The notes under the pieces: generated by a model
What the model was told of the DNA's origin: nothing
The model's database searches: none
Seen by the model: the letters and a program-made list of their open reading frames with translations, nothing else
Position numbers and translations under genes: made by a program
IMG/VR virus record: IMGVR_UViG_3300046170_000519
Span: 141,858-205,857 of that record
Length of the DNA stretch: 64,000 bases
Reading direction: 5' to 3' (one strand)
In this document: positions 1 to 64,000 of the stretch, one piece after another
Layout: each line of letters opens with the position of its first letter
Numbering within the stretch: the stretch's first letter is position 1

Positions 1-552
1 GTAAACTAATGTTGGTGTAAGTGGAGGAGAATAGGTAGAAGTATTACAATCGTATTCACATCCATCGACGCAGCTCGCTGATAAAGACATATCTTTATTA
101 GTTTCATAATTGCAAGCATTAGGATCATTACACACGTCATTTTGACTACAAAGAGCGAGATTAACACAAGCTGGAGCTATTCCATCTTGAAAATCTGCAG
201 AGCAGTAAGAAGTACTACCCGAAAGGTCATCGCCGCATGCATAATCTTCACAACTACATTGAAATCCGTCATCGATTGTAGCATCAGGGTCATAATTTCC
301 ATAAGACCCATCATATAAAACATCCATGCAACCTAGTATTCCTGTAGGCGTCGGTTGAGGAGATGTAGTGTTACTAGGAGTGGGATTAACTGAAGCAGAA
401 GATTGTTCTGTAAAATAAATTTTCGCCCCTTGTTTTAAATTAGAATCAAAAATATTATTATAAACTAATAATTTATTAATAGATATTCCATAGCTATCAG
501 AAATACTCTTTAAAGTATCTGATTTTGAAACAATATGGAATTTATTATTCAT
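1..552 (-). CDS. LysM-domain, Cys-rich protein (runs off the left edge; not in the ORF track)
   Basis: Manual translation from ATG 552 is open to position 1 (184 codons). N-terminus MNNKFHIVSKSDTLKSISDSYGISINKLLVYNNIFDSNLKQGAKIYF fits the LysM pattern. It is followed by a P/T linker and Cys-rich motifs GCMD...NYDPDATIDDG and CNDPNACNY. The start lies 3 nt after the stop of the 556-2196 gene. Confidence 0.75.
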   Translation of the reverse strand, partial: MNNKFHIVSKSDTLKSISDSYGISINKLLVYNNIFDSNLKQGAKIYFTEQSSASVNPTPSNTTSPQPTPTGILGCMDVLYDGSYGNYDPDATIDDGFQCSCEDYACGDDLSGSTSYCSADFQDGIAPACVNLALCSQNDVCNDPNACNYETNKDMSLSASCVDGCEYDCNTSTYSPPLTPTLVY

Positions 553-555
553 TAA

Positions 556-2196
556 TTAAAAAAGTCTATCGATTAATCCATGTTTAAACATTAAATTAGG
601 AGGAAATTTCGGAAAAGTTTTATCAATAGCAAATTCAGGTAAAACCTTTTGGTTTTGGCTATTAAATTGCCCAGAAAAAGGGTTTAAATGAAAAGACATT
701 TTTTCAGTTCTTTTTATAGAAGTAAAAGATTCATAACCACTTGATATAAATCGAACATCTGGCTCAAATATATAAGACAAAGAGATATGTAGAACTGGAG
801 ATCCTACATAAATTTTAGATTTATAAATTGGATCATCAACATACCTTCTCCAAAAATAAGAACCATCATTAAAATTAAAATTAAATGGGTAACTTTTTAA
901 TATTAAAAAATTATCATCAGAATTATAATTTAAAGCTGTTGAATATAATTCTAATTCTCCAGAAGAAAAAGAATAATCTCCTTCATTGTAAGTTATATCT
1001 TGATTAATTACAAAATGAGGAAGATTGCTATAATCTAAAGTAGTAAGCCAGTCATCTATAGAGTATAAAGCTGAAGGAAGTTCATTAAACCAATATTGTG
1101 TATTTAAGGAACATAAATTAAAGTTTACATCTTCAACATTTATGGTATTTTTAGTAAATAATTTTTTAAATAAAGATTCGTCTTTAATAAGCTGTTCAGA
1201 GTTTTGTGTTATTGTCGGTGTTTCGCTAGTATAACAAAGCACTGAAGCAAAATTACGAGGAGTATAATCTCCCAGAAGCGCTCTAAAAACAGATCCACTG
1301 TAAGCATAATCACTTTTATAACAAGAAGTTGGGTCATGAGTTAAAGTTTCGGTTGGTTCGGTTTTTAAATAAAAATCGTTAGACGCATTAATAGCCCCTT
1401 CTTCTACATTACTGTCGCTAGAGATTAATTCGCCGTATTGATTTTCGTTAATAAATGTAGCTAAATGTTCATAAAAACAATCATAATCTCCGCAACTTTT
1501 ATAAAAAACTCTATAATCCGAATCGGTTGAATTAACTTTTTCTGTTACTTCTGAAACTCCATGAAAGACAGACTCATGAGAAAAATGAGGTTTATCTCCG
1601 CATAATAAAACAGTGTCAGTATTAATAGCTTCAAATAGTTCAATATTAGTTATTGTTTCAGTATGAGTTGGGGTAAAGGGTGAATGAGTTTCAGTGAAAG
1701 TTGGGGTTGAGCATATTGAGCTACTAATAAGTGGAGGTGTAGTAAAAAAACTAGCATTTATATTTTTACTAAAACAGCCTTGATTGCAGTAAAAGACTGG
1801 ACGATAATAATAAGCAGTTGATTTATCATTGCTGTACCAATATTCCCAGTTTTGAATAATATCAACACTTTCATCTATATTGCTGTCGACAAATGAATCC
1901 ATAAATAATGCTGCACAAGTTACTTCAGGAGAAGAATAGGTTTCAGTAGAACAATCGTAAGTCCAGGAGACAGCACACATTGAAGAATCTATTGATAATG
2001 ACTCTTCGCAACAGTAAGAAACTGTATAAAGATTATTGCCATCTTTAGTTACTCCGTTTACGCTAAGAATATTTAAAGATAAAGTTGAACTGGTGCAGTC
2101 ATTAATATAAGGCAGTACGTCAGCAAAACTACTAAGCTTATCTGCTGTCGAAATAGTAATTTCAGAATTTTCAGGACATTTTTTATTTGAAGACAT
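556..2196 (-). CDS. hypothetical Cys/Ser/Thr-rich protein, probably virion-associated (546 aa)
   Basis: Long ORF in the same operon-like run; short TPTFTETH/TPTHTET linker of the same style as its neighbours; GTGTAA motif 14 nt upstream of the ATG. No family recognised. Confidence 0.6.
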   Translation of the reverse strand: MSSNKKCPENSEITISTADKLSSFADVLPYINDCTSSTLSLNILSVNGVTKDGNNLYTVSYCCEESLSIDSSMCAVSWTYDCSTETYSSPEVTCAALFMDSFVDSNIDESVDIIQNWEYWYSNDKSTAYYYRPVFYCNQGCFSKNINASFFTTPPLISSSICSTPTFTETHSPFTPTHTETITNIELFEAINTDTVLLCGDKPHFSHESVFHGVSEVTEKVNSTDSDYRVFYKSCGDYDCFYEHLATFINENQYGELISSDSNVEEGAINASNDFYLKTEPTETLTHDPTSCYKSDYAYSGSVFRALLGDYTPRNFASVLCYTSETPTITQNSEQLIKDESLFKKLFTKNTINVEDVNFNLCSLNTQYWFNELPSALYSIDDWLTTLDYSNLPHFVINQDITYNEGDYSFSSGELELYSTALNYNSDDNFLILKSYPFNFNFNDGSYFWRRYVDDPIYKSKIYVGSPVLHISLSYIFEPDVRFISSGYESFTSIKRTEKMSFHLNPFSGQFNSQNQKVLPEFAIDKTFPKFPPNLMFKHGLIDRLF

Positions 2197-2210
2197 GGCG
2201 GGGAATAATT

Positions 2211-2216
2211 TTACAC
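2211..2216 (-). promoter_or_regulatory. GTGTAA motif, candidate phage promoter element
   Basis: 14 nt upstream of ATG 2196 in a 25-nt intergenic gap. Confidence 0.45.
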
Positions 2217-2221
2217 ATAAA

Positions 2222-5200
2222 TTAGTTCGTACAGTTGTATAAAATTTCGTAATTAAAAGTTGTGGAATAAATAGTCGTTAAACCATTTGTTGTAGTTATG
2301 GTATTTTCGCTGTAAGAAATAGAGGTTTCAATCAAATAAGATTCGATACCATCTCTAGATCCACATAAGTTTATAACATCTTTTTCTGTTGGAGCCCTAG
2401 GATCTAAGCTGGGATGTTGAGAAGAACTCTGTTGTGTATTGCTGATTTCGAATGTACTATAATTAGAGGAAGATGGATCTAATACAGGAATAGCTTTAGG
2501 AACATTAAGAACATTATGGTGGCAAGGAGAATCTTGAACGCAATCACTACATTTCGAATCATTCAAGCAAGCTGTAATTGAAACTTTATGATAACCATCT
2601 TTTTCAAAATCTATAGTATAATACTCTAAATTGAAATCAGAAGTTGATGTTGGCGTTGATTCATGATGCGGTAATTCTATATTAAAATTATATTTTTCAT
2701 AATTATTAGATTTTACTTCTTTTATTAAATTAGATGTATTATTTTCATATACTTTTATATCCGCTTCATCAATGGCATTTAAATCTCCATCATGAAATAA
2801 TCCGTAGTAGTAACTTTTATCTTCTACGTCCATAGTTCCATCACAAATACTGCAAGCTTCGGAATTAGAAAGGATTGGTAATAAATCAGTAAAGTGATAT
2901 TGATTATTATAATCTTTTCCAAAAAATCTTACATGTAAAGAAGCTTGAGAATAAGGTATAAATGCTGCAGCTCCTCGATTCGCCGCAACTTTTAATAGTC
3001 GAGGATATGATATATCAGTTGAAGTATGCTGTAATACTCCGTTAAAAGCTGGCGAACCATACACTCTAAATGGATTTGAATTATTAACAAAAACGATTAA
3101 ACCTGGATTTCCTCCAGCATTAATGCATATAACATTACTGATTGAGACTCCTTGAAGAGGAGAATCACACTCAACATACATTTCTAAAGGTAATTCTTCT
3201 GATGGAGTTGGGGTATGAGTGTCTGTGTCTGTTAATGTAGTAGTCGGAGTTTCACAAGAAACACAGCATTGATCGCAAGAATCTTGTGGGTAAACATCAT
3301 TAGCTTTAGGAGTATCAGTTGAATCTGCAGGAATAACTTTATTAATTAATAAATTATTGTTAAATTCCTGAGAATTTTTGAATTGACCTGCAGAACCTCC
3401 ACAAGAAGAAGCTGAAACCGCATTACAGAAAGAAACATCAACTTGAGAGTCAAATACATAACATTTAGAGGTTGAGAAATCTTTAATAACACTTGGGAAA
3501 TCAGCATAAGATTCAACTCCTATATAAGCTGGTAATGTAGCAGAAAGGCAGTTGCTAGGCTCAGAACCATCTCCACAGGTGTATGAGCAACTAATATACT
3601 TACCGCAGAGTCCAAAGCCACAAGTCTCAGTTTCAGTTTGAGTCTGAGTTTCTGTCTCTGTTGCTGTTTGAGTCTGAGTTTCTGTCTCTGTTGCTGTTTG
3701 AGTCTGAGTTTCTGTCTCTGTTGCTGTCTGAGTCTGAGTTCTTGTTTGAGTGTTTGTAGCTGTCTGGGTCTCAACCTCTGTTTCTGTCTCTGTCTCGGTT
3801 TGAGTGTTTGTTGATGTCTCGGTCTGAGTTCGTGTTTGAGTCTTTGTTACTGTCTGGGTCTCAGTCTCTGTTTCAGTCTCTGTCTCGGTCTGAGTTTGTG
3901 TTTGAGTCTTTGTTGCTGTCTGGGTCTCAGTCTCTGTTTCAGTCTCTGTCTCGGTCTGAGTTTGTGTTTTAGTCTGAGTCTGAGTTTCTGTCTCGGTCTG
4001 AGTTTGTGTTTGAGTCTTTGTTGCTGTCTGGGTCTCAGTCTCTGTTTCAGTCTCTGTCTCGGTCTGAGTTTGTGTTTCAGTCTGAGTCTGAGTTTCTGTC
4101 TCGGTCTGAGTTCGTGTTTGAGTCTTTGTTGCTGTCTGGGTCTCAGTCTCTGTTTCAGTCTCTGCCTCGGTCTGAGTTTGTGTTTCAGTCTGAGTTTGTG
4201 TTTCAGTCTGAGTCTGAGTTTCTGTCTCGGTCTGAGTTCGTGTTTGAGTCTTTGTTGCTGTCTGGGTCTCAGTCTCTGTTTCAGTCTCTGTCTCGGTCTG
4301 AGTTTGTGTTTCAGTCTGAGTCTGAGTTTCTGTCTCGGTCTGAGTTCGTGTTTGAGTCTTTGTTGCTGTCTGGGTCTCAGTCTCTGTTTCAGTCTCTGTC
4401 TCGGTCTGAGTTTGTGTTTCAGTCTGAGTCTGAGTTTCTGTCTCGGTCTGAGTCTGAGTTTCTGTCTCGGTCTGAGTCTGAGTTTCTGTCTCGGTCTGAG
4501 TCTGAGTTTGTGTTTCTGTCTCGGTCTGAGTCTGAGTTTGTGTTTCTGTCTCGGTCTGAGTCTGAGTTTCTGTCTCGGTCTGAGTCTGAGTTTGTGTTTC
4601 AGTCTGAGTTTGTGTTTCTGTCTCGGTCTGAGTTTGTGTTTCTGTCTCGGTCTGAGTCTGAGTTTCTGTCTCGGTCTGAGTCTGAGTTTGTGTTTCAGTC
4701 TGAGTCTGAGTTTGTGTTTCAGTCTGAGTCTGAGTTTGTGTTTCAGTCTGAGTCTGAGTTTGTGTTTCAGTCTGAGTCTGAGTTTCAGTAAAGGTATTTG
4801 TTTCAGTCTGAGTCTCTGTTTCAGTCTCTGTCTCGGTCTGAGTTTGTGTTTCAGTAAAGGTATTTGTTTCAGTCTGAGTCTGAGTTTCTGTCTCGGTCTG
4901 AGTCTGGGTTTCTGTCTCGGTCTGAGTCTGAGTTTCTGTTTCAGTCTGAGTCTGAGTTTGTGTTTCAGTCTGAGTCTGAGTTTCTGTTTCAGTCTGAGTC
5001 TGAGTTTCTGTTTCAGTCTGAGTCTGAGTTTCAGTAAAGGTATTTGTTTCAGTCTGAGTCTGAGTTTCTGTCTCGGTCTGAGTCTGAGTTTGTGTTTCAG
5101 TCTGAGTCTGAGTTTCTGTCTCGGTCTGAGTCTGAGTTTGTGTTTCAGTCTGAGTCTGAGTCTCTGTTTCAGTCTGAGTCTGAGTTTCTGTCTCGGTCTG

Positions 5201-8200
5201 AGTCTGGGTTTCTGTCTCGGTCTGAGTCTGAGTCTCTGTTTCAGTCTGAGTCTGAGTTTCTGTCTCGGTCTGAGTCTGAGTTTGTGTTTCTGTCTCGGTC
5301 TGAGTCTGAGTTTCTGTCTCGGTCTGAGTCTGAGTTTCTGTTTCAGTCTGAGTCTGAGTTTCTGTTTCAGTCTGAGTCTGAGTCTGAGTTTGTGTTTCAG
5401 TAAAGGTATTTGTTTCAGTCTGAGTCTGAGTTTCTGTCTCGGTCTGAGTCTGAGTTTGTGTTTCTGTCTCGGTCTGAGTCTGAGTTTCTGTCTCGGTCTG
5501 AGTCTGAGTTTGTGTTTCTGTCTCGGTCTGAGTCTGAGTTTGTGTTTCTGTCTCGGTCTGAGTCTGAGTTTCTGTCTCGGTCTGAGTCTGAGTTTGTGTT
5601 TCTGTCTCGGTCTGAGTCTGAGTTTGTGTTTCTGTCTCGGTCTGAGTCTGAGTTTGTGTTTCTGTCTCGGTCTGAGTCTGAGTTTGTGTTTCTGTCTCGG
5701 TCTGAGTCTGAGTTTGTGTTTCTGTCTCGGTCTGAGTCTGAGTCTCTGTTTCAGTCTCTGTCTCGGTCTGAGTTTGTGTTTCAGTCTGAGTCTGAGTTTC
5801 TGTCTCGGTCTGAGTCTGAGTTTCTGTCTCGGTCTGAGTCTGAGTTTCTGTCTCGGTCTGAGTCTGAGTTTGTGTTTCTGTCTCGGTCTGAGTCTGAGTT
5901 TGTGTTTCTGTCTCGGTCTGAGTCTGAGTTTCTGTCTCGGTCTGAGTCTGAGTTTGTGTTTCAGTCTGAGTTTGTGTTTCTGTCTCGGTCTGAGTTTGTG
6001 TTTCTGTCTCGGTCTGAGTCTGAGTTTCTGTCTCGGTCTGAGTCTGAGTTTGTGTTTCAGTCTGAGTCTGAGTTTGTGTTTCAGTCTGAGTCTGAGTTTG
6101 TGTTTCAGTCTGAGTCTGAGTTTGTGTTTCAGTCTGAGTCTGAGTTTCAGTAAAGGTATTTGTTTCAGTCTGAGTCTCTGTTTCAGTCTCTGTCTCGGTC
6201 TGAGTTTGTGTTTCAGTAAAGGTATTTGTTTCAGTCTGAGTCTGAGTTTCTGTCTCGGTCTGAGTCTGGGTTTCTGTCTCGGTCTGAGTCTGAGTTTCTG
6301 TTTCAGTCTGAGTCTGAGTTTGTGTTTCAGTCTGAGTCTGAGTTTCTGTTTCAGTCTGAGTCTGAGTTTCTGTTTCAGTCTGAGTCTGAGTTTCAGTAAA
6401 GGTATTTGTTTCAGTCTGAGTCTGAGTTTCTGTCTCGGTCTGAGTCTGAGTTTGTGTTTGAGTCTGAGTCTGAGTTTCTGTCTCGGTCTGAGTCTGAGTT
6501 TGTGTTTCAGTCTGAGTCTGAGTCTCTGTTTCAGTCTGAGTCTGAGTTTCTGTCTCGGTCTGAGTCTGGGTTTCTGTCTCGGTCTGAGTCTGAGTCTCTG
6601 TTTCAGTCTGAGTCTGAGTTTCTGTCTCGGTCTGAGTCTGAGTCTGAGTTTCTGTCTCGGTCTGAGTCTGAGTTTCTGTCTCGGTCTGAGTCTGAGTTTC
6701 TGTCTCGGTCTGAGTCTGAGTTTCTGTTTCAGTCTGAGTCTGAGTTTCTGTTTCAGTCTGAGTCTGAGTCTGAGTTTGTGTTTCAGTAAAGGTATTTGTT
6801 TCAGTCTGAGTCTGAGTTTCTGTCTCGGTCTGAGTCTGAGTTTGTGTTTCTGTCTCGGTCTGAGTCTGAGTTTGTGTTTCTGTCTCGGTCTGAGTTTCTG
6901 TCTCGGTCTGAGTCTGAGTTTCTGTCTCGGTCTGAGTCTGAGTTTGTGTTTCTGTCTCGGTCTGAGTCTGAGTTTCTGTCTCGGTCTGAGTCTGAGTTTG
7001 TGTTTCTGTTTCAGTCTGAGTTTGTGTTTCTGTCTCGGTCTGAGTCTGAGTCTGAGTTTCTGTTTCAGTCTGAGTCTGAGTTTCTGTCTCGGTCTGAGTC
7101 TGAGTTTCTGTTTCAGTCTGAGTCTGAGTTTCTGTCTCGGTCTGAGTCTGAGTCTGAGTTTCTGTCTCGGTCTGAGTTTGTGTTTCTGTCTCGGTCTGAG
7201 TCTGAGTTTCTGTCTCGGTCTGAGTCTGAGTTTGTGTTTCAGTCTGAGTCTGAGTTTGTGTTTCAGTCTGAGTCTGAGTTTGTGTTTCAGTCTGAGTCTG
7301 AGTTTGTGTTTCAGTCTGAGTCTGAGTTTCAGTAAAGGTATTTGTTTCAGTCTGAGTCTCTGTTTCAGTCTCTGTCTCGGTCTGAGTTTGTGTTTCAGTA
7401 AAGGTATTTGTTTCAGTCTGAGTCTGAGTTTCTGTCTCGGTCTGAGTCTGGGTTTCTGTCTCGGTCTGAGTCTGAGTTTCTGTTTCAGTCTGAGTCTGAG
7501 TTTGTGTTTCAGTCTGAGTCTGAGTTTCTGTCTCGGTCTGAGTCTGAGTTTGTGTTTCAGTCTGAGTTTGTGTTTCTGTCTCGGTCTGAGTTTGTGTTTC
7601 TGTCTCGGTCTGAGTCTGAGTTTCTGAGTCTGAGTTTGTGTTTGAGTCTGAGTCTGAGTTTCTGTCTCGGTCTGAGTCTGAGTTTGTGTTTCAGTCTGAG
7701 TCTGAGTCTCTGTTTCAGTCTGAGTCTGAGTTTCTGTCTCGGTCTGAGTCTGGGTTTCTGTCTCGGTCTGAGTCTGAGTCTCTGTTTCAGTCTGAGTCTG
7801 AGTTTCTGTCTCGGTCTGAGTCTGAGTCTGAGTTTCTGTCTCGGTCTGAGTCTGAGTTTCTGTCTCGGTCTGAGTCTGAGTTTCTGTTTCAGTCTGAGTC
7901 TGAGTTTCTGTTTCAGTCTGAGTCTGAGTCTGAGTTTGTGTTTCAGTAAAGGTATTTGTTTCAGTCTGAGTCTGAGTTTCTGTCTCGGTCTGAGTCTGAG
8001 TTTGTGTTTCTGTCTCGGTCTGAGTCTGAGTTTGTGTTTCTGTCTCGGTCTGAGTTTCTGTCTCGGTCTGAGTCTGAGTTTCTGTCTCGGTCTGAGTCTG
8101 AGTTTGTGTTTCTGTCTCGGTCTGAGTCTGAGTTTCTGTCTCGGTCTGAGTCTGAGTTTGTGTTTCTGTTTCAGTCTGAGTTTGTGTTTCTGTCTCGGTC

Positions 8201-11200
8201 TGAGTCTGAGTCTGAGTTTCTGTTTCAGTCTGAGTCTGAGTTTCTGTCTCGGTCTGAGTCTGAGTTTCTGTTTCAGTCTGAGTCTGAGTTTCTGTCTCGG
8301 TCTGAGTCTGAGTCTGAGTTTCTGTCTCGGTCTGAGTCTGAGTCTGAGTTTCTGTTTCGGTCTGAGTCTGAGTTTCTGTCTCGGTCTGAGTCTGAGTCTG
8401 AGTTTGTGTTTCAGTAAAGGTATTTGTTTCAGTCTGAGTCTGAGTTTCTGTCTCGGTCTGAGTCTGAGTCTGAGTTTCTGTCTCGGTCTGAGTCTGAGTC
8501 TCTGTTTGAGTCTGAGTACCAGTTTCTGTTTCAGTCTGAGTCTGAGTTTGTGTTTCAGTCTGAGTCTGAGTCTGAGTTTCTGTTTCAGTCTGAGTCTGAG
8601 TTTCTGTCTCGGTCTGAGTCTGAGTCTGAGTTTGTGTTTCAGTAAAGGTATTTGTTTCAGTCTGAGTCTGAGTTTCTGTCTCGGTCTGAGTCTGAGTTTG
8701 TGTTTCTGTCTCGGTCTGAGTCTGAGTTTGTGTTTCTGTCTCGGTCTGAGTCTGAGTTTGTGTTTCTGTCTCGGTCTGAGTCTGAGTTTGTGTTTCTGTC
8801 TCGGTCTGAGTCTGAGTTTGTGTTTCTGTCTCGGTCTGAGTCTGAGTTTGTGTTTCTGTCTCGGTCTGAGTCTGAGTTTGTGTTTCTGTCTCGGTCTGAG
8901 TCTGAGTCTCTGTTTCAGTCTCTGTCTCGGTCTGAGTTTGTGTTTCAGTCTGAGTCTGAGTTTCTGTCTCGGTCTGAGTCTGAGTTTCTGTCTCGGTCTG
9001 AGTCTGAGTTTCTGTCTCGGTCTGAGTCTGAGTTTCTGTCTCGGTCTGAGTCTGAGTTTCTGTCTCGGTCTGAGTCTGAGTTTGTGTTTCTGTCTCGGTC
9101 TGAGTCTGAGTTTGTGTTTCTGTCTCGGTCTGAGTCTGAGTTTCTGTCTCGGTCTGAGTCTGAGTTTGTGTTTCAGTCTGAGTTTGTGTTTCTGTCTCGG
9201 TCTGAGTTTGTGTTTCTGTCTCGGTCTGAGTTTGTGTTTCTGTCTCGGTCTGAGTCTGAGTTTCTGTCTCGGTCTGAGTCTGAGTTTGTGTTTCAGTCTG
9301 AGTCTGAGTTTGTGTTTCAGTCTGAGTCTGAGTTTGTGTTTCAGTCTGAGTCTGAGTTTGTGTTTCAGTCTGAGTCTGAGTTTCAGTAAAGGTATTTGTT
9401 TCAGTCTGAGTCTCTGTTTCAGTCTCTGTCTCGGTCTGAGTTTGTGTTTCAGTAAAGGTATTTGTTTCAGTCTGAGTCTGAGTTTCTGTCTCGGTCTGAG
9501 TCTGGGTTTCTGTCTCGGTCTGAGTCTGAGTTTCTGTTTCAGTCTGAGTCTGAGTTTGTGTTTCAGTCTGAGTCTGAGTTTCTGTTTCAGTCTGAGTCTG
9601 AGTTTCTGTTTCAGTCTGAGTCTGAGTTTCAGTAAAGGTATTTGTTTCAGTCTGAGTCTGAGTTTCTGTCTCGGTCTGAGTCTGAGTTTGTGTTTCAGTC
9701 TGAGTCTGAGTTTCTGTCTCGGTCTGAGTCTGAGTTTGTGTTTCAGTCTGAGTCTGAGTCTCTGTTTCAGTCTGAGTCTGAGTTTCTGTCTCGGTCTGAG
9801 TCTGGGTTTCTGTCTCGGTCTGAGTCTGAGTCTCTGTTTCAGTCTGAGTCTGAGTTTCTGTCTCGGTCTGAGTCTGAGTTTGTGTTTCTGTCTCGGTCTG
9901 AGTCTGAGTTTCTGTCTCGGTCTGAGTCTGAGTTTCTGTTTCAGTCTGAGTCTGAGTTTCTGTTTCAGTCTGAGTCTGAGTCTGAGTTTGTGTTTCAGTA
10001 AAGGTATTTGTTTCAGTCTGAGTCTGAGTTTCTGTCTCGGTCTGAGTCTGAGTTTGTGTTTCTGTATCGGTCTGAGTCTGAGTTTCTGTCTCGGTCTGAG
10101 TCTGAGTTTGTGTTTCTGTCTCGGTCTGAGTCTGAGTTTGTGTTTCTGTCTCGGTCTGAGTCTGAGTTTCTGTCTCGGTCTGAGTCTGAGTCTGAGTTTG
10201 TGTTTCAGTAAAGGTATTTGTTTCAGTCTGAGTCTGAGTTTCTGTCTCGGTCTGAGTCTGAGTTTGTGTTTCTGTCTCGGTCTGAGTCTGAGTTTGTGTT
10301 TCTGTCTCGGTCTGAGTCTGAGTTTGTGTTTCTGTCTCGGTCTGAGTCTGAGTTTGTGTTTCTGTCTCGGTCTGAGTCTGAGTTTCTGTCTCGGTCTGAG
10401 TCTGAGTTTGTGTTTCAGTCTGAGTTTGTGTTTCTGTCTCGGTCTGAGTTTGTGTTTCTGTCTCGGTCTGAGTCTGAGTTTCTGTCTCGGTCTGAGTCTG
10501 AGTTTGTGTTTCAGTCTGAGTCTGAGTTTGTGTTTCAGTCTGAGTCTGAGTTTGTGTTTCAGTCTGAGTCTGAGTTTGTGTTTCAGTCTGAGTCTGAGTT
10601 TCAGTAAAGGTATTTGTTTCAGTCTGAGTCTCTGTTTCAGTCTCTGTCTCGGTCTGAGTTTGTGTTTCAGTAAAGGTATTTGTTTCAGTCTGAGTCTGAG
10701 TTTCTGTCTCGGTCTGAGTCTGGGTTTCTGTCTCGGTCTGAGTCTGAGTTTCTGTTTCAGTCTGAGTCTGAGTTTGTGTTTCAGTCTGAGTCTGAGTTTC
10801 TGTTTCAGTCTGAGTCTGAGTTTCTGTTTCAGTCTGAGTCTGAGTTTCAGTAAAGGTATTTGTTTCAGTCTGAGTCTGAGTTTCTGTCTCGGTCTGAGTC
10901 TGAGTTTGTGTTTGAGTCTGAGTCTGAGTTTCTGTCTCGGTCTGAGTCTGAGTTTGTGTTTCAGTCTGAGTCTGAGTCTCTGTTTCAGTCTGAGTCTGAG
11001 TTTCTGTCTCGGTCTGAGTCTGGGTTTCTGTCTCGGTCTGAGTCTGAGTCTCTGTTTCAGTCTGAGTCTGAGTTTCTGTCTCGGTCTGAGTCTGAGTCTG
11101 AGTTTCTGTCTCGGTCTGAGTCTGAGTTTCTGTCTCGGTCTGAGTCTGAGTTTCTGTTTCAGTCTGAGTCTGAGTTTCTGTTTCAGTCTGAGTCTGAGTC

Positions 11201-14200
11201 TGAGTTTGTGTTTCAGTAAAGGTATTTGTTTCAGTCTGAGTCTGAGTTTCTGTCTCGGTCTGAGTCTGAGTTTGTGTTTCTGTCTCGGTCTGAGTCTGAG
11301 TTTGTGTTTCTGTCTCGGTCTGAGTTTCTGTCTCGGTCTGAGTCTGAGTTTCTGTCTCGGTCTGAGTCTGAGTTTGTGTTTCTGTCTCGGTCTGAGTCTG
11401 AGTTTCTGTCTCGGTCTGAGTCTGAGTTTGTGTTTCTGTTTCAGTCTGAGTTTGTGTTTCTGTCTCGGTCTGAGTCTGAGTCTGAGTTTCTGTTTCAGTC
11501 TGAGTCTGAGTTTCTGTCTCGGTCTGAGTCTGAGTTTCTGTTTCAGTCTGAGTCTGAGTTTCTGTCTCGGTCTGAGTCTGAGTTTCTGTCTCGGTCTGAG
11601 TCTGAGTTTCTGTCTCGGTCTGAGTCTGAGTTTCTGTCTCGGTCTGAGTCTGAGTTTCTGTCTCGGTCTGAGTCTGAGTTTCTGTCTCGGTCTGAGTCTG
11701 AGTTTCTGTCTCGGTCTGAGTCTGAGTTTGTGTTTCTGTCTCGGTCTGAGTCTGAGTTTGTGTTTCTGTCTCGGTCTGAGTCTGAGTCTGAGTTTGTGTT
11801 TCAGTCTGAGTCTGAGTTTCTGTCTCGGTCTGAGTCTGAGTCTGAGTTTGTGTTTCAGTCTGAGTCTGAGTTTCTGTTTCAGTAAAGGTATTTGTTTCAG
11901 TCTGAGTCTGAGTTTCTGTCTCGGTCTGAGTCTGAGTTTGTGTTTCTGTCTCGGTCTGAGTCTGAGTTTGTGTTTCTGTCTCGGTCTGAGTCTGAGTTTG
12001 TGTCTCGGTCTGAGTCTGAGTTTGTGTTTCTGTTTCAGTCTGAGTTTGTGTTTCTGTCTCGGTCTGAGTTTGAGTTTGTGTTTCTGTCTCGGTCTGAGTC
12101 TGAGTCTGAGTTTCTGTTTCAGTCTGAGTCTGAGTTTGTGTTTCTGTCTCGGTCTGAGTCTGAGTTTCTGTCTCGGTCTGAGTCTGAGTTTGTGTTTCTG
12201 TCTCGGTCTGAGTCTGAGTTTGTGTTTCTGTTTCAGTCTGAGTCTGAGTTTCAGTAAAGGTGTTTGTTCAGTCTGAGTCTGAGTTTGTGTCTCAGTCTGA
12301 GTCGCTGTTCAGTCTCTGTTTCAGTCTGAGTCTGAGTCTGAGTTTGTGTTTCATGTCTCGGTCTGAGTCTGAGTTTCTGTCTCGGTCTGAGTCTGAGTTT
12401 GTGTTTCTGTTTCAGTCTGAGTTTGTGTTTCTGTCTCTGTCTGAGTCTGAGTTTGTGTTTCAGTCTGAGTCTGAGTTTCTGTCTCGGTCTGAGTCTGAGT
12501 TTCTGTCTCGGTCTGAGTCTGAGTTTGTGTTTCAGTCTGAGTTTGTGTTTCTGTCTCGGTCTGAGTCTGAGTTTGTGTTTCAGTCTGAGTCTGAGTTTCT
12601 GTTTCAGTCTGAGTCTGAGTTTCTGTCTCGGTCTGAGTCTGAGTTTCTGTCTCGGTCTGAGTCTGAGTTTCTGTCTCGGTCTGAGTCTGAGTCTGAGTCT
12701 GAGTTTCTGTCTCGGTCTGAGTCTGAGTTTGTGTTTCAGTAAAGGTATTTGTTTCAGTCTGAGTCTGAGTTTCTGTTTCAGTCTGAGTCTGAGTCTGAGT
12801 TTGTGTTTCAGTAAAGGTATTTGTTTCAGTCTGAGTCTGAGTTTCTGTCTCGGTCTGAGTCTGAGTTTGTGTTTCTGTCTCGGTCTGAGTCTGAGTTTCT
12901 GTCTCGGTCTGAGTCTGAGTTTCTGTCTCGGTCTGAGTCTGAGTTTCTGTTTCAGTCTGAGTCTGAGTTTCTGTCTCGGTCTGAGTCTGAGTTTCTGTTT
13001 CAGTCTGAGTCTGAGTTTCTGTCTCGGTCTGAGTCTGAGTCTGAGTTTCTGTCTCGGTCTGAGTCTGAGTCTGAGTTTCTGTCTCGGTCTGAGTCTGAGT
13101 TTGTGTTTCAGTCTGAGTCTGAGTTTGTGTCTCGGTCTGAGTCTGAGTCTGAGTTTCTGTTTCAGTCTGAGTCTGAGTCTGAGTTTGTGTTTCAGTCTGA
13201 GTCTGAGTTTCTGTTTCAGTCTGAGTCTGAGTTTCTGTCTCGGTCTGAGTCTGAGTTTCTGTCTCGGTCTGAGTCTGAGTTTCTGTCTCGGTCTGAGTCT
13301 GAGTTTCTGTTTCAGTCTGAGTCTGAGTTTCTGTCTCGGTCTGAGTCTGAGTTTGTGTTTCAGTCTGAGTCTGAGTTTGTGTTTCAGTCTGAGTCTGAGT
13401 CTGAGTTTGTGTTTCTGTTTCAGTCTGAGTTTCTGTCTCGGTCTGAGTCTGAGTTTCTGTCTCGGTCTGAGTCTGAGTTTCTGTCTCGGTCTGAGTCTGA
13501 GTTTCTGTCTCGGTCTGAGTCTGAGTTTGTGTTTCTGTTTCAGTCTGAGTTTGTGTTTCTGTCTCGGTCTGAGTCTGAGTTTCTGTCTCGGTCTGAGTCT
13601 GAGTCTGAGTTTCTGTTTCAGTCTGAGTCTGAGTTTCTGTTTCAGTCTGAGTCTGAGTTTGTGTTTCAGTAAAGGTATTTGTTTCAGTCTGAGTCTGAGT
13701 TTCTGTCTCGGTCTGAGTCTGAGTTTGTGTTTCTGTCTCGGTCTGAGTCTGAGTTTGTGTTTCTGTCTCGGTCTGAGTCTGAGTTTGTGTTTCTGTCTCG
13801 GTCTGAGTCTGAGTTTGTGTTTCTGTCTCGGTCTGAGTCCGAGTTTGTGTTTCTGTTTCAGTCTGAGTTTCTGTCTCGGTCTGAGTTTCTGTCTCGGTCT
13901 GAGTCTGAGTTTGTGTTTCTGTCTCGGTCTGAGTCTGAGTTTCTGTCTCGGTCTGAGTCTGAGTTTGTGTTTCTGTTTCAGTCTGAGTTTGTGTTTCAGT
14001 CTGAGTCTGAGTTTCTGTCTCGGTCTGAGTCTGAGTTTGTGTTTCTGTTTCAGTCTGAGTTTGTGTTTCTGTCTCGGTCTGAGTCTGAGTTTCTGTCTCG
14101 GTCTGAGTCTGAGTTTGTGTTTCTGTTTCAGTCTGAGTTTGTGTTTCTGTCTCGGTCTGAGTCTGAGTTTCTGTCTCGGTCTGAGTCTGAGTTTGTGTTT

Positions 14201-17200
14201 CTGTTTCAGTCTGAGTTTGTGTTTCTGTCTCGGTCTGAGTCTGAGTCTGAGTTTCTGTCTCGGTCTGAGTCTGAGTTTCTGTTTCAGTCTGAGTCTGAGT
14301 TTCTGTCTCGGTCTGAGTCTGAGTCTGAGTTTCTGTCTCGGTCTGAGTCTGAGTTTCTGTCTCGGTCTGAGTTTGTGTTTCAGTCTGAGTCTCTGTTTCA
14401 GTCTCTGTTTCAGTCTGAGTCTGAGTTTGTGTTTCTGTCTCGGTCTGAGTCTGAGTTTCTGTCTCGGTCTGAGTCTGAGTTTGTGTTTCTGTTTCAGTCT
14501 GAGTTTGTGTTTCTGTCTCGGTCTGAGTCTGAGTTTCAGTAAAGGTATTTGTTTCAGTCTGAGTCTGAGTTTGTGTTTCTGTCTCGGTCTGAGTCTGAGT
14601 TTCTGTCTCGGTCTGAGTCTCAGTTTGTGTTTCTGTCTCGGTCTGAGTCTGAGTTTCTGTCTCGGTCTGAGTCTGAGTTTCTGTCTCGGTCTGAGTCTGA
14701 GTTTGTGTTTCTGTCTCGGTCTGAGTCTGAGTCTGAGTTTCTGTTTCAGTCTGAGTCTGAGTTTGTGTTTCTGTCTCGGTCTGAGTCTGAGTTTCAGTAA
14801 AGGTATTTGTTTCAGTCTGAGTCTGAGTCTGAGTTTGTGTTTCAGTAAAGGTATTTGTTTCAGTCTGAGTCTGAGTTTCTGTCTCGGTCTGAGTCTGAGT
14901 TTGTGTTTCTGTCTCGGTCTGAGTCTGAGTTTGTGTTTCTGTCTCGGTCTGAGTCTGAGTTTCTGTCTCGGTCTGAGTCTGAGTTTGTGTTTCTGTTTCA
15001 GTCTGAGTTTGTGTTTCTGTCTCGGTCTGAGTCTGAGTTTGTGTTTCTGTCTCGGTCTGAGTCTGAGTTTGTGTTTCTGTCTCGGTCTGAGTCTGAGTTT
15101 GTGTTTCAGTCTGAGTCTGAGTTTCTGTCTCGGTCTGAGTCTGAGTTTCTGTCTCGGTCTGAGTCTGAGTTTGTGTTTCAGTCTGAGTTTGTGTTTCTGT
15201 CTCGGTCTGAGTCTGAGTTTGTGTTTCAGTCTGAGTCTGAGTTTCTGTTTCAGTCTGAGTCTGAGTTTCTGTTTCAGTCTGAGTCTGAGTTTCTGTCTCG
15301 GTCTGAGTCTGAGTTTCTGTCTCGGTCTGAGTCTGAGTTTCTGTCTCGGTCTGAGTCTGAGTCTGAGTCTGAGTTTCTGTCTCGGTCTGAGTCTGAGTTT
15401 GTGTTTCAGTAAAGGTATTTGTTTCAGTCTGAGTCTGAGTTTCTGTTTCAGTCTGAGTCTGAGTCTGAGTTTGTGTTTCAGTAAAGGTATTTGTTTCAGT
15501 CTGAGTCTGAGTTTGTGTTTCTGTCTCGGTCTGAGTCTGAGTTTCTGTCTCGGTCTGAGTCTGAGTTTCTGTTTCAGTCTGAGTCTGAGTTTCTGTCTCG
15601 GTCTGAGTCTGAGTTTCTGTTTCAGTCTGAGTCTGAGTTTCTGTCTCGGTCTGAGTCTGAGTCTGAGTTTCTGTCTCGGTCTGAGTCTGAGTCTGAGTTT
15701 CTGTCTCGGTCTGAGTCTGAGTTTGTGTTTCAGTCTGAGTCTGAGTTTGTGTCTCGGTCTGAGTCTGAGTCTGAGTTTCTGTTTCAGTCTGAGTCTGAGT
15801 TTGTGTTTCAGTCTGAGTCTGAGTTTCTGTTTCAGTCTGAGTCTGAGTTTCTGTCTCGGTCTGAGTCTGAGTTTCTGTCTCGGTCTGAGTCTGAGTTTCT
15901 GTCTCGGTCTGAGTCTGAGTCTGAGTTTGTGTTTCAGTAAAGGTATTTGTTTCAGTCTGAGTCTGAGTTTCTGTTTCAGTCTGAGTCTGAGTTTCAGTAA
16001 AGGTATTTGTTTCAGTCTGAGTCTCTGTTTCAGTCTCTGTCTCGGTCTGAGTTTGTGTTTCAGTCTGAGTCTGAGTTTCTGTTTCAGTCTGAGTCTGAGT
16101 TTCTGTTTCAGTCTGAGTCTGAGTTTCAGTAAAGGTATTTGTTTCAGTCTGAGTCTGAGTTTGTGTTTCTGTCTCGGTCTGAGTCTGAGTTTGTGTTTCT
16201 GTCTCGGTCTGAGTCTGAGTCTGAGTTTCTGTTTCAGTCTGAGTCTGAGTTTGTGTTTCTGTCTCGGTCTGAGTCTGAGTTTCAGTAACTGAGTTTCTGT
16301 CTCGGTCTGAGTCTGAGTCTGAGTTTGTGTTTCAGTAAAGGTATTTGTTTCAGTCTGAGTCTGAGTTTCTGTCTCGGTCTGAGTCTGAGTTTGTGTTTCT
16401 GTCTCGGTCTGAGTCTGAGTTTGTGTTTCTGTCTCGGTCTGAGTCTGAGTTTGTGTTTCTGTCTCGGTCTGAGTCTGAGTTTGTGTTTCTGTCTCGGTCT
16501 GAGTCTGAGTTTGTGTTTCTGTCTCGGTCTGAGTCTGAGTTTCTGTCTCGGTCTGAGTCTGAGTTTGTGTTTCAGTCTGAGTTTGTGTTTCTGTCTCGGT
16601 CTGAGTTTGTGTTTCTGTCTCGGTCTGAGTCTGAGTTTCTGTCTCGGTCTGAGTCTGAGTTTGTGTTTCAGTCTGAGTCTGAGTTTGTGTTTCAGTCTGA
16701 GTCTGAGTTTGTGTTTCAGTCTGAGTCTGAGTTTGTGTTTCAGTCTGAGTCTGAGTTTCAGTAAAGGTATTTGTTTCAGTCTGAGTCTCTGTTTCAGTCT
16801 CTGTCTCGGTCTGAGTTTGTGTTTCAGTAAAGGTATTTGTTTCAGTCTGAGTCTGAGTTTCTGTCTCGGTCTGAGTCTGGGTTTCTGTCTCGGTCTGAGT
16901 CTGAGTTTCTGTTTCAGTCTGAGTCTGAGTTTGTGTTTCAGTCTGAGTCTGAGTTTCTGTTTCAGTCTGAGTCTGAGTTTCTGTTTCAGTCTGAGTCTGA
17001 GTTTCAGTAAAGGTATTTGTTTCAGTCTGAGTCTGAGTTTCTGTTTCAGTCTGAGTCTGAGTCTGAGTTTGTGTTTCAGTAAAGGTATTTGTTTCAGTCT
17101 GAGTCTGAGTTTGTGTTTCTGTCTCGGTCTGAGTCTGAGTTTCTGTCTCGGTCTGAGTCTGAGTTTCTGTTTCAGTCTGAGTCTGAGTTTCTGTCTCGGT

Positions 17201-20200
17201 CTGAGTCTGAGTTTCTGTTTCAGTCTGAGTCTGAGTTTCTGTCTCGGTCTGAGTCTGAGTCTGAGTTTCTGTCTCGGAGTCTGAGTCTGAGTTTCTGTCT
17301 CGGTCTGAGTCTGAGTTTGTGTTTCAGTCTGAGTCTGAGTTTGTGTCTCGGTCTGAGTCTGAGTCTGAGTTTCTGTTTCAGTCTGAGTCTGAGTTTGTGT
17401 TTCAGTCTGAGTCTGAGTTTCTGTTTCAGTCTGAGTCTGAGTTTCTGTCTCGGTCTGAGTCTGAGTTTCTGTCTCGGTCTGAGTCTGAGTTTCTGTCTCG
17501 GTCTGAGTCTGAGTCTGAGTTTGTGTTTCAGTAAAGGTATTTGTTTCAGTCTGAGTCTGAGTTTCTGTTTCAGTCTGAGTCTGAGTTTCAGTAAAGGTAT
17601 TTGTTTCAGTCTGAGTCTCTGTTTCAGTCTCTGTCTCGGTCTGAGTTTGTGTTTCAGTAAAGGTATTTGTTTCAGTCTGAGTCTGAGTTTCTGTCTCGGT
17701 CTGAGTCTGGGTTTCTGTCTCGGTCTGAGTCTGAGTTTCTGTTTCAGTCTGAGTCTGAGTTTGTGTTTCAGTCTGAGTCTGAGTTTCTGTTTCAGTCTGA
17801 GTCTGAGTTTCTGTTTCAGTCTGAGTCTGAGTTTCAGTAAAGGTATTTGTTTCAGTCTGAGTCTGAGTTTGTGTTTCAGTCTGAGTCTGAGTTTGTGTTT
17901 CAGTCTGAGTCTGAGTTTGTGTTTCAGTCTGAGTCTGAGTTTCTGTCTCGGTCTGAGTCTGAGTTTCTGTCTCGGTCTGAGTCTGAGTTTCTGTCTCGGT
18001 CTGAGTCTGAGTCTGAGTTTCTGTCTCGGTCTGAGTCTGAGTCTCTGTTTCAGTCTGAGTCTGAGTTTGTGTTTCAGTCTGAGTCTGAGTTTCTGTTTCA
18101 GTCTGAGTCTGAGTTTCTGTCTCGGTCTGAGTCTGAGTTTCTGTCTCGGTCTGAGTCTGAGTTTCTGTCTCGGTCTGAGTCTGAGTCTGAGTTTGTGTTT
18201 CAGTAAAGGTATTTGTTTCAGTCTGAGTCTGAGTTTCTGTCTCGGTCTGAGTCTGAGTTTGTGTTTCTGTCTCGGTCTGAGTCTGAGTTTGTGTTTCTGT
18301 CTCGGTCTGAGTCTGAGTTTGTGTTTCTGTCTCGGTCTGAGTCTGAGTTTGTGTTTCTGTCTCGGTCTGAGTCTGAGTTTCTGTCTCGGTCTGAGTCTGA
18401 GTTTGTGTTTCAGTCTGAGTTTGTGTTTCTGTCTCGGTCTGAGTTTGTGTTTCTGTCTCGGTCTGAGTCTGAGTTTCTGTCTCGGTCTGAGTCTGAGTTT
18501 GTGTTTCAGTCTGAGTCTGAGTTTGTGTTTCAGTCTGAGTCTGAGTTTGTGTTTCAGTCTGAGTCTGAGTTTGTGTTTCAGTCTGAGTCTGAGTTTCAGT
18601 AAAGGTATTTGTTTCAGTCTGAGTCTCTGTTTCAGTCTCTGTCTCGGTCTGAGTTTGTGTTTCAGTAAAGGTATTTGTTTCAGTCTGAGTCTGAGTTTCT
18701 GTCTCGGTCTGAGTCTGGGTTTCTGTCTCGGTCTGAGTCTGAGTTTCTGTTTCAGTCTGAGTCTGAGTTTGTGTTTCAGTCTGAGTCTGAGTTTCTGTTT
18801 CAGTCTGAGTCTGAGTTTCTGTTTCAGTCTGAGTCTGAGTTTCAGTAAAGGTATTTGTTTCAGTCTGAGTCTGAGTTTCTGTCTCGGTCTGAGTCTGAGT
18901 TTGTGTTTGAGTCTGAGTCTGAGTTTCTGTCTCGGTCTGAGTCTGAGTTTGTGTTTCAGTCTGAGTCTGAGTCTCTGTTTCAGTCTGAGTCTGAGTTTCT
19001 GTCTCGGTCTGAGTCTGGGTTTCTGTCTCGGTCTGAGTCTGAGTCTCTGTTTCAGTCTGAGTCTGAGTTTCTGTCTCGGTCTGAGTCTGAGTTTGTGTTT
19101 CTGTCTCGGTCTGAGTCTGAGTTTGTGTTTCTGTCTCGGTCTGAGTCTGAGTTTGTGTTTCTGTTTCAGTCTGAGTTTCTGTCTCGGTCTGAGTCTGAGT
19201 TTCTGTCTCGGTCTGAGTCTGAGTTTCTGTCTCGGTCTGAGTCTGAGTTTCTGTCTCGGTCTGAGTTTCTGTCTCGGTCTGAGTCTGAGTTTGTGTTTCT
19301 GTCTCGGTCTGAGTCTGAGTTTGTGTTTCGGTCTGAGTCTGAGTTTGTGTTTCTGTTTCAGTCTGAGTTTGTGTTTCAGTCTGAGTCTGAGTTTCTGTCT
19401 CGGTCTGAGTCTGAGTTTGTGTTTCTGTTTCAGTCTGAGTTTGTGTTTCTGTCTCGGTCTGAGTCTGAGTTTGTGTTTCTGTCTCGGTCTGAGTCTGAGT
19501 TTGTGTTTCTGTCTCGGTCTGAGTCTGAGTTTGTGTTTCTGTCTCGGTCTGAGTCTGAGTTTGTGTTTCTGTCTCGGTCTGAGTCTGAGTTTGTGTTTCT
19601 GTCTCGGTCTGAGTCCGAGTTTGTGTTTCTGTTTCAGTCTGAGTTTCTGTCTCGGTCTGAGTTTCTGTCTCGGTCTGAGTCTGAGTTTGTGTTTCTGTCT
19701 CGGTCTGAGTCTGAGTTTCTGTCTCGGTCTGAGTCTGAGTTTGTGTTTCTGTTTCAGTCTGAGTTTGTGTTTCAGTCTGAGTCTGAGTTTCTGTCTCGGT
19801 CTGAGTCTGAGTTTGTGTTTCTGTTTCAGTCTGAGTTTGTGTTTCTGTCTCGGTCTGAGTCTGAGTTTCTGTCTCGGTCTGAGTCTGAGTTTGTGTTTCT
19901 GTTTCAGTCTGAGTTTGTGTTTCTGTCTCGGTCTGAGTCTGAGTTTCTGTCTCGGTCTGAGTCTGAGTTTGTGTTTCTGTTTCAGTCTGAGTTTGTGTTT
20001 CTGTCTCGGTCTGAGTCTGAGTCTGAGTTTCTGTCTCGGTCTGAGTCTGAGTTTCTGTTTCAGTCTGAGTCTGAGTTTCTGTCTCGGTCTGAGTCTGAGT
20101 CTGAGTTTCTGTCTCGGTCTGAGTCTGAGTTTCTGTCTCGGTCTGAGTTTGTGTTTCAGTCTGAGTCTCTGTTTCAGTCTCTGTTTCAGTCTGAGTCTGA

Positions 20201-22887
20201 GTTTGTGTTTCTGTCTCGGTCTGAGTCTGAGTTTCTGTCTCGGTCTGAGTCTGAGTTTGTGTTTCTGTTTCAGTCTGAGTTTGTGTTTCTGTCTCGGTCT
20301 GAGTCTGAGTTTCAGTAAAGGTATTTGTTTCAGTCTGAGTCTGAGTTTGTGTTTCTGTCTCGGTCTGAGTCTGAGTTTCTGTCTCGGTCTGAGTCTCAGT
20401 TTGTGTTTCTGTCTCGGTCTGAGTCTGAGTTTCTGTCTCGGTCTGAGTCTGAGTTTGTGTTTCTGTCTCGGTCTGAGTCTGAGTTTGTGTTTCTGTCTCG
20501 GTCTGAGTCTGAGTTTGTGTTTCAGTCTGAGTCTGAGTTTCTGTCTCGGTCTGAGTCTGAGTTTCTGTCTCGGTCTGAGTCTGAGTTTGTGTTTCAGTCT
20601 GAGTTTGTGTTTCTGTCTCGGTCTGAGTCTGAGTTTGTGTTTCAGTCTGAGTCTGAGTTTCTGTTTCAGTCTGAGTCTGAGTTTCTGTTTCAGTCTGAGT
20701 CTGAGTTTCTGTCTCGGTCTGAGTCTGAGTTTCTGTCTCGGTCTGAGTCTGAGTTTCTGTCTCGGTCTGAGTCTGAGTCTGAGTCTGAGTTTCTGTCTCG
20801 GTCTGAGTCTGAGTTTGTGTTTCAGTAAAGGTATTTGTTTCAGTCTGAGTCTGAGTTTCTGTTTCAGTCTGAGTCTGAGTCTGAGTTTGTGTTTCAGTAA
20901 AGGTATTTGTTTCAGTCTGAGTCTGAGTTTCTGTCTCGGTCTGAGTCTGAGTTTCTGTCTCGGTCTGAGTCTGAGTTTCTGTCTCGGTCTGAGTCTGAGT
21001 CTGAGTCTGAGTTTCTGTCTCGGTCTGAGTCTGAGTTTGTGTTTCAGTAAAGGTATTTGTTTCAGTCTGAGTCTGAGTTTCTGTTTCAGTCTGAGTCTGA
21101 GTCTGAGTTTGTGTTTCAGTAAAGGTATTTGTTTCAGTCTGAGTCTGAGTTTCTGTCTCGGTCTGAGTCTGAGTTTGTGTTTCTGTCTCGGTCTGAGTCT
21201 GAGTTTCTGTCTCGGTCTGAGTCTGAGTTTCTGTTTCAGTCTGAGTCTGAGTTTCTGTCTCGGTCTGAGTCTGAGTTTCTGTTTCAGTCTGAGTCTGAGT
21301 TTCTGTCTCGGTCTGAGTCTGAGTCTGAGTTTCTGTCTCGGTCTGAGTCTGAGTCTGAGTTTCTGTCTCGGTCTGAGTCTGAGTTTGTGTTTCAGTCTGA
21401 GTCTGAGTTTGTGTCTCGGTCTGAGTCTGAGTCTGAGTTTCTGTTTCAGTCTGAGTCTGAGTTTCTGTTTCAGTCTGAGTCTGAGTTTCTGTCTCGGTCT
21501 GAGTCTGAGTTTCTGTCTCGGTCTGAGTCTGAGTTTCTGTCTCGGTCTGAGTCTGAGTCTGAGTTTCTGTCTCGGTCTGAGTCTGAGTCTGAGTTTGTGT
21601 TTCAGTCTGAGTCTGAGTTTCTGTTTCAGTCTGAGTCTGAGTCTGAGTTTGTGTTTCAGTAAAGGTATTTGTTTCAGTCTGAGTCTGAGTTTCTGTTTCA
21701 GTCTGAGTCTGAGTCTGAGTTTGTGTTTCAGTAAAGGTATTTGTTTCAGTCTGAGTCTGAGTTTCTGTCTCGGTCTGAGTCTGAGTCTGAGTTTCTGTTT
21801 CAGTCTGAGTCTGAGTTTCTGTCTCGGTCTGAGTCTGAGTTTCTGTTTCAGTCTGAGTCTGAGTTTCTGTCTCGGTCTGAGTCTGAGTTTCTGTCTCGGT
21901 CTGAGTCTGAGTTTCTGTCTCGGTCTGAGTCTGAGTTTCTGTCTCGGTCTGAGTCTGAGTTTGTGTTTCTGTTTCAGTCTGAGTTTGTGTTTCTGTCTCG
22001 GTCTGAGTCTGAGTTTGTGTTTCAGTCTGAGTCTGAGTTTGTGTTTCAGTCTGAGTCTGAGTTTGTGTTTCAGTCTGAGTCTGAGTTTCTGTCTCGGTCT
22101 GAGTCTGAGTTTCTGTCTCGGTCTGAGTCTGAGTTTCTGTCTCGGTCTGAGTCTGAGTCTGAGTTTCTGTCTCGGTCTGAGTCTGAGTCTGAGTTTCTGT
22201 TTCAGTCTGAGTCTGAGTTTGTGTTTCAGTCTGAGTCTGAGTTTCTGTTTCAGTCTGAGTCTGAGTCTGAGTTTCTGTTTCAGTCTGAGTCTGAGTTTCT
22301 GTCTCGGTCTGAGTCTGAGTCTGAGTTTCTGTCTCGGTCTGAGTCTGAGTTTGTGTTTCAGTCTGAGTCTGAGTTTCTGTTTCAGTCTGAGTCTGAGTCT
22401 GAGTTTGTGTTTCAGTAAAGGTATTTGTTTCAGTCTGAGTCTGAGTTTCTGTCTCGGTCTGAGTCTGAGTTTCTGTCTCGGTCTGAGTCTGAGTTTGTGT
22501 TTCTGTCTCGGTCTGAGTCTGAGTTTCTGTTTCAGTCTGAGTCTGAGTTTCTGTCTCGGTCTGAGTCTGAGTTTCTGTTTCAGTCTGAGTTTGTGTTTCT
22601 GTTTCAGTCTGAGTCTCTGTTTGAGTCTGAGTACCAGTTTCTGTTTCAGTAAATGTGCTTGTCTGAGTCTCCGTTTCAGTATAAGTTACTGTAGGAGTAT
22701 ATGTATATGTTTGAGTCTGAGTCTCCGTTTCAGTATAAGTTACTGTAGGAGTATATGTATATGTTTGAGTCTGAGTCTCCGTTTCAGTATAAGTTACTGT
22801 AGGAGTATATGTATATGTATCAGTATAAGTACTAGTTTCAGTCGGAGGAGACTGTATTAATTTTGAGCGTGCAAATACCGATAACAT
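2222..22887 (-). CDS. giant Thr-Gln/Thr-Glu repeat protein with Cys-rich C-terminal domain (about 6,900 codons; frameshifted as assembled)
   Basis: ATG 22887 opens [21 protein letters not shown]... into TQTE repeats. Manual translation shows the frame of the 319-aa ORF (2222-3181) is open upstream through ...[24 protein letters not shown]...[13 protein letters not shown]... into the repeats, up to about 7625. The TE frame changes at about 17278, 16289, 12353, 12309, 12268 and 7626. Confidence 0.65.
3625..22850. repeat. about 19.2-kb coding tandem-repeat array built from 6-nt units (plus strand tctgag, tttctg, tctcgg, tttgtg, tttcag) with higher-order blocks
   Basis: Directly visible. The array is punctuated by cagtaaaggtatttg (NTFTE on the coding strand). 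It has 30-nt TQTATETE-type units at 3640-4400 and three 54-nt units at 22660-22820. Confidence 0.97.
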
Positions 22888-22898
22888 AGTACATAGCC

Positions 22899-23846
22899 CT
22901 AGCCTTTGACTTTGAATGTTGCAGTGTATCCAAGATTACCCGCTCCAAACTTAGGTGATTGAGATAAATATAAAGTAGCTCCCTCTACTAAAGTTAAAGG
23001 AGAGGTGAAATCAGATTTTGAGTTTTTTTCATCTAATGGGTGTGTCCATGATTTTTCTGATTTTGTTCCATCTGCAGCTGATTGATTTAATGTTATTGTT
23101 GATTCTGTATTAGAACCTCCTGTTGTAAATATAGAAGCTGTAACACTTAAAACTTTTTTGTTATGCCAGGAGGAGGGGACAACTATGATTGCATCTTCAA
23201 AATTAAAATTATCAATAAGTTCAGAAGCTGGAACATTATTTATTGCAAAATACTCTTCTTCATTGGGGTATTTTTTCCAATTAGCTTCATCACGAGTCCA
23301 GACTCCGCCGTTTCCGTTTGATTCACCTTCTACTTTATGATTAATCCAAGCATTTATTAAAGCTTGTGAAGGAGCATTATCCCCAGAAACTTGAGCATTG
23401 TACTGAGTAACAGAGATATCTCCAACAGCTGCATTATATAAAGTTTCATAATCATCAATCATAAATTGATAAGACTGGTTTTTCTCTATTACATAGACTA
23501 CCATGCCTAATTTTAAACGACCAGAACTCATTAAATCTCTGTTTAGCTCTAATAAAGCAGGAGTAGTTATTATTTCAACACAGGGAGGGACCTCATTCCT
23601 GTTACAGCTTCTTGGAACTTCTTCTGTTCCACCAGGTGTATATATTAATGGTATAAAATTAAGAGGATCATCAAGTGGAATGCCTGTGACTCCATTAGTA
23701 GTACTATAAGTAATATTGTTTAAATGATAATATTCTTGTAAACCACCAATGAGAGATGTCCCAGAAGTTACTCCAGTTTGAGAACTCATGGAAAAAGAAT
23801 CTGCAACTTGTTTTGCTGTTAAATGTATGTGATCTGAAAAACTCAT
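22899..23846 (-). CDS. hypothetical protein, probably structural (315 aa)
   Basis: ORF tightly packed between two T-repeat genes; non-repetitive; contains RLKLGMVVYVIEKNQSYQF, a motif style I associate with phage tail/fibre proteins (weak). Confidence 0.6.
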   Translation of the reverse strand: MSFSDHIHLTAKQVADSFSMSSQTGVTSGTSLIGGLQEYYHLNNITYSTTNGVTGIPLDDPLNFIPLIYTPGGTEEVPRSCNRNEVPPCVEIITTPALLELNRDLMSSGRLKLGMVVYVIEKNQSYQFMIDDYETLYNAAVGDISVTQYNAQVSGDNAPSQALINAWINHKVEGESNGNGGVWTRDEANWKKYPNEEEYFAINNVPASELIDNFNFEDAIIVVPSSWHNKKVLSVTASIFTTGGSNTESTITLNQSAADGTKSEKSWTHPLDEKNSKSDFTSPLTLVEGATLYLSQSPKFGAGNLGYTATFKVKG

Positions 23847-23855
23847 AGCTTTATA

Positions 23856-25382
23856 TTATTTTGAAACAGCTCTCCATTTTACTCTATCGTTGCCACTATT
23901 ATCAAAAGCAAAAGAGTTAGTCGATCTGTTGCCGTAAGTAGAATAAACTTTATAAATCGTTCCATTAAAACTTACGTTATGAGAAGAAAGCACTGAGTCT
24001 GGTGATAATGTTGTGTCAACACCATTGATCGTTTTGATTATATCAAAATTTGGAGATACATGATCAATAGGCAACCAGAAGCTGTAAATATATTTATTAC
24101 CAGTTCCTTGAAAACAACCAGCGTTATTTCCGTAAGTGTTTTCTGGGATTGTAATTTCATTAAACAAACCGTCACCACTGAATTGATCAACGGGTATTTC
24201 TTGGAAGAAGCAAGATCCATAGACACTTGTACACTGTCCTGCATAAGTTTCTCCACTGTAGCAAGTATTTTGGTTGTCAACAACACTTGTTATGTAATCA
24301 GCTAATTCAGAAGGTGAGTCTACACCATTAATTATAGTAAAAGATTTTGCTGGTGAGACACTATTCGCGTTAAATAATTCCGCCCAGTCAAATGTAGAAT
24401 AATCTGTTCCGCTAGCAAGAGGTTGCTCTGCTACTTTGTGAGGTTCAGCTATTAAGTAGCCAACAGCACTAGGATTAGTGCCGCCAGCTTCTGTTGGAGT
24501 GTTTGTTTCTGTCATAGTTTCTGTATTAGTTTGAGTCTGAGTTTCAGTCTGAGTTTGAGTTTCAGTCTGAGTTTGAGTTTCGGTTTCAGTTTGGGTAAAT
24601 GAACCTGTTTCGGTCTGAGTTTGAGTTTCGGTCTGAGTTTGAGTTTCGGTCTGAGTTTGAGTTTCGGTTTCAGTTTGAGTTTCTGTTTCAGTTTGGGTAA
24701 ATGAACCTGTTTCAGTCTGGGTCTGAGTTTCGGTCTGAGTTTGAGTTTCGGTCTGAGTTTGAGTTTCGGTTTCAGTTTGAGTCTCTGTTTCAGTTTGGGT
24801 AAATGAACCTGTTTCAGTCTGAGTCTGAGTTTCAGTATAAGTTTGAGTTTCTGTTTGGGTCTGAGTTTCTGTTTCAGTTTGGGTAAATGAGCCTGTTTCA
24901 GTCTGAGTTTGAGTTTCTGTATAAGTTTGAGTTTCTGTTTCAGTCTGAGTTTCTGTTTCAGTCTGAGTTTCTGTTTCAGTCTGAGTAAATGAACCTGTTT
25001 CAGTCTGAGTAAACGAACCTGTTTCAGTCTGAGTAAATGTAGATGTATCTGTTTCCGTGAATGTAGGAGTTATTCCACAATGAGAAATTCTTTGATCAGA
25101 GGAGGTTGAGTAAGGGCTAACAAAAGCATGATTAATAGTTATTGATTTACCTTGTTGTAATTCAATATAATAAACTTTTCCGCATTCTAATTCTGAAAAA
25201 GATTGAGATGAACTAGCTGCAGCAATCCAAGATTTTGCAGACCCAGAATCATCAATTTGCCAAACCGTATTTATTTCAGATTTATGAGAATTAAGAGGAA
25301 AATTAGTACAACTAGATAGGCTTTGAGTTCCTGGACAGAAACCATACCATATGAAGTTATATTTTTTATTTAAGAGGGCCAT
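23856..25382 (-). CDS. T-repeat protein, 508 aa: Cys N-terminal domain, about 195-aa TETQ/GSFTQ spacer, globular C-terminal domain
   Basis: ORF track; N-terminal WYGFCP...LECGKVYYIEL shared with the 944-aa neighbour; repeats at about 24490-25075. Confidence 0.8.
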   Translation of the reverse strand: MALLNKKYNFIWYGFCPGTQSLSSCTNFPLNSHKSEINTVWQIDDSGSAKSWIAAASSSQSFSELECGKVYYIELQQGKSITINHAFVSPYSTSSDQRISHCGITPTFTETDTSTFTQTETGSFTQTETGSFTQTETETQTETETQTETETQTYTETQTQTETGSFTQTETETQTQTETQTYTETQTQTETGSFTQTETETQTETETQTQTETQTQTETQTQTETGSFTQTETETQTETETQTQTETQTQTETQTQTETGSFTQTETETQTQTETQTQTETQTQTNTETMTETNTPTEAGGTNPSAVGYLIAEPHKVAEQPLASGTDYSTFDWAELFNANSVSPAKSFTIINGVDSPSELADYITSVVDNQNTCYSGETYAGQCTSVYGSCFFQEIPVDQFSGDGLFNEITIPENTYGNNAGCFQGTGNKYIYSFWLPIDHVSPNFDIIKTINGVDTTLSPDSVLSSHNVSFNGTIYKVYSTYGNRSTNSFAFDNSGNDRVKWRAVSK

Positions 25383-25421
25383 TTTTCGAATAAATACTAA
25401 AAAAGAATGTGTAAATTGTTT

Positions 25422-25427
25422 TTACAC
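25422..25427 (-). promoter_or_regulatory. GTGTAA motif, one arm of the inverted repeat tgtgtaaa-N5-tttacaca (25408-25428)
   Basis: 39 nt upstream of ATG 25382. Confidence 0.45.
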
Positions 25428-25468
25428 AAAAAAATATAGTTTTGTTTATTTTTTGCTAAATACATAAT

Positions 25469-28303
25469 TTATAAAGTTAAAATACATTTCCCCTCAGATA
25501 TATCACACTGATAACATTTATCATTATATGAAAGAATGATATTATTGCTAGCAAATTCTCCAACAGATGTTGCCCCCATAATAAAACTCATTGAGCTATT
25601 ATCTGATAGCCATATATCGATAGTAAAAGGAAGGCTGGTTGTTGATTTAGATATGTTTGGTAAACATACGCTTGAGTTTCCAACTAAACCTACATGAACT
25701 CCAGATAAAGTAATAACCTCTGAAGAAACTGGATCTATAATTTCTTGTATATTTGAGGAAATATCCACAGAATTTTGGCAGCAAGAAGTTGATGTATTGG
25801 TTGGGGTGCTTGGAAAAACAATAATATGAGTTAAAGTTCTTGTTTCAGTCTGAGTTTGGGTCTCTGTTTGAGTTTCAGTCTGAGTTTGTGTTTCTGTCTC
25901 CGTCTCTGTTTCAGTCTGAGTTTCAGTTTCTGTTTCGGTAAATGTATTTGTCTGAGTTTGAGTCTCTGTTTCAGTTTGAGTCTCTGTCTCTGTTTGAGTC
26001 TGAGTACTAGTTTCTGTCTCTGTTTCGGTCTGAGTCTGGGTCTCTGTTTGAGTTTCAGTCTGAGTTTGTGTTTCTGTCTCTGTCTCTGTTTGAGTCTGAG
26101 TACCAGTTTCTGTCTCTGTCTCTGTTTGAGTCTGAGTACCAGTTTCTGTCTCTGTCTCTGTTTCAGTCTGAGTCTGGGTCTCTGTTTGAGTTTCAGTCTG
26201 AGTTTGTGTTTCTGTCTCTGTCTCTGTTTCAGTCTGAGTTTCAGTTTCTGTTTCGGTAAATGTATTTGTCTGAGTTTGAGTCTCTGTTTCAGTTTGAGTT
26301 TCTGTCTCTGTTTCAGTCTGAGTACCAGTTTCTGTCTCTGTCTCTGTTTCAGTCTGAGTCTGGGTCTCTGTTTGAGTTTCAGTCTGAGTTTGTGTTTCTG
26401 TCTCTGTCTCTGTTTCAGTCTGAGTTTCAGTTTCTGTTTCGGTAAATGTATTTGTCTGAGTTTGAGTTTCTGTCTCTGTTTCAGTCTGAGTACCAGTTTC
26501 TGTCTCTGTCTCTGTTTCAGTCTGAGTTTGTGTTTCTGTCTCTGTCTCTGTTTCAGTCTGAGTTTCAGTTTCTGTTTCAGTTTGGGTTTCTGTCTCTGTT
26601 TCAGTCTGAGTACCAGTTTGAGTCTCTGTTTCAGTTTGAGTCTGAGTCTGGGTCTCTGTTTGAGTTTCAGTCTGAGTTTCAGTTTCTGTTTCGGTAAATG
26701 TATTTGTCTGAGTTTGAGTCTCTGTTTCAGTTTGAGTCTCTGTTTCAGTTTGAGTCTCTGTTTCAGTTTGAGTTTCTGTCTCTGTTTGAGTCTGAGTACC
26801 AGTTTCTGTCTCTGTCTCTGTTTCAGTCTGAGTCTGGGTCTCTGTTTGAGTTTCAGTCTGAGTTTGTGTTTCTGTCTCTGTCTCTGTTTCAGTCTGAGTT
26901 TCAGTTTCTGTTTCGGTAAATGTATTTGTCTGAGTTTGAGTCTCTGTTTCAGTTTGAGTTTCTGTCTCTGTTTCAGTCTGAGTACCAGTTTCTGTCTCTG
27001 TCTCTGTTTCAGTCTGAGTTTGTGTTTCTGTCTCTGTCTCTGTTTCAGTCTGAGTTTCAGTTTCTGTTTCAGTTTGGGTTTCTGTCTCTGTTTCAGTCTG
27101 AGTACCAGTTTCTGTTTCTGTCTCTGTTTCAGTCTGAGTCTGGGTCTGTGTTTGAGTTTCAGTCTGAGTTTCAGTTTCTGTTTCGGTAAATGTATTTGTC
27201 TGAGTTTGAGTCTCTGTTTCAGTTTGAGTCTCTGTTTCAGTTTGAGTCTCTGTTTCAGTTTGAGTTTCTGTCTCTGTTTGAGTCTGAGTACCAGTTTCTG
27301 TCTCTGTCTCTGTTTCAGTCTGAGTCTGGGTCTCTGTTTGAGTTTCAGTCTGAGTTTGTGTTTCTGTCTCTGTCTCTGTTTCAGTCTGAGTTTCAGTTTC
27401 TGTTTCGGTAAATGTATTTGTCTGAGTTTGAGTCTCTGTTTCAGTTTGAGTTTCTGTCTCTGTTTCAGTCTGAGTACCAGTTTCTGTCTCTGTCTCTGTT
27501 TCAGTCTGAGTTTGTGTTTCTGTCTCTGTCTCTGTTTCAGTCTGAGTTTCAGTTTCTGTTTCAGTTTGGGTTTCTGTCTCTGTTTCAGTCTGAGTACCAG
27601 TTTCTGTTTCTGTCTCTGTTTCAGTCTGAGTCTGGGTCTCTGTTTGAGTTTCAGTCTGAGTTTCAGTTTCTGTTTCGGTAAATGTATTTGTCTGAGTTTG
27701 AGTCTCTGTTTCAGTCTGAGTACCAGTTTCTGTCTCTGTCTCTGTTTCAGTCTGAGTCTGGGTCTCTGTTTGAGTCTGAGTCTGGGTCTCTGTTTGGGTC
27801 TGAGTACCAGTTTCTGTTTGAGTCTCCGTCTCTGTTTCAGTGAATGTATTTGTCTGGGTTTGAGTCTCTGTTTCTGTTTCTGTTTCTGTTTCAGAAATTG
27901 TTGGAGATACTGTCGGGGTTCCATCAGCACAACAACCTAAAGATAGTCTATATATATCTGTAGAACTTGAATGAGAAAATTGAAATTCAGGAATATCAAC
28001 AAATCCTTGCCCTGGTTTTAGAATAATTTTATAAGCTTTTCCGCACTCTAAGGATTTTATTCCAAGGAATGGAATTTGACTTTTAGTAGCTGAACTCGAA
28101 TAAGAAGACTCTGAAACTAAATCTTCAAAAGGATGTATAGCATAATAAATTTCTGGATGATTGTGATCGTTGTTATTAGAATCTCCCGCATCAATAGTTA
28201 CTAAATCAAAAGGGATACATTTCGCAGCACTTTCTTCAGGACAAGTCCCATACCACCCATAGTAAATTAGGTAATTGGATTGATTTTGATCTAAGCGAGC
28301 CAT
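25469..28303 (-). CDS. T-repeat protein, 944 aa: Cys N-terminal domain, about 685-aa TETQ spacer, CC-type C-terminal domain
   Basis: ORF track; N-terminal WYGTCP...LECGKAYKIIL; repeats at about 25840-27895. Confidence 0.8.
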   Translation of the reverse strand: MARLDQNQSNYLIYYGWYGTCPEESAAKCIPFDLVTIDAGDSNNNDHNHPEIYYAIHPFEDLVSESSYSSSATKSQIPFLGIKSLECGKAYKIILKPGQGFVDIPEFQFSHSSSTDIYRLSLGCCADGTPTVSPTISETETETETETQTQTNTFTETETETQTETGTQTQTETQTQTQTETQTQTETETETETGTQTETETQTQTNTFTETETETQTETQTETQTQTETETETETGTQTETETETQTETETETQTETETETETQTQTETETETETGTQTETETETQTETETQTQTNTFTETETETQTETETETETQTQTETQTETQTQTETETETETGTQTQTETETQTETETQTETETQTETETQTQTNTFTETETETQTETQTQTQTQTETETETETGTQTETETETQTETETETQTETETETETQTQTETETETETGTQTETETETQTETETQTQTNTFTETETETQTETETETETQTQTETQTETQTQTETETETETGTQTQTETETQTETETQTETETQTETETQTQTNTFTETETETQTETQTETQTQTQTETETQTGTQTETETETQTETETETQTETETETETQTQTETETETETGTQTETETETQTQTNTFTETETETQTETETETETQTQTETQTETQTQTETETETETGTQTETETETQTETETQTQTNTFTETETETQTETETETETQTQTETQTETQTQTETETETETGTQTQTETETETGTQTQTETETETQTQTETQTETQTQTETETETSTQTQTETETQTETETQTQTNTFTETETETQTETETETETQTQTETQTETQTQTETRTLTHIIVFPSTPTNTSTSCCQNSVDISSNIQEIIDPVSSEVITLSGVHVGLVGNSSVCLPNISKSTTSLPFTIDIWLSDNSSMSFIMGATSVGEFASNNIILSYNDKCYQCDISEGKCILTL
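26698..27681. repeat. near-perfect 492-bp tandem duplication inside the 944-aa gene spacer
   Basis: Shadow ORFs 26698-26919 and 27190-27411 translate identically; 26920-27189 and 27412-27681 differ by one residue; offset 492 nt (164 codons). Confidence 0.85.
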
Positions 28304-28304
28304 G

Positions 28305-30974
28305 TTAACTTATTGTTATAGAATAAACACCTCCGTTAAGATTTACGGTTTGACCCTCTAGCATCTTTACCATGTCTTCTACACTGGTGAATTCTGGGTA
28401 ATATGTATCTTTAGGTTGGAATGGGGAGTAATATGATTTGAGCATCATACCTTCAACATACAAATGGTTTTCTACCGAAATAACCGTTTCTGCTTGTACG
28501 AATCTAGGGCCTGAAGAAAAGAAAGAATTCCATTGTCCAGGATCGCTAGTCCATTCTAGTATAAAAGTCGAATCTGGTACAAGATAACGTACATATAAAC
28601 CACCAGCATCTTCTTCAACAGTAAGACCTGATAGTTTTGTTACCATGTCTTCTACACTAGCGAATTCTGAATAATATGTATCTTTAGGTTGGAATGGGGA
28701 ATAATATGATTTGAGCATCATACCTTCAACATACAAATGGTTTTCTACCGAAATAACCGTTCCTGCTTGTACGAATCTAGGGCCTGAGGAAAAGAAAGAA
28801 TTCCATTGTCCAGGATCGCTAGTCCATTCTAAATAAAACTTTTTCAATCTAGGAGCTGGCGTTTCAGTTTCTGTTTGAGTAAATGTTTCGGTAGTTGTTG
28901 GTGTTGGGATGATGCTGTTTACATTAACTAATATAATTGTGCTCTGATTAGGGCCTGTAAGCTCTCCTATCCAGCATTCTCCTCCATAAGTATATTTTAT
29001 TGAACCATTAGAAACACCAAATGAAAGAGTTACATATCCTGTAAAGGTTGGATTTTGAACAGAGTCTTGAATGAAATAAGATCTATTCGTTGTATCTGAT
29101 ACATCTAAATGGTAAAAGCAAAGAGTGCCTCCATTATCAAAACCATTTACATTAAAACCTGTATCCGCCGAAAATTGTGATCCCGTAGTTCTTGCTTGAA
29201 TATCCCCAAACCCATCACAGCAATTAGGCTCAGAAGTTTGTGTTTCTGTTTCAGTCCCTGTTTGGGTTAAAGTAAATGAGCCTGTCTCTGTTTGTGTTTC
29301 TGTATCAGTCTGAGTTTGCGTTTCTGTCTCAGTTTGGGTTTGTGTTTCTGTTTCGGTCTGAGTCTGAGTATGAGTTTCTGTTTCAGTCTGAGTCTGAGTG
29401 CCAGTTTCTGTTTCAGTCTCTGTATCAGTCTGAGTTTGCGTTTCTGTCTCAGTTTGGGTTTGTGTTTCTGTTTCGGTCTGAGTGTGAGTATGAGTTTTTG
29501 TTTCAGTCTGAGTCTGAGTGCCAGTTTCTGTTTCAGTCTCTGTAGTCGTCTGAGTTTCTGTCTCTGTCTCAGTCTGGGTTTGCGTTTCTGTCTCAGTTTG
29601 AGTTTGCGTTTCTGTTTCTGTCTCAGTTTGAGTTTGTGTTTCTGTCTCGGTCTGAGTCTGAGTTTGTGTTTCAGTCTGAGTCTGAGTTTCTGTTTCTGTT
29701 TGGGTAAATGTATTTGTCTGAGTTTGAGTATCTGTTTGGGTCTGAGTGCCAGTTTCTGTTTCAGTCTCTGTAGTCGTCTGAGTTTCTGTCCCTGTCTCAG
29801 TCTGAGTTTGCGTTTCTGTCTCAGTTTGGGTTTGTGTTTCTGTTTCAGTCTGAGTCTGAGTTTGTGTTTCTGTATCTGTATGGGTCTGAGTTTCTGTCTC
29901 GGTCTGAGTCTGAGTCTCTGTTTGAGTCTGAGTACCAGTTTCTGTTTCAGTAAATGTGTTTGTCTGAGTTTCTGTCTCGGTTTGAGTTTGCGTTTCTGTT
30001 TCTGTCTCGGTTTGAGTTTGCGTTTCTGTTTCAGTCTGAGTCTGAGTTTGTGTTTCTGTTTCAGTCTGAGTCTGAGTTTCTGTTTCTGTTTGGGTAAATG
30101 TATTTGTCTGAGTTTGAGTATCTGTTTGGGTCTGAGTGCCAGTTTCTGTCTCTGTTTCTGTTTCGGTCTGAGTCTGAGTTTCTGTATCTGTTTCCGTAAA
30201 TGTATTTGTCTGAGTTTGAGTTTCTGTCTCTGTTTGGGTTTGGGTTTCGGTTTGGGTAAAAGAACCTGTTTCAGTTTTTGTTTCTGTTCTTGTATTAGTA
30301 AATGTATTAGTATAAGTTTGGCTGTTTGTCGCAGTTTCGGTTTGGGTATCTGTATTTGTTTTAGTATGAGTTTGAGTCTCTGTTTCTGTATTAGTATCAG
30401 TTATTGTTGAAGTTTGAGTTGTTGTGTAAGACCCTGTTTCGGTTTGAGTTGGTGTTTCAGTTTCTGTTCTGGTTTGAGTTTGCGTGAATGAACCTGTTTC
30501 GGTTTGAGTCTCTGTAAATGAACCTGTTTCGGTTTCAGTTTCTGTATTTGAGGGAGTTTCCGTCGGGTTTGTTTCTGTTATAGTTGGTGATTTAGGTATT
30601 GAGTCTATTAGGAAATCAGGTTTATATATAGGATTATGGCAATGAGAAACAGTAAAATCACAACTAGAACTATTTACTTGAATTTTTAAAAAATTAAAAT
30701 TAAAAATTTGTTGATAATTTAATGTGTCTGAAGATTTTGAAGAAACCTCAAGGCTATAAATCTTTACCCAAGATTTTAAATTGATATCATTTGATACATA
30801 TATCGATATATCACTAGGAGAATCAGATTTATTATTTAAAAAAAGTGTAAAAGAATGAGTTAAATGCTTAGATATATCATAGTTTATAGACTCCGAAGAG
30901 CCTGAATCAGTAGGAAGCAATGAACCCGAAAATTCATAGCTAACTGATAGTGTTTTATTTAACTCAGACCTCAT
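28305..30974 (-). CDS. T-repeat protein, 889 aa: N-terminal domain, about 450-aa spacer, CC-type domain, duplicated C-terminal domain
   Basis: ORF track; repeats at about 29235-30580; the C-terminus has two copies of EWTSDPGQWNSFFSSGPRFVQA.TVISVENHLYVEGMMLKSYYSPFQPKDTYY. Confidence 0.8.
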   Translation of the reverse strand: MRSELNKTLSVSYEFSGSLLPTDSGSSESINYDISKHLTHSFTLFLNNKSDSPSDISIYVSNDINLKSWVKIYSLEVSSKSSDTLNYQQIFNFNFLKIQVNSSSCDFTVSHCHNPIYKPDFLIDSIPKSPTITETNPTETPSNTETETETGSFTETQTETGSFTQTQTRTETETPTQTETGSYTTTQTSTITDTNTETETQTHTKTNTDTQTETATNSQTYTNTFTNTRTETKTETGSFTQTETQTQTETETQTQTNTFTETDTETQTQTETETETETGTQTQTDTQTQTNTFTQTETETQTQTETETQTQTQTETETQTQTETETETQTQTETETQTNTFTETETGTQTQTETQTQTETETQTHTDTETQTQTQTETETQTQTETETQTQTETGTETQTTTETETETGTQTQTDTQTQTNTFTQTETETQTQTETQTQTQTETETQTQTETETETQTQTETETQTQTETETETQTTTETETETGTQTQTETKTHTHTQTETETQTQTETETQTQTDTETETETGTQTQTETETHTQTQTETETQTQTETETQTQTDTETQTETGSFTLTQTGTETETQTSEPNCCDGFGDIQARTTGSQFSADTGFNVNGFDNGGTLCFYHLDVSDTTNRSYFIQDSVQNPTFTGYVTLSFGVSNGSIKYTYGGECWIGELTGPNQSTIILVNVNSIIPTPTTTETFTQTETETPAPRLKKFYLEWTSDPGQWNSFFSSGPRFVQAGTVISVENHLYVEGMMLKSYYSPFQPKDTYYSEFASVEDMVTKLSGLTVEEDAGGLYVRYLVPDSTFILEWTSDPGQWNSFFSSGPRFVQAETVISVENHLYVEGMMLKSYYSPFQPKDTYYPEFTSVEDMVKMLEGQTVNLNGGVYSITIS
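28368..28831. repeat. direct repeat: 191-bp copies at 28368-28558 and 28641-28831 (offset 273 nt, 91 codons)
   Basis: Manual alignment gives 7 mismatches in 191 nt, all transitions. Confidence 0.9.
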
Positions 30975-30984
30975 AATAAACTAA

Positions 30985-31013
30985 TAAAAGTATTTTACAC
31001 GAAAATACTTTTA
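30985..31013 (-). terminator. 12-bp inverted repeat (possible terminator or regulatory hairpin) overlapping a GTGTAA motif
   Basis: taaaagtatttt-acacg-aaaatactttta between the fcl-like gene and the 889-aa gene. The stem is AT-rich, so it is weak as an intrinsic terminator. Confidence 0.35.
30995..31000 (-). promoter_or_regulatory. GTGTAA motif
   Basis: 20 nt upstream of ATG 30974. Confidence 0.45.
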
Positions 31014-31049
31014 GAAGCCGATTTTATATAAAAAAAGTTACATTTTAGA

Positions 31050-31982
31050 TTACTCTCTAAGGTCTGCTGATGATTTATTACTCAAATACCAGTTTATTGT
31101 TTGCTCAAGACCTTCCTCAAAAGAAATGGGATGAAAGTCTGGGAAAATAATTTTCATTTTTGAGACATCTAACACTTTTCTTTGTACTCCATTTGGTTTT
31201 GATGTATCCCATTTCAAATCTCCTTTGTATTTTATAAATTTAGCAGTTAAATCAGCAAGTTCTTTGATTGATGTCCCAATACCTGTCCCGATGTTTACAG
31301 GATCTAGATCGTGATCAACATTTACAGACATAGAAATAACCTTGGCAGCATCCTTAACGTGTAAAAATTCTCTAACAGGACTTCCATCACCCCAATTAGT
31401 AATTTCGGGTTCATTTATTTGATCAGAAAACCTTTTTATTAAAGCTGATACTACATGAGCTCGATATTCTTGAAATACATCGTGTTCTCCGTATAAGTTA
31501 GTAAGCACTAGGTGGTTTCCTAATAATCCATATTGTTGATAATAAGATTTTTGAGCTATTAATTGAATTTTTTTTGAAGAGCCGTAGCCGATAACAGAAT
31601 CGTGCATGGGGCCATTCCAAAAATCTTTTTCTTTCATATCTCCTTCGACGTGACCTGGGTAAGCACAGGCAGAACCTACAGCAACAACTTTATTAACATC
31701 GTTTTTTGCCGCAGCCTCATAAATATTAGCTGTCATTAAAGTGTTATTCCTGAAGAGGTTAGCGGGCTCTTCGACATTAATGTTTAATCCGCCATAATAT
31801 GCAGCCGAATGAATTATGACTTCTGGCTTATGTTTTTTAATATAATTAAAAGTTGAATTATAATCATAAAGATTAAACTCAGAGCTTCTTGGAGCAAGGA
31901 CTTCGAATTTTTTTTCGCACTCGCTAACGATTTGCCTCCCCAGAAAACCTGAACCGCCTGTAACTAATATTTTTTTATACAT
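31050..31982 (-). CDS. fcl: GDP-L-fucose synthase-like epimerase/reductase (Fcl/WcaG family)
   Basis: GGSGFLG NAD(P)-binding motif, HSAAYYGG, GSACAYP (Ser/Cys), YGSSKK (YxxxK), NLYG.HD, AHVV (catalytic His), WGDGSPVREFLHV, WDTSKPNG..RK.LD. Confidence 0.8.
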   Translation of the reverse strand: MYKKILVTGGSGFLGRQIVSECEKKFEVLAPRSSEFNLYDYNSTFNYIKKHKPEVIIHSAAYYGGLNINVEEPANLFRNNTLMTANIYEAAAKNDVNKVVAVGSACAYPGHVEGDMKEKDFWNGPMHDSVIGYGSSKKIQLIAQKSYYQQYGLLGNHLVLTNLYGEHDVFQEYRAHVVSALIKRFSDQINEPEITNWGDGSPVREFLHVKDAAKVISMSVNVDHDLDPVNIGTGIGTSIKELADLTAKFIKYKGDLKWDTSKPNGVQRKVLDVSKMKIIFPDFHPISFEEGLEQTINWYLSNKSSADLRE

Positions 31983-32907
31983 TTTTATATTTACTCCTAC
32001 TATCTAAAGCTGGAACAGCTTGAATTAATTCGTTAATACCTTCTTCTATAGTTTTTTTAATATTAAATCCTATATTATTTATTTTCTTATAAGACACTTC
32101 ATAATTCCTTTTATCTTCATCTTCTCCAAACTCCGCAAAATGAAGATAGTAATCTACTTTGTCTTTTATCATCAAAGCTATTTCTTCTTTACTAAAGTTA
32201 TTAAAATCTCCCCCAACATTATAAGTATTATTCTTCATAATATCATAATTCTCTATAGCATAAACTATACTATCAGCCATATCATCTACATGAATAAAAG
32301 TTCTTTTGAAGCTTTTTTCAAACATAACAAGAGTTTTGTTATTAATAGCCTGATAGACAAAATCATTAATAAGAAGATCTAATCTCATCCTTGGAGACAA
32401 ACCAAAAGCTGTGGCAAAACGATAAGCTACGGCACCATTTTCATTTAAAAAAATATTTTCAGCTTCAGTTTTAGTTGTTCCATATAAACTTATAGGGTTT
32501 AAAGGAGTTTCTTCAGTGCAAATTTCATTTTCAATAACTCCATAGTTAGACCCTGTTGAAGCATATACAGTTCCTTGATCTTTGGATAATAAGGACGATA
32601 TTAATTTAGAAGAGTCTACGTTAACTGTTTTTGCTAAATCTGGATTCTTTCTGCAAGCTGGAAACCCAACAATAGCCGCCAAATGTATAACAAATTCAAA
32701 GTTATGAACTAAGTTTTTCATTAAAGTTTCATCTCTAGCATCTCCTTTGATGAATTTAAACTTTTTATTTTTAAAAAAGGGGATAATTGTATGACCATTG
32801 TCGTACATCAAATTATCGACAACACAGACCTTAAACCCTTTTTCTAATAATTTGGGAACTAAAACAGAACCCACGTATCCAGCACCTCCAGTAACTAAAA
32901 TTTTCAT
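31975..32907 (-). CDS. extended SDR nucleotide-sugar oxidoreductase/epimerase, Cj1427-like
   Basis: GGAGYVGS, DNLMY, HLAAIVGFPAC, YGTTK, FGLSPRMRLDLLINDF, GEDEDKRNY; overlaps the fcl-like start by 8 nt. The Cj1427 likeness is from recall and was not aligned. Confidence 0.75.
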   Translation of the reverse strand: MKILVTGGAGYVGSVLVPKLLEKGFKVCVVDNLMYDNGHTIIPFFKNKKFKFIKGDARDETLMKNLVHNFEFVIHLAAIVGFPACRKNPDLAKTVNVDSSKLISSLLSKDQGTVYASTGSNYGVIENEICTEETPLNPISLYGTTKTEAENIFLNENGAVAYRFATAFGLSPRMRLDLLINDFVYQAINNKTLVMFEKSFKRTFIHVDDMADSIVYAIENYDIMKNNTYNVGGDFNNFSKEEIALMIKDKVDYYLHFAEFGEDEDKRNYEVSYKKINNIGFNIKKTIEEGINELIQAVPALDSRSKYKNV

Positions 32908-32953
32908 AATATGTTTATTATGAATAGTAAATTACTTTTACTAAAAATCTAAA

Positions 32954-33730
32954 CTAATAATTAAAAAAATTACTTTTATAAAGAGGTGAATTTAGTTTTT
33001 CATCTAAATTAGAGCTATGATACTGGTGGTAGAAGTCGAAATTTAACTTTAGACCTAAATTGTAAACAGGGTTATGAGCGCATAAAGAATTTATAAAATT
33101 GATATCAATGTATTTTTTAAATATTAAATCTTCATTCAAAAAACTTCTTTGATTGATAAGAGATTTATTGAAAATAAATATTCCTCTAGCTGAACCAAAG
33201 AAAGGGCAAATATTATTTCTATAAAAACAATTATAGGCATAGTGAGGTTGATTAATTACAAACTCATTTATGTCGTCACTTAAAACATGTTTTATTGGAT
33301 CTTTCGATTGTAATTCGTCTAAAGATCTAGATTGGGAATAAGCGAGATTAGGTAGCTTGCTCGAAGAAAAAAACCAGTCAAAGAAAGATATTCCAGGAAT
33401 TGTGTCTTGGTCAATTTTTAATATAAAATTAAAAGAGCAGTGATCTATGCAAAAGTTTAATGCATGTGGTATTGAAAAAACTGACTCTTTACAAAATTTT
33501 TTTGAAGGAGTTAATATTTTAATAAAATCTTTTTTTTTGTATAGATTAATTGATTCAATAATAGGAGTTTCTGAGAAGTAGTCACAAACTATAATCTCTA
33601 CTCGATTGATTAAATTTAATTTTTCTATAAAAAAAGTAATACAATTTAATGTATTTGTTAATCTTTTAAGCGAAGATCCTTTATAGAAATCATTTCTTGA
33701 GCAAAGAATAATGCTTAATTTTTCGTTCAT
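32954..33730 (-). CDS. putative GT-A (GT2-like) glycosyltransferase
   Basis: N-terminal LSIILCSRND, EIIVCDY.S, ALN...., ILKIDQD (DxD-like); lies in the sugar cluster. Confidence 0.5.
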   Translation of the reverse strand: MNEKLSIILCSRNDFYKGSSLKRLTNTLNCITFFIEKLNLINRVEIIVCDYFSETPIIESINLYKKKDFIKILTPSKKFCKESVFSIPHALNFCIDHCSFNFILKIDQDTIPGISFFDWFFSSSKLPNLAYSQSRSLDELQSKDPIKHVLSDDINEFVINQPHYAYNCFYRNNICPFFGSARGIFIFNKSLINQRSFLNEDLIFKKYIDINFINSLCAHNPVYNLGLKLNFDFYHQYHSSNLDEKLNSPLYKSNFFNY

Positions 33731-33732
33731 GA

Positions 33733-34092
33733 TTAAATAAAGTTTGATATATGATCACTACTAAAAGAAAAATAAAAAGAATCTTCATTTAAATAGTAAG
33801 TATTTTTGAAATTAAATGGCAAACTTTTATCACTTTTATAAATTATAACATGATTCAGGAGATTAACAGGTAATTCATAATCTTTAGATGATCTTATATT
33901 TTTAAAAATTTTTTTTAAAAAAACCTCATGATCAGAACTTAAACTTATTAAATAAAAAATAGAATTATTTAATAGCAAGCTACATTTGTTCATTTGAGCT
34001 ACTAAAGTATTAGTTAAATGAATAGGTAATTGAGGTGCATAAATACCCACACAAAATTTATTGTTTTTTTTAATTGAATTATATACGCTCAA
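33733..34092 (-). CDS. hypothetical protein (119 aa)
   Basis: ORF coupled on both sides (4-nt overlap upstream, 2-nt gap downstream). Confidence 0.5.
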   Translation of the reverse strand: MSVYNSIKKNNKFCVGIYAPQLPIHLTNTLVAQMNKCSLLLNNSIFYLISLSSDHEVFLKKIFKNIRSSKDYELPVNLLNHVIIYKSDKSLPFNFKNTYYLNEDSFYFSFSSDHISNFI

Positions 34093-34775
34093 GATTTTTT
34101 ATGAAGAATTTTTGTATTGGGATATAAACTAATAACCTCATCTAAAGTTTTTTTTGAATCAATAGGGTCGCTTATGTTGACGATAAAGTCTGTATTAATA
34201 AAATTATTATAATAATCTTTATCATTTTTGCAAGATTCATAAATCGCAACATCAAAACTTAAATAACTTAATCCATGAGAGACTTTTCTAAGTAAAAATT
34301 TTTCAGATTTATCTAATATTTTTTTTAATTGTTTAGAGTTTTTATAAATAGCAACTCCATTTAAATGCTCTCGATAACTTAAGTTTTTATGATATACATT
34401 ATCGCCTTTATATTTTGATCCTGCTATAATAAAATTATTATTATTTACAAAAATTAAAAAAGTAGAGATCCACCCGTCTATTAACTCAACATCTGTTTCT
34501 AATAGTAGAAAACTTTTGTATTTTATTGGGTAATCAATTAAGTAGTTTAATGATTCAAAGAAAAGAATATTAGGGCCAGATGTTAAACTATAAGGAGTTA
34601 TTTCCGTCGGATTAAAAGGGTGAAAACTTTTATCATAAACATCTTCCGAGCTATTTAAATTTAAATTTACAAAATATATATTAAAATTATACTTTAACTT
34701 TTTTTCTTTTATATATTTCTCAAAGCTTTTGCTTGAAGCATTTACAAAAATAAAAAAATCAAATACATCACGCAA
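34089..34775 (-). CDS. hypothetical protein, possibly glycosyltransferase-like (228 aa, TTG start)
   Basis: FLLLETD (ExD-like), W...GSKYKG...HLNGVAIY...FDV pattern; lies in the sugar cluster. The function call is weak. Confidence 0.4.
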   Translation of the reverse strand: MRDVFDFFIFVNASSKSFEKYIKEKKLKYNFNIYFVNLNLNSSEDVYDKSFHPFNPTEITPYSLTSGPNILFFESLNYLIDYPIKYKSFLLLETDVELIDGWISTFLIFVNNNNFIIAGSKYKGDNVYHKNLSYREHLNGVAIYKNSKQLKKILDKSEKFLLRKVSHGLSYLSFDVAIYESCKNDKDYYNNFINTDFIVNISDPIDSKKTLDEVISLYPNTKILHKKS

Positions 34776-34895
34776 ATTATTATTTATATTTTTTTTAAAA
34801 AAATTTTCTAAACTTCCATTTTTATACTCTTTTAAAGTGCAAAGTAAAAAAATGCAGTTATATATTTTATTTTTTTTTTATATTTTTTCAATATA

Positions 34896-37349
34896 TTACT
34901 GGCAGCTTTCACAAGATTCTCCTTTAGCTCTAGCCTCTAGGCTACAAGATTTAGGTTCAGATTTAGATTCACCTGTGGATTTTTCTACTTTACTAGCAGC
35001 TCTATTGCGTAAATAATATGTAGTTTTAAGTCCTAACTGCCAACACTTAAAGTAAATATCATTTAAATATTTTAAGGATGTTGTTTTGTTATAAAGGTTA
35101 AAACTTATAGCTTGATCAACCCACTTTTGACGAACAGAATTGATTTCTATTAATTTTAACATGTCTCTATCAAATGCAGTTTTATACTTATTTTTTAAAT
35201 CTTCTGGAATATTTTCGTTAGTTAGAGATAAATCACCATCAATGCTTTTTATGAATGAAGCTATTTCTGGATTCCAGAGACCTCTATCTTTCATATCATT
35301 GACAAAATGAGGATTAGTGATGTAGAAATTACCACTTTTATTTTCATAAACAAAAAGAACAGAAAAATTAGGTTCAATACTTTGCTCCACACCATTTATA
35401 TATCCTATGGTTGCGGTTGGAGCTATAGCCATTACATTTGAATTTCTCATACCATGCTTAGAAATATGACTCCTAACTTTTTCCCAATCTTTTAGATTTT
35501 CTGTAGATTTGTTTTTTTCTCCCCTGTATGACATTAAATTATTGAAAGAGTCAATAGGTAGAATATTTTTACTCCACAGTGATCCATTATAACTACTATA
35601 AGATCCTTTTTCTCTAGCTAAAAGGGAGCTGGCATAAATTGCATGACAGGAATAAAACTCAAAAAGTTTGTCGTTAAAACTCTTAGCTTCATCGCTGTCA
35701 ATTTGAATATTCATTTTATGTAAAACATCGTGTATTGACATCATTCCTAGGCCAATTGGTCTATGCTTTAAGTTGCTATTTTCAGCTTCTTTTGTTGGGT
35801 AGAAATTTAGATCAATTACATTATCAAGTATTCTAATAGCTGTATGTATTGTTGATTTTAATTTATTAAAATCGATGCAATAACCAGTTTTGCCATGAGT
35901 TGTTTTTTCTTTTAAATGATTTAATATATTGATAGAACCTAAATTGCAAACAGCTGTTTCTCCTATTTCTGTTTTTTCTCCCTGATTGTATTTTGATGGT
36001 TTTGTGTGTAGAGTAATTTCCGTGCAAAGATTTGAGCTATTGACCGCACCCTTATGTTGATTAGTGTATCGAATATTACAGGGGTCTTTAAATGTATTCC
36101 ATGGGTGAGATGTTTCAAAGAGAACTTTAAGCATTTTTTTCCAAAGATCTTTTGCGGGGATTATCCGATAATTTTTAATTAAACCTGCATCTGCCGCTTT
36201 GCATAACTCATCGTATCGAGTGTCAAACTGATCTCCGAAAAGATCATGCAAGGTTTTTCCGTCATCACCTTCTGTATCTTTTGGGTCAAAGAAATACCAA
36301 ACATCTTCTTTTTGGACCCTACGCATAAATTCATCAGGAATCCATGCTGCGGTATTCATGTCGTGACAGCGTAAGCGGTCGTCTCCTGTATTTCTCCTTA
36401 AGTTTAAAAAATCTTCAAAATCTAAATGCCATGGCTCTAAATAAGCACATCCAGCACCTGGGCGCTTCCCTCCTTGATTGACAGCAACTAAAAGGTCGTT
36501 GTATATTTTCAACCAAGGAACTAAACCGCTAGAAATACCATTAGTCCCTTCAATATGAGAACCTGTAGAACGAAATGGTGTTACATCAAGACCTAAGCCT
36601 CCAGCATATTTTGATTTGCGAGCTTCTTGCCAAGCACCGTCAAATATCCCATCAATACTATCATCAAAAGTATTTAAGTAGCAGGAACTAAGTTGAGAGT
36701 GAGTGGTTCCGCTATTAAAAAGAGTTGGGGTTGAGGGAGTGTACAAGAATTGACTAAACAAATTGTAAAATTCTATAGCTTTTTCGTTTTTATTTTTTTC
36801 GTTGATTGCTAGTCCCATTGCGACTCGCATCCAAAAACTTTGGGGAGCCTCCATGCATTTTTCATCCACCCTAATAAAATATCTGTCTGTTAAAATCTGT
36901 ATACCTAAATATTTAAAATCTAAATCTCTTCTAATTTTAATAGATTCAGCAAGCTTTTGTAAGTCGAAGTTTAGTAATTTTTCATCAAGCCTGTTTTCTT
37001 TTACTAGCTTTTTTGTATTTTGAATGAAACTTTTTCTATATTGTAATTTAAAAGTGTCTGAATCCACACCTTCTTTAAAAACTTCTTTATATAGATTATT
37101 TAATAATAATCTAGCCGCAGCAAAAGAGTAATTAGGCTCTTTTTCTATTTTTTCTCTAGCTGATAAAATCAAAGCTTGATCGATCTCTTTTGTTGTTATT
37201 TTGTCAAAAAGCTGTAATTGTGCATCTAGAACTATTTCGCTGGCAGATACATCGGTAATTCCTTCACAAGCTCTTTGCGAGCTTGCATTAATTTTATCTA
37301 CATGAAATTTTTCAAGCCTTCCGTTTCTTTTCTTTACTTTTATATTCAT
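34896..37349 (-). CDS. nrdA: class I ribonucleotide reductase alpha subunit with N-terminal ATP cone
   Basis: VKKRNG ATP-cone start, TPTLFNSG, LSSCYL, NLCTEI, CNLGS, IAPTATI, TTYYLR and C-terminal CESCQ. Confidence 0.96.
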   Translation of the reverse strand: MNIKVKKRNGRLEKFHVDKINASSQRACEGITDVSASEIVLDAQLQLFDKITTKEIDQALILSAREKIEKEPNYSFAAARLLLNNLYKEVFKEGVDSDTFKLQYRKSFIQNTKKLVKENRLDEKLLNFDLQKLAESIKIRRDLDFKYLGIQILTDRYFIRVDEKCMEAPQSFWMRVAMGLAINEKNKNEKAIEFYNLFSQFLYTPSTPTLFNSGTTHSQLSSCYLNTFDDSIDGIFDGAWQEARKSKYAGGLGLDVTPFRSTGSHIEGTNGISSGLVPWLKIYNDLLVAVNQGGKRPGAGCAYLEPWHLDFEDFLNLRRNTGDDRLRCHDMNTAAWIPDEFMRRVQKEDVWYFFDPKDTEGDDGKTLHDLFGDQFDTRYDELCKAADAGLIKNYRIIPAKDLWKKMLKVLFETSHPWNTFKDPCNIRYTNQHKGAVNSSNLCTEITLHTKPSKYNQGEKTEIGETAVCNLGSINILNHLKEKTTHGKTGYCIDFNKLKSTIHTAIRILDNVIDLNFYPTKEAENSNLKHRPIGLGMMSIHDVLHKMNIQIDSDEAKSFNDKLFEFYSCHAIYASSLLAREKGSYSSYNGSLWSKNILPIDSFNNLMSYRGEKNKSTENLKDWEKVRSHISKHGMRNSNVMAIAPTATIGYINGVEQSIEPNFSVLFVYENKSGNFYITNPHFVNDMKDRGLWNPEIASFIKSIDGDLSLTNENIPEDLKNKYKTAFDRDMLKLIEINSVRQKWVDQAISFNLYNKTTSLKYLNDIYFKCWQLGLKTTYYLRNRAASKVEKSTGESKSEPKSCSLEARAKGESCESCQ

Positions 37350-37380
37350 ATAATTTTAGATATTTTGCAATGATAACACA

Positions 37381-37386
37381 TTACAC
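37381..37386 (-). promoter_or_regulatory. GTGTAA motif
   Basis: 31 nt upstream of the nrdA ATG (37349). Confidence 0.45.
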
Positions 37387-37430
37387 TAATATAATCAAGA
37401 CGAAACAGAAAAAAAGATATTAACAAAAAA

Positions 37431-38291
37431 TTAATTATCAAATACTGCGGACTTAAATTCTCCCCAGTCTAACTTATCTCTGACATTAAGATTTACCTCC
37501 CATGCAGCTTTAAGAACTGTTGGTTGTAGATCATTTTTTTCAAAAGTATCTATCAATGAGTTAATATCTTTAGGGAAGCATGTACCCCCAAAACCTTTTT
37601 GTCCATCATGCCCTGGGACTTGATAATGAGATTGCCCTATTCTTTTATCTGATAAAACTCCGTTTATAATAGGGTTCCAATCTAACCCAAGTTTTTCAAT
37701 CAAGGTATAAATTTCATTAAAGAAACTAACTTTACAAGCAAAAAAACAATTAGCTATATATTTGACCGACTCAGATTCGTCGCTCTTCATTAACATTGTT
37801 TTAATGTTAGGAAAAGCTGATTGTAATAATTTTTCAACAAGATGTCCTGTTCTTTTATTATTAGTAAATCCGACGATATGTCTGTCAGCATTAAGGAAAT
37901 CTTCTTTAGCAAATTTAGCAGTTAAGAATTCTGGACTATGAACAATATTTAGATTTGGATATTTGTCTTGCAGGTCTTTTGTTGTGCCGATTGGAACCGT
38001 AGATTTTATAATTAAAATAGGATTAGACTTCACCTTTTCTGAAACCTCTTTAAGGCAGGAATTTATAATTGATAAATTACATTCGCCACCTCTTAGGGAT
38101 CTCATTGGGGTTGGAACGCAAATAAAAACAAAATCTTGCGAAACAACTTCTTCAAGCGAATTTTTTGATAATTTTTTATTTTTGTCAAAAATTTTTACAT
38201 TAAATTTTTGGAAACCATTGGCGATAGCGGAGCCAACAAAACCATTGCCGATTACGCCAATGTTTAATTTACTGAGATTGATTTTTTTCAA
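37431..38291 (-). CDS. ugd: UDP-glucose/GDP-mannose dehydrogenase family protein, short phage type lacking the C-terminal domain
   Basis: IGNGFVG, FICVPTP, IKST.PIGT, SPEFL, ESVKYIANCFFACKVSFFNE, D.RIG, GFGGTCFPKD; only 286 aa. Confidence 0.8.
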   Translation of the reverse strand: MKKINLSKLNIGVIGNGFVGSAIANGFQKFNVKIFDKNKKLSKNSLEEVVSQDFVFICVPTPMRSLRGGECNLSIINSCLKEVSEKVKSNPILIIKSTVPIGTTKDLQDKYPNLNIVHSPEFLTAKFAKEDFLNADRHIVGFTNNKRTGHLVEKLLQSAFPNIKTMLMKSDESESVKYIANCFFACKVSFFNEIYTLIEKLGLDWNPIINGVLSDKRIGQSHYQVPGHDGQKGFGGTCFPKDINSLIDTFEKNDLQPTVLKAAWEVNLNVRDKLDWGEFKSAVFDN

Positions 38292-39183
38292 TCCAATCCT
38301 CCAGTTTTTGTTTGGGAATCCAGTTCAATAACTCTCTGGCTTTATTGTTATTAGCTTGAGTTTCTTTAGCTTCTCCAAGTCTAGCTGGAATATGAGTAAA
38401 TTCACCCCCTATTAAATCTTTAATTTCATTAACGGAATGATTTAAACCTGTCCCAAGATTTATAAGTTCACCCACAGGCTTTTTGTTGTCGAGATTAGCT
38501 GCTAAAATATTTGCTTTAGCAATATCTTTTACATAAGTGAAATCTCTTCTCTGTGTTCCATCTCCTACAATTGTCATTAGTTCTTTGTTTGATTTTTGTC
38601 TAAGAAAAATTCCTATGACGGGAGCATATTGACCTTTCAGGGGCTGTCTTTCGCCATAGACATTGAAATATCTAAAACAAACTGTTTCTATATTAAATAG
38701 ATTTGTATACATAAAGCACAGATCTTCTCCAGCGGTTTTTGTTACAGAATAAGGATTCAAGCAATCCTTGGGCATATCTTCTCTTTGGGGAGGAGTATTT
38801 TTTAAACCATAAGCTGCTGATGTAGAGCTGTAAATGACTCTTTTAACATTATTTATTTTTGCAGCCTGTAGTACAGAACAGGTTCCTACAACGTTTGTTT
38901 TAGCTGCTAATATTGGGTTTTCTAAAGTTGGCTGAATGCGAGCTTCCGCTGCAAGGTGGAAAATAACATCAACACCTTTACATAATGGAGAAAAGTGATC
39001 GAAGTCGCAAACATCAACTTTAAAATTTTTTGTTTCTTTATTCCAGAAGAATTCACTATTGGCATCAGAAGACTCATTGTCGACCACAGTGACTTCATTT
39101 CCTAAAGATAGTAGTTGATCAACAACATGAGAGCCTATAAAACCAGCTCCTCCAGTGACTAAACATTTTTTATTTTTAATCAT
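38269..39183 (-). CDS. NAD-dependent nucleotide-sugar 4-epimerase (GalE/WbpP-like)
   Basis: GGAGFIGSH, FHLAA, YSSTSAAYG, YSVTK, RYFNVYG.RQ, GDGTQRRDFTYV. Confidence 0.85.
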   Translation of the reverse strand: MIKNKKCLVTGGAGFIGSHVVDQLLSLGNEVTVVDNESSDANSEFFWNKETKNFKVDVCDFDHFSPLCKGVDVIFHLAAEARIQPTLENPILAAKTNVVGTCSVLQAAKINNVKRVIYSSTSAAYGLKNTPPQREDMPKDCLNPYSVTKTAGEDLCFMYTNLFNIETVCFRYFNVYGERQPLKGQYAPVIGIFLRQKSNKELMTIVGDGTQRRDFTYVKDIAKANILAANLDNKKPVGELINLGTGLNHSVNEIKDLIGGEFTHIPARLGEAKETQANNNKARELLNWIPKQKLEDWIEKNQSQ

Positions 39184-39194
39184 AATAAATATTT

Positions 39195-39222
39195 ATTATA
39201 ACTCAAGTATTTGAGAAATCAA
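39195..39222 (-). promoter_or_regulatory. sigma70-type promoter TTGATT-N16-TATAAT for the epimerase/ugd unit
   Basis: Minus-strand -35 at 39222-39217 and -10 at 39200-39195, 11 nt before ATG 39183. Confidence 0.5.
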
Positions 39223-39239
39223 TTTTTTTTCTATATAAT
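39211..39239 (+). promoter_or_regulatory. sigma70-type promoter TTGAGA-N17-TATAAT
   Basis: Exact 17-nt spacing; overlaps the divergent promoter's -35 box. Confidence 0.5.
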
Positions 39240-39329
39240 ATATATAATATATAATATATATAATATTAAAAGATATATATATTTCTATAGATAATATAGA
39301 AAAAATTAAAAGATATATAAAATATATGA
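39231..39329. other. about 93% A+T intergenic tract with TATATAA runs and a 15-bp direct repeat; candidate replication origin
   Basis: About 7 G/C in 99 nt; attaaaagatatata at 39265-39279 and 39305-39319; lies at the divergence point of the two gene blocks. Confidence 0.35.
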
Positions 39330-39358
39330 TTGACTTTTCGTCAACATAATGATATTAT
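39330..39358 (+). promoter_or_regulatory. sigma70-type promoter TTGACT-N17-TATTAT
   Basis: Near-consensus boxes with 17-nt spacer, 11 nt before ATG 39370. Confidence 0.65.
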
Positions 39359-39369
39359 TTTAGGCTTTA

Positions 39370-39672
39370 ATGAAAAATATGTTTAGAATAATTAAGGAAG
39401 ATTACTTAAATCAATATTTTGTGACATCTTCAAACTGGGAAAATACAATCCTAGCATCATCTAGTTCGGAGGCTGTATCCAGAAGTCTTGAAATAGCTTT
39501 TGATCAGCAAGGAGATAGATTATTATTATCACCAGCGATAATTGTTGTTGATATGACTAATTTTTGCTTGAATTTTTCCGAAGATCACACTAAAGTATAC
39601 TCTACTGAATTAATACTTCACGATATAGGTAGACACGATTTAGCAAAAAAATTTAAAAAAATTATAAAATGA
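39370..39672 (+). CDS. hypothetical protein (100 aa)
   Basis: First ORF after the promoter; 4-nt overlap with the next gene. Confidence 0.6.
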   Translation: MKNMFRIIKEDYLNQYFVTSSNWENTILASSSSEAVSRSLEIAFDQQGDRLLLSPAIIVVDMTNFCLNFSEDHTKVYSTELILHDIGRHDLAKKFKKIIK

Positions 39673-40205
39673 TTATCGGGGTTTCAGGTAATGCGAGGGC
39701 AGGAAAAGATACTTTTTGCAATCTATATAAAGAAAATAAAGATAAGAACACCAAGCGTGTAGCTTTTGCAGATGCAATTAAGGAAGAGTTAAAAAATCTT
39801 CTACTTACTAATTTTAACATAAATCCTTTAAATTGCTCAGATGAAGAAAAGGAAATCATTAGACCCCTACTAGTATCATACGGCACTGATGTAGCTAGAA
39901 AATTGAATAAAAATCATTGGATTGATAAAATCAAAGATCAACTTATATTAAATGAATCAAAGCGAATTACAACAATAATTACTGACGTAAGATATAAAAA
40001 TGAGCAAGATTATATTAGAAGTTTTAAAAATTCACTACTGATACACATTAATCGAGAAGGCTTTCCTCCAATGAATATTGAAGAATCCAAAAACTCTCCA
40101 ATATTAGAAAAAAATTCTGATTTTGTATTTAATTGGAAAACATTTGTTAACAACGAAGATCCACATATATATTTTAATAAATTCCTAAATGAATCAAAAT
40201 TATAA
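39669..40205 (+). CDS. phage deoxynucleoside monophosphate kinase
   Basis: MIIGVSGNARAGKDT P-loop, FADAIKE, R.LL..YGTD..R, HWI, IITDVRY.NE. Confidence 0.8.
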   Translation: MIIGVSGNARAGKDTFCNLYKENKDKNTKRVAFADAIKEELKNLLLTNFNINPLNCSDEEKEIIRPLLVSYGTDVARKLNKNHWIDKIKDQLILNESKRITTIITDVRYKNEQDYIRSFKNSLLIHINREGFPPMNIEESKNSPILEKNSDFVFNWKTFVNNEDPHIYFNKFLNESKL

Positions 40206-40797
40206 CAACGAAGAAGATAACAAATTAATTAATGAAATAAAAAAAGGAATTAATGCAAGTTTAAATTTCAATTTTTTACTTCAAAAACATTCTCCATTAT
40301 TTTTCAAGATAAGTAGGTTTTACTTAAATTCTCAAAAGAAAAATGTAATTTATGATTTTAATAAAGATAAAAATTTTTACTTTTATAAATTTATTTTAGA
40401 TTATGATCAGACTAAAGGAACTAAATTCAGTACATATGTTGGTAATAGAGTAAAGTGGCTTTGTCTTAATATAGTTAACTCAATAAAAAAGAAGTCTACA
40501 TTAGAGTCCAGCGACTGCCCAGAAGATCTTGACTTCGTAACTGAAGGCTTAATACCTAATTCAAATATTTCAAGCCAAGATATAACTGATGTAATACAAG
40601 TATTAAAAAATGACCCAGATAGAAGAGTTTATGAAATTTTTAAGTACAGATACTTACAAGGAAAAGAAAATAATGTTATGCCATGGAAAGAGGTCTGTAA
40701 AAAAAGTGAATTAAACTTAAGTATTCAGGGTTGTATAAATATACATAATAAATTTATAAAAAAAATAAAAAATAAACAAAAAACAAAACAATACTAA
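40189..40797 (+). CDS. phage sigma70-like transcription factor
   Basis: Region-2-like YDQTKGTKFSTYVGNRVKW and region-4-like IFKYRY...PWKEVCKK..LSIQGCINIHNKFIKKIK helix-turn-helix. Confidence 0.65.
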   Translation: MNQNYNNEEDNKLINEIKKGINASLNFNFLLQKHSPLFFKISRFYLNSQKKNVIYDFNKDKNFYFYKFILDYDQTKGTKFSTYVGNRVKWLCLNIVNSIKKKSTLESSDCPEDLDFVTEGLIPNSNISSQDITDVIQVLKNDPDRRVYEIFKYRYLQGKENNVMPWKEVCKKSELNLSIQGCINIHNKFIKKIKNKQKTKQY

Positions 40798-40799
40798 TC

Positions 40800-41249
40800 A
40801 TGGCTTTTTATTTAAATCAATTCCATTGCATAGGAAATTTAGTTGCCGATCCTGAAATTAAAAATGCTGGATCTACAAAAGTCTGTAAATTCAGAATTGC
40901 AGTTAATAATCCTCATAATGAATCTGCGTTATTTTTTTATGTGGATGTTTGGGGTAAAGAGGGAGAAAAATGTATGCTTCTCAAGAAAGGAGCTCAAGTC
41001 TTTATATCTAATGCTTCAATTATACCTAAGCAATACCAAAAAGACTGTAACGGAACTCCAGTCTCTTGCACAACATTCACCGTAAATGTGGACGGTTATT
41101 GCGGTAAGGTTCAATTTGGTCCAAAAACTGAGATCCCAAGCTCCAATAAAATATCAAAAAATAAAACTAATAAAATTAACAACCCAGCAGAAACAAAAGA
41201 AAGCGATGAAGAAGATTATTCCGATTTCGAGCAAGAATTTGAGTTTTAA
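40800..41249 (+). CDS. ssb: single-stranded DNA-binding protein
   Basis: IGNLVADPEIK, F.IAVN, VDVWGK, LKKG.QV OB-fold pattern; acidic tail ESDEEDYSDFEQEFEF. Confidence 0.85.
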   Translation: MAFYLNQFHCIGNLVADPEIKNAGSTKVCKFRIAVNNPHNESALFFYVDVWGKEGEKCMLLKKGAQVFISNASIIPKQYQKDCNGTPVSCTTFTVNVDGYCGKVQFGPKTEIPSSNKISKNKTNKINNPAETKESDEEDYSDFEQEFEF

Positions 41250-42502
41250 TCTTTATTCGAGGTTTTTCTCCAGTCCATAATCTCTTCTATTCTTTGAGGA
41301 AAAACTTTCTTTTTTTTCTCTTTTTTGTTTTCTTTTGAAAGATTTAAAACATCCAATTTATTCTCTGGGTTTTTAATGTCTGTAGTTCCAGCAGTTTCTT
41401 CGTTTATTTTATTCTTTAATTTTTTGTATGTTTTATTGACTCTTTCCTTGCTATTAATAAAAGATATTTGAGCCGCTAAAACTAATAAAATAGCCAAAGG
41501 ATCAAACACTAACATAATAATAATTATTATTACACGAACAGCTTGATCGGGAGATAGAGAAACAAATCCAGAATCATTTAAAGCTTCTAGAAAATATTTC
41601 AATGGCCCTATTTCGGTTTCCATTCGCCTAATGGTTTCCCCTAAATTGTTTTTTTCTTTTTTAAGTGAATCTATTCTTTCGAAGCTTGATCTTATATATT
41701 CATTGCATTCTTCTATTTCTTTTTGTTTTATATCTAAATTATTGTCTTTCAGTCGGATATTTTCTATAAATTGATTTATCCTAGAATACTCTTTGTTATA
41801 ATTTTCTCTATAGATTTTTATATTTTCATTATAAATATTTATTTTATTTTTAATTTCTTGTCTCTGTCCCTCTTGCTTTACTCTTAACTCCTCCAATAAC
41901 TTTTTTTTGTTAGAAAATAATCCGACCTTTTTACTTTCCAACTCTTTTATTTCAATGTCTAAAACTTCTTTAGATTTCTCTAGTCTGTTAATTCTTTCAA
42001 TTTCTATCTCAATATCATCTTTTAATTTTTTTGAAAGAGCATCTATTCTTGATTGTTCCCTATCTATCTCTTTTTGCTGAATATCTATTCCCACAACTTC
42101 CTTTTTTTCTAATTTTTCTATTTGATTTTTGTATTGATTTATTGAATTTTGCTCGTATTCAATTTGAACATTTAAGTTATCAATTAATGATAATTCTTGA
42201 TTAGCTTGACTTTTGTGTTCTATATGCGATTTACTTAAAAATCCAAATATACCTAAGCTGGTTATGCTCATTAAAACAAAAACAGCAAAACTGAAATACA
42301 ATTTCATTAAAAATTTTGTTTTTGCCCAATTCTTATGCAACCATAACACGGTTACCAACTTACCAACCTCAAGGGCTGCTCCCATTATAATTACCGAATA
42401 TTTAGAGCCTGGAAATATTGTCGATAAACCAAGTATACTAAAATAGCCACCTATAATAGATATAGATAATGCAGATAAAATAGTTAAAAAAAATATTTTC
42501 AT
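41246..42502 (-). CDS. phage membrane protein with long coiled coil (418 aa)
   Basis: Three N-terminal hydrophobic segments (YFSILGL, LEVGKLVTVLWLH, ITSLGIFGFLSK), a long heptad-rich middle, and C-terminal E.GPLKY...IIM.VFDPLAILLVLAA. Confidence 0.7.
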   Translation of the reverse strand: MKIFFLTILSALSISIIGGYFSILGLSTIFPGSKYSVIIMGAALEVGKLVTVLWLHKNWAKTKFLMKLYFSFAVFVLMSITSLGIFGFLSKSHIEHKSQANQELSLIDNLNVQIEYEQNSINQYKNQIEKLEKKEVVGIDIQQKEIDREQSRIDALSKKLKDDIEIEIERINRLEKSKEVLDIEIKELESKKVGLFSNKKKLLEELRVKQEGQRQEIKNKINIYNENIKIYRENYNKEYSRINQFIENIRLKDNNLDIKQKEIEECNEYIRSSFERIDSLKKEKNNLGETIRRMETEIGPLKYFLEALNDSGFVSLSPDQAVRVIIIIIMLVFDPLAILLVLAAQISFINSKERVNKTYKKLKNKINEETAGTTDIKNPENKLDVLNLSKENKKEKKKKVFPQRIEEIMDWRKTSNKD

Positions 42503-42511
42503 ACTCTGTTG

Positions 42512-42517
42512 TTACAC
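42512..42517 (-). promoter_or_regulatory. GTGTAA motif
   Basis: 9 nt upstream of ATG 42502. Confidence 0.45.
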
Positions 42518-42523
42518 TTTTTC

Positions 42524-42552
42524 TTGATTTTTATATGTTTATATGTTACTAT
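42524..42552 (+). promoter_or_regulatory. possible sigma70-type promoter TTGATT-N17-TACTAT (a TATAAT overlaps at 42550-42555)
   Basis: Lies 7 nt before ATG 42560. Confidence 0.4.
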
Positions 42553-42559
42553 AATTCTA

Positions 42560-42949
42560 ATGCCTTCTTATATATATAAACATCCTGAAGAAGAAAAATA
42601 TGTTGAAGTAATTCAATCAATGAACGAAGAGCATATATATTTTGACGAATCTGGCTTGCAATGGCAAAGAGTTTGGACCAATCCTCAGTTAAACACCGAA
42701 TCAAATATAGATCCTTTTAGTAATGTAGGTTTTATAGAAAAGACTGGAAAAATGAAAGGGTCCTATGGCGACATGATGGACTATTCAAAAGAGCTTTCTG
42801 AAAAAAGAAAATCTATACACGGAGGCATTGATCCTGTTCAGCAAAAATATTTTAAAGATTACTCCGCCAAAAGAAATGGAGCAAAACATGTCCACGAACT
42901 AAAGCAAGGAAAGTTTGAAAATAAAAATTTTAAAATATCATATGACTAA
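42560..42949 (+). CDS. hypothetical phage protein, FmdB-like N-terminus without Cys (129 aa; start revised from 42509)
   Basis: MPSYIYKHP.EE.Y.EVIQSM resembles the MPxYxY start of FmdB-like proteins. The extra 17 codons in the track run through the promoter region and a TTG. Confidence 0.55.
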   Translation: MPSYIYKHPEEEKYVEVIQSMNEEHIYFDESGLQWQRVWTNPQLNTESNIDPFSNVGFIEKTGKMKGSYGDMMDYSKELSEKRKSIHGGIDPVQQKYFKDYSAKRNGAKHVHELKQGKFENKNFKISYD

Positions 42950-43482
42950 TGAGTATATCAATATACAAACCTAATTCAAAAAATACAGGGTGCGCTTTTA
43001 GTTTTCGTTATGGAATTCAAAAAAATGGCGAACCTTGTTTATTTGTTAATTCTATAAAGCAGTATAGCTGGGATGATTCATCAAAGACTGGAAACTTTTC
43101 ATCGAATGCTAATGACCCATCCAAAAACTTATCTTTAAAGTTTAATGAATTTGAATGTGGTTCAATTATCAGTGCTTTAGTAAATCGTTATGAGTATAAC
43201 ACATTCCATAACTACGAACAAAACAAAACCACCATAAAATTTTCGCCATGGGATAAAGAAATAAAAGTAAGTTCCTTAGACTCAAAAACTAAAAAGTTCA
43301 TAGAGAAAAAACAAATACTACCTGCTTTTGGCATATCTATTACCCGTAACGGCTCTGATACTTTTAAAATTCCTATAGAACCTGGTGAAGTTGAAGTTAT
43401 TCGCTGTTTTATAGAGTCTATTATAAATAAAATAATTAATTTCAGAATTAAATCTCAAATAGATAATTTAAAAAAAGCTTGA
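42949..43482 (+). CDS. hypothetical protein (177 aa)
   Basis: TAATG stop/start coupling with the upstream gene; no family recognised. Confidence 0.6.
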   Translation: MSISIYKPNSKNTGCAFSFRYGIQKNGEPCLFVNSIKQYSWDDSSKTGNFSSNANDPSKNLSLKFNEFECGSIISALVNRYEYNTFHNYEQNKTTIKFSPWDKEIKVSSLDSKTKKFIEKKQILPAFGISITRNGSDTFKIPIEPGEVEVIRCFIESIINKIINFRIKSQIDNLKKA

Positions 43483-43507
43483 CTTTCTTTAGATTTTTTT
43501 CTATAAT
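43479..43507 (+). promoter_or_regulatory. sigma70-type promoter TTGACT-N17-TATAAT
   Basis: Near-perfect consensus; ATG 43514 follows the -10 box by 6 nt. Confidence 0.75.
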
Positions 43508-43513
43508 CACTGC

Positions 43514-44287
43514 ATGACTAAATCAAAAGCTTCCCTGCCTGATAACTCCTTTGGCCCTAAAAGCTTCGAAAGAGATGAAAATGGGCTTTTAAAAAATGTT
43601 CAATATACATTCAATGAAGACGGCTCTATCGACTGGAGAGCCATGGTAAGAGAAGAGCATTTATTTCCAAACAAAGCTTGGTTTGAAAGATTTAATAAAC
43701 CAATGCCAAAATCTATTAATGGATTAAAAGATCATCAATTATTAATAAAACTTTCTGGGATAAAAGAGTTAGCTAGATTAAGAGGTTTTAATTCTGTTTC
43801 CTATGAAACGGTTGCGTGCAATCATGACCATGTAGCAGTTAAATGTAAGATATCATTTATTGAAAACTACGAGACAAAAGAAATTGTTACATACGAAGAC
43901 ATGGCAAATGCAACAATAAATAACTGTAGTAGTTTTGCTGTAAAGTTTTTAGAAACTATTGCATGTAACAGAGCTTTTGTTAGAGCTGTTAGAAATTTTT
44001 TAAATGTCCATATTGTAGGTTTAGATGAAATGGATACATCTGAATCCAGCCAACAAAACAAAGCAGACCAACCCTCTTCACTTAATTCTTTCTCCATACA
44101 TTCAACTCTTGAAAAAGCAGCTAAAACCTCTTTAAACTGTAATGATTTTGATTGCTTTAAAGAATTTTTAGTTGATCTTAAAAATTCTAACGAATATATT
44201 AATAGCGATGCTCCAAATTGGAAAAGCTATACAGATATACCATCAAAAGAAGCTAGAATACTTTTGAAAATTTTAAAAAGTAATTAA
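43514..44287 (+). CDS. putative Rad52/Sak-like single-strand annealing protein
   Basis: GIKELARLRG, V.C.I.F, ED.ANA, then TIACNRAFVRAVRNFLNVHIVG.DE, which resembles the AxxRAxxRA helix of Rad52-like annealases; near ssb. Confidence 0.45.
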   Translation: MTKSKASLPDNSFGPKSFERDENGLLKNVQYTFNEDGSIDWRAMVREEHLFPNKAWFERFNKPMPKSINGLKDHQLLIKLSGIKELARLRGFNSVSYETVACNHDHVAVKCKISFIENYETKEIVTYEDMANATINNCSSFAVKFLETIACNRAFVRAVRNFLNVHIVGLDEMDTSESSQQNKADQPSSLNSFSIHSTLEKAAKTSLNCNDFDCFKEFLVDLKNSNEYINSDAPNWKSYTDIPSKEARILLKILKSN

Positions 44288-44634
44288 ATATATTTTTTGA
44301 TTAAGAAATATACTAAAACAGGATATGTAAAAAAAGAAACTATTGGTAAATAAACTGGACCGTTTAAATAATAACATAAAATTCCAGAAAAAATAGCTCC
44401 AACCCAATGACAAAAGCAAATAGGGCAAGTTAGCAACTCTCCTAAAATTCCCCAATTTTTATATACATATTCCTCAAAATCTGTCGGGGTATATATCATT
44501 ACTTTTCTTCTTCTCAAGCATAACCAAATCTTTAAAAATTTACATTTCAATGTCGTTGTTTGCCATGTGAAAATCCAATTTAAGGTTGCTATAAAACCTA
44601 ATATGTATATTTCTATAAATAATAAATTAATCAT
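44284..44634 (-). CDS. small membrane protein, DUF1360-like
   Basis: Hydrophobic segments flanking GELLTCPICFCHWVG. Confidence 0.55.
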   Translation of the reverse strand: MINLLFIEIYILGFIATLNWIFTWQTTTLKCKFLKIWLCLRRRKVMIYTPTDFEEYVYKNWGILGELLTCPICFCHWVGAIFSGILCYYLNGPVYLPIVSFFTYPVLVYFLIKKYI

Positions 44635-44666
44635 AATAATATTATGTATTATAAATGTATTCTTTT

Positions 44667-46208
44667 TTATTTCCAGTGTAATATTCCAGAGAATATACCG
44701 TAACCTTTATGTAAAACTCCTTTAGTCATTGCGTTTGGAGTTTTTGATAACATTGGATTATAATATCCAGGCCCCTTACCTGCTAAATTAAACTGAACAG
44801 AGTCTGCTACGAATGTTTGACCACAACCAACAGCTACTGGACCACAAGCTAATGTATACTCTGGATTAATATCGAAATCTGCACTTCCACCAATTCTAGG
44901 CTTCCAAGATTTACAATCTAATTCCTGATTAAAAATATTAGTTATTTCCCACTGATCTGCGCCGCTTAAAGTCAAACCTACTACCCCCGCATTCCATAAA
45001 CTAACAACTATCCCCCCTTCTCCAGCACCAACTCCAGTAGGAAAAGCTCCTATAGTTTCTGTTGAAAAACTTCTATTAACTGAACAAGTTTGATCTACAG
45101 CTCTAGTAGCTGGATTCACAAGATTAACTTGCTTTGCAGCATATGCCCCGCTATAAAATGTAAAATTAGTGAAATCGAAACAAGAAACAGAATCATCTAT
45201 GCAAAAATTTTGAGAAGTGTTGAATGTTTTAATTGATGATGAATTTTTAAATAGCGATCCGCTATACCCATTGGTTGCAGTAGTAAAATAACAATCATCT
45301 TTATAAAAATCTATTGCAGTGCAGACCCCACCTCCAAAATCTTCTTTAGAAAAATTTACTTGACCTGATGAATTTTCCTGAACTTCTATTTTGAATGCTC
45401 CTGAGTCTGTAGCTACATAACAAATATAATTTTCTCTATCACTTGCCATATCTGTAACATTTCCGCACGGTATAGTCTTTACTAGGCTCGAATTTAAATC
45501 TGATCCTTGACTTATTTTCACCATATCATAAATTAACACTCCTTTTCCAGTCTTTGAGCCAGGAAAATTTGTTCCCAATTCAGGCTGATATAGTTCTTTT
45601 TCAAAATCATTAGCTGGTTCGGGTGGCGGAGTGTATCCGCATGTACCAACTAATATATATTGACCAATTACTCCAACCCTGTAAGCTATTGCTCCAACAT
45701 TTTGAAGTAATGTACTATCATCTCCAGTTATTATATCATAAAACCCTACTCCCGCTTCCCCCATAGCATAAACAATAGTTTCTTGATGAAAAAATTCTGC
45801 CCCATAAATTCCATTAAAATCATCAAACCCATACCTCATGCCTTTTTCGTCCCCTCCCCAAAATTGCCCTAAACTTTTTAAAGCTCCGTCAAAAATCTGA
45901 TCTTCACCTGATCCATGTCCTCCACCAATGGTTGCTTTATGACTCATCGATCCTTCTTCTATTTTGTACAAAAAACCTCCAGATGATCCGCATGAAGCTA
46001 TTAAATGTTTTCCGTCCGATTTTAGGTCGTAAATAAAATTAGCATTTAAACTGCCTGAAGACTGTAAATCGTCATTCACCCTACTAGCGAAACTTGGTGA
46101 ATTTAAATAAGGTTGTGTTGAGGAAGCTGGGCTACCTAAATAATTTACAGCTCCACCTGTTACCCCATGTTTTTTACAAACACTACTACAGCAACACCCT
46201 AAAGTCAT
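44667..46208 (-). CDS. putative tail-associated protein, Gly/Cys-rich and beta-rich (513 aa)
   Basis: Last gene of the tightly coupled run downstream of the tape measure gene; short beta-strand/Gly repeats suggest a propeller (inference). Confidence 0.5.
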   Translation of the reverse strand: MTLGCCCSSVCKKHGVTGGAVNYLGSPASSTQPYLNSPSFASRVNDDLQSSGSLNANFIYDLKSDGKHLIASCGSSGGFLYKIEEGSMSHKATIGGGHGSGEDQIFDGALKSLGQFWGGDEKGMRYGFDDFNGIYGAEFFHQETIVYAMGEAGVGFYDIITGDDSTLLQNVGAIAYRVGVIGQYILVGTCGYTPPPEPANDFEKELYQPELGTNFPGSKTGKGVLIYDMVKISQGSDLNSSLVKTIPCGNVTDMASDRENYICYVATDSGAFKIEVQENSSGQVNFSKEDFGGGVCTAIDFYKDDCYFTTATNGYSGSLFKNSSSIKTFNTSQNFCIDDSVSCFDFTNFTFYSGAYAAKQVNLVNPATRAVDQTCSVNRSFSTETIGAFPTGVGAGEGGIVVSLWNAGVVGLTLSGADQWEITNIFNQELDCKSWKPRIGGSADFDINPEYTLACGPVAVGCGQTFVADSVQFNLAGKGPGYYNPMLSKTPNAMTKGVLHKGYGIFSGILHWK

Positions 46209-46489
46209 TACTCATTATTTTCTTGTTCTGCGACAGCTTCTGATGCAAGCACAACTATATTGTATTTATTTCCGCTATCATCACAATATTTTACTTTTCT
46301 AAATTTCATTGTTAGATCTTTATCTTCTGTGTCAGATTGCTTAAATTCAATATCTACAATTTGATCAGATCTTGCATCAAAATTTATATAATCTTCATGT
46401 GAAGACTCCATACCAAGTACGTAATTAGCGGCTCCACCTTTTTCCGATATGGATACATAATAACCCGCACTTGAACTCATTGGTTGCAT
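46208..46489 (-). CDS. hypothetical tail-module protein (93 aa)
   Basis: Coupled to both neighbours. Confidence 0.5.
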   Translation of the reverse strand: MQPMSSSAGYYVSISEKGGAANYVLGMESSHEDYINFDARSDQIVDIEFKQSDTEDKDLTMKFRKVKYCDDSGNKYNIVVLASEAVAEQENNE

Positions 46490-46490
46490 A

Positions 46491-49004
46491 TTATCTATTT
46501 AGTAAGTTTTTTATTCTTGATGTTGTAAATTTTCTATAGTCTCTTAATTTAGCTTTTTCAGAAAAAACATACGAAGCTGTTAATTTTCCATCCACTACAT
46601 TTATAGACATTGAATCAACATATTTTAAATTATCTGGAGTTATCTCTAACATTTCATTTACTAATGAAAAAGACATTTTTTGTATATACGGAACCCCATA
46701 CACTGCATCACCACATTCATAGTTATATTGTTGAATTAAATATTCACTATCTTGGTTTACTCTAACAAAAGAATTCTGGTTTTGATCTTCCATCCAGGAG
46801 TAATCAATTTTTGTATGTTTTGTTCCTCTATTTAGAAGCCAAGCATCCGAAGGAGGCTCTTCCCCCTGTTTCCAATTTGTTTTACAACCTGTCCATGAAC
46901 TCTTCCTATATACTATAGGTTGAGCCGCCATACGGCTTCTCTGAATCTCTGGGTCAGATTGATCCCAGGGCTGTCTTCTTCCATCTGATCCTACATTAGC
47001 TCTTTCATAATAAACACCAGTTTGTTTAGTTCCAGAATAATGAGCTGTTCCACCCGACGCTCTTCTTTCTTTTTGGCTCTGTATCGCATCTACAGCTGTA
47101 TTTAAAAAATCTTGAGCAACTTGTTTTAATTCTGTCTTATTTACACATGCAACTCCATTGAATCGTTCTCCTTCTTCAGCTCTTACGGAAGGAGATGTGT
47201 CTATTTTCGTCTCTAACCCTAAATAATTCACATCGCTTGCGTCTATGGTTGGCATTGGTAATGGCCCATAATCAATGGCAACAACACCTTGGGTGAAATT
47301 ATATTCATCATCATTTCCTCCTATACCTATTTGATCACCCACCGTAGTACCTTTATCAGCCGAACAGGCTACTCCCAATGACTCTATATCCGCAGTACCA
47401 GGAACAAACATTAATGAACCTCCACTAGTTGTGACCCAAGATCTTGACCCTAAAGGGGAATCGGCAGTCCCAAAATTTTCAAAACCAGCTGATTGCAGAT
47501 TTCCAAACATAGCACTTTCTCCATCAGTGTCTCCTTGAGCTGTTATATCTTTACCATCAATTGTAGAAGAATACCAAATTCTATCAGTATTCTGATAGGC
47601 GCATACATGACTATCTTCAGCTGTACCTGAAACACCCAGCTCCTGTCTTGCTCTTTCTAAAAAATCTGCACCTTTAAGTTTGTCATTTACATTTTTATAA
47701 TACGTTCCATCCATTCCATAAACTGTTCTAGCCCAATCACCATCTATCTCTTCAGCTTCTGAGCATACCACAGCAACTCCAAGCTCTTGAAAAACAGGAT
47801 GATCTCCAATCAGATACCAGGCTAGCTCTTTATCATCCGCCTCATCTCCAGCCGATAAAGAACTTGATAAATCAACATCATCGCTTATAAACCTTAATTT
47901 AGGCACAGCTCTAAAACTTCCTGAATCATTATAAGCTGGAGCTTCGTCTTCAATATCATAGTCCGTTTCTCTAGGATATCGCCCAGGTCTTCTGCTCAAC
48001 TTTTGATATGAATGAGACACAGCTAAAGAATAATCTGTTTCTATTGACGAAGAAATCGCATTATCAGGAACTGTAATCCCTTCATCCTCCATAGCTTCTA
48101 TTTTTCCACTTATTTCCGTAAAATCAAAATATTTTGCCCCCCAAAAAGAATTAGAAGTAAAACTTTTTCCAAAAGCATTACCGATCCCACTAAGAACATC
48201 TGCAAAAGTTCCAGCATCATTAAATAAGCCAGTAAACCCTTCTGCATTTTCTATTTCTATATTCAAGCCTGCATTATTTTTTAAAAACTCTTCTATTTCT
48301 CTTTTTAAACCTCTTTCCCCTGCTTTTACTATTGAGGTTCCCGCATTAAAACTATAATAAAAAGATCCATACTCAACATAAGGATGAGGTATTCCTGGCG
48401 TATGATTTTTCTTATACGAATCCCTAGAATAACCGTTTATTCCAGAAACGTTATCAAAGGATACTGATTTCCAGTTTCTGGTAACAATTGAGCCATCAAC
48501 CCTAACATAACCATATCCGTTATTTATTTTATGATACCTACTCCCTTTATGCCCCCATAAAAAACTTCTCTCCACAAGAACATCCCTTTGTCTTCCATCT
48601 AAATATCCACTCGTAGTACCCGTAACATTAAACCACTCTCTCCCTAATAACAAATCAGCAAATGATTCCGCTCCATTGTAACTATCTCCAGGAGCTACAA
48701 AAAATGAGTTAAACTTTAACCACACAGAATCTATAAAAGTGCATGTTGTAATTACTCCAGATGAAGATTTTGCTGTTTGTATAGATACTAACTCCCAGCT
48801 TTCAGAGTTCCCAAAATTAAGACCAAACTCTTCAACTTCCTTTAGTGCGGTTGAAGCTAATTCTTTATGTTGCTGAATTCCTGTTTCAGGATCTCCAATT
48901 AGGCTAATTTCTAAAGTAGGCCCATTACTTGGAGACATTGTTAAATTTATACCTTGAAATTTACTACAAAAAGCATCACTTTTCTTGATTACACAGCTAC
49001 TCAT
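46491..49004 (-). CDS. putative tail tip/hub protein (837 aa)
   Basis: Position after the tape measure and two tail-like genes; long acidic ORF. Function inferred from synteny only. Confidence 0.5.
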   Translation of the reverse strand: MSSCVIKKSDAFCSKFQGINLTMSPSNGPTLEISLIGDPETGIQQHKELASTALKEVEEFGLNFGNSESWELVSIQTAKSSSGVITTCTFIDSVWLKFNSFFVAPGDSYNGAESFADLLLGREWFNVTGTTSGYLDGRQRDVLVERSFLWGHKGSRYHKINNGYGYVRVDGSIVTRNWKSVSFDNVSGINGYSRDSYKKNHTPGIPHPYVEYGSFYYSFNAGTSIVKAGERGLKREIEEFLKNNAGLNIEIENAEGFTGLFNDAGTFADVLSGIGNAFGKSFTSNSFWGAKYFDFTEISGKIEAMEDEGITVPDNAISSSIETDYSLAVSHSYQKLSRRPGRYPRETDYDIEDEAPAYNDSGSFRAVPKLRFISDDVDLSSSLSAGDEADDKELAWYLIGDHPVFQELGVAVVCSEAEEIDGDWARTVYGMDGTYYKNVNDKLKGADFLERARQELGVSGTAEDSHVCAYQNTDRIWYSSTIDGKDITAQGDTDGESAMFGNLQSAGFENFGTADSPLGSRSWVTTSGGSLMFVPGTADIESLGVACSADKGTTVGDQIGIGGNDDEYNFTQGVVAIDYGPLPMPTIDASDVNYLGLETKIDTSPSVRAEEGERFNGVACVNKTELKQVAQDFLNTAVDAIQSQKERRASGGTAHYSGTKQTGVYYERANVGSDGRRQPWDQSDPEIQRSRMAAQPIVYRKSSWTGCKTNWKQGEEPPSDAWLLNRGTKHTKIDYSWMEDQNQNSFVRVNQDSEYLIQQYNYECGDAVYGVPYIQKMSFSLVNEMLEITPDNLKYVDSMSINVVDGKLTASYVFSEKAKLRDYRKFTTSRIKNLLNR

Positions 49005-50644
49005 TATACATACCCCTTGTAATATGTTCTACTTTGACTAAAACTACAATACTGAGAATTTTCATTAAAAGAGTTAGACTCTGTTTCTATATTACTATAG
49101 TAAGAGCCAAACAAGTCATTTTCAATAGATAAAAATTTTTCATCAGCTTTTTCTTTTAATTTATTTATAGCCTGATCTTTTGTTAAACTTTTATCTGTAT
49201 AATTTCCACTAACTTCTACAGAAACAGTTCCTACGGTTATCCCATGTTTTGTAACTATATATTTATCCATTCCACCTCCAAAATTCATATCAACAGAGTA
49301 TCTATCCACAACATCATTAATTTCACAACTTAAATTTAAATTTTTAAAATCTTGAACTTTTTCTTTGTTAGTAAAAGAGTAGGAGAAGGATATAACCCCA
49401 TTAGACTCCTGTTCATCTATTTGTCTGGATTCTGGTTCCTGATTTAAAGTAATTCCCGAAAAAATTAAATTTAAAGACTCTTGAGCTTCTTGATGAATCC
49501 AGCTTCCATAAGAACTTGAATCATATGGCTTATTTTCAAATTCATTTTTAACCATCGCCCATCTACTTTCATTTCTTCCACTAGCTGTAATCTCTCCATC
49601 TACAGAGACTTCAAATACTCCTCCCTCCTTTTCTGATATATCCACTGAGCTTTGAATGCCAATACCGCATGAATTTCTAAATGAATTTTTTTCAAAAGTC
49701 ATTCTAAATTTTATTAAATTAACTTCTTCAACTTCTGAAATTTGTATTTGTTGTGGGATGTCTGAATAATTTAAATCTGCAGTTTTTTCTATTAGCTTCT
49801 GATGAAAATCAATTTCTTTAAATTTTTCTTGAACATCTGAAAAATTAAATTCCATTCCTAATTGTAGACTGCCTGACAAATTTGCTGTCTGAATTTCCCC
49901 AAATGAATTAGCTTCATCTATTATTAAACTAAAAATTCCTAAATCATCATTACTAGATTCTTTATTAGCTAAAAAAGTTCTTTGAACATTAAAGTTGTTT
50001 TTTAATCTATCGATGGATTCAACCCTATTTATTGAATGTAAATTTAAACCATTAAACTCTTCTGGTAGATTTATATCTTGAGACTCAATTGATTGAACAA
50101 AATCTATAGCATTCTGTAAAGCGTTAGATATACTGGATTCATTATTTTGATTTATTCCTGAATAGTTTTTTGTGTTTAATCCATCAGCTGATATAGTTTG
50201 ATCAATAGTATAATTTCCGTTTTCGTCTCTGGATATCTCTATAGAGTTAATTGGTTGTGTAACACCATAAAACTCTTTATACATTAGTTCATCATAAGAA
50301 TGAATTTCTATTGAATAATTCAATACGCCAGCATAATTAGCTGCTGGAAAATCAATTTTAGCTATTTCAACAATTTTTCTTTCGAATATTATTTTAGAAC
50401 CATCTATTATTTTTAAATTCTTAAAATTTTCAGAAAAATTATCAATAATTTTATCTCTCTTTGATGATAGTGTTGATATTTTATCACAGCTGTCTGAGTT
50501 AATTAAACCATGCAAAATAACAATTTCTTTCATCCCAATTTTTTTTCCAAAAACAACGTTTTCGGATGAAAACTCAACTGATGGTGTAGCTATGGACTCA
50601 TCATTAAATATATTCTTATTATTATATAAAATTTCAACACTCAT
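49004..50644 (-). CDS. putative tail protein (546 aa), probably paralogous to the N-terminal part of 50646-53849
   Basis: Synteny; similar S/N/I/E-rich, repeated beta-strand character and similar N-terminal pattern. Confidence 0.5.
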   Translation of the reverse strand: MSVEILYNNKNIFNDESIATPSVEFSSENVVFGKKIGMKEIVILHGLINSDSCDKISTLSSKRDKIIDNFSENFKNLKIIDGSKIIFERKIVEIAKIDFPAANYAGVLNYSIEIHSYDELMYKEFYGVTQPINSIEISRDENGNYTIDQTISADGLNTKNYSGINQNNESSISNALQNAIDFVQSIESQDINLPEEFNGLNLHSINRVESIDRLKNNFNVQRTFLANKESSNDDLGIFSLIIDEANSFGEIQTANLSGSLQLGMEFNFSDVQEKFKEIDFHQKLIEKTADLNYSDIPQQIQISEVEEVNLIKFRMTFEKNSFRNSCGIGIQSSVDISEKEGGVFEVSVDGEITASGRNESRWAMVKNEFENKPYDSSSYGSWIHQEAQESLNLIFSGITLNQEPESRQIDEQESNGVISFSYSFTNKEKVQDFKNLNLSCEINDVVDRYSVDMNFGGGMDKYIVTKHGITVGTVSVEVSGNYTDKSLTKDQAINKLKEKADEKFLSIENDLFGSYYSNIETESNSFNENSQYCSFSQSRTYYKGYV

Positions 50645-50645
50645 T

Positions 50646-53600
50646 TTATGTAGTTTGGGTTTCTGTTGATGTTGGGCAGCTCTGTAAATATTCTACATAT
50701 GCGAAATTTATTTGCTCGTGCTCTGATAGACTGTATATACAGTTTTTAACTATATCATCAAAATGATATCGCTCGTCATTATATTCAGATCGTAAAAAGC
50801 AAGATTGTACCCCAATAACATCATAACAACCCTGCCCGCTACTATCTCCAAATTCATTTTCTGCCCTCTGGTTTATAGTTAAATTTTGACCATCCGCTGG
50901 TATTTCTAATTCAAGCACAGTACTTTGAGTCGCATTTAAACTAGAACAACTTTCAAATATCATAGGACCTGCAAAAAACTCTGTATTTGATAGATCAGGA
51001 TGAAAAGAATTATTTTCAGAATTTTGTGAAATTTTTGAATTATGATCATAATTAGAGTCTTTATGATTGTATTCAAATTGACCTAAATTTCTAAAACCTC
51101 CTATGAAATTAGAGTTATTGATAGTCTCTTGAACCAAATCTGCAACAGTTAGATTCCAAAACTTTGGAATATATATTGTATGAAAATCGCATCTTTGAGC
51201 TCCAAGATCAGGAGGAGATGCGCCAGCATCTGATTCAAAAATTAAATAGTTAAAAGCTTGACCTGATCCAGCTTTAACACAATCTTTTACTACATTATTT
51301 TCAGCCCAACTAGGATCTATAAGGAATGTTGGATCACCCGAAGAAAAGACAGAGCCTCCGTCATCCCAACATTTTTTACCTCCATATATATCGCCATCAG
51401 GGAAGAGTTTTGCAGCAGTATCATTCCAGTTTTCAGGAATATAAACTTCATGGAAAACTCTTGATGTTGTATAAGTATATGTAAAAGTTGGTTGAGTCCC
51501 TCCTTGTGTTGCACTGTAAGTTGGGGTTTCTAATATTACTGTATTTGTTTGAGTTAAAGATGGTGTATCTGTTATTGTTAAAGTTGGTGTTGGTTTTGGA
51601 GTTCCCAACTCTAAGTCAAAGTTCCATTTAAACCCCCCATCTGTTATTGGTGTGAATGCCACCCCTTCTTCTGATAATTGTGTTGTAAAAGAAGATGTTG
51701 GAGTTCTTTCGTGTAAAGATAAACTTAAATCAAATCCAAAATCAGGATCTACCGTATCAGTAGGCACTACACATTCGGAAAGGTCAACTATTTCTCTTGT
51801 ATAATTCAATACATCGTTCTGATAATCAAATTCATATATTTTTTCAGCAAGAAATATATTTTCAGACTCAGGGGAATTGCCTTCTAGTAAATTTTTACTC
51901 AAAAGGATAGCTTCTGCTGCATTTTTAATATTTTTAAGACCTTGACCCTTTTTCCCAGTAACTTGTATGTTTATTGTTCTTGTTTTAGCTGTTTGTAGAG
52001 CTCCTAATCTTTGTAAAAAAGTTGAACAGTTTACAAAAAAAGCTGCACCTTGTTGGGTTGATTCATTTTCAGTTATAGTTAGCTCGAACTTTTTAACCAC
52101 ATTTTCTATATCTGAGTTTGGCATAGTATAACCAACTTGATTTGAGAATTGCAGCGAAAATTCAAAACTTCCAGTCAGGTTATCTATTGATACTTGTTTC
52201 TCCACCTCCTTGAAAGTATTACTATAAGACCTTCTTGTGGCTATTTCAGATACTTGACTTGCAGATTGATTCACTACATTCTCTATAGCTTTTTTTGAAT
52301 TATTAATTCTTTCTGCCGTCGTTGAACCATGCCCAATAGATTCACCGTTAATAGTTATTAATTCAAACCCATCTTGTTCCTCTATTGATACATTACTATC
52401 TAGAATATATTTAAACGATCCAGATTTTTGAAATTTCGGGGAATTTGTATATTTTAATGATATATTTGCAGAATTTGTTCCGTATTGATAATTCACAGAG
52501 GAATACAAAGGCTCCTCAAAAATTTGATTTTCAACTCCAGGAGTTGCGCTAGGGCACTGATAAAAAAATTGTTTTGAATAACTATTTAATTTAGAAGATA
52601 TTCTTGAATTAGAAGAATTTAAAAAAGATTGCGTAAAACTCTTAAGTGAATTATCGCTTTCATCTTTTAAGTTTACTAATAAAGTATCTTCTGTAATTTC
52701 TATAAACCCTTCTTCTGTTACATTAATAGATACATCGCTACGAGTGGAGTACTCTTTATTACTATCCAACTTATCAATTCTTAAATTTCTACTAGAGTTA
52801 TATTTATTACTTATATGATCGAATGATTCACTTTTTCCAAAATCATTAAAATTAATAACATTTTTATATTCTCCTTGATATGTGTTTGAGAGTATAGGGT
52901 AATTTATACTAGATGAAAATATATTACTAGCAAATTCTCTAGATTTATTTATAGGTAATTCATTTGTTTTATATAAATATATATTATCAAAAAAAGTATT
53001 ATTATCTGTTGATGCAATTAGTTCAATTTTTACATCCTGATTAGCTACATTATTTATTTCAATATAGTGTTGTCCAGTAAACTCTTTTAAATCTAAAGTT
53101 TCTTGTTGAAATTTAACCTGACAATCGTTATAAGTCTGAGAATCTTGCCCTAAATAATCAAAATATAAAGAGTATCTTCCTGTTGTTAAATTTATAGTAA
53201 AACTTGATTTTTGATTTGCAGAAACTTTAATAGAACCATTTCCTTTTCCATTTAGGTTTTCTAGTGCTCTATCTTGCACTGAAGAGTTTGACCATATATT
53301 TTTTCTATTTTCCAGTAAAGATTCTCTTTTTTCAAAACTACAGGACACCGAATGCTGAATATCAAGAGAATTAGCTGATTCCGAAAAGCTAAAATTTTCT
53401 GAAAAATCTTTTAAATATTTTAAATCTTCATTTTGAAGACCTAATTGCTGGGCTGTTTTTATATTATTTTTATCGTTAGTTGTAAAATAAATTTCATCAA
53501 CACTTCCAGCTTCTATAATTTCTATTGATGCTGTAAAGTTAGCATCTCTAATAAATTCTCCAGATACAGCAAAACTAATAACAGAGCCTTCTCCATGACT

Positions 53601-53849
53601 TACTCCATTTATAAATATTTCTTGATTATCATTAATTATTGAATAATCAGAAGAAGATGATGATAACTCTTCAGAATTTAACCTTTTATATTCCTCAAAA
53701 ATACTTTCAACTCCAGAAGGGTTTTGTAAATCTAATAATAATCCAGATATTAGTATTTCTTTTTTGTTACTTTTAACATTTTCGTTCCCGATTTTTTCTA
53801 GAGAAGATGTTAAACTTAATAAGTTTACATTTTCAAATTGTATTGACAT
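50646..53849 (-). CDS. putative distal tail protein with Thr/Pro linker and Cys-containing C-terminal domain (1067 aa)
   Basis: First gene after the tape measure; TPKPTPTLTITDTPSLTQT linker; ends CPTSTETQTT. Confidence 0.55.
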   Translation of the reverse strand: MSIQFENVNLLSLTSSLEKIGNENVKSNKKEILISGLLLDLQNPSGVESIFEEYKRLNSEELSSSSSDYSIINDNQEIFINGVSHGEGSVISFAVSGEFIRDANFTASIEIIEAGSVDEIYFTTNDKNNIKTAQQLGLQNEDLKYLKDFSENFSFSESANSLDIQHSVSCSFEKRESLLENRKNIWSNSSVQDRALENLNGKGNGSIKVSANQKSSFTINLTTGRYSLYFDYLGQDSQTYNDCQVKFQQETLDLKEFTGQHYIEINNVANQDVKIELIASTDNNTFFDNIYLYKTNELPINKSREFASNIFSSSINYPILSNTYQGEYKNVINFNDFGKSESFDHISNKYNSSRNLRIDKLDSNKEYSTRSDVSINVTEEGFIEITEDTLLVNLKDESDNSLKSFTQSFLNSSNSRISSKLNSYSKQFFYQCPSATPGVENQIFEEPLYSSVNYQYGTNSANISLKYTNSPKFQKSGSFKYILDSNVSIEEQDGFELITINGESIGHGSTTAERINNSKKAIENVVNQSASQVSEIATRRSYSNTFKEVEKQVSIDNLTGSFEFSLQFSNQVGYTMPNSDIENVVKKFELTITENESTQQGAAFFVNCSTFLQRLGALQTAKTRTINIQVTGKKGQGLKNIKNAAEAILLSKNLLEGNSPESENIFLAEKIYEFDYQNDVLNYTREIVDLSECVVPTDTVDPDFGFDLSLSLHERTPTSSFTTQLSEEGVAFTPITDGGFKWNFDLELGTPKPTPTLTITDTPSLTQTNTVILETPTYSATQGGTQPTFTYTYTTSRVFHEVYIPENWNDTAAKLFPDGDIYGGKKCWDDGGSVFSSGDPTFLIDPSWAENNVVKDCVKAGSGQAFNYLIFESDAGASPPDLGAQRCDFHTIYIPKFWNLTVADLVQETINNSNFIGGFRNLGQFEYNHKDSNYDHNSKISQNSENNSFHPDLSNTEFFAGPMIFESCSSLNATQSTVLELEIPADGQNLTINQRAENEFGDSSGQGCYDVIGVQSCFLRSEYNDERYHFDDIVKNCIYSLSEHEQINFAYVEYLQSCPTSTETQTT

Positions 53850-53855
53850 AATATA

Positions 53856-56800
53856 TTATTGGCCTCCTAATATATTATTTTTATCTATTCTTTGCGCAAG
53901 AACAGATTCTAAATATCCAATAATCATAGGATCTTGCAATGCTTGCACTACCGATTGCTTAACAGCTGGTTTTAGATTTCTATTTATAGCTTCATTATTA
54001 AACTCGAATCTAACATCCCCTGTTACAGTGTGCTTCATAACCACTTCATTTAATTGCTCAGTTAACTGTTGTGGGAAAGATAGTATTGTTTCATTCACTG
54101 CTTCGAATAAAGTTCTAGAAGTGTCCAGTCCCTCAGTATTTAGCATTACAGATTCGTTAAAAAGGGCCATTTGTTCATTCAGGATGGATTGATTCTCTAA
54201 TAAAAGCATATTTGTTTCATTAAGTCTGTTGCTGGTCTCAATTAATAATTTATTACTTTCAACTAAAGGTTGGTTTCCTCCTCCGCCGTCACCGTTGCCA
54301 CCTGGAACTGGTTGATCACCTTTAGGTGTATTATTTAAAGATTGTACTACAGCCTGACCAACTGCTTGAGCTATCTCTCCGTAATTATTTAATTTTATAC
54401 CCTCTGACCTCTGCTTCAATAATTCATTTTGAACAGCTTTCATTGGATCTTCTAACCTAGTATAATCAGCTTCTCCAAGGAGTTTAGTCTGCTCTAATAT
54501 TGATTCATCAATTGCTTGCACAGCCTTCAAGTCTTCCACAGCTGTATGTTTCAATTCTTCCATTTTTTTTATAAGATCTGGACTTACATTATTAGCTCTA
54601 AATGTCTCAATAACCTTTTCTAAATTTCTAATACCTACCACAAAATTAGCTTCATCATTACTCATTCCAGTAAGTATTTGTTGTTGCACTCCTAGTATTT
54701 CAGCCAAACGTCTCGCATTTTCAACACTTAGAGCTTTCTCATCCATTGTATCTACAGTATTATCGGCAACGTAATCTCTTGGCCCAAATTCCCTATTTAG
54801 TAACTCACCAGTTCTTTCATTTCTGTATACATCTATACCTTCTCCAAGATCTGCGACATTTTTCAAATCTTCCTTGGATAAAAATTTACCACCTATTCCC
54901 TCCAACCTACCCCTACCAAGTTCAGCTCTTTCAAGTTTTCTATTTATAGCCGCTTTTTGTATCTCAATAGCTAATTTTTGCATACTTAAACTGCTCATCA
55001 TTGCTGCTTTTTCTGCGATAGCATTACCCTGTCCTCCAATAACCTGCAACTTACCTATAAATTGTTTTATTTCTTTAAGAGATATGTTTCCATCTTCATT
55101 ACTTTTTAAAAACGCTGTATAAGCATCCTGCATAGCTTGAGTACTTTCTTTTGTAGATTTCTCAAAAAATTGAGCGAAACCAGCTTGCCCAGTCAATACT
55201 TTTTCCTTCGCTTTAACCCCCTCCCCTTGCAAGAATGATTTTGATGCATCAGAGGGCTCGAATTCAGCTTTAGGCATTGAATTGCTTACAAGATTTATTA
55301 ATTCACTTTTTAACTGTAAATTGCTATCCGCTTTAATCTTTGAAACTTCATTTTCAGCTCTTCGATCAATTCCTTCGTCAGGAGATCTCGATCCACCATT
55401 TACTTTAAAATCATTAACAGCATTCCTAACCTGAAAAGAAGCTTCCAGTCTGGCTGAAGCTAATTCTAAATTGTTCTCAAATTTAGTTAAAATGTTATTT
55501 ATTAACTCTTGTTCTCTTATGAATTTTTGGTATTCTGAAATTAAAACCTCTTTTTGGTTTTTTAACCTCATTTCTGTATCCTGAGCTTTTTCTACAGCAT
55601 CAGAATATGCATCAACGCTTTGGGCAGCCTCTCGCTGGGATTCTATCAACTCAGAAAGCAATGCTGATCCTGCCAAATTAAATTCTCCATCTTCACCTTT
55701 TATAAATCTGTTCATATTATCTACAGTTTCATTGCCTCCTTTATATTTTTTTAACGACTGCCCTACTTCTGTGTCTCCAATATTAGAGCCTAATTCAACT
55801 AAAGTTTTAATAGTTTTATCTCTTAAATCATTAGCGACTTCATTTTCCATCTTGGCAATTTGTGCATCAAGCTCTAAATCTTCCTGCCTTTTAGCTGTAA
55901 TAGCTTCAGGAGTTAATCCCCTCAAATCAAAGCCTCCTAAACCTGCTGAACCATCAGATAATTGTTGTATCACTTTATCACTTGCCATTATTTCAATCTC
56001 TTTATCAATAACTTTATTAAGCTCAGCCCCTTTATCCTTAGCTTTTGCAAATTCGCCAAACATAGGATCAGCGCCCTTAAGCATTCTTTTATTGAAATCA
56101 TATGTGCCATTACCAAAAGCACTCATTGTTGCGGCTGTAGTTGCTTGAACTGCACTCCCAAATGAACTCGTAACAAGGCTATTAGGTTTAGAGTATTCAT
56201 CCGAATTAAGATCCTGGCCCATTTTAATTAATTGATCTTGAACAGTTAAATTCTTCTGAGCATCTTGCATGGTACGGTTAAGTATTCCTAATTTCTCTGA
56301 AGTGCTTAAACTTGAATTCGCTAACTCTCTCATTCTTTGAGCTTGTTTAGGATCAGATAAGGAGTTAATAGAATCTCTAATTTGTTGATTAGCGCTCACT
56401 ATTCCCGAAACATCTCCCATTTCAGTGGAGTTTTTTAAATCAACTAGTGATTGTCCAAAACTTTCTAGCTTACTGACATCTTTAAACTCTTCGTCAAGCT
56501 TCTTTTTTGCAGCAGCTAAAGCCTTAAAAGTCTTTGATTGATCCTCTTTTACTCCATACTCAGCCATCCCTTTTATAGCTCCGCCTGCTCCTCCCACAAT
56601 CATTCCTGGAGCCCCAAAAGCTGCACCGTATGACAATCCAGTTAAGGCATTTGTGGCAAGGCTAGCTCCGCCTCCAAGTTCTGGCCCCTGCCTCCCGTCA
56701 GCAATCATTTGAGCCCCCATCGGTCCCATGAACATAGCTCCCATAGCAAGCCCGCCCGACTTCCCCTTCAGGTTTTTATATCTTTGTGAATTTTCAGGGC

Positions 56801-59800
56801 TTCTAATATTACTTACAAATTTTGAAAAGCCTTTTTTTCCAGCGTTTCTTTTTTTGAATTCTTTTTGCCTTTGGTTTAGTTCGTAAGCTTGATTTTTATC
56901 AAGATCTGTGTAAGGGTTTATCAAACCTGATCCGCCTAGAAATCTACCATTTTTTCTATCCTGCTCTAAGTGGAATTTTTCTTGTCTTTTTCTCTCTCTT
57001 ATTTCTTCTATAGTCATTGCGAAAGAAGGTACTCCGTGAGTTTTAGGATCAATACCTTTTGCTTCAGACCTATTAATTCCTTGCTGCACACCCATAGGTT
57101 CATCTACGGTATTAATAACCGCTAACCCCATTGGATTCATTGAGTTCTTTAATTTAGAATGTTTTGATACTTTTATTTTATTAGAGGATATACCTCTTTG
57201 TTTTAAAGCTTTTGTCTCTCTTTCTATAGCTTCATCTAATGCAAAATTAGGCATAAATCCGTTTCCGAAATTTCTAATTTTCCCTCTATAATTTGGGCTT
57301 GCTGAATGCCGCAAGTATTCATTATCTAAATCTTTAATTGAGGAAATTTTCGCCTTTTGTTTATTATAGTAATACGTTAATTTATTTTTTGTCTCTTCGG
57401 GTAATACCCTGAATTGTTTAGAATTTAAAAATCTTTTAATATTATCCAAATCTTCTAAACGATGTCTTCTGCTGATTTTAAACACTTGCTTTCTATCTGT
57501 TGAAACAAGCGGTCTACTTTGCATATAACGACCATCCTTAGAAGCTTGCACCTTTTTATTAAAATCTGCAATTCTAGTACTTAATTTTGAAAATTCTTGT
57601 CCAGTCAAACCTTGCCTAACTTTTTTTTGTTGATTATTTTTTAAAATTAAATTACTAAAACTAGACTGCTTATCTGAAAAACTTCTCATAACTCTAGAGA
57701 AACTAGGTGTAAACCCAGAAGCAAAAGATTTTTTAGGCACTATTCTTTTTCCTCTCATTACATAACCCGTTTCTTTAGGTATTACTTTTTTATTACCAGC
57801 CCAATGTTGAGGTTTTGCATACTTACGATAATAACTATCTAAAGCTTTTTTCTGTATTTTTATTTCTTCAGCATTTCTTTCTAGCCTTTTAAGCTGTTCT
57901 AAAGATGGATCAGAACTCCTGCCTGATAATATATCCATTATCGATTGCTGGTTTGATGCAAAGCTTCTCTTTATTTCTTGATTTTTAAAACTATAAACTT
58001 CAGCATCTTTCTTTGGTAAATACATATAATTTTTACCAGTATCAACCTGAACCCCTCTAAAAGTTTCTTTTACAGATTTCTGTATTTTATTTAAACCAGT
58101 TATTCTGCTAGAAAAAGCTGCAGCTTTTCTAAAGTGCTCAGAAAAATCTATTTTTCTTTTTTCCCCTGAAATTCCGTAATCAACATCAGCATATGGATTT
58201 TTCATACCTTTATCGAAAGAGAAGGTTTTTGATAAAGTCTTTCTAGGTTCTTTAATTAGAGATTTTCCAGCTTTAACTATAGAACTTTCATTAACCCATT
58301 TATTGAAAGCGAACTGCGCCTTATTTGAAATTTTTGAAGATCTTTCAGTTTGTAATGGATTTTTAATATATCTTTTTTGTCTTTCTATTGCAGATAAATA
58401 AGGATTTTCTGTCGAACTTTTTGTTGGTGAAAATATTTTTTTACCAAGATTTGAAACTTTATTAAATGTATTTTCAGCTCGCTGTCTAACCTGAAGTCTT
58501 TCTGAAAAATTTCTCCAACTATCACTTATGGATTGAGGTGCATTTTTAATTTTTCCTGTTTTTTCATTTACTATTCTCGAAACTTGTTCTTTAATATTTT
58601 TTTGTTTTTTTCTTAGCGATAAAATTTCTTTTTTAATTTTACTAGCTTGATTAGCTGGCATATTTTTAATAGCTTCTGCTTTTGTCTTTATTGAGCTGGT
58701 TATTTCATCCCTCTTTGACATTAAAGACTCAAACTTCCTAGATATTGATTGTCCATTAAATTTTTGTATCAAATTAGCTAACTGATCTTTTCTTCTTGCA
58801 GTCATTTGATTTACAGAGCCACCTATGTCTTGATATATATTTTTAATTTTATCTTTTTGCTCTATTATAGATCCTTTAATGTCTATTTTTTTTGCCGCTT
58901 GCATTTTCCCCAGCATAGCTGTGTTTTGCGATAATCTTTTGAGTGATATCCCCCCAGAAGAGCCTTCTCTACCTTTTTTGGTTATTGCTATTGTTGACAT
59001 TAAATTAGACAAAGAGGCATCAGCAACCCCCCTGAATCCCTTGCCTCCAAATTTCGTAATAACATTTTTAACTCCTTGAGGTTTAAGTTGCAGAGTGTGC
59101 TCTCCATTACTTAAAGCTTTACCTATCGTAAAGGAAGGGTCTAGTGACTGAACTGATCCCGTTTGCTTATTAGTTCCTAATTTTATATTTTTTGCTACAG
59201 ATCTTAGATTTTGACCTAATTGTTGTTTTTCTATATCTATAGTAGGTTTAAATCCAAGCCTTGATAGAAGACTTTTACCTGCTCCATATCTTTGAGCATC
59301 AAGCAATTGTTTATTTACTTTTTTTGTTACAAAATCTAAAACTTTTTTATTGCTTACTATTTGATTAATTATAGCTTTATTATTAAAATTTATTGGCTTT
59401 CCATCTTTTAATATTCCACCTTCTTTATCGACACTAATATTCATATTAGTTGATACTCCCCCTATATTTTTCGATAAAGCTTGTCTAGTATGATCTTCTA
59501 ACCCAAAACCTATTTCTTTAGCGAAATTAGGTATATAACCTTCAGATAAATGATTTATTACATTATTCGAATATTGAGGGCTTAAATGGTTAGATTCAAA
59601 ATTTGGGATAAATCCTTCAGAAAAATTTTGCTTAAACCCTTGAATTATGTCATCTATTTTTTCTTTTTTTAAATATTTAAGTTCAACCTTAAAAGGTCGG
59701 TCTTGAGGAAGTGGGTTATTGTAATAATTTTTTCTTTCATAAAAACCTGCATTTCCTAATTTTATTTTTTTACCAAGCTCGTAATCTCTCTTTTTCTGAG

Positions 59801-62800
59801 CCTCTAAATCTTGTTTCTCTTTTTGTAAAGCTTTATTAAAGTTTTTGGATACATACGGAGGAATGTCAGACCTAGTTGATAAATATTTAGAAAAAGATTC
59901 TACTTCTTTTAAATCTCCTTGTACTCTCTGATATTTAGGGCTTATCCATTCAGTTTTTGAGCTTTCCCAGTCAGGGGTATTAAACTTAGCTTCCTTAAAT
60001 TTTTTCCCTTTAAATAAGAAATTGCCTTTAGGATCTTCTATTCCTTTTATGTTCCTAATTGATGTAACTCGTTTTATCCCACCTCTCATCGCATAATTTG
60101 GAATAAATCCTTTAGAGAAATTTTTGCCAATCCAAAGATTCTCAAGTCTTACTAATTTATCTTGTTTATGAGCATTTCGCCCTAAACCAAACTGCCTCAG
60201 GGATTTAATCAATTTTCTTTCTTCTCCAGGTAAATATTCTGCCTGATCCCTTGTTTTAAACTTTCCAGACTCACGATAATAATTTTCTTGCCTAAATCCT
60301 TCTACCCTCTTTCTTAATTGAACGGGGTTAAAAACTCCTTCCATTTGCATTTTTGGAATATTTTTTGAAAGCCTTTTCCTGTCTAATATTTTTTTTGCGG
60401 ACAATAAAGCTCTTGGGATCCTGGGTCCAATTACAGAACCAGCATCTATTTTAGTATAAGGTCTCCCAGATTTAGCTGCAGATTCAATTTCTTTTATTAA
60501 TTTTTTATATATACTTGAACCAAACTCACCCTCATTAGCTCTGATGTGACGCACATTTAAAACACGCTCTTTACCCCTGTTCATGTCATAAACATTGCTA
60601 CTCCTACCAAATCCTGGTCGTTTAACCATAAAATTAGGCACAAACCCTTTTGACATATTTGGTAATTTTTTTCTTGAAGGGCCAAACTCTTTTCTTGTTT
60701 TTCTGGATACTTCTTGTTGTTTCTGTTTATCTGTTTCCGATATCTTTTGTCTTACATCTGGAAGTTTTAAAACTTTTTGAACAAAATCTCCTTTTGTTCC
60801 TTGACTTATCCCTATTTTTGCATCAGCAAAAGGAGTGTAGTAACCAAATAAACTTTGGAGAGCTTTATCTGGAAAGCCTGATATGTCGAAAGTAGCATTG
60901 TTTTGAGAAAATAATTTATTTTTTCCAATAGAAGATAAAGCTGTTTCAAAAACAGATCCTGCAGCGGAACCGACACTTCCTGCATTTGCCATTTTTGTTA
61001 TTGGGTTATTATTTGAAGCAAACCTTCCTCCAGATAATTCACTAGCAAGTTTCTTAGATTCGCCTAGCATTAAGTTTTTTAATTTTTCTCTAGTTTTTGT
61101 CTCTGTACCCTGCAGGCTCTTATTTTTGATTCCTTCAATTCTGTATTTAATTCTTGTCTTATTTCCATCTTTTGGAGAGTGAATAGTGTCAACTTTTTGC
61201 CTAACATTATTTCTCGCAACCAACATCGTTGCTTGCCTACTTGCGTCAATAGTATTTATTTGATTTCTTTTTCTTTTTGTCTCTATTGCTTGGTTATTCA
61301 TAACATCTTTGTTATACCTAGCTTTAAAACCTAAAAGAGCTTTTTGCTCTTCACTGGAGAAATCTTTAATAGTCAGTTTTTCATTGTTTAAGTTTATCGG
61401 CTTGCCCTCTCTTAAATTTCTAACCCTTTGAACACTTACAAACCCTCTTTGGGTAGCAACTCCAGATTTTGAAAAGTTCGGGACATATCCTTTTGTTAAA
61501 TTTTTAACATACTCTGGGACATACCCTTTTGAATAATTAAAATTTACCCCATGAGGGAATAGGGGGTTTTCAGTTTGTTGATCTTTTGGTGAATTTTTTT
61601 TCTTTGCTGTTATTTTACTTTCCCTAAGAACTGTATCTGATGGAGTTATCATATTAATTCCACCAGAAAACATTGTTCTTCCCCCTTTAGTTAAATTAAT
61701 CTTGTCGGTTTTATTATTCTTAATTCCAATTTTTGGTTGATTAAAGCTAGCTTGAGAATTAGTTAAGGCTAGTAACCACTCTGAAGCAGCCTTTTTTAAT
61801 CCCACTATTATGTTCTGCTCTGTTGTGGCTTTAGTTTCGAAACTTTTTTCAGATTTATTTTTTTTGCTTCTCGCAGTTAAATCCATGAAGGCGTTTTTTC
61901 CTGTAAATTTTATATCAGAAAATCCAGATTTAGCTAGGTAATTTTTACTCTCCATTTCTCCAACTAAACCTTTAGCTTTTCCTGTTAATGTCCCAAAAGC
62001 TTGATGGACTGCATAAGGTCTTTTACCGTAATAAGGTCTTTTCGCTATGTTTTCTGCGGATTTAAATATCCCCTTGTAAGACCCACTTTTTACAAGATCC
62101 CCATATGTTTGTTTAATTCTTTTTACGGCGTCTGGATTGATTTTATATTTAGTTAAGTTTGGATCTTTGTTTTTTGGATCTCTTACTATTAAACCTTGAA
62201 TTTGACTATTGCCCTTAACTATTTTATTAGCTTCTTTCTTGAAGTGATCATTGTCATGACTCATTCTGTGAACATTCAACTTCCCAGTAAATACATCTGT
62301 TAAGTCTGCATATTGAGATATTATTGATCCACCTCCATCAAACCCTCCTAGCTTGGAAGCTGAATAGCTATATGTTTTTCCACTTAAGCTTTGTCCATAT
62401 TTTTGTCTCGAAAAATTTGGTATATATCCGTCCGCTGCATTTACTTTTTTAGCTCCATTTGGTAATCCATATTGTTTAGCCATATCTCTATTGAAAACAG
62501 CATCGGCTCCAGAATTTTTAAAATTCTTCACAATCCACTCCCCTGTATTTACAACCACATCAGAGGATTGCCCTGGCCTCATTTTAATTTTTGTTTTTAC
62601 AGGTTTATCCCCTTTTCTTGCTCCACCTATACCCCTACTGACATCTAAACTTTCTTTTTCAAATGCGGGTAAAAATCCATTAGCTAAAGATAGAGTTTTT
62701 CTGCCTTTAGCTCTCGATGATCTTTTACCCATAGGTACAAACCCTACATCTGTTGCCCCCACACCAATTAACCTAGAACTCGCCGCTATTCTTTTGATTA

Positions 62801-64000
62801 AAGCTTCTTGCTTCAGTCTTTCGGCTGTTTCTTGTTTTATTGTATTTAATATTATCTGTTCTTGCTTTGCTGTGTTCGAACCTGCTGCAAGAATTTTTTG
62901 ATATATATTTGAATTGGTTGTTAAAATTTGACTTATTGCAGCTTGTAAACCTTGCTGTCTTTTTGTTTCTGAATTTAATCCGAGAATATCAGAAAAAGCT
63001 TCTTTCGCAAATTTTGTAACAAGACCAAATATTTTTATAAATGCAGCTCCTAAAATTACCATCCCTGGCCCAGTCAGGAAGCTACCAATTCCACTAATTA
63101 AGTTTTTTGCTAAGTTAGATCCACTGTCTTCAGAAAGTATTTCATTAAATTTTTTAGCTAAATTATTTAAAAAAGTAAGAATCTCTTTAAAGTTATCTGA
63201 AAAAGCTATATCCCCAATAGAAGAAGCTAATTCTTTTGCGCTTAAGGATGTTTGAGTGAATAGAGCTGACAGTGTTTTGTTTAACTCCTCATTTCTTTTC
63301 GTCGCTTCATTCGTTGTATTATTAGCCACATTTAAAGCATCATTATAAATGGAGTATCCACTGTTTAGATCTTGTATTAAGGCTTGCAGATTTTGAATTT
63401 GATAAACTCCAGCTAATTGCTCTGCTGTATAAGCTTTTTGACTATCAGAGAGGTTTTTATAAACATTTGCATAATCTAATATTATATCCATACCTCCACG
63501 AAAAGTTCCATCTAAATTTCTTGTAGCTACGCCAATTTCTTCCAAAGCTTCTCTAACCCCGCTTCTTTTTATTCTTGTGAAAATACTTTTAAATCCGTTA
63601 CCTATTACTGATCCACCCCTCGCAGTTCTTTGCTGCACTGCAGTCACAACAGCAGCTAATTCATTAAACTCAACACCTGAAGATTGCGCAACAGCTCCTG
63701 CCCTTGATAAAGCTTCAGCTAAATCAGCTGAAGACACAGCAAAAGCAGCATCAACATTAGCCATTCTATTAACTATCTGGGTGTGAGTTATTCCTTCTTC
63801 ATTAAAAGAATTAATTGCAGCTGTTAAAGTTTCTGTTGATTTTACTGTATCCAACCCTGACAATCTACTAAGTATTAAAGCTGAATTAACTCTAGCTAAA
63901 GTTTCTTCAGCACTTAAACCCTGTCTGGCTAATTCTGTCGCAGATTCCGCCACAGCAGAAAAAGATGTTGCAGTGTTTCTAGCTACATCAAACAATCCTT
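53856..64000 (-). CDS. tail tape measure protein, TP901-like, with large modular insert (start outside the window)
   Basis: TP901-type core LARQG...AVSSADLAEALSRAG...GV.FNELAA...TAR.GSVIGN.FKSIFTRI; Gly/Ala hydrophobic segments at about 56.5-56.8 kb; frame open to the window edge, so the TTG at 63995 is not the true start. Confidence 0.9.
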   Translation of the reverse strand, partial: GLFDVARNTATSFSAVAESATELARQGLSAEETLARVNSALILSRLSGLDTVKSTETLTAAINSFNEEGITHTQIVNRMANVDAAFAVSSADLAEALSRAGAVAQSSGVEFNELAAVVTAVQQRTARGGSVIGNGFKSIFTRIKRSGVREALEEIGVATRNLDGTFRGGMDIILDYANVYKNLSDSQKAYTAEQLAGVYQIQNLQALIQDLNSGYSIYNDALNVANNTTNEATKRNEELNKTLSALFTQTSLSAKELASSIGDIAFSDNFKEILTFLNNLAKKFNEILSEDSGSNLAKNLISGIGSFLTGPGMVILGAAFIKIFGLVTKFAKEAFSDILGLNSETKRQQGLQAAISQILTTNSNIYQKILAAGSNTAKQEQIILNTIKQETAERLKQEALIKRIAASSRLIGVGATDVGFVPMGKRSSRAKGRKTLSLANGFLPAFEKESLDVSRGIGGARKGDKPVKTKIKMRPGQSSDVVVNTGEWIVKNFKNSGADAVFNRDMAKQYGLPNGAKKVNAADGYIPNFSRQKYGQSLSGKTYSYSASKLGGFDGGGSIISQYADLTDVFTGKLNVHRMSHDNDHFKKEANKIVKGNSQIQGLIVRDPKNKDPNLTKYKINPDAVKRIKQTYGDLVKSGSYKGIFKSAENIAKRPYYGKRPYAVHQAFGTLTGKAKGLVGEMESKNYLAKSGFSDIKFTGKNAFMDLTARSKKNKSEKSFETKATTEQNIIVGLKKAASEWLLALTNSQASFNQPKIGIKNNKTDKINLTKGGRTMFSGGINMITPSDTVLRESKITAKKKNSPKDQQTENPLFPHGVNFNYSKGYVPEYVKNLTKGYVPNFSKSGVATQRGFVSVQRVRNLREGKPINLNNEKLTIKDFSSEEQKALLGFKARYNKDVMNNQAIETKRKRNQINTIDASRQATMLVARNNVRQKVDTIHSPKDGNKTRIKYRIEGIKNKSLQGTETKTREKLKNLMLGESKKLASELSGGRFASNNNPITKMANAGSVGSAAGSVFETALSSIGKNKLFSQNNATFDISGFPDKALQSLFGYYTPFADAKIGISQGTKGDFVQKVLKLPDVRQKISETDKQKQQEVSRKTRKEFGPSRKKLPNMSKGFVPNFMVKRPGFGRSSNVYDMNRGKERVLNVRHIRANEGEFGSSIYKKLIKEIESAAKSGRPYTKIDAGSVIGPRIPRALLSAKKILDRKRLSKNIPKMQMEGVFNPVQLRKRVEGFRQENYYRESGKFKTRDQAEYLPGEERKLIKSLRQFGLGRNAHKQDKLVRLENLWIGKNFSKGFIPNYAMRGGIKRVTSIRNIKGIEDPKGNFLFKGKKFKEAKFNTPDWESSKTEWISPKYQRVQGDLKEVESFSKYLSTRSDIPPYVSKNFNKALQKEKQDLEAQKKRDYELGKKIKLGNAGFYERKNYYNNPLPQDRPFKVELKYLKKEKIDDIIQGFKQNFSEGFIPNFESNHLSPQYSNNVINHLSEGYIPNFAKEIGFGLEDHTRQALSKNIGGVSTNMNISVDKEGGILKDGKPINFNNKAIINQIVSNKKVLDFVTKKVNKQLLDAQRYGAGKSLLSRLGFKPTIDIEKQQLGQNLRSVAKNIKLGTNKQTGSVQSLDPSFTIGKALSNGEHTLQLKPQGVKNVITKFGGKGFRGVADASLSNLMSTIAITKKGREGSSGGISLKRLSQNTAMLGKMQAAKKIDIKGSIIEQKDKIKNIYQDIGGSVNQMTARRKDQLANLIQKFNGQSISRKFESLMSKRDEITSSIKTKAEAIKNMPANQASKIKKEILSLRKKQKNIKEQVSRIVNEKTGKIKNAPQSISDSWRNFSERLQVRQRAENTFNKVSNLGKKIFSPTKSSTENPYLSAIERQKRYIKNPLQTERSSKISNKAQFAFNKWVNESSIVKAGKSLIKEPRKTLSKTFSFDKGMKNPYADVDYGISGEKRKIDFSEHFRKAAAFSSRITGLNKIQKSVKETFRGVQVDTGKNYMYLPKKDAEVYSFKNQEIKRSFASNQQSIMDILSGRSSDPSLEQLKRLERNAEEIKIQKKALDSYYRKYAKPQHWAGNKKVIPKETGYVMRGKRIVPKKSFASGFTPSFSRVMRSFSDKQSSFSNLILKNNQQKKVRQGLTGQEFSKLSTRIADFNKKVQASKDGRYMQSRPLVSTDRKQVFKISRRHRLEDLDNIKRFLNSKQFRVLPEETKNKLTYYYNKQKAKISSIKDLDNEYLRHSASPNYRGKIRNFGNGFMPNFALDEAIERETKALKQRGISSNKIKVSKHSKLKNSMNPMGLAVINTVDEPMGVQQGINRSEAKGIDPKTHGVPSFAMTIEEIRERKRQEKFHLEQDRKNGRFLGGSGLINPYTDLDKNQAYELNQRQKEFKKRNAGKKGFSKFVSNIRSPENSQRYKNLKGKSGGLAMGAMFMGPMGAQMIADGRQGPELGGGASLATNALTGLSYGAAFGAPGMIVGGAGGAIKGMAEYGVKEDQSKTFKALAAAKKKLDEEFKDVSKLESFGQSLVDLKNSTEMGDVSGIVSANQQIRDSINSLSDPKQAQRMRELANSSLSTSEKLGILNRTMQDAQKNLTVQDQLIKMGQDLNSDEYSKPNSLVTSSFGSAVQATTAATMSAFGNGTYDFNKRMLKGADPMFGEFAKAKDKGAELNKVIDKEIEIMASDKVIQQLSDGSAGLGGFDLRGLTPEAITAKRQEDLELDAQIAKMENEVANDLRDKTIKTLVELGSNIGDTEVGQSLKKYKGGNETVDNMNRFIKGEDGEFNLAGSALLSELIESQREAAQSVDAYSDAVEKAQDTEMRLKNQKEVLISEYQKFIREQELINNILTKFENNLELASARLEASFQVRNAVNDFKVNGGSRSPDEGIDRRAENEVSKIKADSNLQLKSELINLVSNSMPKAEFEPSDASKSFLQGEGVKAKEKVLTGQAGFAQFFEKSTKESTQAMQDAYTAFLKSNEDGNISLKEIKQFIGKLQVIGGQGNAIAEKAAMMSSLSMQKLAIEIQKAAINRKLERAELGRGRLEGIGGKFLSKEDLKNVADLGEGIDVYRNERTGELLNREFGPRDYVADNTVDTMDEKALSVENARRLAEILGVQQQILTGMSNDEANFVVGIRNLEKVIETFRANNVSPDLIKKMEELKHTAVEDLKAVQAIDESILEQTKLLGEADYTRLEDPMKAVQNELLKQRSEGIKLNNYGEIAQAVGQAVVQSLNNTPKGDQPVPGGNGDGGGGNQPLVESNKLLIETSNRLNETNMLLLENQSILNEQMALFNESVMLNTEGLDTSRTLFEAVNETILSFPQQLTEQLNEVVMKHTVTGDVRFEFNNEAINRNLKPAVKQSVVQALQDPMIIGYLESVLAQRIDKNNILGGQ
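57018..62684 (-). repeat. dispersed peptide motif G[FY]xP[NSAE][FY], 11 copies including variants, inside the tape measure protein
   Basis: Copies near 62670 (GFLPAF), 62420 (GYIPNF), 61520 (GYVPEY), 61480 (GYVPNF), 60640 (GFVPNF), 60100 (GFIPNY), 59605 (GFIPNF), 59530 (GYIPNF), 57710 (GFTPSF), 57250 (GFMPNF) and 57025 (GVPSF). Confidence 0.85.

Follow-up and report, generated by a model that had tools for sequence, protein, structure and literature searches.

Tracts in which threonine alternates with another residue (Thr-x) are encoded directly downstream of a cluster of sugar-nucleotide and glycosyltransferase genes in an uncultured marine phage, raising the question of whether the phage glycosylates these proteins with its own enzymes and what such proteins would be used for. 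The stretch of DNA analysed here (the window) comprises 64,000 nucleotides, positions 141,858 to 205,857 of IMG/VR record IMGVR_UViG_3300046170_000519, and all coordinates refer to it. An initial annotation proposed that the phage builds long glycosylated filaments or remodels the surface of the infected cell. The best explanation reached here, held tentatively and at somewhat less than even confidence, is that the Thr-x genes encode stalked siphophage proteins which are O-glycosylated by the adjoining cassette and mounted on virions.

Source phage and genomic context

The source phage has a genome of 206 kb, is classed as a siphophage and is present in at least 15 seawater metagenomes as well as in metatranscriptomes. 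Its terminase shares at most 26% identity with that of the best cultured relative, no host could be inferred from the terminase comparison, and a megablast search of the phage against the phage collection gave no match. The Thr-repeat genes and the sugar cassette constitute a variable island between two ribonucleotide reductase (RNR) genes. All Thr-x and upstream cluster genes under study are located on the minus strand, as initially described; between 22.8 and 39.5 kb, this coding strand has short intergenic gaps and no terminator-like site.

Sugar-nucleotide and glycosyltransferase cassette

The cassette region comprises the following genes:

38269-39183, minus strand, SDR-family nucleotide-sugar epimerase/decarboxylase-like enzyme, 304 aa (PF01370, E 9e-57)
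37431-38291, minus strand, short Ugd-like nucleotide-sugar dehydrogenase, 286 aa (PF03721 and PF00984)
34896-37349, minus strand, class I ribonucleotide reductase alpha (PF02867, E 3e-173; PF00317; ATP-cone)
34089-34775, minus strand, p228, conserved protein with motifs SGPN, LLLETD and HLNG, invariant in relatives
33733-34092, minus strand, p119, small conserved protein with homologues of 118-127 aa beside the transferase
32954-33730, minus strand, GT258, predicted soluble GT-A fold glycosyltransferase (Atlas, Foldseek, invariant DxD)
31975-32907, minus strand, predicted Cj1427-like NAD-dependent GDP-sugar C4-dehydrogenase, 310 aa (PDB 6VO6/6VO8)
31050-31982, minus strand, Fcl-like GDP-sugar 3,5-epimerase/4-reductase, 310 aa (NF047922, PDB 1BSV)

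The closest solved structures to the SDR enzyme are NDP-sugar epimerases and UDP-glucuronate decarboxylases; its gene is missing in relatives L004/L005 and present in a 3300072015 contig and in L035. This enzyme and the Cj1427-like and Fcl-like proteins were recovered as first described, whereas the Ugd claimed alongside them proved to be a short Ugd-like form. It aligns to positions 72-298 of the 413 of TIGR03026 and consists of the N-terminal and central domains, the C-terminal UDP-binding domain of the three-domain Ugd architecture being absent. L035 has an equally short form (300 aa, 55% identity). The RNR alpha gene, which the initial annotation did not mention, is a non-sugar gene in the middle of the sugar cluster.

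Two possible glycosyltransferases had been proposed; one of them is now supported as a GT-A fold enzyme, while the second (p228) stays a candidate with no fold match. In the Foldseek search of the GT258 model against the PDB, all of the 50 best matches were GT-A enzymes (E 4e-6 to 1e-4, probability 1.0), and in the Atlas the protein shares 172-174 features with viral GT2/Glyco_transf_7C clusters at a score of 0.98. The model as a whole has a pLDDT of 57, the N-terminal half alone being confident (about 75). The DxD residues, D107 and D109 in LKIDQDT, are invariant across six homologues. GT258 thus has the fold and the motif; no curated Pfam or NCBIfam model matched it, nor did a profile of the transferase match PDB sequences. 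Homologues of p119 adjoin the transferase in L004, L009, L011, L017, L022 and L037. As for p228, relatives have a 599-aa protein whose residues 76-279 align with it at 42% identity, and its Atlas neighbours are unnamed viral clusters with models resembling GT2/GT8; with an AF2 model of pLDDT 47, it is possibly a GT-A-like transferase.

The remaining two genes, which overlap by 8 nt, point to a GDP-sugar pathway. The upstream one is predicted to encode a Cj1427-type GDP-sugar C4-dehydrogenase, aligning over residues 2-299 with PDB 6VO6/6VO8 (313 bits, E 2e-92), which we take to be Cj1427 (the depositors' title is generic); it is 84-91% identical among the phage relatives. The Fcl-like protein scores 222 bits against NF047922, below the 500-bit cut-off of this equivalog model for GDP-L-fucose synthase, 183 bits against the E. 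coli GDP-fucose synthetase 1BSV and 104 bits against C. jejuni reductases, and the Fcl assignment is one of family-level similarity.

Architecture of the Thr-x proteins

At least eight proteins of the genome contain Thr-x spacers, and one of these is encoded in the head module. Those in the window, with the repeat-free gene among them, are as follows:

28305-30974, minus strand, P1, 889 aa, beta-rich N-domain of about 130 aa and 448-aa Thr-x spacer
25469-28303, minus strand, P2, 944 aa, N-domain with conserved Cys and 704-aa Thr-x spacer
23856-25382, minus strand, P3, 508 aa, 206-aa Thr-x spacer and C-domain of about 200 aa
22899-23846, minus strand, p315, conserved repeat-free protein between P3 and the giant locus
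2222-22887, minus strand, giant Thr-x locus with short N-terminus, five Thr-x segments, six frame switches and C-domain
556-2196, minus strand, p546, Cys-rich protein with short Thr-x stretches
1-552, minus strand, N-terminus of p4048 with LysM domain (PF01476), the gene continuing past the window start

Beyond its spacer, P1 has a CC-containing domain followed by two C-terminal copies of about 85 aa, and its N-domain is kept in relatives. The C-domain of P2 (about 110 aa) contains Cys. The N-domains of P2 and P3 are homologous to each other, with 47% and 50% identity, respectively, in L037. The p315 protein is 56% identical to a 356-aa protein in the same position in L039, and p546 has homologues in L034 and L039 (28-33% identity). 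No family was found in Pfam, PHROGs or NCBIfam for p315 or for any domain of the Thr-x proteins, the LysM domain of p4048 excepted. The latter, reported initially as a LysM gene following the repeats, starts at position 552 and scores 25.2 bits against a gathering score of 20.9 over residues 6-45; the whole protein has 4,048 aa, 274 Cys and many Thr-x linkers.

In the tracts of the window, Glu and Gln occupy most of the x positions and Pro hardly occurs. Half of the residues are Thr and about 20-30% are Glu, with Glu making up at most 60% of x in the (TE)n relative. The phase positions are 96% Thr and about 2% Ser, the exceptions being mostly Ser and not Ala, Ile or Pro; judged from the sequence, the hydroxyl side chain is the feature of the repeat that is conserved. 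Thr codons are mixed (ACT/ACA/ACC), as are GAA/GAG and CAA/CAG, and this variety fits the expectation of constraint at the protein level. Neither the Thr-x proteins nor the transferase have a signal peptide or a membrane segment, and LPxTG motifs are absent from them, so the Thr-x proteins and the transferase can meet in the cytoplasm. For the same reason the remodelling of the infected cell surface, one of the two functions first suggested, is unlikely.

The giant Thr-x locus

Four Thr-x genes had been described, the fourth as a single gene of about 6,400 codons. Three are intact; the fourth is broken in frame and is not one ORF. From the ATG at 22887 to the stop at 2222, it comprises segments of 1856, 324, 1309, 1542 and 1338 Thr-x residues (6,369 in all), and only one ORF (16282-22887) is listed on its strand. 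The strict alternation claimed holds at 99.3-100% within segments, none of which (324-1,856 codons each) contains a stop. Changes of the Thr frame fall at about 17272, 16290, 12353, 12305, 12268 and 7625; five of the six are net -1, and one yields a TGA, from an inserted T. As assembled, the 19-kb tract is not readable as one protein.

That the locus does not encode a single protein at all, being either a decaying recent expansion or a tract with errors of assembly, consensus or polishing that stem from the heterogeneity of a natural population, is considered slightly the better bet. Besides the switches themselves, alignment to paralogous copies reveals one clean 4-nt deletion and one 14-nt insertion at switch sites. 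Unique 60-mers account for only 11% of the tract, and identical stretches as long as 1 kb occur more than once; a repeat search returned a flood of period-6 families, and the repeat structure was taken from k-mer diagonals. The junction near 12,300 (221 nt) is represented by contigs of 35-60 nt only and is partly uncovered in three of four runs. The contigs of sister phages carry the suffix _pilon, which suggests that they are polished long-read assemblies. Lastly, the L039 orthologue is intact, with the same N-terminus and C-domain, in 381 aa as against about 6,900 (another pair of orthologues has 508 and 893), and the 19-kb tract is therefore a young, lineage-specific expansion. Nevertheless, five perfect stop-free Thr-x frames would be unexpected in an old pseudogene, the C-terminal domain (460 aa, 22 Cys) is intact and continues the frame of the last segment, and the extra T at 12353 is also seen in Logan contigs from X4 (depth 344) and partly in X7. 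Neither the junction 41-mers nor the start of the giant gene turned up in any other IMG/VR contig, and the C-terminal domain had no relative in IMG/VR.

Other accounts of the frame breaks were rejected. They are not edges of duplicated blocks, since the paralogue alignment shows small indels, nor programmed -1 frameshifts, as the 17272 site has no slippery heptamer and no motif is common to the sites. An alternative genetic code is likewise rejected because the breaks are changes of frame and not in-frame stops, the lone TGA arising from the inserted T.

Linkage of cassette and repeats in related phages

Co-occurrence of the repeats with the sugar cluster was confirmed in five lineages, in which the cassette is followed on the same strand by a P1 homologue (N-domain and Ser/Thr-x tract). 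These are the lineages of the window/L014, L004, L009, L011 (in which gene order is rearranged) and L037. The relatives retain the alternation, while the identity of x and the length of the tract change. Across them, the sugar enzymes are 70-91% identical, as compared to 35-47% for the transferase and 21-39% for the P1 N-domain; the transferase and its putative acceptor thus diverge together.

The co-occurrence is not universal. L041, a close relative with an RNR beta 96% identical, still has a P1-family protein along with a homologue of the transferase and a gene resembling p228, yet no long Ser/Thr-x tract was found in its 18.5 kb; such a cassette with an N-domain protein and without a long tract counts against a strict link. 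In L043, the P1-like protein has merely a Pro-Thr linker of about 30 aa, and in L035 the SDR/Fcl pair belongs to a different sugar cluster with no Thr-x tract within 10 kb.

It may be that the tracts are unglycosylated, polyanionic, extended linkers for which charge and composition suffice, while the cassette has a different target, for instance another virion protein, the host envelope or a secreted glycan. The cassettes of L041 and L043, kept with no tract or a very short one, favour this reading, and the Thr and Glu content of the tracts would by itself favour an extended soluble chain. Furthermore, comparable Thr-rich linkers connect SH3, NlpC/P60, CBM and sortase-anchored domains in many extracellular proteins of unrelated bacteria, and several Thr-x genes of the phage (p985, p2982 and p4048 are distant from the cassette) lie 30-170 kb away from it. 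Simple linkers do not, however, account for the adjacency of transferase and P1 family, which survives the rearrangement of gene order, for the parallel divergence of the two, or for the replacement of Thr by Ser and not by Ala, Ile or Pro. This alternative is regarded as rather unlikely, and glycosylation of the Thr-x spacers as likely.

Comparison with known glycosylation systems

Very long Ser-x dipeptide tracts characterise the serine-rich-repeat (SRR) proteins of bacteria, whose adhesins are the nearest analogue of the Thr-x proteins. They are glycosylated intracellularly prior to display (PMC7948813). Both systems place a hydroxy amino acid at every second position of very long tracts flanked by a non-repeat (in the phage, putative) binding region, both encode glycosyltransferases beside the substrate gene, and in both the tract length differs among strains. 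In the phage, however, the residue is Thr and not Ser, the signal peptide and LPxTG wall anchor that accompany SecA2/SecY2 export of SRR proteins are absent, and a GT-A transferase takes the place of the GT-B GtfA/GtfB pair (PF00534 is absent from the 206-kb genome). The Thr-x family is, moreover, phage-encoded and present as several paralogues.

Among viruses, mycobacteriophage glycosyltransferases modify virion proteins, with glycans on terminal extensions of structural proteins (Freeman et al. 2023, as cited in PMC12619734). The acceptors described there are short C-terminal tails of capsid and tail-tube subunits; in contrast, the putative acceptors of the present phage are modular proteins in their own right, whose spacers run to hundreds or thousands of residues, and the sugar-nucleotide pathway is phage-encoded as well. 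Mimivirus and other giant viruses encode sugar-nucleotide enzymes and glycosyltransferases and coat their surface fibrils (PMC9614988 and PMC11042495); these are viruses of eukaryotes, and their fibrils consist of a folded GMC oxidoreductase instead of a dipeptide repeat.

The pairing of a Cj1427-like C4-dehydrogenase with an Fcl-family epimerase/reductase resembles the modification of capsular heptose in Campylobacter jejuni, in which Cj1427, the enzyme that oxidises GDP-D-glycero-D-manno-heptose at C4, acts with C4-reductases (PMC10680097). Unlike in that pathway, neither a separate C3/C5 epimerase nor heptose-synthesis genes were found here, and the phage reductase is, by the scores given above, nearer to E. 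coli Fcl than to the C. jejuni reductases. Secreted multidomain enzymes of bacteria also have low-complexity spacers of hydroxy amino acids between their extracellular domains, in the form of Thr/Pro-rich linkers; the phage tracts keep to their period of 2 much more strictly, run to thousands of residues and, in the window, contain almost no Pro. With mucin-like domains (dense O-glycans, Pro/Thr/Ser-rich) they agree in Thr content, though not in this scarcity of Pro.

Proposed mechanism and location of the proteins

We infer a modular plan in which the small N-terminal domain of each stalked protein is an anchor, the Cys-rich C-terminal domains are binding heads that would fold in oxidising seawater, and the Thr-x spacer, so variable in length among relatives, is the stalk between them. 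The cassette would remodel a GDP-sugar through the C4-dehydrogenase and the epimerase/reductase, and the GT-A glycosyltransferase, perhaps with p228, would transfer it. Late in infection, the soluble transferase may attach O-linked sugars to the Thr and Ser hydroxyls while the spacers are still in the cytoplasm, much as GtfAB modifies SRR adhesins, giving stiff, hydrated, protease-resistant bottle-brush stalks. These would then be mounted on virions, one family member coming from the head module, and at full extension would keep the binding heads at a distance of 0.07 to 0.25 micrometres. The proteins are probably modular, stalked virion fibres, and a sugar coat on these fibres is plausible. 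The glycosylated filaments of the initial annotation are supported in part, by the five-lineage synteny, the lack of export signals and the conserved hydroxyl, but not by L041, the distant Thr-x genes or the broken frame of the giant locus.

The Thr-x proteins may instead be released at lysis, or function within the infected cell or at its surface, for example by forming a LysM-anchored matrix or serving as decoys. Their genes lie in an accessory island among DNA-metabolism genes and outside the tail module, they match no structural family, and one of them has an N-terminal LysM domain. The absence of signal peptides, membrane segments and sortase motifs argues otherwise, the very high Cys content (exemplified by p4048) suggests that the proteins end up outside the cell once it has lysed, and the paralogue p985, encoded between a capsid-like gene and the tail genes, shares its distal Cys-rich domain with the giant locus (C-domains 33% identical), all of which makes a non-virion role improbable.

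Glycosylation of the phage DNA by the sugar genes is very improbable: RNR, dNMP kinase and SSB genes do adjoin the cassette, and a second glycosyltransferase locus elsewhere in the genome abuts a C5 cytosine methylase, but Tet_JBP and any thymidylate-synthase/dCMP-hydroxymethylase-like gene are absent from the genome and GDP-linked sugars are, to our knowledge, not the usual donors. DNA glycosylation as such is known in phages (bioRxiv 10.1101/2023.12.21.572611).

Implications

Thr-x tracts defeat gene callers and assemblers (contigs break, ORFs are called on the antisense strand and the reading frame is lost), and Thr-x genes are therefore probably under-reported. The related phages offer a natural series, with spacers of 0 to thousands of residues and varied chemistries ([20 protein letters not shown]), that can be used to test the role of the spacer. 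If the stalked proteins are glycosylated and on virions, a widespread marine phage makes sugar-coated filaments with its own enzymes, a strategy so far known only from SRR adhesins, the short tails of mycobacteriophage capsids and giant viruses. Long filaments would alter the reach of the virion to a host or particle in dilute seawater and would also affect its resistance to proteases and grazers. A more far-reaching version, and quite an unlikely one at present, is a lineage of marine jumbo siphophages with a virion glycocalyx, in which multigene head and tail filaments bear Thr-x stalks O-glycosylated with a phage-tailored GDP-sugar and repeat expansion to the micrometre scale is possible. 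Such a glycocalyx, if true, would give phages a counterpart of the SRR adhesins and represent a new class of appendage on phages.

Phage of origin

The window forms the final 64 kb of a 205,857-bp IMG/VR virus record, which CheckV rates as complete. The source of the record is a tailed phage with a T4-type large terminase and a tape-measure ORF (PF10145; window 53856-63995, - strand) of at least 3,379 aa, beginning 5 nt from the record end. At ~0.15 nm per residue, a tape measure of this size predicts an exceptionally long tail of ~0.5 micrometres. Cultured close relatives were not detected by megablast in the phage collection, and terminase identity to any phage therein was at most 26%. Seawater metagenomes (at least 15 runs), one biofilm run and metatranscriptomes contain near-identical DNA. 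The window also encodes a 418-aa protein (41246-42502, - strand) that is conserved at 48-56% identity in relatives and gives a weak signal of tetraspanin-like and coiled-coil type; it lies among the dNMP kinase and SSB genes, which are transcribed divergently.

Thr-x genes and their coding status

The initial annotation described four same-strand genes with alternating Thr and another residue (Thr-x). A scan for Thr-dense frames recovered three intact genes and a very large fourth tract, which is not one ORF; every gene concerned is on the minus strand.

Thr-x tracts of the window
28305-30974, - strand: P1, intact gene, Thr-x tract of 448 aa
25469-28303, - strand: P2, intact gene, Thr-x tract of 704 aa
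23856-25382, - strand: P3, intact gene, Thr-x tract of 206 aa
22857 down to 3605, - strand: fourth, very large Thr-x tract, in the giant locus

Alternation of Thr reaches 90-99% in P1-P3 and 99.3-100% in the giant locus; Glu or Gln predominate at x, and Asn-Thr-Phe or Gly-Ser-Phe occasionally punctuates the repeat while preserving its register. Thr is encoded by ACT, ACA or ACC, Glu by GAA or GAG and Gln by CAA or CAG; with such varied synonymous codons, third positions drift and the amino-acid pattern is held. The tracts are coding, as this drift and the intact non-repeat domains in frame at both ends demonstrate. Long plus-strand ORFs over the repeat (1,263-1,923 aa, window 3836-22860) were rejected as antisense artefacts, since few stops interrupt any frame of the repeat. 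The same error occurs in a public gene call of a relative (L034 12838-14043). The end of P1 (window ~28305-28850, - strand) carries two near-identical copies of a ~85-aa unit (FYLEWTSDPGQWNSFF...), for which no family match was found.

The giant locus

The giant locus extends from an ATG at 22887 to a stop at 2222 and terminates in a 460-aa domain that contains 22 Cys and continues the frame of the final Thr-x segment. The Thr frame switches near 17272, 16290, 12353, 12305, 12268 and 7625, with a net -1 in five of the six cases. The switch at 12353 is an extra T giving TGA; aligned to paralogous copies inside the tract, that at 17272 is a clean 4-nt deletion and that at 7625 a 14-nt insertion. 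Five segments result (1856, 324, 1309, 1542 and 1338 aa; sum 6,369), each a perfect Thr-x frame without stops, and the 6,400-aa protein proposed initially is not encoded by the sequence as given. The tract is a mosaic: unique sequences make up only 11% of its 60-mers, and identical blocks as long as 1 kb are repeated 2-7 times. Logan contigs over 12200-12420 measure 35-60 nt each; they back the extra T in sequencing run X4 and part of run X7, and leave this junction partly uncovered in three of four runs. The junctions are absent from every other IMG/VR contig. The switches are either real slippage mutations or consensus/polishing errors; on balance, we lean towards the giant gene not being made as one protein from the given sequence, a question separate from glycosylation.

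The relative L039, an ENA contig of 157.7 kb, has an intact gene at this position that encodes 381 aa and follows the homologue of p315 (the repeat-free protein between P3 and the giant locus). Its product shares both the N-terminus (MLSVFARS) and the Cys-rich C-domain with the giant locus, and its Thr-x stretch is ~45 residues long. This counterpart marks the 19-kb tract as a lineage-specific expansion, probably a recent one.

The upstream cassette

The sugar cluster reported upstream was recovered as to its epimerase, Ugd-like, Cj1427-like and Fcl-like enzymes and one GT-A candidate, but it also includes a ribonucleotide reductase (RNR) gene, and p228 is only a possible second transferase.

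Cassette genes in transcription order
38269-39183, - strand: SDR epimerase/decarboxylase-like enzyme (family search and best solved relatives)
37431-38291, - strand: Ugd-like dehydrogenase lacking the C-terminal UDP-binding domain (domain matches)
34896-37349, - strand: class I RNR alpha, absent from the initial annotation (domain matches)
34089-34775, - strand: p228
33733-34092, - strand: p119
32954-33730, - strand: GT258, candidate glycosyltransferase
31975-32907, - strand: Cj1427-like SDR (313 bits against PDB 6VO6/6VO8)
31050-31982, - strand: Fcl-like enzyme (family-level similarity)

We take 6VO6 to be Cj1427, which acts as C4-dehydrogenase in the heptose pathway of Campylobacter. The Fcl-like protein scores under the NCBIfam equivalog cut-off and resembles GDP-fucose synthetase of E. 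coli more closely than the reductases of Campylobacter. The chemistry of Cj1427 has been described (PMC10680097). GT258 matched no curated family; nevertheless, three lines of evidence identify it as a predicted GT-A glycosyltransferase, namely language-model neighbours in viral GT2/Glyco_transf_7C clusters (score 0.98), a DxD invariant in the homologue alignment, and an AF2 model of moderate quality whose PDB matches are exclusively GT-A glycosyltransferases. The motifs and predicted strand-helix order of p228 are compatible with a GT-A-like enzyme; its model is poor and matches nothing. With 55% identity, the short Ugd recurs beside the SDR/Fcl pair of L035 (9095-9997, 300 aa); it therefore has the appearance of a short form conserved in viruses and is no obvious pseudogene. 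No gene for a nucleotidyltransferase occurs in the genome, and SDR genes are confined to the three of the cassette.

RNR alpha lies ~45 kb from RNR beta (genome 129192-130205), and the stretch between them holds the Thr-x genes as well as the glycosylation cassette; the spacing is 1.8 kb in L035 and ~17 kb in L039. Judged from this comparison, the intervening region is a variable island.

Thr-x family and second glycan locus across the genome

Thr-x tracts occur in three further proteins of the genome.

Further Thr-x proteins (genome coordinates)
5800-8757: p985, between a capsid-like gene and tail genes
117852-126800: p2982, with Thr-x tracts
130263-142409: p4048, with Thr-x tracts, starting at window 552

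The family shares a layout of N-domain, Thr-x spacer and Cys-rich domains; the C-domains of the giant locus and p985 are homologous (33% identity), and P2 and P3 have related N-domains. The proteins are extremely rich in Cys; p4048 contains 274. Signal peptide, membrane segment and LPxTG were found neither in any Thr-x protein of the genome nor in GT258. The LysM gene noted downstream of the repeats proved real: it encodes the 4,048-aa p4048, whose N-terminus (window 1-552, - strand) carries the LysM domain. The C-terminal ~565 aa of p4048 are 35% identical to a 620-aa L039 protein with a GDSGSG motif and a weak NAL1_N match, and may form a trypsin-like protease domain.

A second glycan locus (genome 65-79 kb; L040) directly adjoins a C5 cytosine DNA methylase and comprises DUF6492, two GT2, GT11-like (fucosyltransferase family), methyltransferase and ATE_C-like genes and a 597-aa p228 paralogue. 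Tet_JBP and thymidylate-synthase-like genes are absent from the genome. Furthermore, in a more distant ~218-kb relative (L033 195-2393), the homologue of a 415-aa tail-module protein (genome 2566-3813) has an extra Thr/Pro/Ser-x tract and a C-terminal extension; Ser/Thr spacers may thus be grafted onto core structural proteins as well.

Co-occurrence of transferase and tracts in relatives

GT258 homologues of 35-47% identity were collected from IMG/VR, JGI, ENA and Logan contigs. Wherever such a contig extends beyond the cassette, the next gene always encodes a protein whose P1 N-domain leads into a Ser/Thr-x tract; short-read contigs mostly break off within this tract. This arrangement was found in five lineages.

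Lineages with the cassette followed by a P1-type tract gene
Window and L014: repeat motif TETQ
L004, L005, L019 and L020: repeat motif TVTETATITP
L009: repeat motif TLTDTVTDTESQ
L011: repeat motif TTTETLTQSAS; gene order altered (SDR, Fcl, small gene, transferase, P1)
L037 and L039: repeat motif TETETE; intact P1, P2 and P3 orthologues

Alternation is constant across lineages, while x and tract length vary. Ser accounts for 46-93% of the non-Thr residues at Thr positions although it is rare at x (1-8%), which points to the hydroxyl group, rather than beta-branching, as the conserved feature. The sugar enzymes retain 70-91% identity; the transferase (35-47%) and P1 N-domain (21-39%) diverge fast. 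Among 1.84 billion proteins, an exhaustive profile search retrieved no more than 19 representatives for the P1 N-domain, and the stretch behind it is Thr-x, Pro-Thr, of classic Ser/Thr/Pro-rich type or missing.

Against these lineages stand relatives without long tracts. In the close relative L041 (RNR beta 96% identical), a GT258 homologue (39%) is kept together with a P1-family protein and a p228-like gene, yet 18.5 kb contain no run of at least 10 Ser/Thr-x dipeptides. In L043, Fcl precedes a P1-like protein with merely a ~30-aa Pro-Thr linker. In L035, the SDR/Fcl pair (91% and 65% identical) belongs to a larger NeuB/DegT/GT1 cluster with RNR after it, and tracts are absent within 10 kb. 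GT258 also has distant homologues (27-34% identity) in other environments, and these show no tracts and no SDR pair in their vicinity. Thr-rich linkers are also frequent in unrelated bacterial extracellular proteins. The anticipated co-occurrence of repeats and sugar genes therefore holds in part: the transferase and p228 genes are robustly linked to the P1 family, but not strictly to long tracts as such.

Possible function and known systems

Serine-rich-repeat adhesins, which are glycosylated inside the cell (PMC7948813), are the closest analogue, with period-2 tracts of hydroxy residues and linked glycosyltransferases. However, the phage proteins use Thr instead of Ser, lack a signal peptide and LPxTG and give no hint of an accessory Sec system, and the genome lacks GT-B GtfA/B, which places the family outside these adhesins. 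Virion glycosylation is known in mycobacteriophages, and virus-encoded glycosylated fibrils in giant viruses; unlike the Thr-x family, neither is known to use dipeptide-repeat stalks.

Our preferred explanation, held tentatively, is that the family comprises stalked proteins, probably virion fibres, with spacers free to vary in length. Within the cytoplasm, the adjacent GT-A protein would likely O-glycosylate the spacers, using a GDP-sugar tailored by the phage. Under the main rival, which we regard as only somewhat less likely, the spacers function without glycosylation and the cassette acts on another target. Full extension at ~0.35 nm per residue sets an upper bound on the reach of the spacers. 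If fully extended, the spacers of P3, P1 and P2 would span 0.07, 0.16 and 0.25 micrometres, respectively, and that of the giant locus, if intact, ~2.2 micrometres.

Follow-up and report, generated by a model that had tools for sequence, protein, structure and literature searches.

Tape measure proteins (TMPs) are usually regarded as rulers, sometimes with a cell-wall hydrolase; their length sets the length of the tail at about 0.15 nm per residue, they are expelled at infection and they are often processed. TMPs with embedded enzymes include those of TM4 (Rpf-like and peptidase motifs), T5 (pb2) and phages of Gram-positive bacteria (lytic transglycosylase/M23). The TMP analyzed here, most of whose gene lies in a window of 64,000 nucleotides (the whole stretch of DNA that was studied), is similar to these proteins in that a PF10145-type core is accompanied by extra domains. 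In contrast to the one or two cell-wall hydrolase domains of the described TMPs, it carries 8-10 modules over 1,800 aa; these modules are all basic, the fold predicted for at least one of them is that of a nuclease rather than a muralytic enzyme, a dedicated conserved junction motif stands between them, and their arrangement is shuffled from one relative to another.

Other systems share particular features with this protein. In the T6SS (Hcp lumen) and in the extracellular contractile injection systems (eCIS), cargo travels within a tube that shares its ancestry with the tail tube of phages and is expelled into a target cell; this cargo consists of separate polypeptides that depend on a signal peptide or on Hcp binding, whereas here it would be a covalent part of the ruler. 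In viral polyproteins a short consensus ends each unit, within flexible linkers and followed by a small residue, as occurs in the window TMP; these systems have a cognate protease, whereas searches of the window phage genome for the Prp, S78 and ClpP families were negative. To our knowledge, such polyproteins have not been reported for tailed phages. Polymorphic toxins vary at their C-terminal tips and are accompanied by adjacent immunity genes or silent cassettes; in contrast, the variable modules of the window clade are internal, and no motif-bearing cassettes were found in the window phage or in the related flanks.

The polyvalent proteins (Iyer et al. 2017, PMC5512222) are giant mosaic proteins for which entry into the host along with the DNA has been suggested, their domains show a fast turnover, and processing into units has been proposed for them; tape measure proteins are not mentioned in that work. 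The window TMP is also a giant mosaic multi-domain phage protein, apparently encoded among late/virion genes, but a Pfam search detected in it none of the hallmark domains of polyvalent proteins, such as the zincin-like peptidase or the ParB-like domain. A description of the junction motif was found neither in PMC5512222 nor in the literature searched.

The tape measure protein gene and its parts

The window is part of a complete genome of 205,857 bp from an uncultured phage of seawater origin; this phage is recurrent, since at least 13 metagenome runs from seawater contain it, as do metatranscriptome libraries. The TMP gene is a minus-strand ORF that stays open for 3,380 codons within the window; because the genome is circularly permuted, the first 117 codons sit at the contig start, and the reading frame runs unbroken from the contig end into it, giving a full length of about 3,497 aa. 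The cluster representative of this protein, P0001, is 99% identical to it. PF10145 (PhageMin_Tail) matches residues 6-197 of the window protein with 102.5 bits, which exceeds the gathering threshold of 33.2 for membership in the TP901 family, and PHROG TMP families match the N-terminus (9e-42); judged by these profiles, the ORF is a TP901-type TMP. No Pfam domain besides PF10145 was detected in it or in two TMPs from a distant clade, and the Pfam search revealed no muralytic domain.

The gene encoding TerL lies upstream at a distance of 16 kb, in the same orientation, and the neighbours have no recognisable family; the genes adjoining the TMP gene gave no Pfam or PHROG match, and the gene order flanking the TMP gene is kept in relatives. 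Just upstream, two conserved acidic proteins of 331 and 270 aa are encoded, the former with 34% identity in a distant clade that retains the same motif. The parts of the protein are as follows, each with the motif copy, if any, in which it ends and with the position of that copy in the window protein (aa):

53856..64000, minus strand: tape measure protein gene, window part (aa 118-3497 of ~3,497)
62661..64000, minus strand: N-terminal core A, with the PF10145 domain at ~nt 63408-63983; ends in the variant motif GFLPAF (62661-62678, aa 441)
62412..62660, minus strand: module G, 83 aa, directly after the core in all relatives; ends in GYIPNF (62412-62429, aa 524)
61509..62411, minus strand: module B, 301 aa, globular alpha/beta in its model, with a very likely Mrr-like PD-(D/E)xK core at ~nt 61629-61970; ends in GYVPEY (61509-61526, aa 825)
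61473..61508, minus strand: 'empty slot' of 12 aa, almost only a second motif, GYVPNF (61473-61490, aa 837)
60630..61472, minus strand: module C, 281 aa, in every relative, at a position that varies; ends in a motif copy (60630-60647, aa 1118)
60093..60629, minus strand: module E, 179 aa, in 13 of 26 TMPs, always of 179-183 aa and 51-82% identical; ends in a motif copy (60093-60110, aa 1297)
59598..60092, minus strand: module F, 165 aa, in 11 of 26 TMPs; ends in a motif copy (59598-59615, aa 1462)
59523..59597, minus strand: 'empty slot' of 25 aa; ends in GYIPNF (59523-59540, aa 1487)
57699..59522, minus strand: composite segment of 608 aa; ends in GFTPSF (57699-57716, aa 2095)
57243..57698, minus strand: module I, 152 aa, shared with 7 TMPs and present twice in P0002; ends in GFMPNF (57243-57260, aa 2247)
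57021..57242, minus strand: module K-like, 74 aa, preceding the C-terminal region in most relatives; ends in GVPSF (~57021-57038), a degenerate 11th copy that aligns with full motifs in homologues
53856..57020, minus strand: C-terminal region D, ~1,050-1,100 aa, with a Gly/Ala-rich hydrophobic start and acidic thereafter

Core A includes a conserved transmembrane-like hydrophobic segment (~nt 63000-63101). The array occupies about 1,800 aa, about half of the TMP. Every module has a pI of 9.7-10.6 and the array a net charge of about +190, in agreement with the earlier description of these segments as Lys/Arg-rich, and the C-terminal third has a pI of 5.4. The 608-aa segment has a Lys-rich middle, and individual sub-blocks of it recur in other TMPs. 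For none of the modules did Pfam or PDB sequence profiles give a match.

The junction motif and its distribution among relatives

A search of the window protein with the relaxed expression G[FYVWL].P.[FYW] yielded 10 copies, spread over the stretch that links the N-terminal core to the acidic C-terminal third, seven of which also satisfy the strict form G[FY]xPN[FY]. In 20,000 shuffles of the TMP, the mean number of copies was 0.11 (relaxed) and 0.002 (strict), and an origin by chance is excluded. The sequence-only reading had proposed a TMP whose modules are separated by 11 copies of the motif; together with the PF10145 and PHROG matches, these copies bear out the proposal, ten of them being recovered by the relaxed expression and the eleventh being the degenerate GVPSF, which is a full motif in homologues. 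The segments between motifs range from 12 to 608 aa. The two near-adjacent pairs pointed out in that reading are real, the starts of the paired motifs being 12 aa and 25 aa apart; such tandem copies with almost nothing in between show the motif to be autonomous. No copy was found outside the TMP ORF in six frames of the whole 205,857-bp genome, nor in the ~10-kb flanks of 18 related loci, and the motif is thus shown to be specific to the TMP.

The 109 copies from 13 homologues share the extended consensus N-[FA]-[SA]-x-G-[FY]-[IV]-P-N-F-[AS], and in 61% of them the motif is followed by Ala or Ser. Some junctions are decayed (GHIPNF, GFIPKP, GVPSF) or motif-free, so the motif is not obligatory at each junction. 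Different copies use GGA/GGG/GGT, ATA/ATT/ATC, CCA/CCT/CCG/CCC and AAT/AAC codons, and their mean pairwise nucleotide identity is 70% over 18 nt. Because synonymous codons differ freely between copies, selection acts on the peptide and not on the DNA; for the same reason, the earlier idea of a recombination junction is disfavoured at the DNA level. In a model of 963 aa, all six motifs fall in coil with a pLDDT below 50, so that the conserved junction consensus is placed in flexible linkers, as in polyproteins.

Related TMPs (~25, of 2,488-5,756 aa) carry the extended motif 3-14 times each. As had been anticipated, their ends are constant and the segments between motifs are not: conservation extends to the N-terminal core (544-659 aa, leaving out P0010, an N-terminally truncated record), to module B or C and to the C-terminal region, whereas the inter-motif blocks vary in number, identity and order, with modules duplicated and permuted. 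The array itself ranges from ~320 to ~4,080 aa, and the C-terminal region of the window clade has mostly 835-1,230 aa. The modules are 50-80% identical among relatives as compared with only 20-35% for the C-terminal region, the length of which is nearly constant. The ends of the homology blocks fall no more than 17 aa from motif ends; at the level of protein alignments, it is shown that the motif marks the sites of domain gain, loss, duplication and rearrangement among relatives. In a second clade the motif is present in 10-14 copies, although the one module matched by phmmer has only ~35% identity. Considered together, the middle of the TMP is almost certainly a modular array with a junction motif that operates at the peptide level. 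Modules were not found outside this group of TMPs, and since they are seen only in these proteins they are not drawn from a general effector pool; the expression 'polymorphic effector array', used in the first description, was in this respect an overstatement, the module pool being small and confined to these TMPs and a function being assignable to no more than one or two modules.

Modules B and C and their likeness to nucleases

The AF2 model of module B shows a confident, compact alpha/beta domain (pLDDT 85.3, pTM 0.79), in support of the earlier view that these segments do not make up one continuous helical ruler; its last 31 residues, which include the motif GYVPEY, are disordered. The core has an alpha-beta-beta-beta-alpha arrangement (H133-161, E164-169, E178-182, E188-193, H202-222), and the helix and strands that carry the invariant residues follow the canonical PD-(D/E)xK order. 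The invariant elements are GxxGE, FD, ExK and QN, and residues E152, D177, E192 and K194, invariant in 12 diverse sequences, lie on the expected structural elements. PD-(D/E)xK proteins dominate the matches of module B in four independent structure libraries, each with a weak score: in Foldseek/PDB they prevail, yet none reaches E <=1e-3; with VIA-align FAN1 gives a Z of 6.3, under the background stated for that tool; in the AFDB clusters 'restriction endonuclease' and Mrr proteins appear with a probability of 0.9-0.99; and the ESM Atlas matches are Mrr_cat, NOV_C and PDDEXK_5/14. Against curated sequence models module B had no significant match (the best was NOV_C, E = 0.097, for one of 12 members), and a PDB profile search returned nothing relevant. 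Based on the model, an Mrr-like PD-(D/E)xK nuclease fold is very likely for module B.

Module C has an invariant signature (FETA, FDI, ADAKI) that resembles PD-(D/E)xK, with E176, D196, D217 and K219 invariant in 13 sequences. The half that contains the signature has a pLDDT below 50 in the single model covering it, and no family or atlas match was obtained. Module C is probably a second PD-(D/E)xK nuclease domain. The nuclease-like motifs noticed at first in two segments are thereby corroborated by fold and invariant residues for module B, and by the sequence signature only for module C. A profile comparison of the two modules found nothing in common except the motif; because of this, the modules are not one diverged repeat.

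Possible roles of the array and of its motif

The explanation that we favor is that of a composite TMP, in which the TP901-type N-terminal core and the acidic C-terminal region would bracket independently folding, strongly basic domains, each closing with 20-30 disordered residues in which a short linear motif is embedded. The array would ride in the tail lumen with the remaining TMP and would be expelled into the host envelope or cytoplasm before the DNA. The motif would most likely be a proteolytic site, cut after its last Phe and ahead of the small residue, and cutting, either once the tail is assembled or after ejection, would liberate the basic, nucleic-acid-directed domains in a polyprotein-like manner; reordering at the motif would be a by-product, given that the linkers would be the sole in-frame junctions tolerated by selection. 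Taken in its entirety, this statement comes close to an even chance without quite reaching it. Since each domain ends in the same linker motif, the tail ruler probably also delivers proteins to the host. If folded, the domains (18-33 kDa each, with three TMP chains side by side) would be tight in the lumen of the tail tube, which is ~4 nm wide; hence they may be unfolded or structural there. A processing site is plausible and is the leading option for the motif; cleavage at the motif, taken by itself, is somewhat less likely than not. That the TMP is a polyprotein injector cut at every G[FY][IV]PNF, which would send a strain-specific cocktail into the cytoplasm ahead of the genome, is doubtful. 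In such an injector the cutter would be an unrecognised phage or host protease, or Asn-mediated self-cleavage, acting after tail assembly or ejection; the cocktail would consist of basic, nucleic-acid-targeting proteins, including Mrr-like nucleases, and recombination at the linkers would re-assort it between phages.

The motif could instead be a docking or packaging signal in an uncut TMP, with the disordered module tails binding a repeated partner such as the inner wall of the tail tube or a tail-assembly chaperone, e.g. the upstream 331-aa or 270-aa protein; through such binding the modules would stay soluble or unfolded and would be threaded into the lumen. The anatomy (a linear motif in a disordered linker, one per module, with selection at the peptide level) fits docking and cleavage equally well. 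Docking is also in line with the acidic character of the upstream proteins versus the basic array, with the conservation of the 331-aa protein in the distant clade with the same motif, and with the negative protease searches; moreover, the lambda chaperones gpG/gpGT bind the TMP at many sites, and T6SS and eCIS effectors are loaded within the homologous tube. However, the Ala/Ser enrichment after the motif is needless for a docking peptide, which would also make tandem copies at a spacing of 12-27 aa redundant, and we consider docking unlikely, if still deserving of attention. A motif without a biochemical role, i.e. the conserved end of an ancestral repeat or linker acting as a neutral in-frame junction, where the coding similarity GGN TTY ATH CCN AAY TTY favours illegitimate recombination, would account for the match between block boundaries and motifs, for the duplicated and permuted modules, and for the 'empty slots', which resemble deletion scars. 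This reading, which corresponds to the recombination junction of the first description, is improbable, given that synonymous positions are free and the DNA is not conserved, that modules B and C are not one diverged repeat, and that six residues are nearly invariant across clades whose modules are at most 35% identical, which is unexpected under neutrality.

An ordinary long ruler is very improbable. Under this reading the middle third would add tail length in the manner of other large siphophages, its basic charge would only suit a tube lumen of acidic character, and the folds that resemble nucleases would be inactive relics. The reading agrees with the clustering of many relatives at 3,380-3,700 aa, with the Lys-rich part of the 608-aa segment, which to judge from its sequence may be helical, and with the similar size of TMPs from large cultured siphophages, namely 3,213 aa in LW81 of the Lactococcus 949 group and 3,080 aa in Bacillus phage vB_BsuS_PJN02; among cultured phages, these come nearest in the N-terminal core, with 26% identity across the PF10145 region. 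Nevertheless, the LW81 and PJN02 TMPs have zero motif copies and no basic middle region, module B is compact alpha/beta and not a helix, the modules are better conserved than the ruler-like C-terminal region, catalytic-type residues are invariant, and the total length of the relatives spans a 2.3-fold range.

About half of this TMP thus appears to consist of re-assortable folded basic domains, with a probable nuclease fold, that are joined by a dedicated peptide motif. The motif provides a simple sequence handle to find and delimit such cargo in metagenomic phages, and because this phage recurs in many seawater samples, material for testing exists. If the array is delivered and processed, the lumen of the siphophage tail would be a protein-injection route like that of T6SS/eCIS cargo, tailed phages would gain a polyprotein-like expression strategy, and TMP length would cease to predict tail length at 0.15 nm per residue.

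The tape measure gene and its genomic surroundings

The virus record, a single contig rated complete, is 205,857 bp long, and the window is its terminal 64 kb. The gene encoding the tape measure protein (TMP) and the one that precedes it are placed as follows:

53856..64000, minus strand: open reading frame of the TMP
L001 (contig start of this genome) 376-1371, minus strand: gene for a 331-residue protein, directly upstream of the TMP and in no known family

The TMP frame is open across the contig end and its start codon is found 117 codons into the contig start, giving a protein of about 3,497 residues; no terminal repeat is present where the gene spans the contig ends (window position 64000 and L001 1-375). 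Since the frame is unbroken across the contig end, we conclude that the genome, which is complete yet classed as 'linear' in the record, is circularly permuted. Most analyses were carried out on P0001, the cluster representative that is 99% identical to the window TMP. The sole Pfam domain is the N-terminal PF10145 (phage minor tail protein, TP901-type TMP core; 102.5 bits), and the PHROG tape-measure families match the same part of the protein. The gene for the large terminase is located 16 kb upstream of the TMP on the same strand, a search for sheath families in the phage detected none, and nearly all the other genes around the TMP belong to no recognisable family. Seawater metagenomes (at least 13 runs) and aquatic metatranscriptome libraries contain DNA of this phage (G+C of about 30%), and this recurrence indicates that it is a real, recurrent marine phage.

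The size and position of the 331-residue protein are kept in relatives (329 aa in loci L015 and L020). Lactococcus phage LW81 and Bacillus phage PJN02 encode an 'integrase family protein' in the corresponding place; identification of the 331-residue protein with it was rejected for lack of any similarity, and a -1 frameshift joining the upstream ORFs of 270 and 331 residues was rejected because the sequence does not match a canonical slippery site. For the TMP, a 'positive-inside' topology argument was dropped, given that the second hydrophobic stretch is weak in the window TMP and variable in position among relatives.

The window also carries four arrays that code for Thr-rich repeats:

3624-22887, minus strand (ORF 16282..22887 and onward): giant imperfect tandem repeat of about 19 kb
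24528-25034, minus strand (in ORF 23856..25382): shorter Thr-Glu/Thr-Gln coding array
25841-27841, minus strand (in ORF 25469..28303): shorter Thr-Glu/Thr-Gln coding array
29290-30185, minus strand (in ORF 28305..30974): shorter Thr-Glu/Thr-Gln coding array

The giant repeat has a period of 6/24/66 nt (756 copies of the 24-nt unit according to TRF), a G+C of 0.45 versus 0.30 elsewhere and an AT skew of -0.6; it codes for a (Thr-Glu/Thr-Gln)n dipeptide repeat of several thousand residues, and, as a consequence of the repetition, both strands carry open frames. Judging by the shorter arrays, the three neighbouring ORFs seem to encode a family of Thr-rich repeat proteins. Only two tRNA genes occur in the genome, both outside the window, for tRNA-Thr(UGU) and tRNA-Cys (G000:C1 82631-82706 and 45838-45912, on the contig of this genome). 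The giant repeat gene is filled with two Thr codons; one of them, ACA, is read by tRNA-Thr(UGU), which may thus support the translation of this gene.

The junction motif and module exchange

The motif G[FY]xPN[FY] and its relaxed forms close the modules that lie between the N-terminal core and the C-terminal region of the TMP. This motif is specific to the TMP, is selected at the peptide level, sits C-terminally in each module within a disordered linker, and marks the points where modules have been gained, lost, duplicated and reordered. The relaxed pattern G[FYVWL].P.[FYW] identifies 10 copies in residues 441-2252 of the window protein, seven of which fit the strict form. The sequence-only reading had counted 11 copies; the eleventh exists only as a decayed GVPSF (about 57021-57038) that aligns with full motifs in relatives. 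The two near-adjacent pairs that it had described are confirmed, their members being 12 and 25 residues apart from start to start. Shuffling of the TMP produced on average 0.11 relaxed and 0.002 strict copies, and no copy was found outside the TMP in all frames of the whole genome, or in the flanks of 18 related loci. The consensus over 109 copies is N-[FAYM]-[SA]-x-G-[FYL]-[IV]-P-N-F-[AS]-[KR]. Synonymous codons differ among the copies at every degenerate position while the amino acids are constant; therefore the peptide, not the DNA, is conserved, and the earlier suggestion that the motif could be a recombination junction, that is, a signal at the DNA level, is disfavoured.

A word-indexed search limited to the cargo region yielded 13 homologues, and a scan of viral contigs 12 further loci. 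An exhaustive phmmer search with 1,200 array residues against 1.84 billion cluster representatives retrieved no more than 27 proteins, each being either a giant TMP-like protein (2,488-4,831 aa) or a fragment of one. Among 50,697 cultured phage genomes, none was matched by the cargo region in tblastn. The motif occurs 3-14 times in every full-length relative. When 26 proteins were cut at the motif and the pieces clustered into module families, a conserved N-terminal core of 544-659 aa (one truncated record left aside) was followed directly by module B; in the more distant TMPs P0028 and P0033, module C and not B is behind the core. Module C is present in every protein at a variable position, and about 25 further module families vary in presence, copy number and order.

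Order of modules C, E, F and L in four TMPs
Window TMP: C-E-F
P0002: E-C
P0003: E-L-F-C
P0007: C-E-F-L

The modules have exact lengths (179, 222, 166, 276 and so on). Both ends of the pairwise local alignments fall at most 17 residues from motif ends, and among the relatives the shortest array has about 320 residues and the longest about 4,080. In the clade of the window TMP the C-terminal region has mostly 835-1,230 aa, and in a second clade (P0024-P0027) motif-bearing modules reach to 183-252 aa from the C-terminus. The expectation that the cores are kept and the inter-motif segments vary in number, identity and order was thus borne out.

Several features of the assemblies and of the array were also recorded. 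Public contigs over the region yield no usable evidence of cassette variants at the population level: filtering leaves holes in their coverage, and their one 203-nt skip is backed by just 21 nt. At about 60814-60851, within module C, the assembler contigs of two deep seawater runs all end or branch, with alternative sequence beyond; variants of the strain that occur together and diverge beyond this point may explain the branching, and the holes from contig filtering are uninterpretable. In two relatives (L021 1-8554 and L022 3798-17194) the TMP frame is split into several ORFs in different frames; the breaks in L022, a polished long-read assembly, are probably indel errors, and those in the short-read contig L021 could be real splits or frameshifts. 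Hydrophobic, glycine-zipper-like stretches rich in Gly/Ala are found inside the array of P0003 (1999-2038), P0008 (2127-2149) and P0013 (1938-2015); in the window TMP such a stretch is found instead at the start of the C-terminal region.

Composition and predicted folds of the modules

All modules are basic (pI 9.7-10.6), their 1,800 residues together carrying a net charge of about +190, and the C-terminal region has a pI of 5.4; the uniform basicity suggests nucleic-acid binding. Identity among relatives is 50-80% for the modules versus 20-35% for the C-terminal region, which indicates that the sequence of the modules is more strongly constrained than that of the part presumed to act as ruler. 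The combined module alignment was built from rows in which the module order is contiguous. Pfam searches with single modules and with all alignment members, together with PDB sequence profiles, assigned no known family to any module, and ESM-Atlas feature searches with modules C and E found nothing. In a profile comparison of B and C only the motif aligned, with no other homology, which shows that the modules did not arise by divergence of a single repeat.

A model of B-C-E-F (963 residues; mean pLDDT 46) showed mixed alpha/beta structure with all six motifs in low-confidence coil, and because it was too uncertain for fold searching, module B was folded alone. The resulting model is confident (pLDDT 85.3, pTM 0.79) and shows a globular alpha/beta domain, about 265 residues long, with a disordered stretch of 31 further residues behind it that bears the motif. 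Within an alpha-beta-beta-beta-alpha unit, the invariant residues E152, D177 and E192-x-K194 fall on a helix and on strands two and three, which is the PD-(D/E)xK arrangement. No single structural match is strong, and four libraries concur: Foldseek against PDB returned mostly restriction enzymes, Hjc, HamA, DdmD, MGME1 and FAN1; VIA-align placed the FAN1 nuclease domain on top (Z 6.3); AlphaFold DB clusters gave 'restriction endonuclease', Mrr and PD(D/E)XK entries with probability up to 0.99; and ESM Atlas gave Mrr_cat, NOV_C, PDDEXK_5 and PDDEXK_14. Module B is quite probably an Mrr-like nuclease-fold domain. Module C carries an invariant E, D, DxK signature; accordingly, of the two segments previously said to have nuclease-like motifs, B is backed by fold and invariant residues, and C by its sequence signature only. 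Possible targets of the nuclease-fold domains are host DNA, competing elements and the end of the phage's own DNA.

Family searches assigned no function to modules E, F and I or to the 608-residue segment (57699..59522). The latter is a composite of smaller blocks common piecewise to other TMPs, and in relatives a decayed motif (e.g. GHIPNF, GFIPKP) is present at some such internal junctions. Two modules bracket the array in most relatives:

62412-62660, after the N-terminal core: module G, about 80 aa
57021-57242, before the C-terminal region: K-like module, about 80 aa

Aligned with hhalign (57% probability, E = 1e-4, 78 columns), G and K may be distant homologues.

Possible processing or docking at the motif

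TMPs sit in the tail lumen and are the first to leave it when infection starts; those of lambda and T5 are processed. From this established biology we infer that the host would receive the array along with the TMP and that the motif would be a processing site. Ala or Ser follows the motif directly in 61% of the copies; a protease site agrees with this enrichment and with the fact that tandem copies are tolerated. Searches of the phage genome, among them those for the Prp, S78 and ClpP families, recognised no protease gene. Prp-type processing of capsid/scaffold propeptides is known from Firmicutes phages; a motif shared with such propeptides was rejected, given that it occurs in no other ORF and that a Prp gene is absent. 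An almost equally good explanation is that the motif is a docking site for the tube wall or for an assembly chaperone, e.g. the conserved upstream protein of 331 residues, which has 34% identity to its counterpart in the distant TMP clade and is a candidate TMP partner or chaperone. As a rough estimate, with a 4 nm lumen (about 12.6 nm3 per nm of length) and about 0.13 nm3 per residue, three copies of the array would occupy about 100 nm of tube if compact versus 270 nm if helical.

The nearest cultured TMP cores, from Lactococcus 949-group phages and Bacillus phage PJN02 (26% identity), belong to TMPs of similar size that, in contrast, have neither the motif nor the basic middle part. The closest known kinds are TMPs with muralytic inserts and polyvalent injected proteins; the survey of polyvalent proteins makes no mention of TMPs (Iyer et al. 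2017, PMC5512222). Literature searches for the motif strings, and for TMPs with polyvalent, effector or polyprotein terms, found no relevant paper. Features that appear to be new are a dedicated motif at the junctions, how many modules there are and how they re-assort, their uniform basicity, and a restriction-nuclease fold inside a TMP. This array, whose cleavage, delivery and nuclease activity are putative, is of clear interest for phage structural biology.

What the first reader, a model, noticed from the sequence alone, without database searches (positions are those of the whole stretch)
61530..62409. Cargo module with a PD-(D/E)xK nuclease-like signature (about 290 aa)
Seen: GLVGEMESKNYL...AFMDL...SFETKA (about 61975-61820). 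Established: restriction-endonuclease-fold nucleases have an N-terminal helix Glu, an Asp and an ExK in this order. Inference: an injected nuclease or nucleic-acid-binding domain, for host takeover or exclusion of competing elements.
Basis: partly seen in the sequence, partly recalled or inferred. Interest (0 to 1): 0.6.

Follow-up and report, generated by a model that had tools for sequence, protein, structure and literature searches.

The report
Nuclease-fold cassette inside giant tape measure
The flagged stretch is one cassette of a 3,497-residue tail tape measure protein of a marine jumbo phage, and it very probably folds as a restriction-endonuclease-type nuclease with an intact, conserved active site, an enzyme type I found no report of in a tape measure protein.

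Summary
The quoted peptide lies at window 61827-61970 (minus strand). The module at 61530-62411 is the stretch between two copies of a repeated G[FY]xPNF motif. The carrier is a giant tape measure protein (TMP). 3,380 aa of it lie in the window and 117 more lie across the circular contig junction. The genome is a 205.9-kb marine phage.

The bare E...D...ExK string occurs at chance frequency in this Lys/Glu-rich protein. Four independent tests nevertheless support a PD-(D/E)xK fold:
- All four signature residues are invariant in 11 homologues of 25-45% identity.
- Fold searches return mainly restriction-endonuclease-fold proteins, at modest scores.
- Profile-profile comparison matches the UPF0102/YraN (Hjc-like) family (probability 84%, shuffled controls at most 20%) and aligns all four residues.

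No Pfam, PHROG, NCBIfam or PDB sequence model detects the module, so it is a new sequence family. It occurs only in giant TMPs.

Delivery into the host and nuclease activity are inferred, not shown. The cassettes are shuffled between homologues. A more distant clade with TMPs over 5,000 aa lacks this cassette.

The parts
53856..63998 (-). Giant tape measure protein gene: the 3,380 codons inside the window. The ORF continues 117 codons across the contig junction to an ATG at contig position 349, giving 3,497 aa in all.
   Evidence: the cluster representative P0002 is 3,497 aa
63408..63983 (-). Tape measure core domain (PF10145 PhageMin_Tail), residues 6-197 of P0001
   Evidence: E 3.7e-29; PHROG tape measure families, (best 9.1e-42); tblastn to the TMPs of Lactococcus 949-group phages
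63003..63101 (-). Hydrophobic segment, residues 300-332
   Evidence: Kyte-Doolittle scan
57243..62678 (-). Basic cassette region, residues 441-2252. Net charge is +187 over 1,812 aa. It holds ten G[FY]xPx[FY] motifs that delimit cassettes.
   Evidence: cassette order differs between homologues
62412..62429 (-). Motif copy 2 (GYIPNF), the upstream boundary of the module
61530..62411 (-). The flagged module, residues 530-823 of P0001 (647-940 of the full protein). Net charge is +27. It folds as one unit: N-terminal strands, a helical bundle and the nuclease-like core.
   Evidence: AlphaFold model with pLDDT 78 and pTM 0.73. The core folded alone gives pLDDT 54.
61641..62015 (-). PD-(D/E)xK-like core, module residues 133-257: alpha1, beta1, beta2, beta3, alpha2, beta4, beta5
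   Evidence: DSSP of the model; hhalign to UPF0102/YraN
61956..61958 (-). Glu (module E152, P0001 E681, full-length E798), lying in alpha1 within a GxxGE motif
   Evidence: invariant in 10 of the 10 homologues that cover it; aligned to the YraN GxxGE motif
61881..61883 (-). Asp (module D177, P0001 D706, full-length D823), at the N-terminal end of beta2
   Evidence: invariant in 11 of 11; aligned to the Asp of the YraN 'EID' motif
61830..61838 (-). E-x-K (module E192 and K194, P0001 E721 and K723, full-length E838 and K840), on beta3
   Evidence: invariant in 11 of 11; aligned to the YraN 'EVK' motif
61785..61796 (-). Lys-Lys pair (module K206 and K207) in the basic second helix
   Evidence: invariant in 11 of 11; helix 200-222 in the model
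61473..61526 (-). Motif copies 3 and 4 (GYVPEY and GYVPNF), the downstream boundary of the module
56553..56756 (-). Gly-rich hydrophobic stretch, residues 2415-2482
53856..56552 (-). Acidic C-terminal third, residues 2483-3380 (net charge about -31; stop codon at 53856-53858). It is weakly conserved among homologues.

Best explanation
What it is. The stretch encodes the first large cassette of a 3,497-aa tail tape measure protein of a marine jumbo phage with a probably non-contractile, very long tail. The cassette is about 290 aa. Its C-terminal 125 residues or so form a PD-(D/E)xK (restriction-endonuclease-fold) domain that is distantly related to the UPF0102/YraN-Hjc type. The complete catalytic set is present: Glu in helix 1, Asp at the start of strand 2, and Glu-x-Lys on strand 3.

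Shown: the carrier is a tape measure protein; the fold prediction; the residue conservation; the profile match to YraN; and the motif-delimited, shuffled cassette architecture.

Inferred: the domain binds divalent metal and cuts nucleic acid. It travels in the tail lumen as part of the tape measure protein (three copies if this TMP is a trimer, as in phage 80alpha), probably not in its folded state. It reaches the host together with, or just ahead of, the genome. There it makes a small number of cuts in host or rival DNA, or in a DNA structure.
For: Carrier. PF10145 matches at E 3.7e-29 and PHROG tape measure families at down to 9e-42. The gene lies downstream of the large terminase in a run of same-strand late genes. 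The nearest cultured relatives by both terminase and TMP core are long-tailed siphoviruses; Lactococcus phage LW81 has a 3,213-aa TMP.

Conservation. E152, D177, E192 and K194 are invariant in 11 homologues of 25-45% identity. E152 and E192 are the only two invariant Glu of ten.

Fold. The AlphaFold model has pLDDT 78 and pTM 0.73. Its elements are helix 133-161, strands 164-169, 178-182 and 188-193, helix 200-222, and strands 237-239 and 252-257. This places each residue where the superfamily definition requires it (PMC3424549).

Fold searches.
- VIA-align second look: FAN1 at 5.4 and Hjc at 3.5 (84 residues aligned, 20% identity), plus SPARDA, Ecl18kI, HindIII and I-Ssp6803I.
- ESM-Atlas: every named row is a restriction-endonuclease-fold family (NOV_C, Mrr_cat, EcoRV, PDDEXK_5, PDDEXK_14).

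Profile comparison. hhalign of the module core against nine UPF0102 sequences gives probability 83.8%, E 7.8e-6 and 100 aligned columns. It aligns GxxGE, the Asp and ExK. Controls: reversed 0.0, column-shuffled at most 0.3, block-shuffled at most 20.5. The reference pair YraN versus Mrr_cat scores 80.0.

Delivery. TMP N-termini sit at the neck next to the DNA end, and the TMP is thought to exit with the DNA (PMC11661146).
Against: - No sequence library recognises the module: Pfam, PHROGs, NCBIfam and the PDB sequence search are all blank, even at E up to 10.
- The model rests on only 8 sequences, and the core folded alone gave pLDDT 54.
- The PD-(D/E)xK core topology also turns up inside unrelated folds (PMC3424549).
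- hhalign finds no similarity to VRR_NUC or Mrr_cat (probability 0.2).
- A folded 33-kDa domain in three copies is a tight fit for a tail-tube lumen.
- A more distant clade of motif-bearing giant TMPs lacks the cassette, so it is not indispensable for this kind of tail.
- Catalysis, ejection and the target are untested.
Confidence: 0.55

Rival explanations
1. The domain is an active, structure- or end-specific nuclease that works on the phage's own incoming genome rather than on host or rival DNA. It might process or hold the leading end, or help recombine terminal redundancy to circularise the genome.
For: Its closest profile and fold relatives are structure-specific enzymes of the Hjc/YraN type. 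It lies in the N-terminal quarter of the TMP; in 80alpha the TMP N-termini sit at the neck, next to the DNA end (PMC11661146). Three copies per virion suit single-turnover work. It has a fixed position and is present in every member of the subfamily. The genome is circularly permuted in the assembly.
Against: A more distant clade with the same architecture has an unrelated first cassette, so genome entry does not need this domain in general. There is no evidence on substrate.
Confidence: 0.2
2. The fold is retained but not used for cutting. The cassette would be a DNA-binding or tube-lumen-binding element, or simply length-adding material, of a very long tape measure protein.
For: The whole central region is strongly basic (+187; module +27). 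A positive TMP charge that complements the negative tube lumen is reported for 80alpha (PMC11661146). TMP length sets tail length. Inactive PD-(D/E)xK domains are known, for example RecC (PMC3424549).
Against: Spacer or charge roles do not explain why exactly the four catalytic positions, plus GxxG and KK, stay invariant while the surrounding sequence drifts to 25% identity. Inactive family members usually lose these residues.
Confidence: 0.15
3. The cassette is not a PD-(D/E)xK domain at all. The motif would be chance in a Lys/Glu-rich protein, and the alpha/beta topology a generic look-alike.
Against: Four independent lines converge: conservation, residue placement on the predicted elements, enrichment of restriction-endonuclease-fold families among structural neighbours, and the YraN profile match with clean controls.
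Confidence: 0.08

Closest known systems
UPF0102 / YraN family (PF02021) and archaeal Holliday-junction resolvase Hjc: small PD-(D/E)xK nucleases
   Same: The order and spacing of the motifs are the same: GxxGE in helix 1, Asp at strand 2, ExK on strand 3. The hhalign probability is 79-84%, with all four positions aligned. Hjc 1gef aligns over 84 residues at 20% identity.
   Different: The Pfam model does not detect the module even at E up to 10. YraN and Hjc are free-standing proteins of roughly 110-170 aa (PDB chains). Here the core needs a 130-residue N-terminal extension to fold and is embedded in a 3,497-aa virion protein.
Tape measure proteins with embedded enzymatic motifs (cell-wall hydrolase motifs in mycobacteriophage TMPs, the muralytic part of T5 pb2; from my own knowledge) and the giant TMPs of Lactococcus 949-group phages
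   Same: It has a PF10145 core and lies in a late-gene neighbourhood. Its size is comparable to a known giant TMP: LW81's is 3,213 aa. The idea that a TMP carries an activity used at entry is also shared.
   Different: The embedded domains known to me attack the cell wall, not nucleic acid. LW81's TMP has no G[FY]xPNF motif, no basic cassette region, and no similarity outside the core. Literature searches found no TMP-borne nuclease.
Polyvalent proteins of phages and conjugative elements (Iyer et al. 2017, PMC5512222)
   Same: It is a very large multi-module protein encoded among virion genes, and it is predicted to enter the host with the DNA. Nucleic-acid-targeting domains are common in polyvalent proteins. 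Its modules recombine between relatives.
   Different: The described polyvalent proteins are linked to the virion mainly through MuF or portal fusions, and a zincin-like peptidase processes them. That paper never mentions tape measure proteins (0 occurrences). No peptidase or any second recognisable enzymatic domain was found here.
FAN1 / VRR-NUC nucleases

Membership tests
PD-(D/E)xK phosphodiesterase superfamily (restriction-endonuclease-like fold) | [quoted passage not shown] | tested here: met
   The model (pLDDT 78) has H133-161, E164-169, E178-182, E188-193, H200-222 and E237-239/E252-257. This is a prediction from 8 sequences, not an experimental structure.
PD-(D/E)xK phosphodiesterase superfamily (restriction-endonuclease-like fold) | Asp at the N-terminus of strand 2, (D/E)xK on strand 3, and often an acidic residue in helix 1 | tested here: met
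   D177 directly precedes strand 178-182. E192 and K194 lie at the end of strand 188-193. E152 lies in helix 133-161. All four are invariant in 10-11 homologues.
PD-(D/E)xK phosphodiesterase superfamily (restriction-endonuclease-like fold) | Structural similarity to solved or modelled members | tested here: inconclusive
PD-(D/E)xK phosphodiesterase superfamily (restriction-endonuclease-like fold) | Profile-level sequence relation to an accepted member family | tested here: met
   hhalign to UPF0102 gives probability 83.8% and E 7.8e-6. Controls reach at most 20.5%. This equals the score between UPF0102 and Mrr_cat (80.0). The comparison is negative for VRR_NUC and Mrr_cat.
PD-(D/E)xK phosphodiesterase superfamily (restriction-endonuclease-like fold) | Divalent-metal-dependent phosphodiester cleavage | not testable with these tools
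   This needs purified protein and the D/E/K mutants.
UPF0102 / YraN (PF02021) | Match to the family model above its gathering score | tested here: not met
   No hit even at E up to 10, for the module or for any of 10 homologues. It is a distant relative, not a member.
Phage tail tape measure protein | Tape measure core domain, and a position among the tail genes of the late operon | tested here: met
   PF10145 at E 3.7e-29 and six PHROG tape measure families. The gene is on the same strand as, and downstream of, the large terminase. Synteny is conserved in relatives.
Phage tail tape measure protein | Protein length sets tail length, and the protein occupies the tail lumen | not testable with these tools
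   This needs electron microscopy of virions and deletion variants. No sheath family was found in the genome. The nearest cultured relatives are long-tailed siphoviruses.
Polyvalent proteins (PMC5512222) | Several domains of disparate enzymatic activity in one polypeptide, with a processing peptidase | tested here: not met
   Only one cassette has an assignable fold. No peptidase or other Pfam domain appears in any cassette at E up to 10.

The most novel reading that the evidence does not exclude
This family of giant tape measure proteins (2,800 to over 5,000 aa) would be a 'polyvalent tape measure': a string of exchangeable effector cassettes stored in the tail lumen. The cassettes are separated by a G[FYL]xPN[FY] linker that serves as a processing or release site. 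They are delivered into the host ahead of the genome, with the nuclease as one such cargo. This would be a tail-lumen route for injected phage effectors, distinct from the head/MuF route described for polyvalent proteins.
Probability: 0.25. Interest if true: 0.8.

Novelty: new variant of a known kind. Interest (0 to 1): 0.6.

Why it matters
Tape measure proteins are usually treated as rulers that sometimes carry a cell-wall-degrading motif. A conserved nuclease active site inside one would mean the tail lumen can carry nucleic-acid-targeting enzymes into the cell at the first instant of infection, before any phage gene is expressed.

The motif-delimited, shuffled cassette architecture gives a concrete system for asking three questions. 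How much of a TMP is cargo rather than ruler? How do globular domains travel through a tail tube? Is a TMP cut into pieces after ejection?

The module is also a new sequence family of the PD-(D/E)xK superfamily that current libraries miss. The phage is recurrent in seawater metagenomes: at least 14 runs hold nearly all of the stretch.

Tried and rejected
Blank or uninformative searches:
- Pfam, PHROGs and NCBIfam scans of the module, its core and ten homologues found nothing meaningful.
- PDB sequence searches with one sequence and with two profiles found nothing meaningful.
- megablast and tblastn of the locus and module against 50,697 phage records found no match.
- The word search with the module alone was blank.
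- The exhaustive profile search of 1.84 billion representatives found only six proteins. All are giant TMPs or pieces of them, so there are no free-standing relatives.
- Foldseek against PDB and BFVD gave nothing at E <= 0.001.
- The language-model look-alike search gave only weak leads; Tox-REase-7 at 0.80 was not used as evidence.
- Paper searches for the motif and for a TMP-borne nuclease found nothing relevant.

Attempts that failed or were negative:
- Folding the core alone gave pLDDT 54, so that model was not searched.
- hhalign to VRR_NUC and Mrr_cat was negative.
- The Hjc model found nothing in the phage genome, and the tool returned no control sequences.

Ideas tested and rejected:
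- The raw motif as evidence: it occurs at chance frequency.
- Cassettes as internal duplications: self-BLAST finds none.
- The G[FY]xPNF motif as a DNA-level recombination site: synonymous codons differ freely between copies.
- NrdA relatives as a host clue: they lie on contigs in MAGs labelled with five unrelated taxa, which look to me like mis-binned phage contigs.

Not attempted: no complex prediction was run, because no binding claim is made.

Full report
WHAT IS AT THE COORDINATES.

The window is the last 64 kb of a single 205,857-bp virus contig. A minus-strand open frame runs from 53856 to the window's end (3,380 aa, P0001). It continues without a stop across the contig junction for 117 more codons, to an ATG preceded by AAGGA. 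The record is therefore a circularly closed or permuted genome, and the protein is 3,497 aa. This equals the cluster representative P0002.

Its module, 61530-62411, is exactly the stretch between two copies of a motif G[FY]xPx[FY]. That motif occurs ten times between residues 441 and 2252, against 0.01 copies expected in shuffles.

THE CARRIER IS A TAPE MEASURE PROTEIN.

- Residues 6-197 match PF10145 (E 3.7e-29) and six PHROG tape measure families.
- The large terminase lies about 17 kb upstream on the same strand.
- Both the terminase and the TMP core find the same distant cultured relatives: Lactococcus 949-group phages, Bacillus Basilisk-like phages and Clostridium phage c-st. LW81's annotated TMP is 3,213 aa, so giant TMPs are known in this lineage.
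- No tail-sheath family is detectable in the genome.
- LW81's TMP shares only the core. It has no motif and no basic region.

ARCHITECTURE.

After the core and a hydrophobic segment (residues 300-332) comes a 1,812-aa region with net charge +187. The motif cuts this region into cassettes. A Gly-rich hydrophobic stretch (2415-2482) and an acidic C-terminal third follow.

The cassettes are not paralogues of one another. Between homologues the cassettes keep their identity but change order. For example, P0001 cassettes 2, 3 and 4 appear as 3, x, 4, 2 in P0007. BLAST segment ends fall on the motifs. Synonymous codons of the motif vary freely, so the motif is selected as a peptide and not as a DNA site.

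IS THE MODULE A PD-(D/E)xK DOMAIN?

The bare E...D...ExK pattern is at chance level in this protein: 32 sites against 30 +/- 8 in shuffles. No sequence library sees anything. Four other lines of evidence agree.

(1) Conservation. A profile search of 1.84 billion representatives found six relatives. IMG/VR scans and a MAG contig added more. In 11 sequences of 25-45% identity, the invariant positions are:
- GxxGE (E152);
- G163;
- D177;
- E192-x-K194;
- K206-K207;
- K231 and N239.

E152 and E192 are the only two invariant Glu of ten.

(2) Predicted structure. The model has pLDDT 78 and pTM 0.73. It gives helix 133-161, strands 164-169, 178-182 and 188-193, helix 200-222, and two further strands. 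The four residues sit exactly where the superfamily definition puts them: an acidic residue in helix 1, Asp at the N-terminus of strand 2, ExK on strand 3, and a basic second helix (PMC3424549).

(3) Fold searches.
- The second look at Foldseek's matches: FAN1 at 5.4 and Hjc at 3.5 (84 residues, 20% identity, model residues 144-264), plus SPARDA, Ecl18kI, HindIII and I-Ssp6803I.
- ESM-Atlas: every named row is a restriction-endonuclease-fold family.

The scores are modest, and this core topology also occurs inside unrelated folds (PMC3424549). This line alone would not suffice.

(4) Profile-profile comparison. I fetched nine UPF0102/YraN sequences with PF02021. hhalign against the module core gives probability 83.8% and E 7.8e-6 over 100 columns, and it aligns GxxGE, the Asp and ExK.
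- Reversed control: 0.0.
- Column-shuffled controls: at most 0.3.
- Block-shuffled controls: at most 20.5.
- VRR_NUC and Mrr_cat alignments built the same way: 0.2.
- Two accepted superfamily members, YraN and Mrr_cat, against each other: 80.0.
- With the eleventh, most divergent homologue added: 78.6%.

I put the fold assignment at about 0.85. The module is not a member of PF02021, whose model does not detect it. It is a new sequence family within the superfamily.

The core does not fold on its own (pLDDT 54). The 130 N-terminal residues therefore belong to the same unit.

DISTRIBUTION.

All relatives are giant TMPs of 2,802-3,502 aa, or fragments of such genes broken by contig ends or long-read frame errors. 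In all of them the module is the first large cassette at the same position, flanked by the motif.

A more distant clade has the same motif and a basic cassette region. Its N-terminal identity is about 38-42%, and its open frames are 4,202 and over 5,001 aa. None of its cassettes resembles this module or YraN. The cassette is therefore fixed within one subfamily but exchangeable over longer evolutionary distances.

The stretch is held almost completely by at least 14 seawater metagenome runs. Short identical contigs occur in metatranscriptome libraries, which does not prove transcription.

HOW IT MOST LIKELY WORKS.

Shown: a tape measure protein carries a restriction-endonuclease-fold cassette with a conserved catalytic set.

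From the literature (PMC11661146):
- TMPs form a trimer in the tail lumen.
- Their N-termini lie at the neck next to the DNA end.
- They are positively charged against a negative lumen.
- They are thought to leave with the DNA.
- They are often seen fragmented.

Inferred: the cassette lies in the N-terminal quarter of the protein. It is carried in the lumen, probably not in its folded state. It reaches the cell with the genome, refolds, and acts as a metal-dependent nuclease present in very few copies.

The Hjc/YraN-like kinship and the fixed position favour the phage's own DNA. The replacement of the cassette in the distant clade favours cargo.

An inactive, purely DNA-binding or lumen-binding role is possible. 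It fits poorly with the selective invariance of the catalytic positions.

COMPARISON AND NOVELTY.

Three things are already known:
- TMPs with embedded cell-wall-degrading motifs (from my own knowledge);
- giant TMPs;
- injected multi-domain 'polyvalent proteins' (PMC5512222).

A nuclease-fold domain in a TMP, and a motif-delimited shuffled cassette region in a TMP, were not found in the literature searched. I rate it a new variant of a known kind.

- Only table 11 was used.
- Read laying was given 3,001 letters.

Noticed in passing
window 3624-22628 (also 24528-24986, 25841-27841, 29290-30185): A tandem array of about 19 kb (periods 12, 24, 30 and 66) encodes endless Thr-Glu / Thr-Gln dipeptide repeats on the minus strand. 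The ORF 16282-22887 gives 2,201 aa. Near its end the frame slips into the same repeat read as PRQKLRL, so the array may be one much longer gene broken by frame changes. Three neighbouring genes carry the same repeat. This explains the AT skew of -0.6 and the 45% GC of this part of the window.
   Followed up: partly
window 57243-62678, minus strand; also P0003-P0008, L004-L012, L020, L049: There are ten copies of G[FY]xPx[FY]; the extended form is N-[FL]-[SG]-x-G-[FY]-[IV]-P-N-F. They bound non-paralogous basic cassettes whose order differs between homologous tape measure proteins. The motif's function (processing site, linker or docking site) is unknown. No paper mentions it.
   Followed up: partly
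L049 (G004:C4:1-17000) and L050 (G004:C1:1-13800): Related tape measure genes have open frames of over 5,001 aa and of 4,202 aa; both reach a contig end. They carry seven copies of the same motif and sit on contigs binned into a bacterial MAG. They are among the longest tape measure frames I know of.
   Followed up: partly
contig junction: window 63998 onward to G000:C1:1-349: The TMP ORF runs seamlessly over the ends of a record that IMG/VR classes as 'linear'. The assembly is therefore a closed circle or a circular permutation without terminal overlap.
   Followed up: yes
window 62430-62660 (P0001 residues 447-523): A short cassette lies between the first two motif copies (GFLPAF and GYIPNF). 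It contains '...VVVNTGEWIV...' and is highly conserved in all homologues, including the distant clade.
   Followed up: no
window 57015-57242 (P0001 residues about 2253-2328): An element directly after the last motif copy ('...GLAVxNTxDEPxGVxQGIxR...GIDPKTHG...PSFA') is conserved at 52% identity even in the distant clade with TMPs over 5,000 aa. This is unlike the cassettes before it.
   Followed up: no
window 34896-37349, minus strand: This is a class I ribonucleotide reductase large subunit with an ATP-cone (E 2.8e-173). Its closest relatives (73-83% identity) lie on contigs binned into MAGs of five unrelated phyla. These are probably mis-binned phage contigs, one of them 210,818 bp long.
   Followed up: partly
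window 44667-53849, minus strand: Four large genes lie downstream of the TMP (1,067, 546, 837 and 513 aa), presumably tail-tip or baseplate proteins. None has any Pfam or PHROG match. The genes upstream of the TMP are equally unrecognised, apart from the terminase.
   Followed up: no
window 41246-42502, minus strand: A 418-aa protein gives a sub-threshold Tetraspanin match (E 1e-6; 29 bits against a cut-off of 32.1) and a DUF4834 match. It is probably a multi-pass membrane protein.
   Followed up: no
window 60966-62538: Contigs from two metatranscriptome libraries match parts of the TMP gene: five with no differences and one (62316-62538) with 4 differences. The phage sequence is therefore present in RNA libraries. 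This is not proof of transcription.
   Followed up: partly
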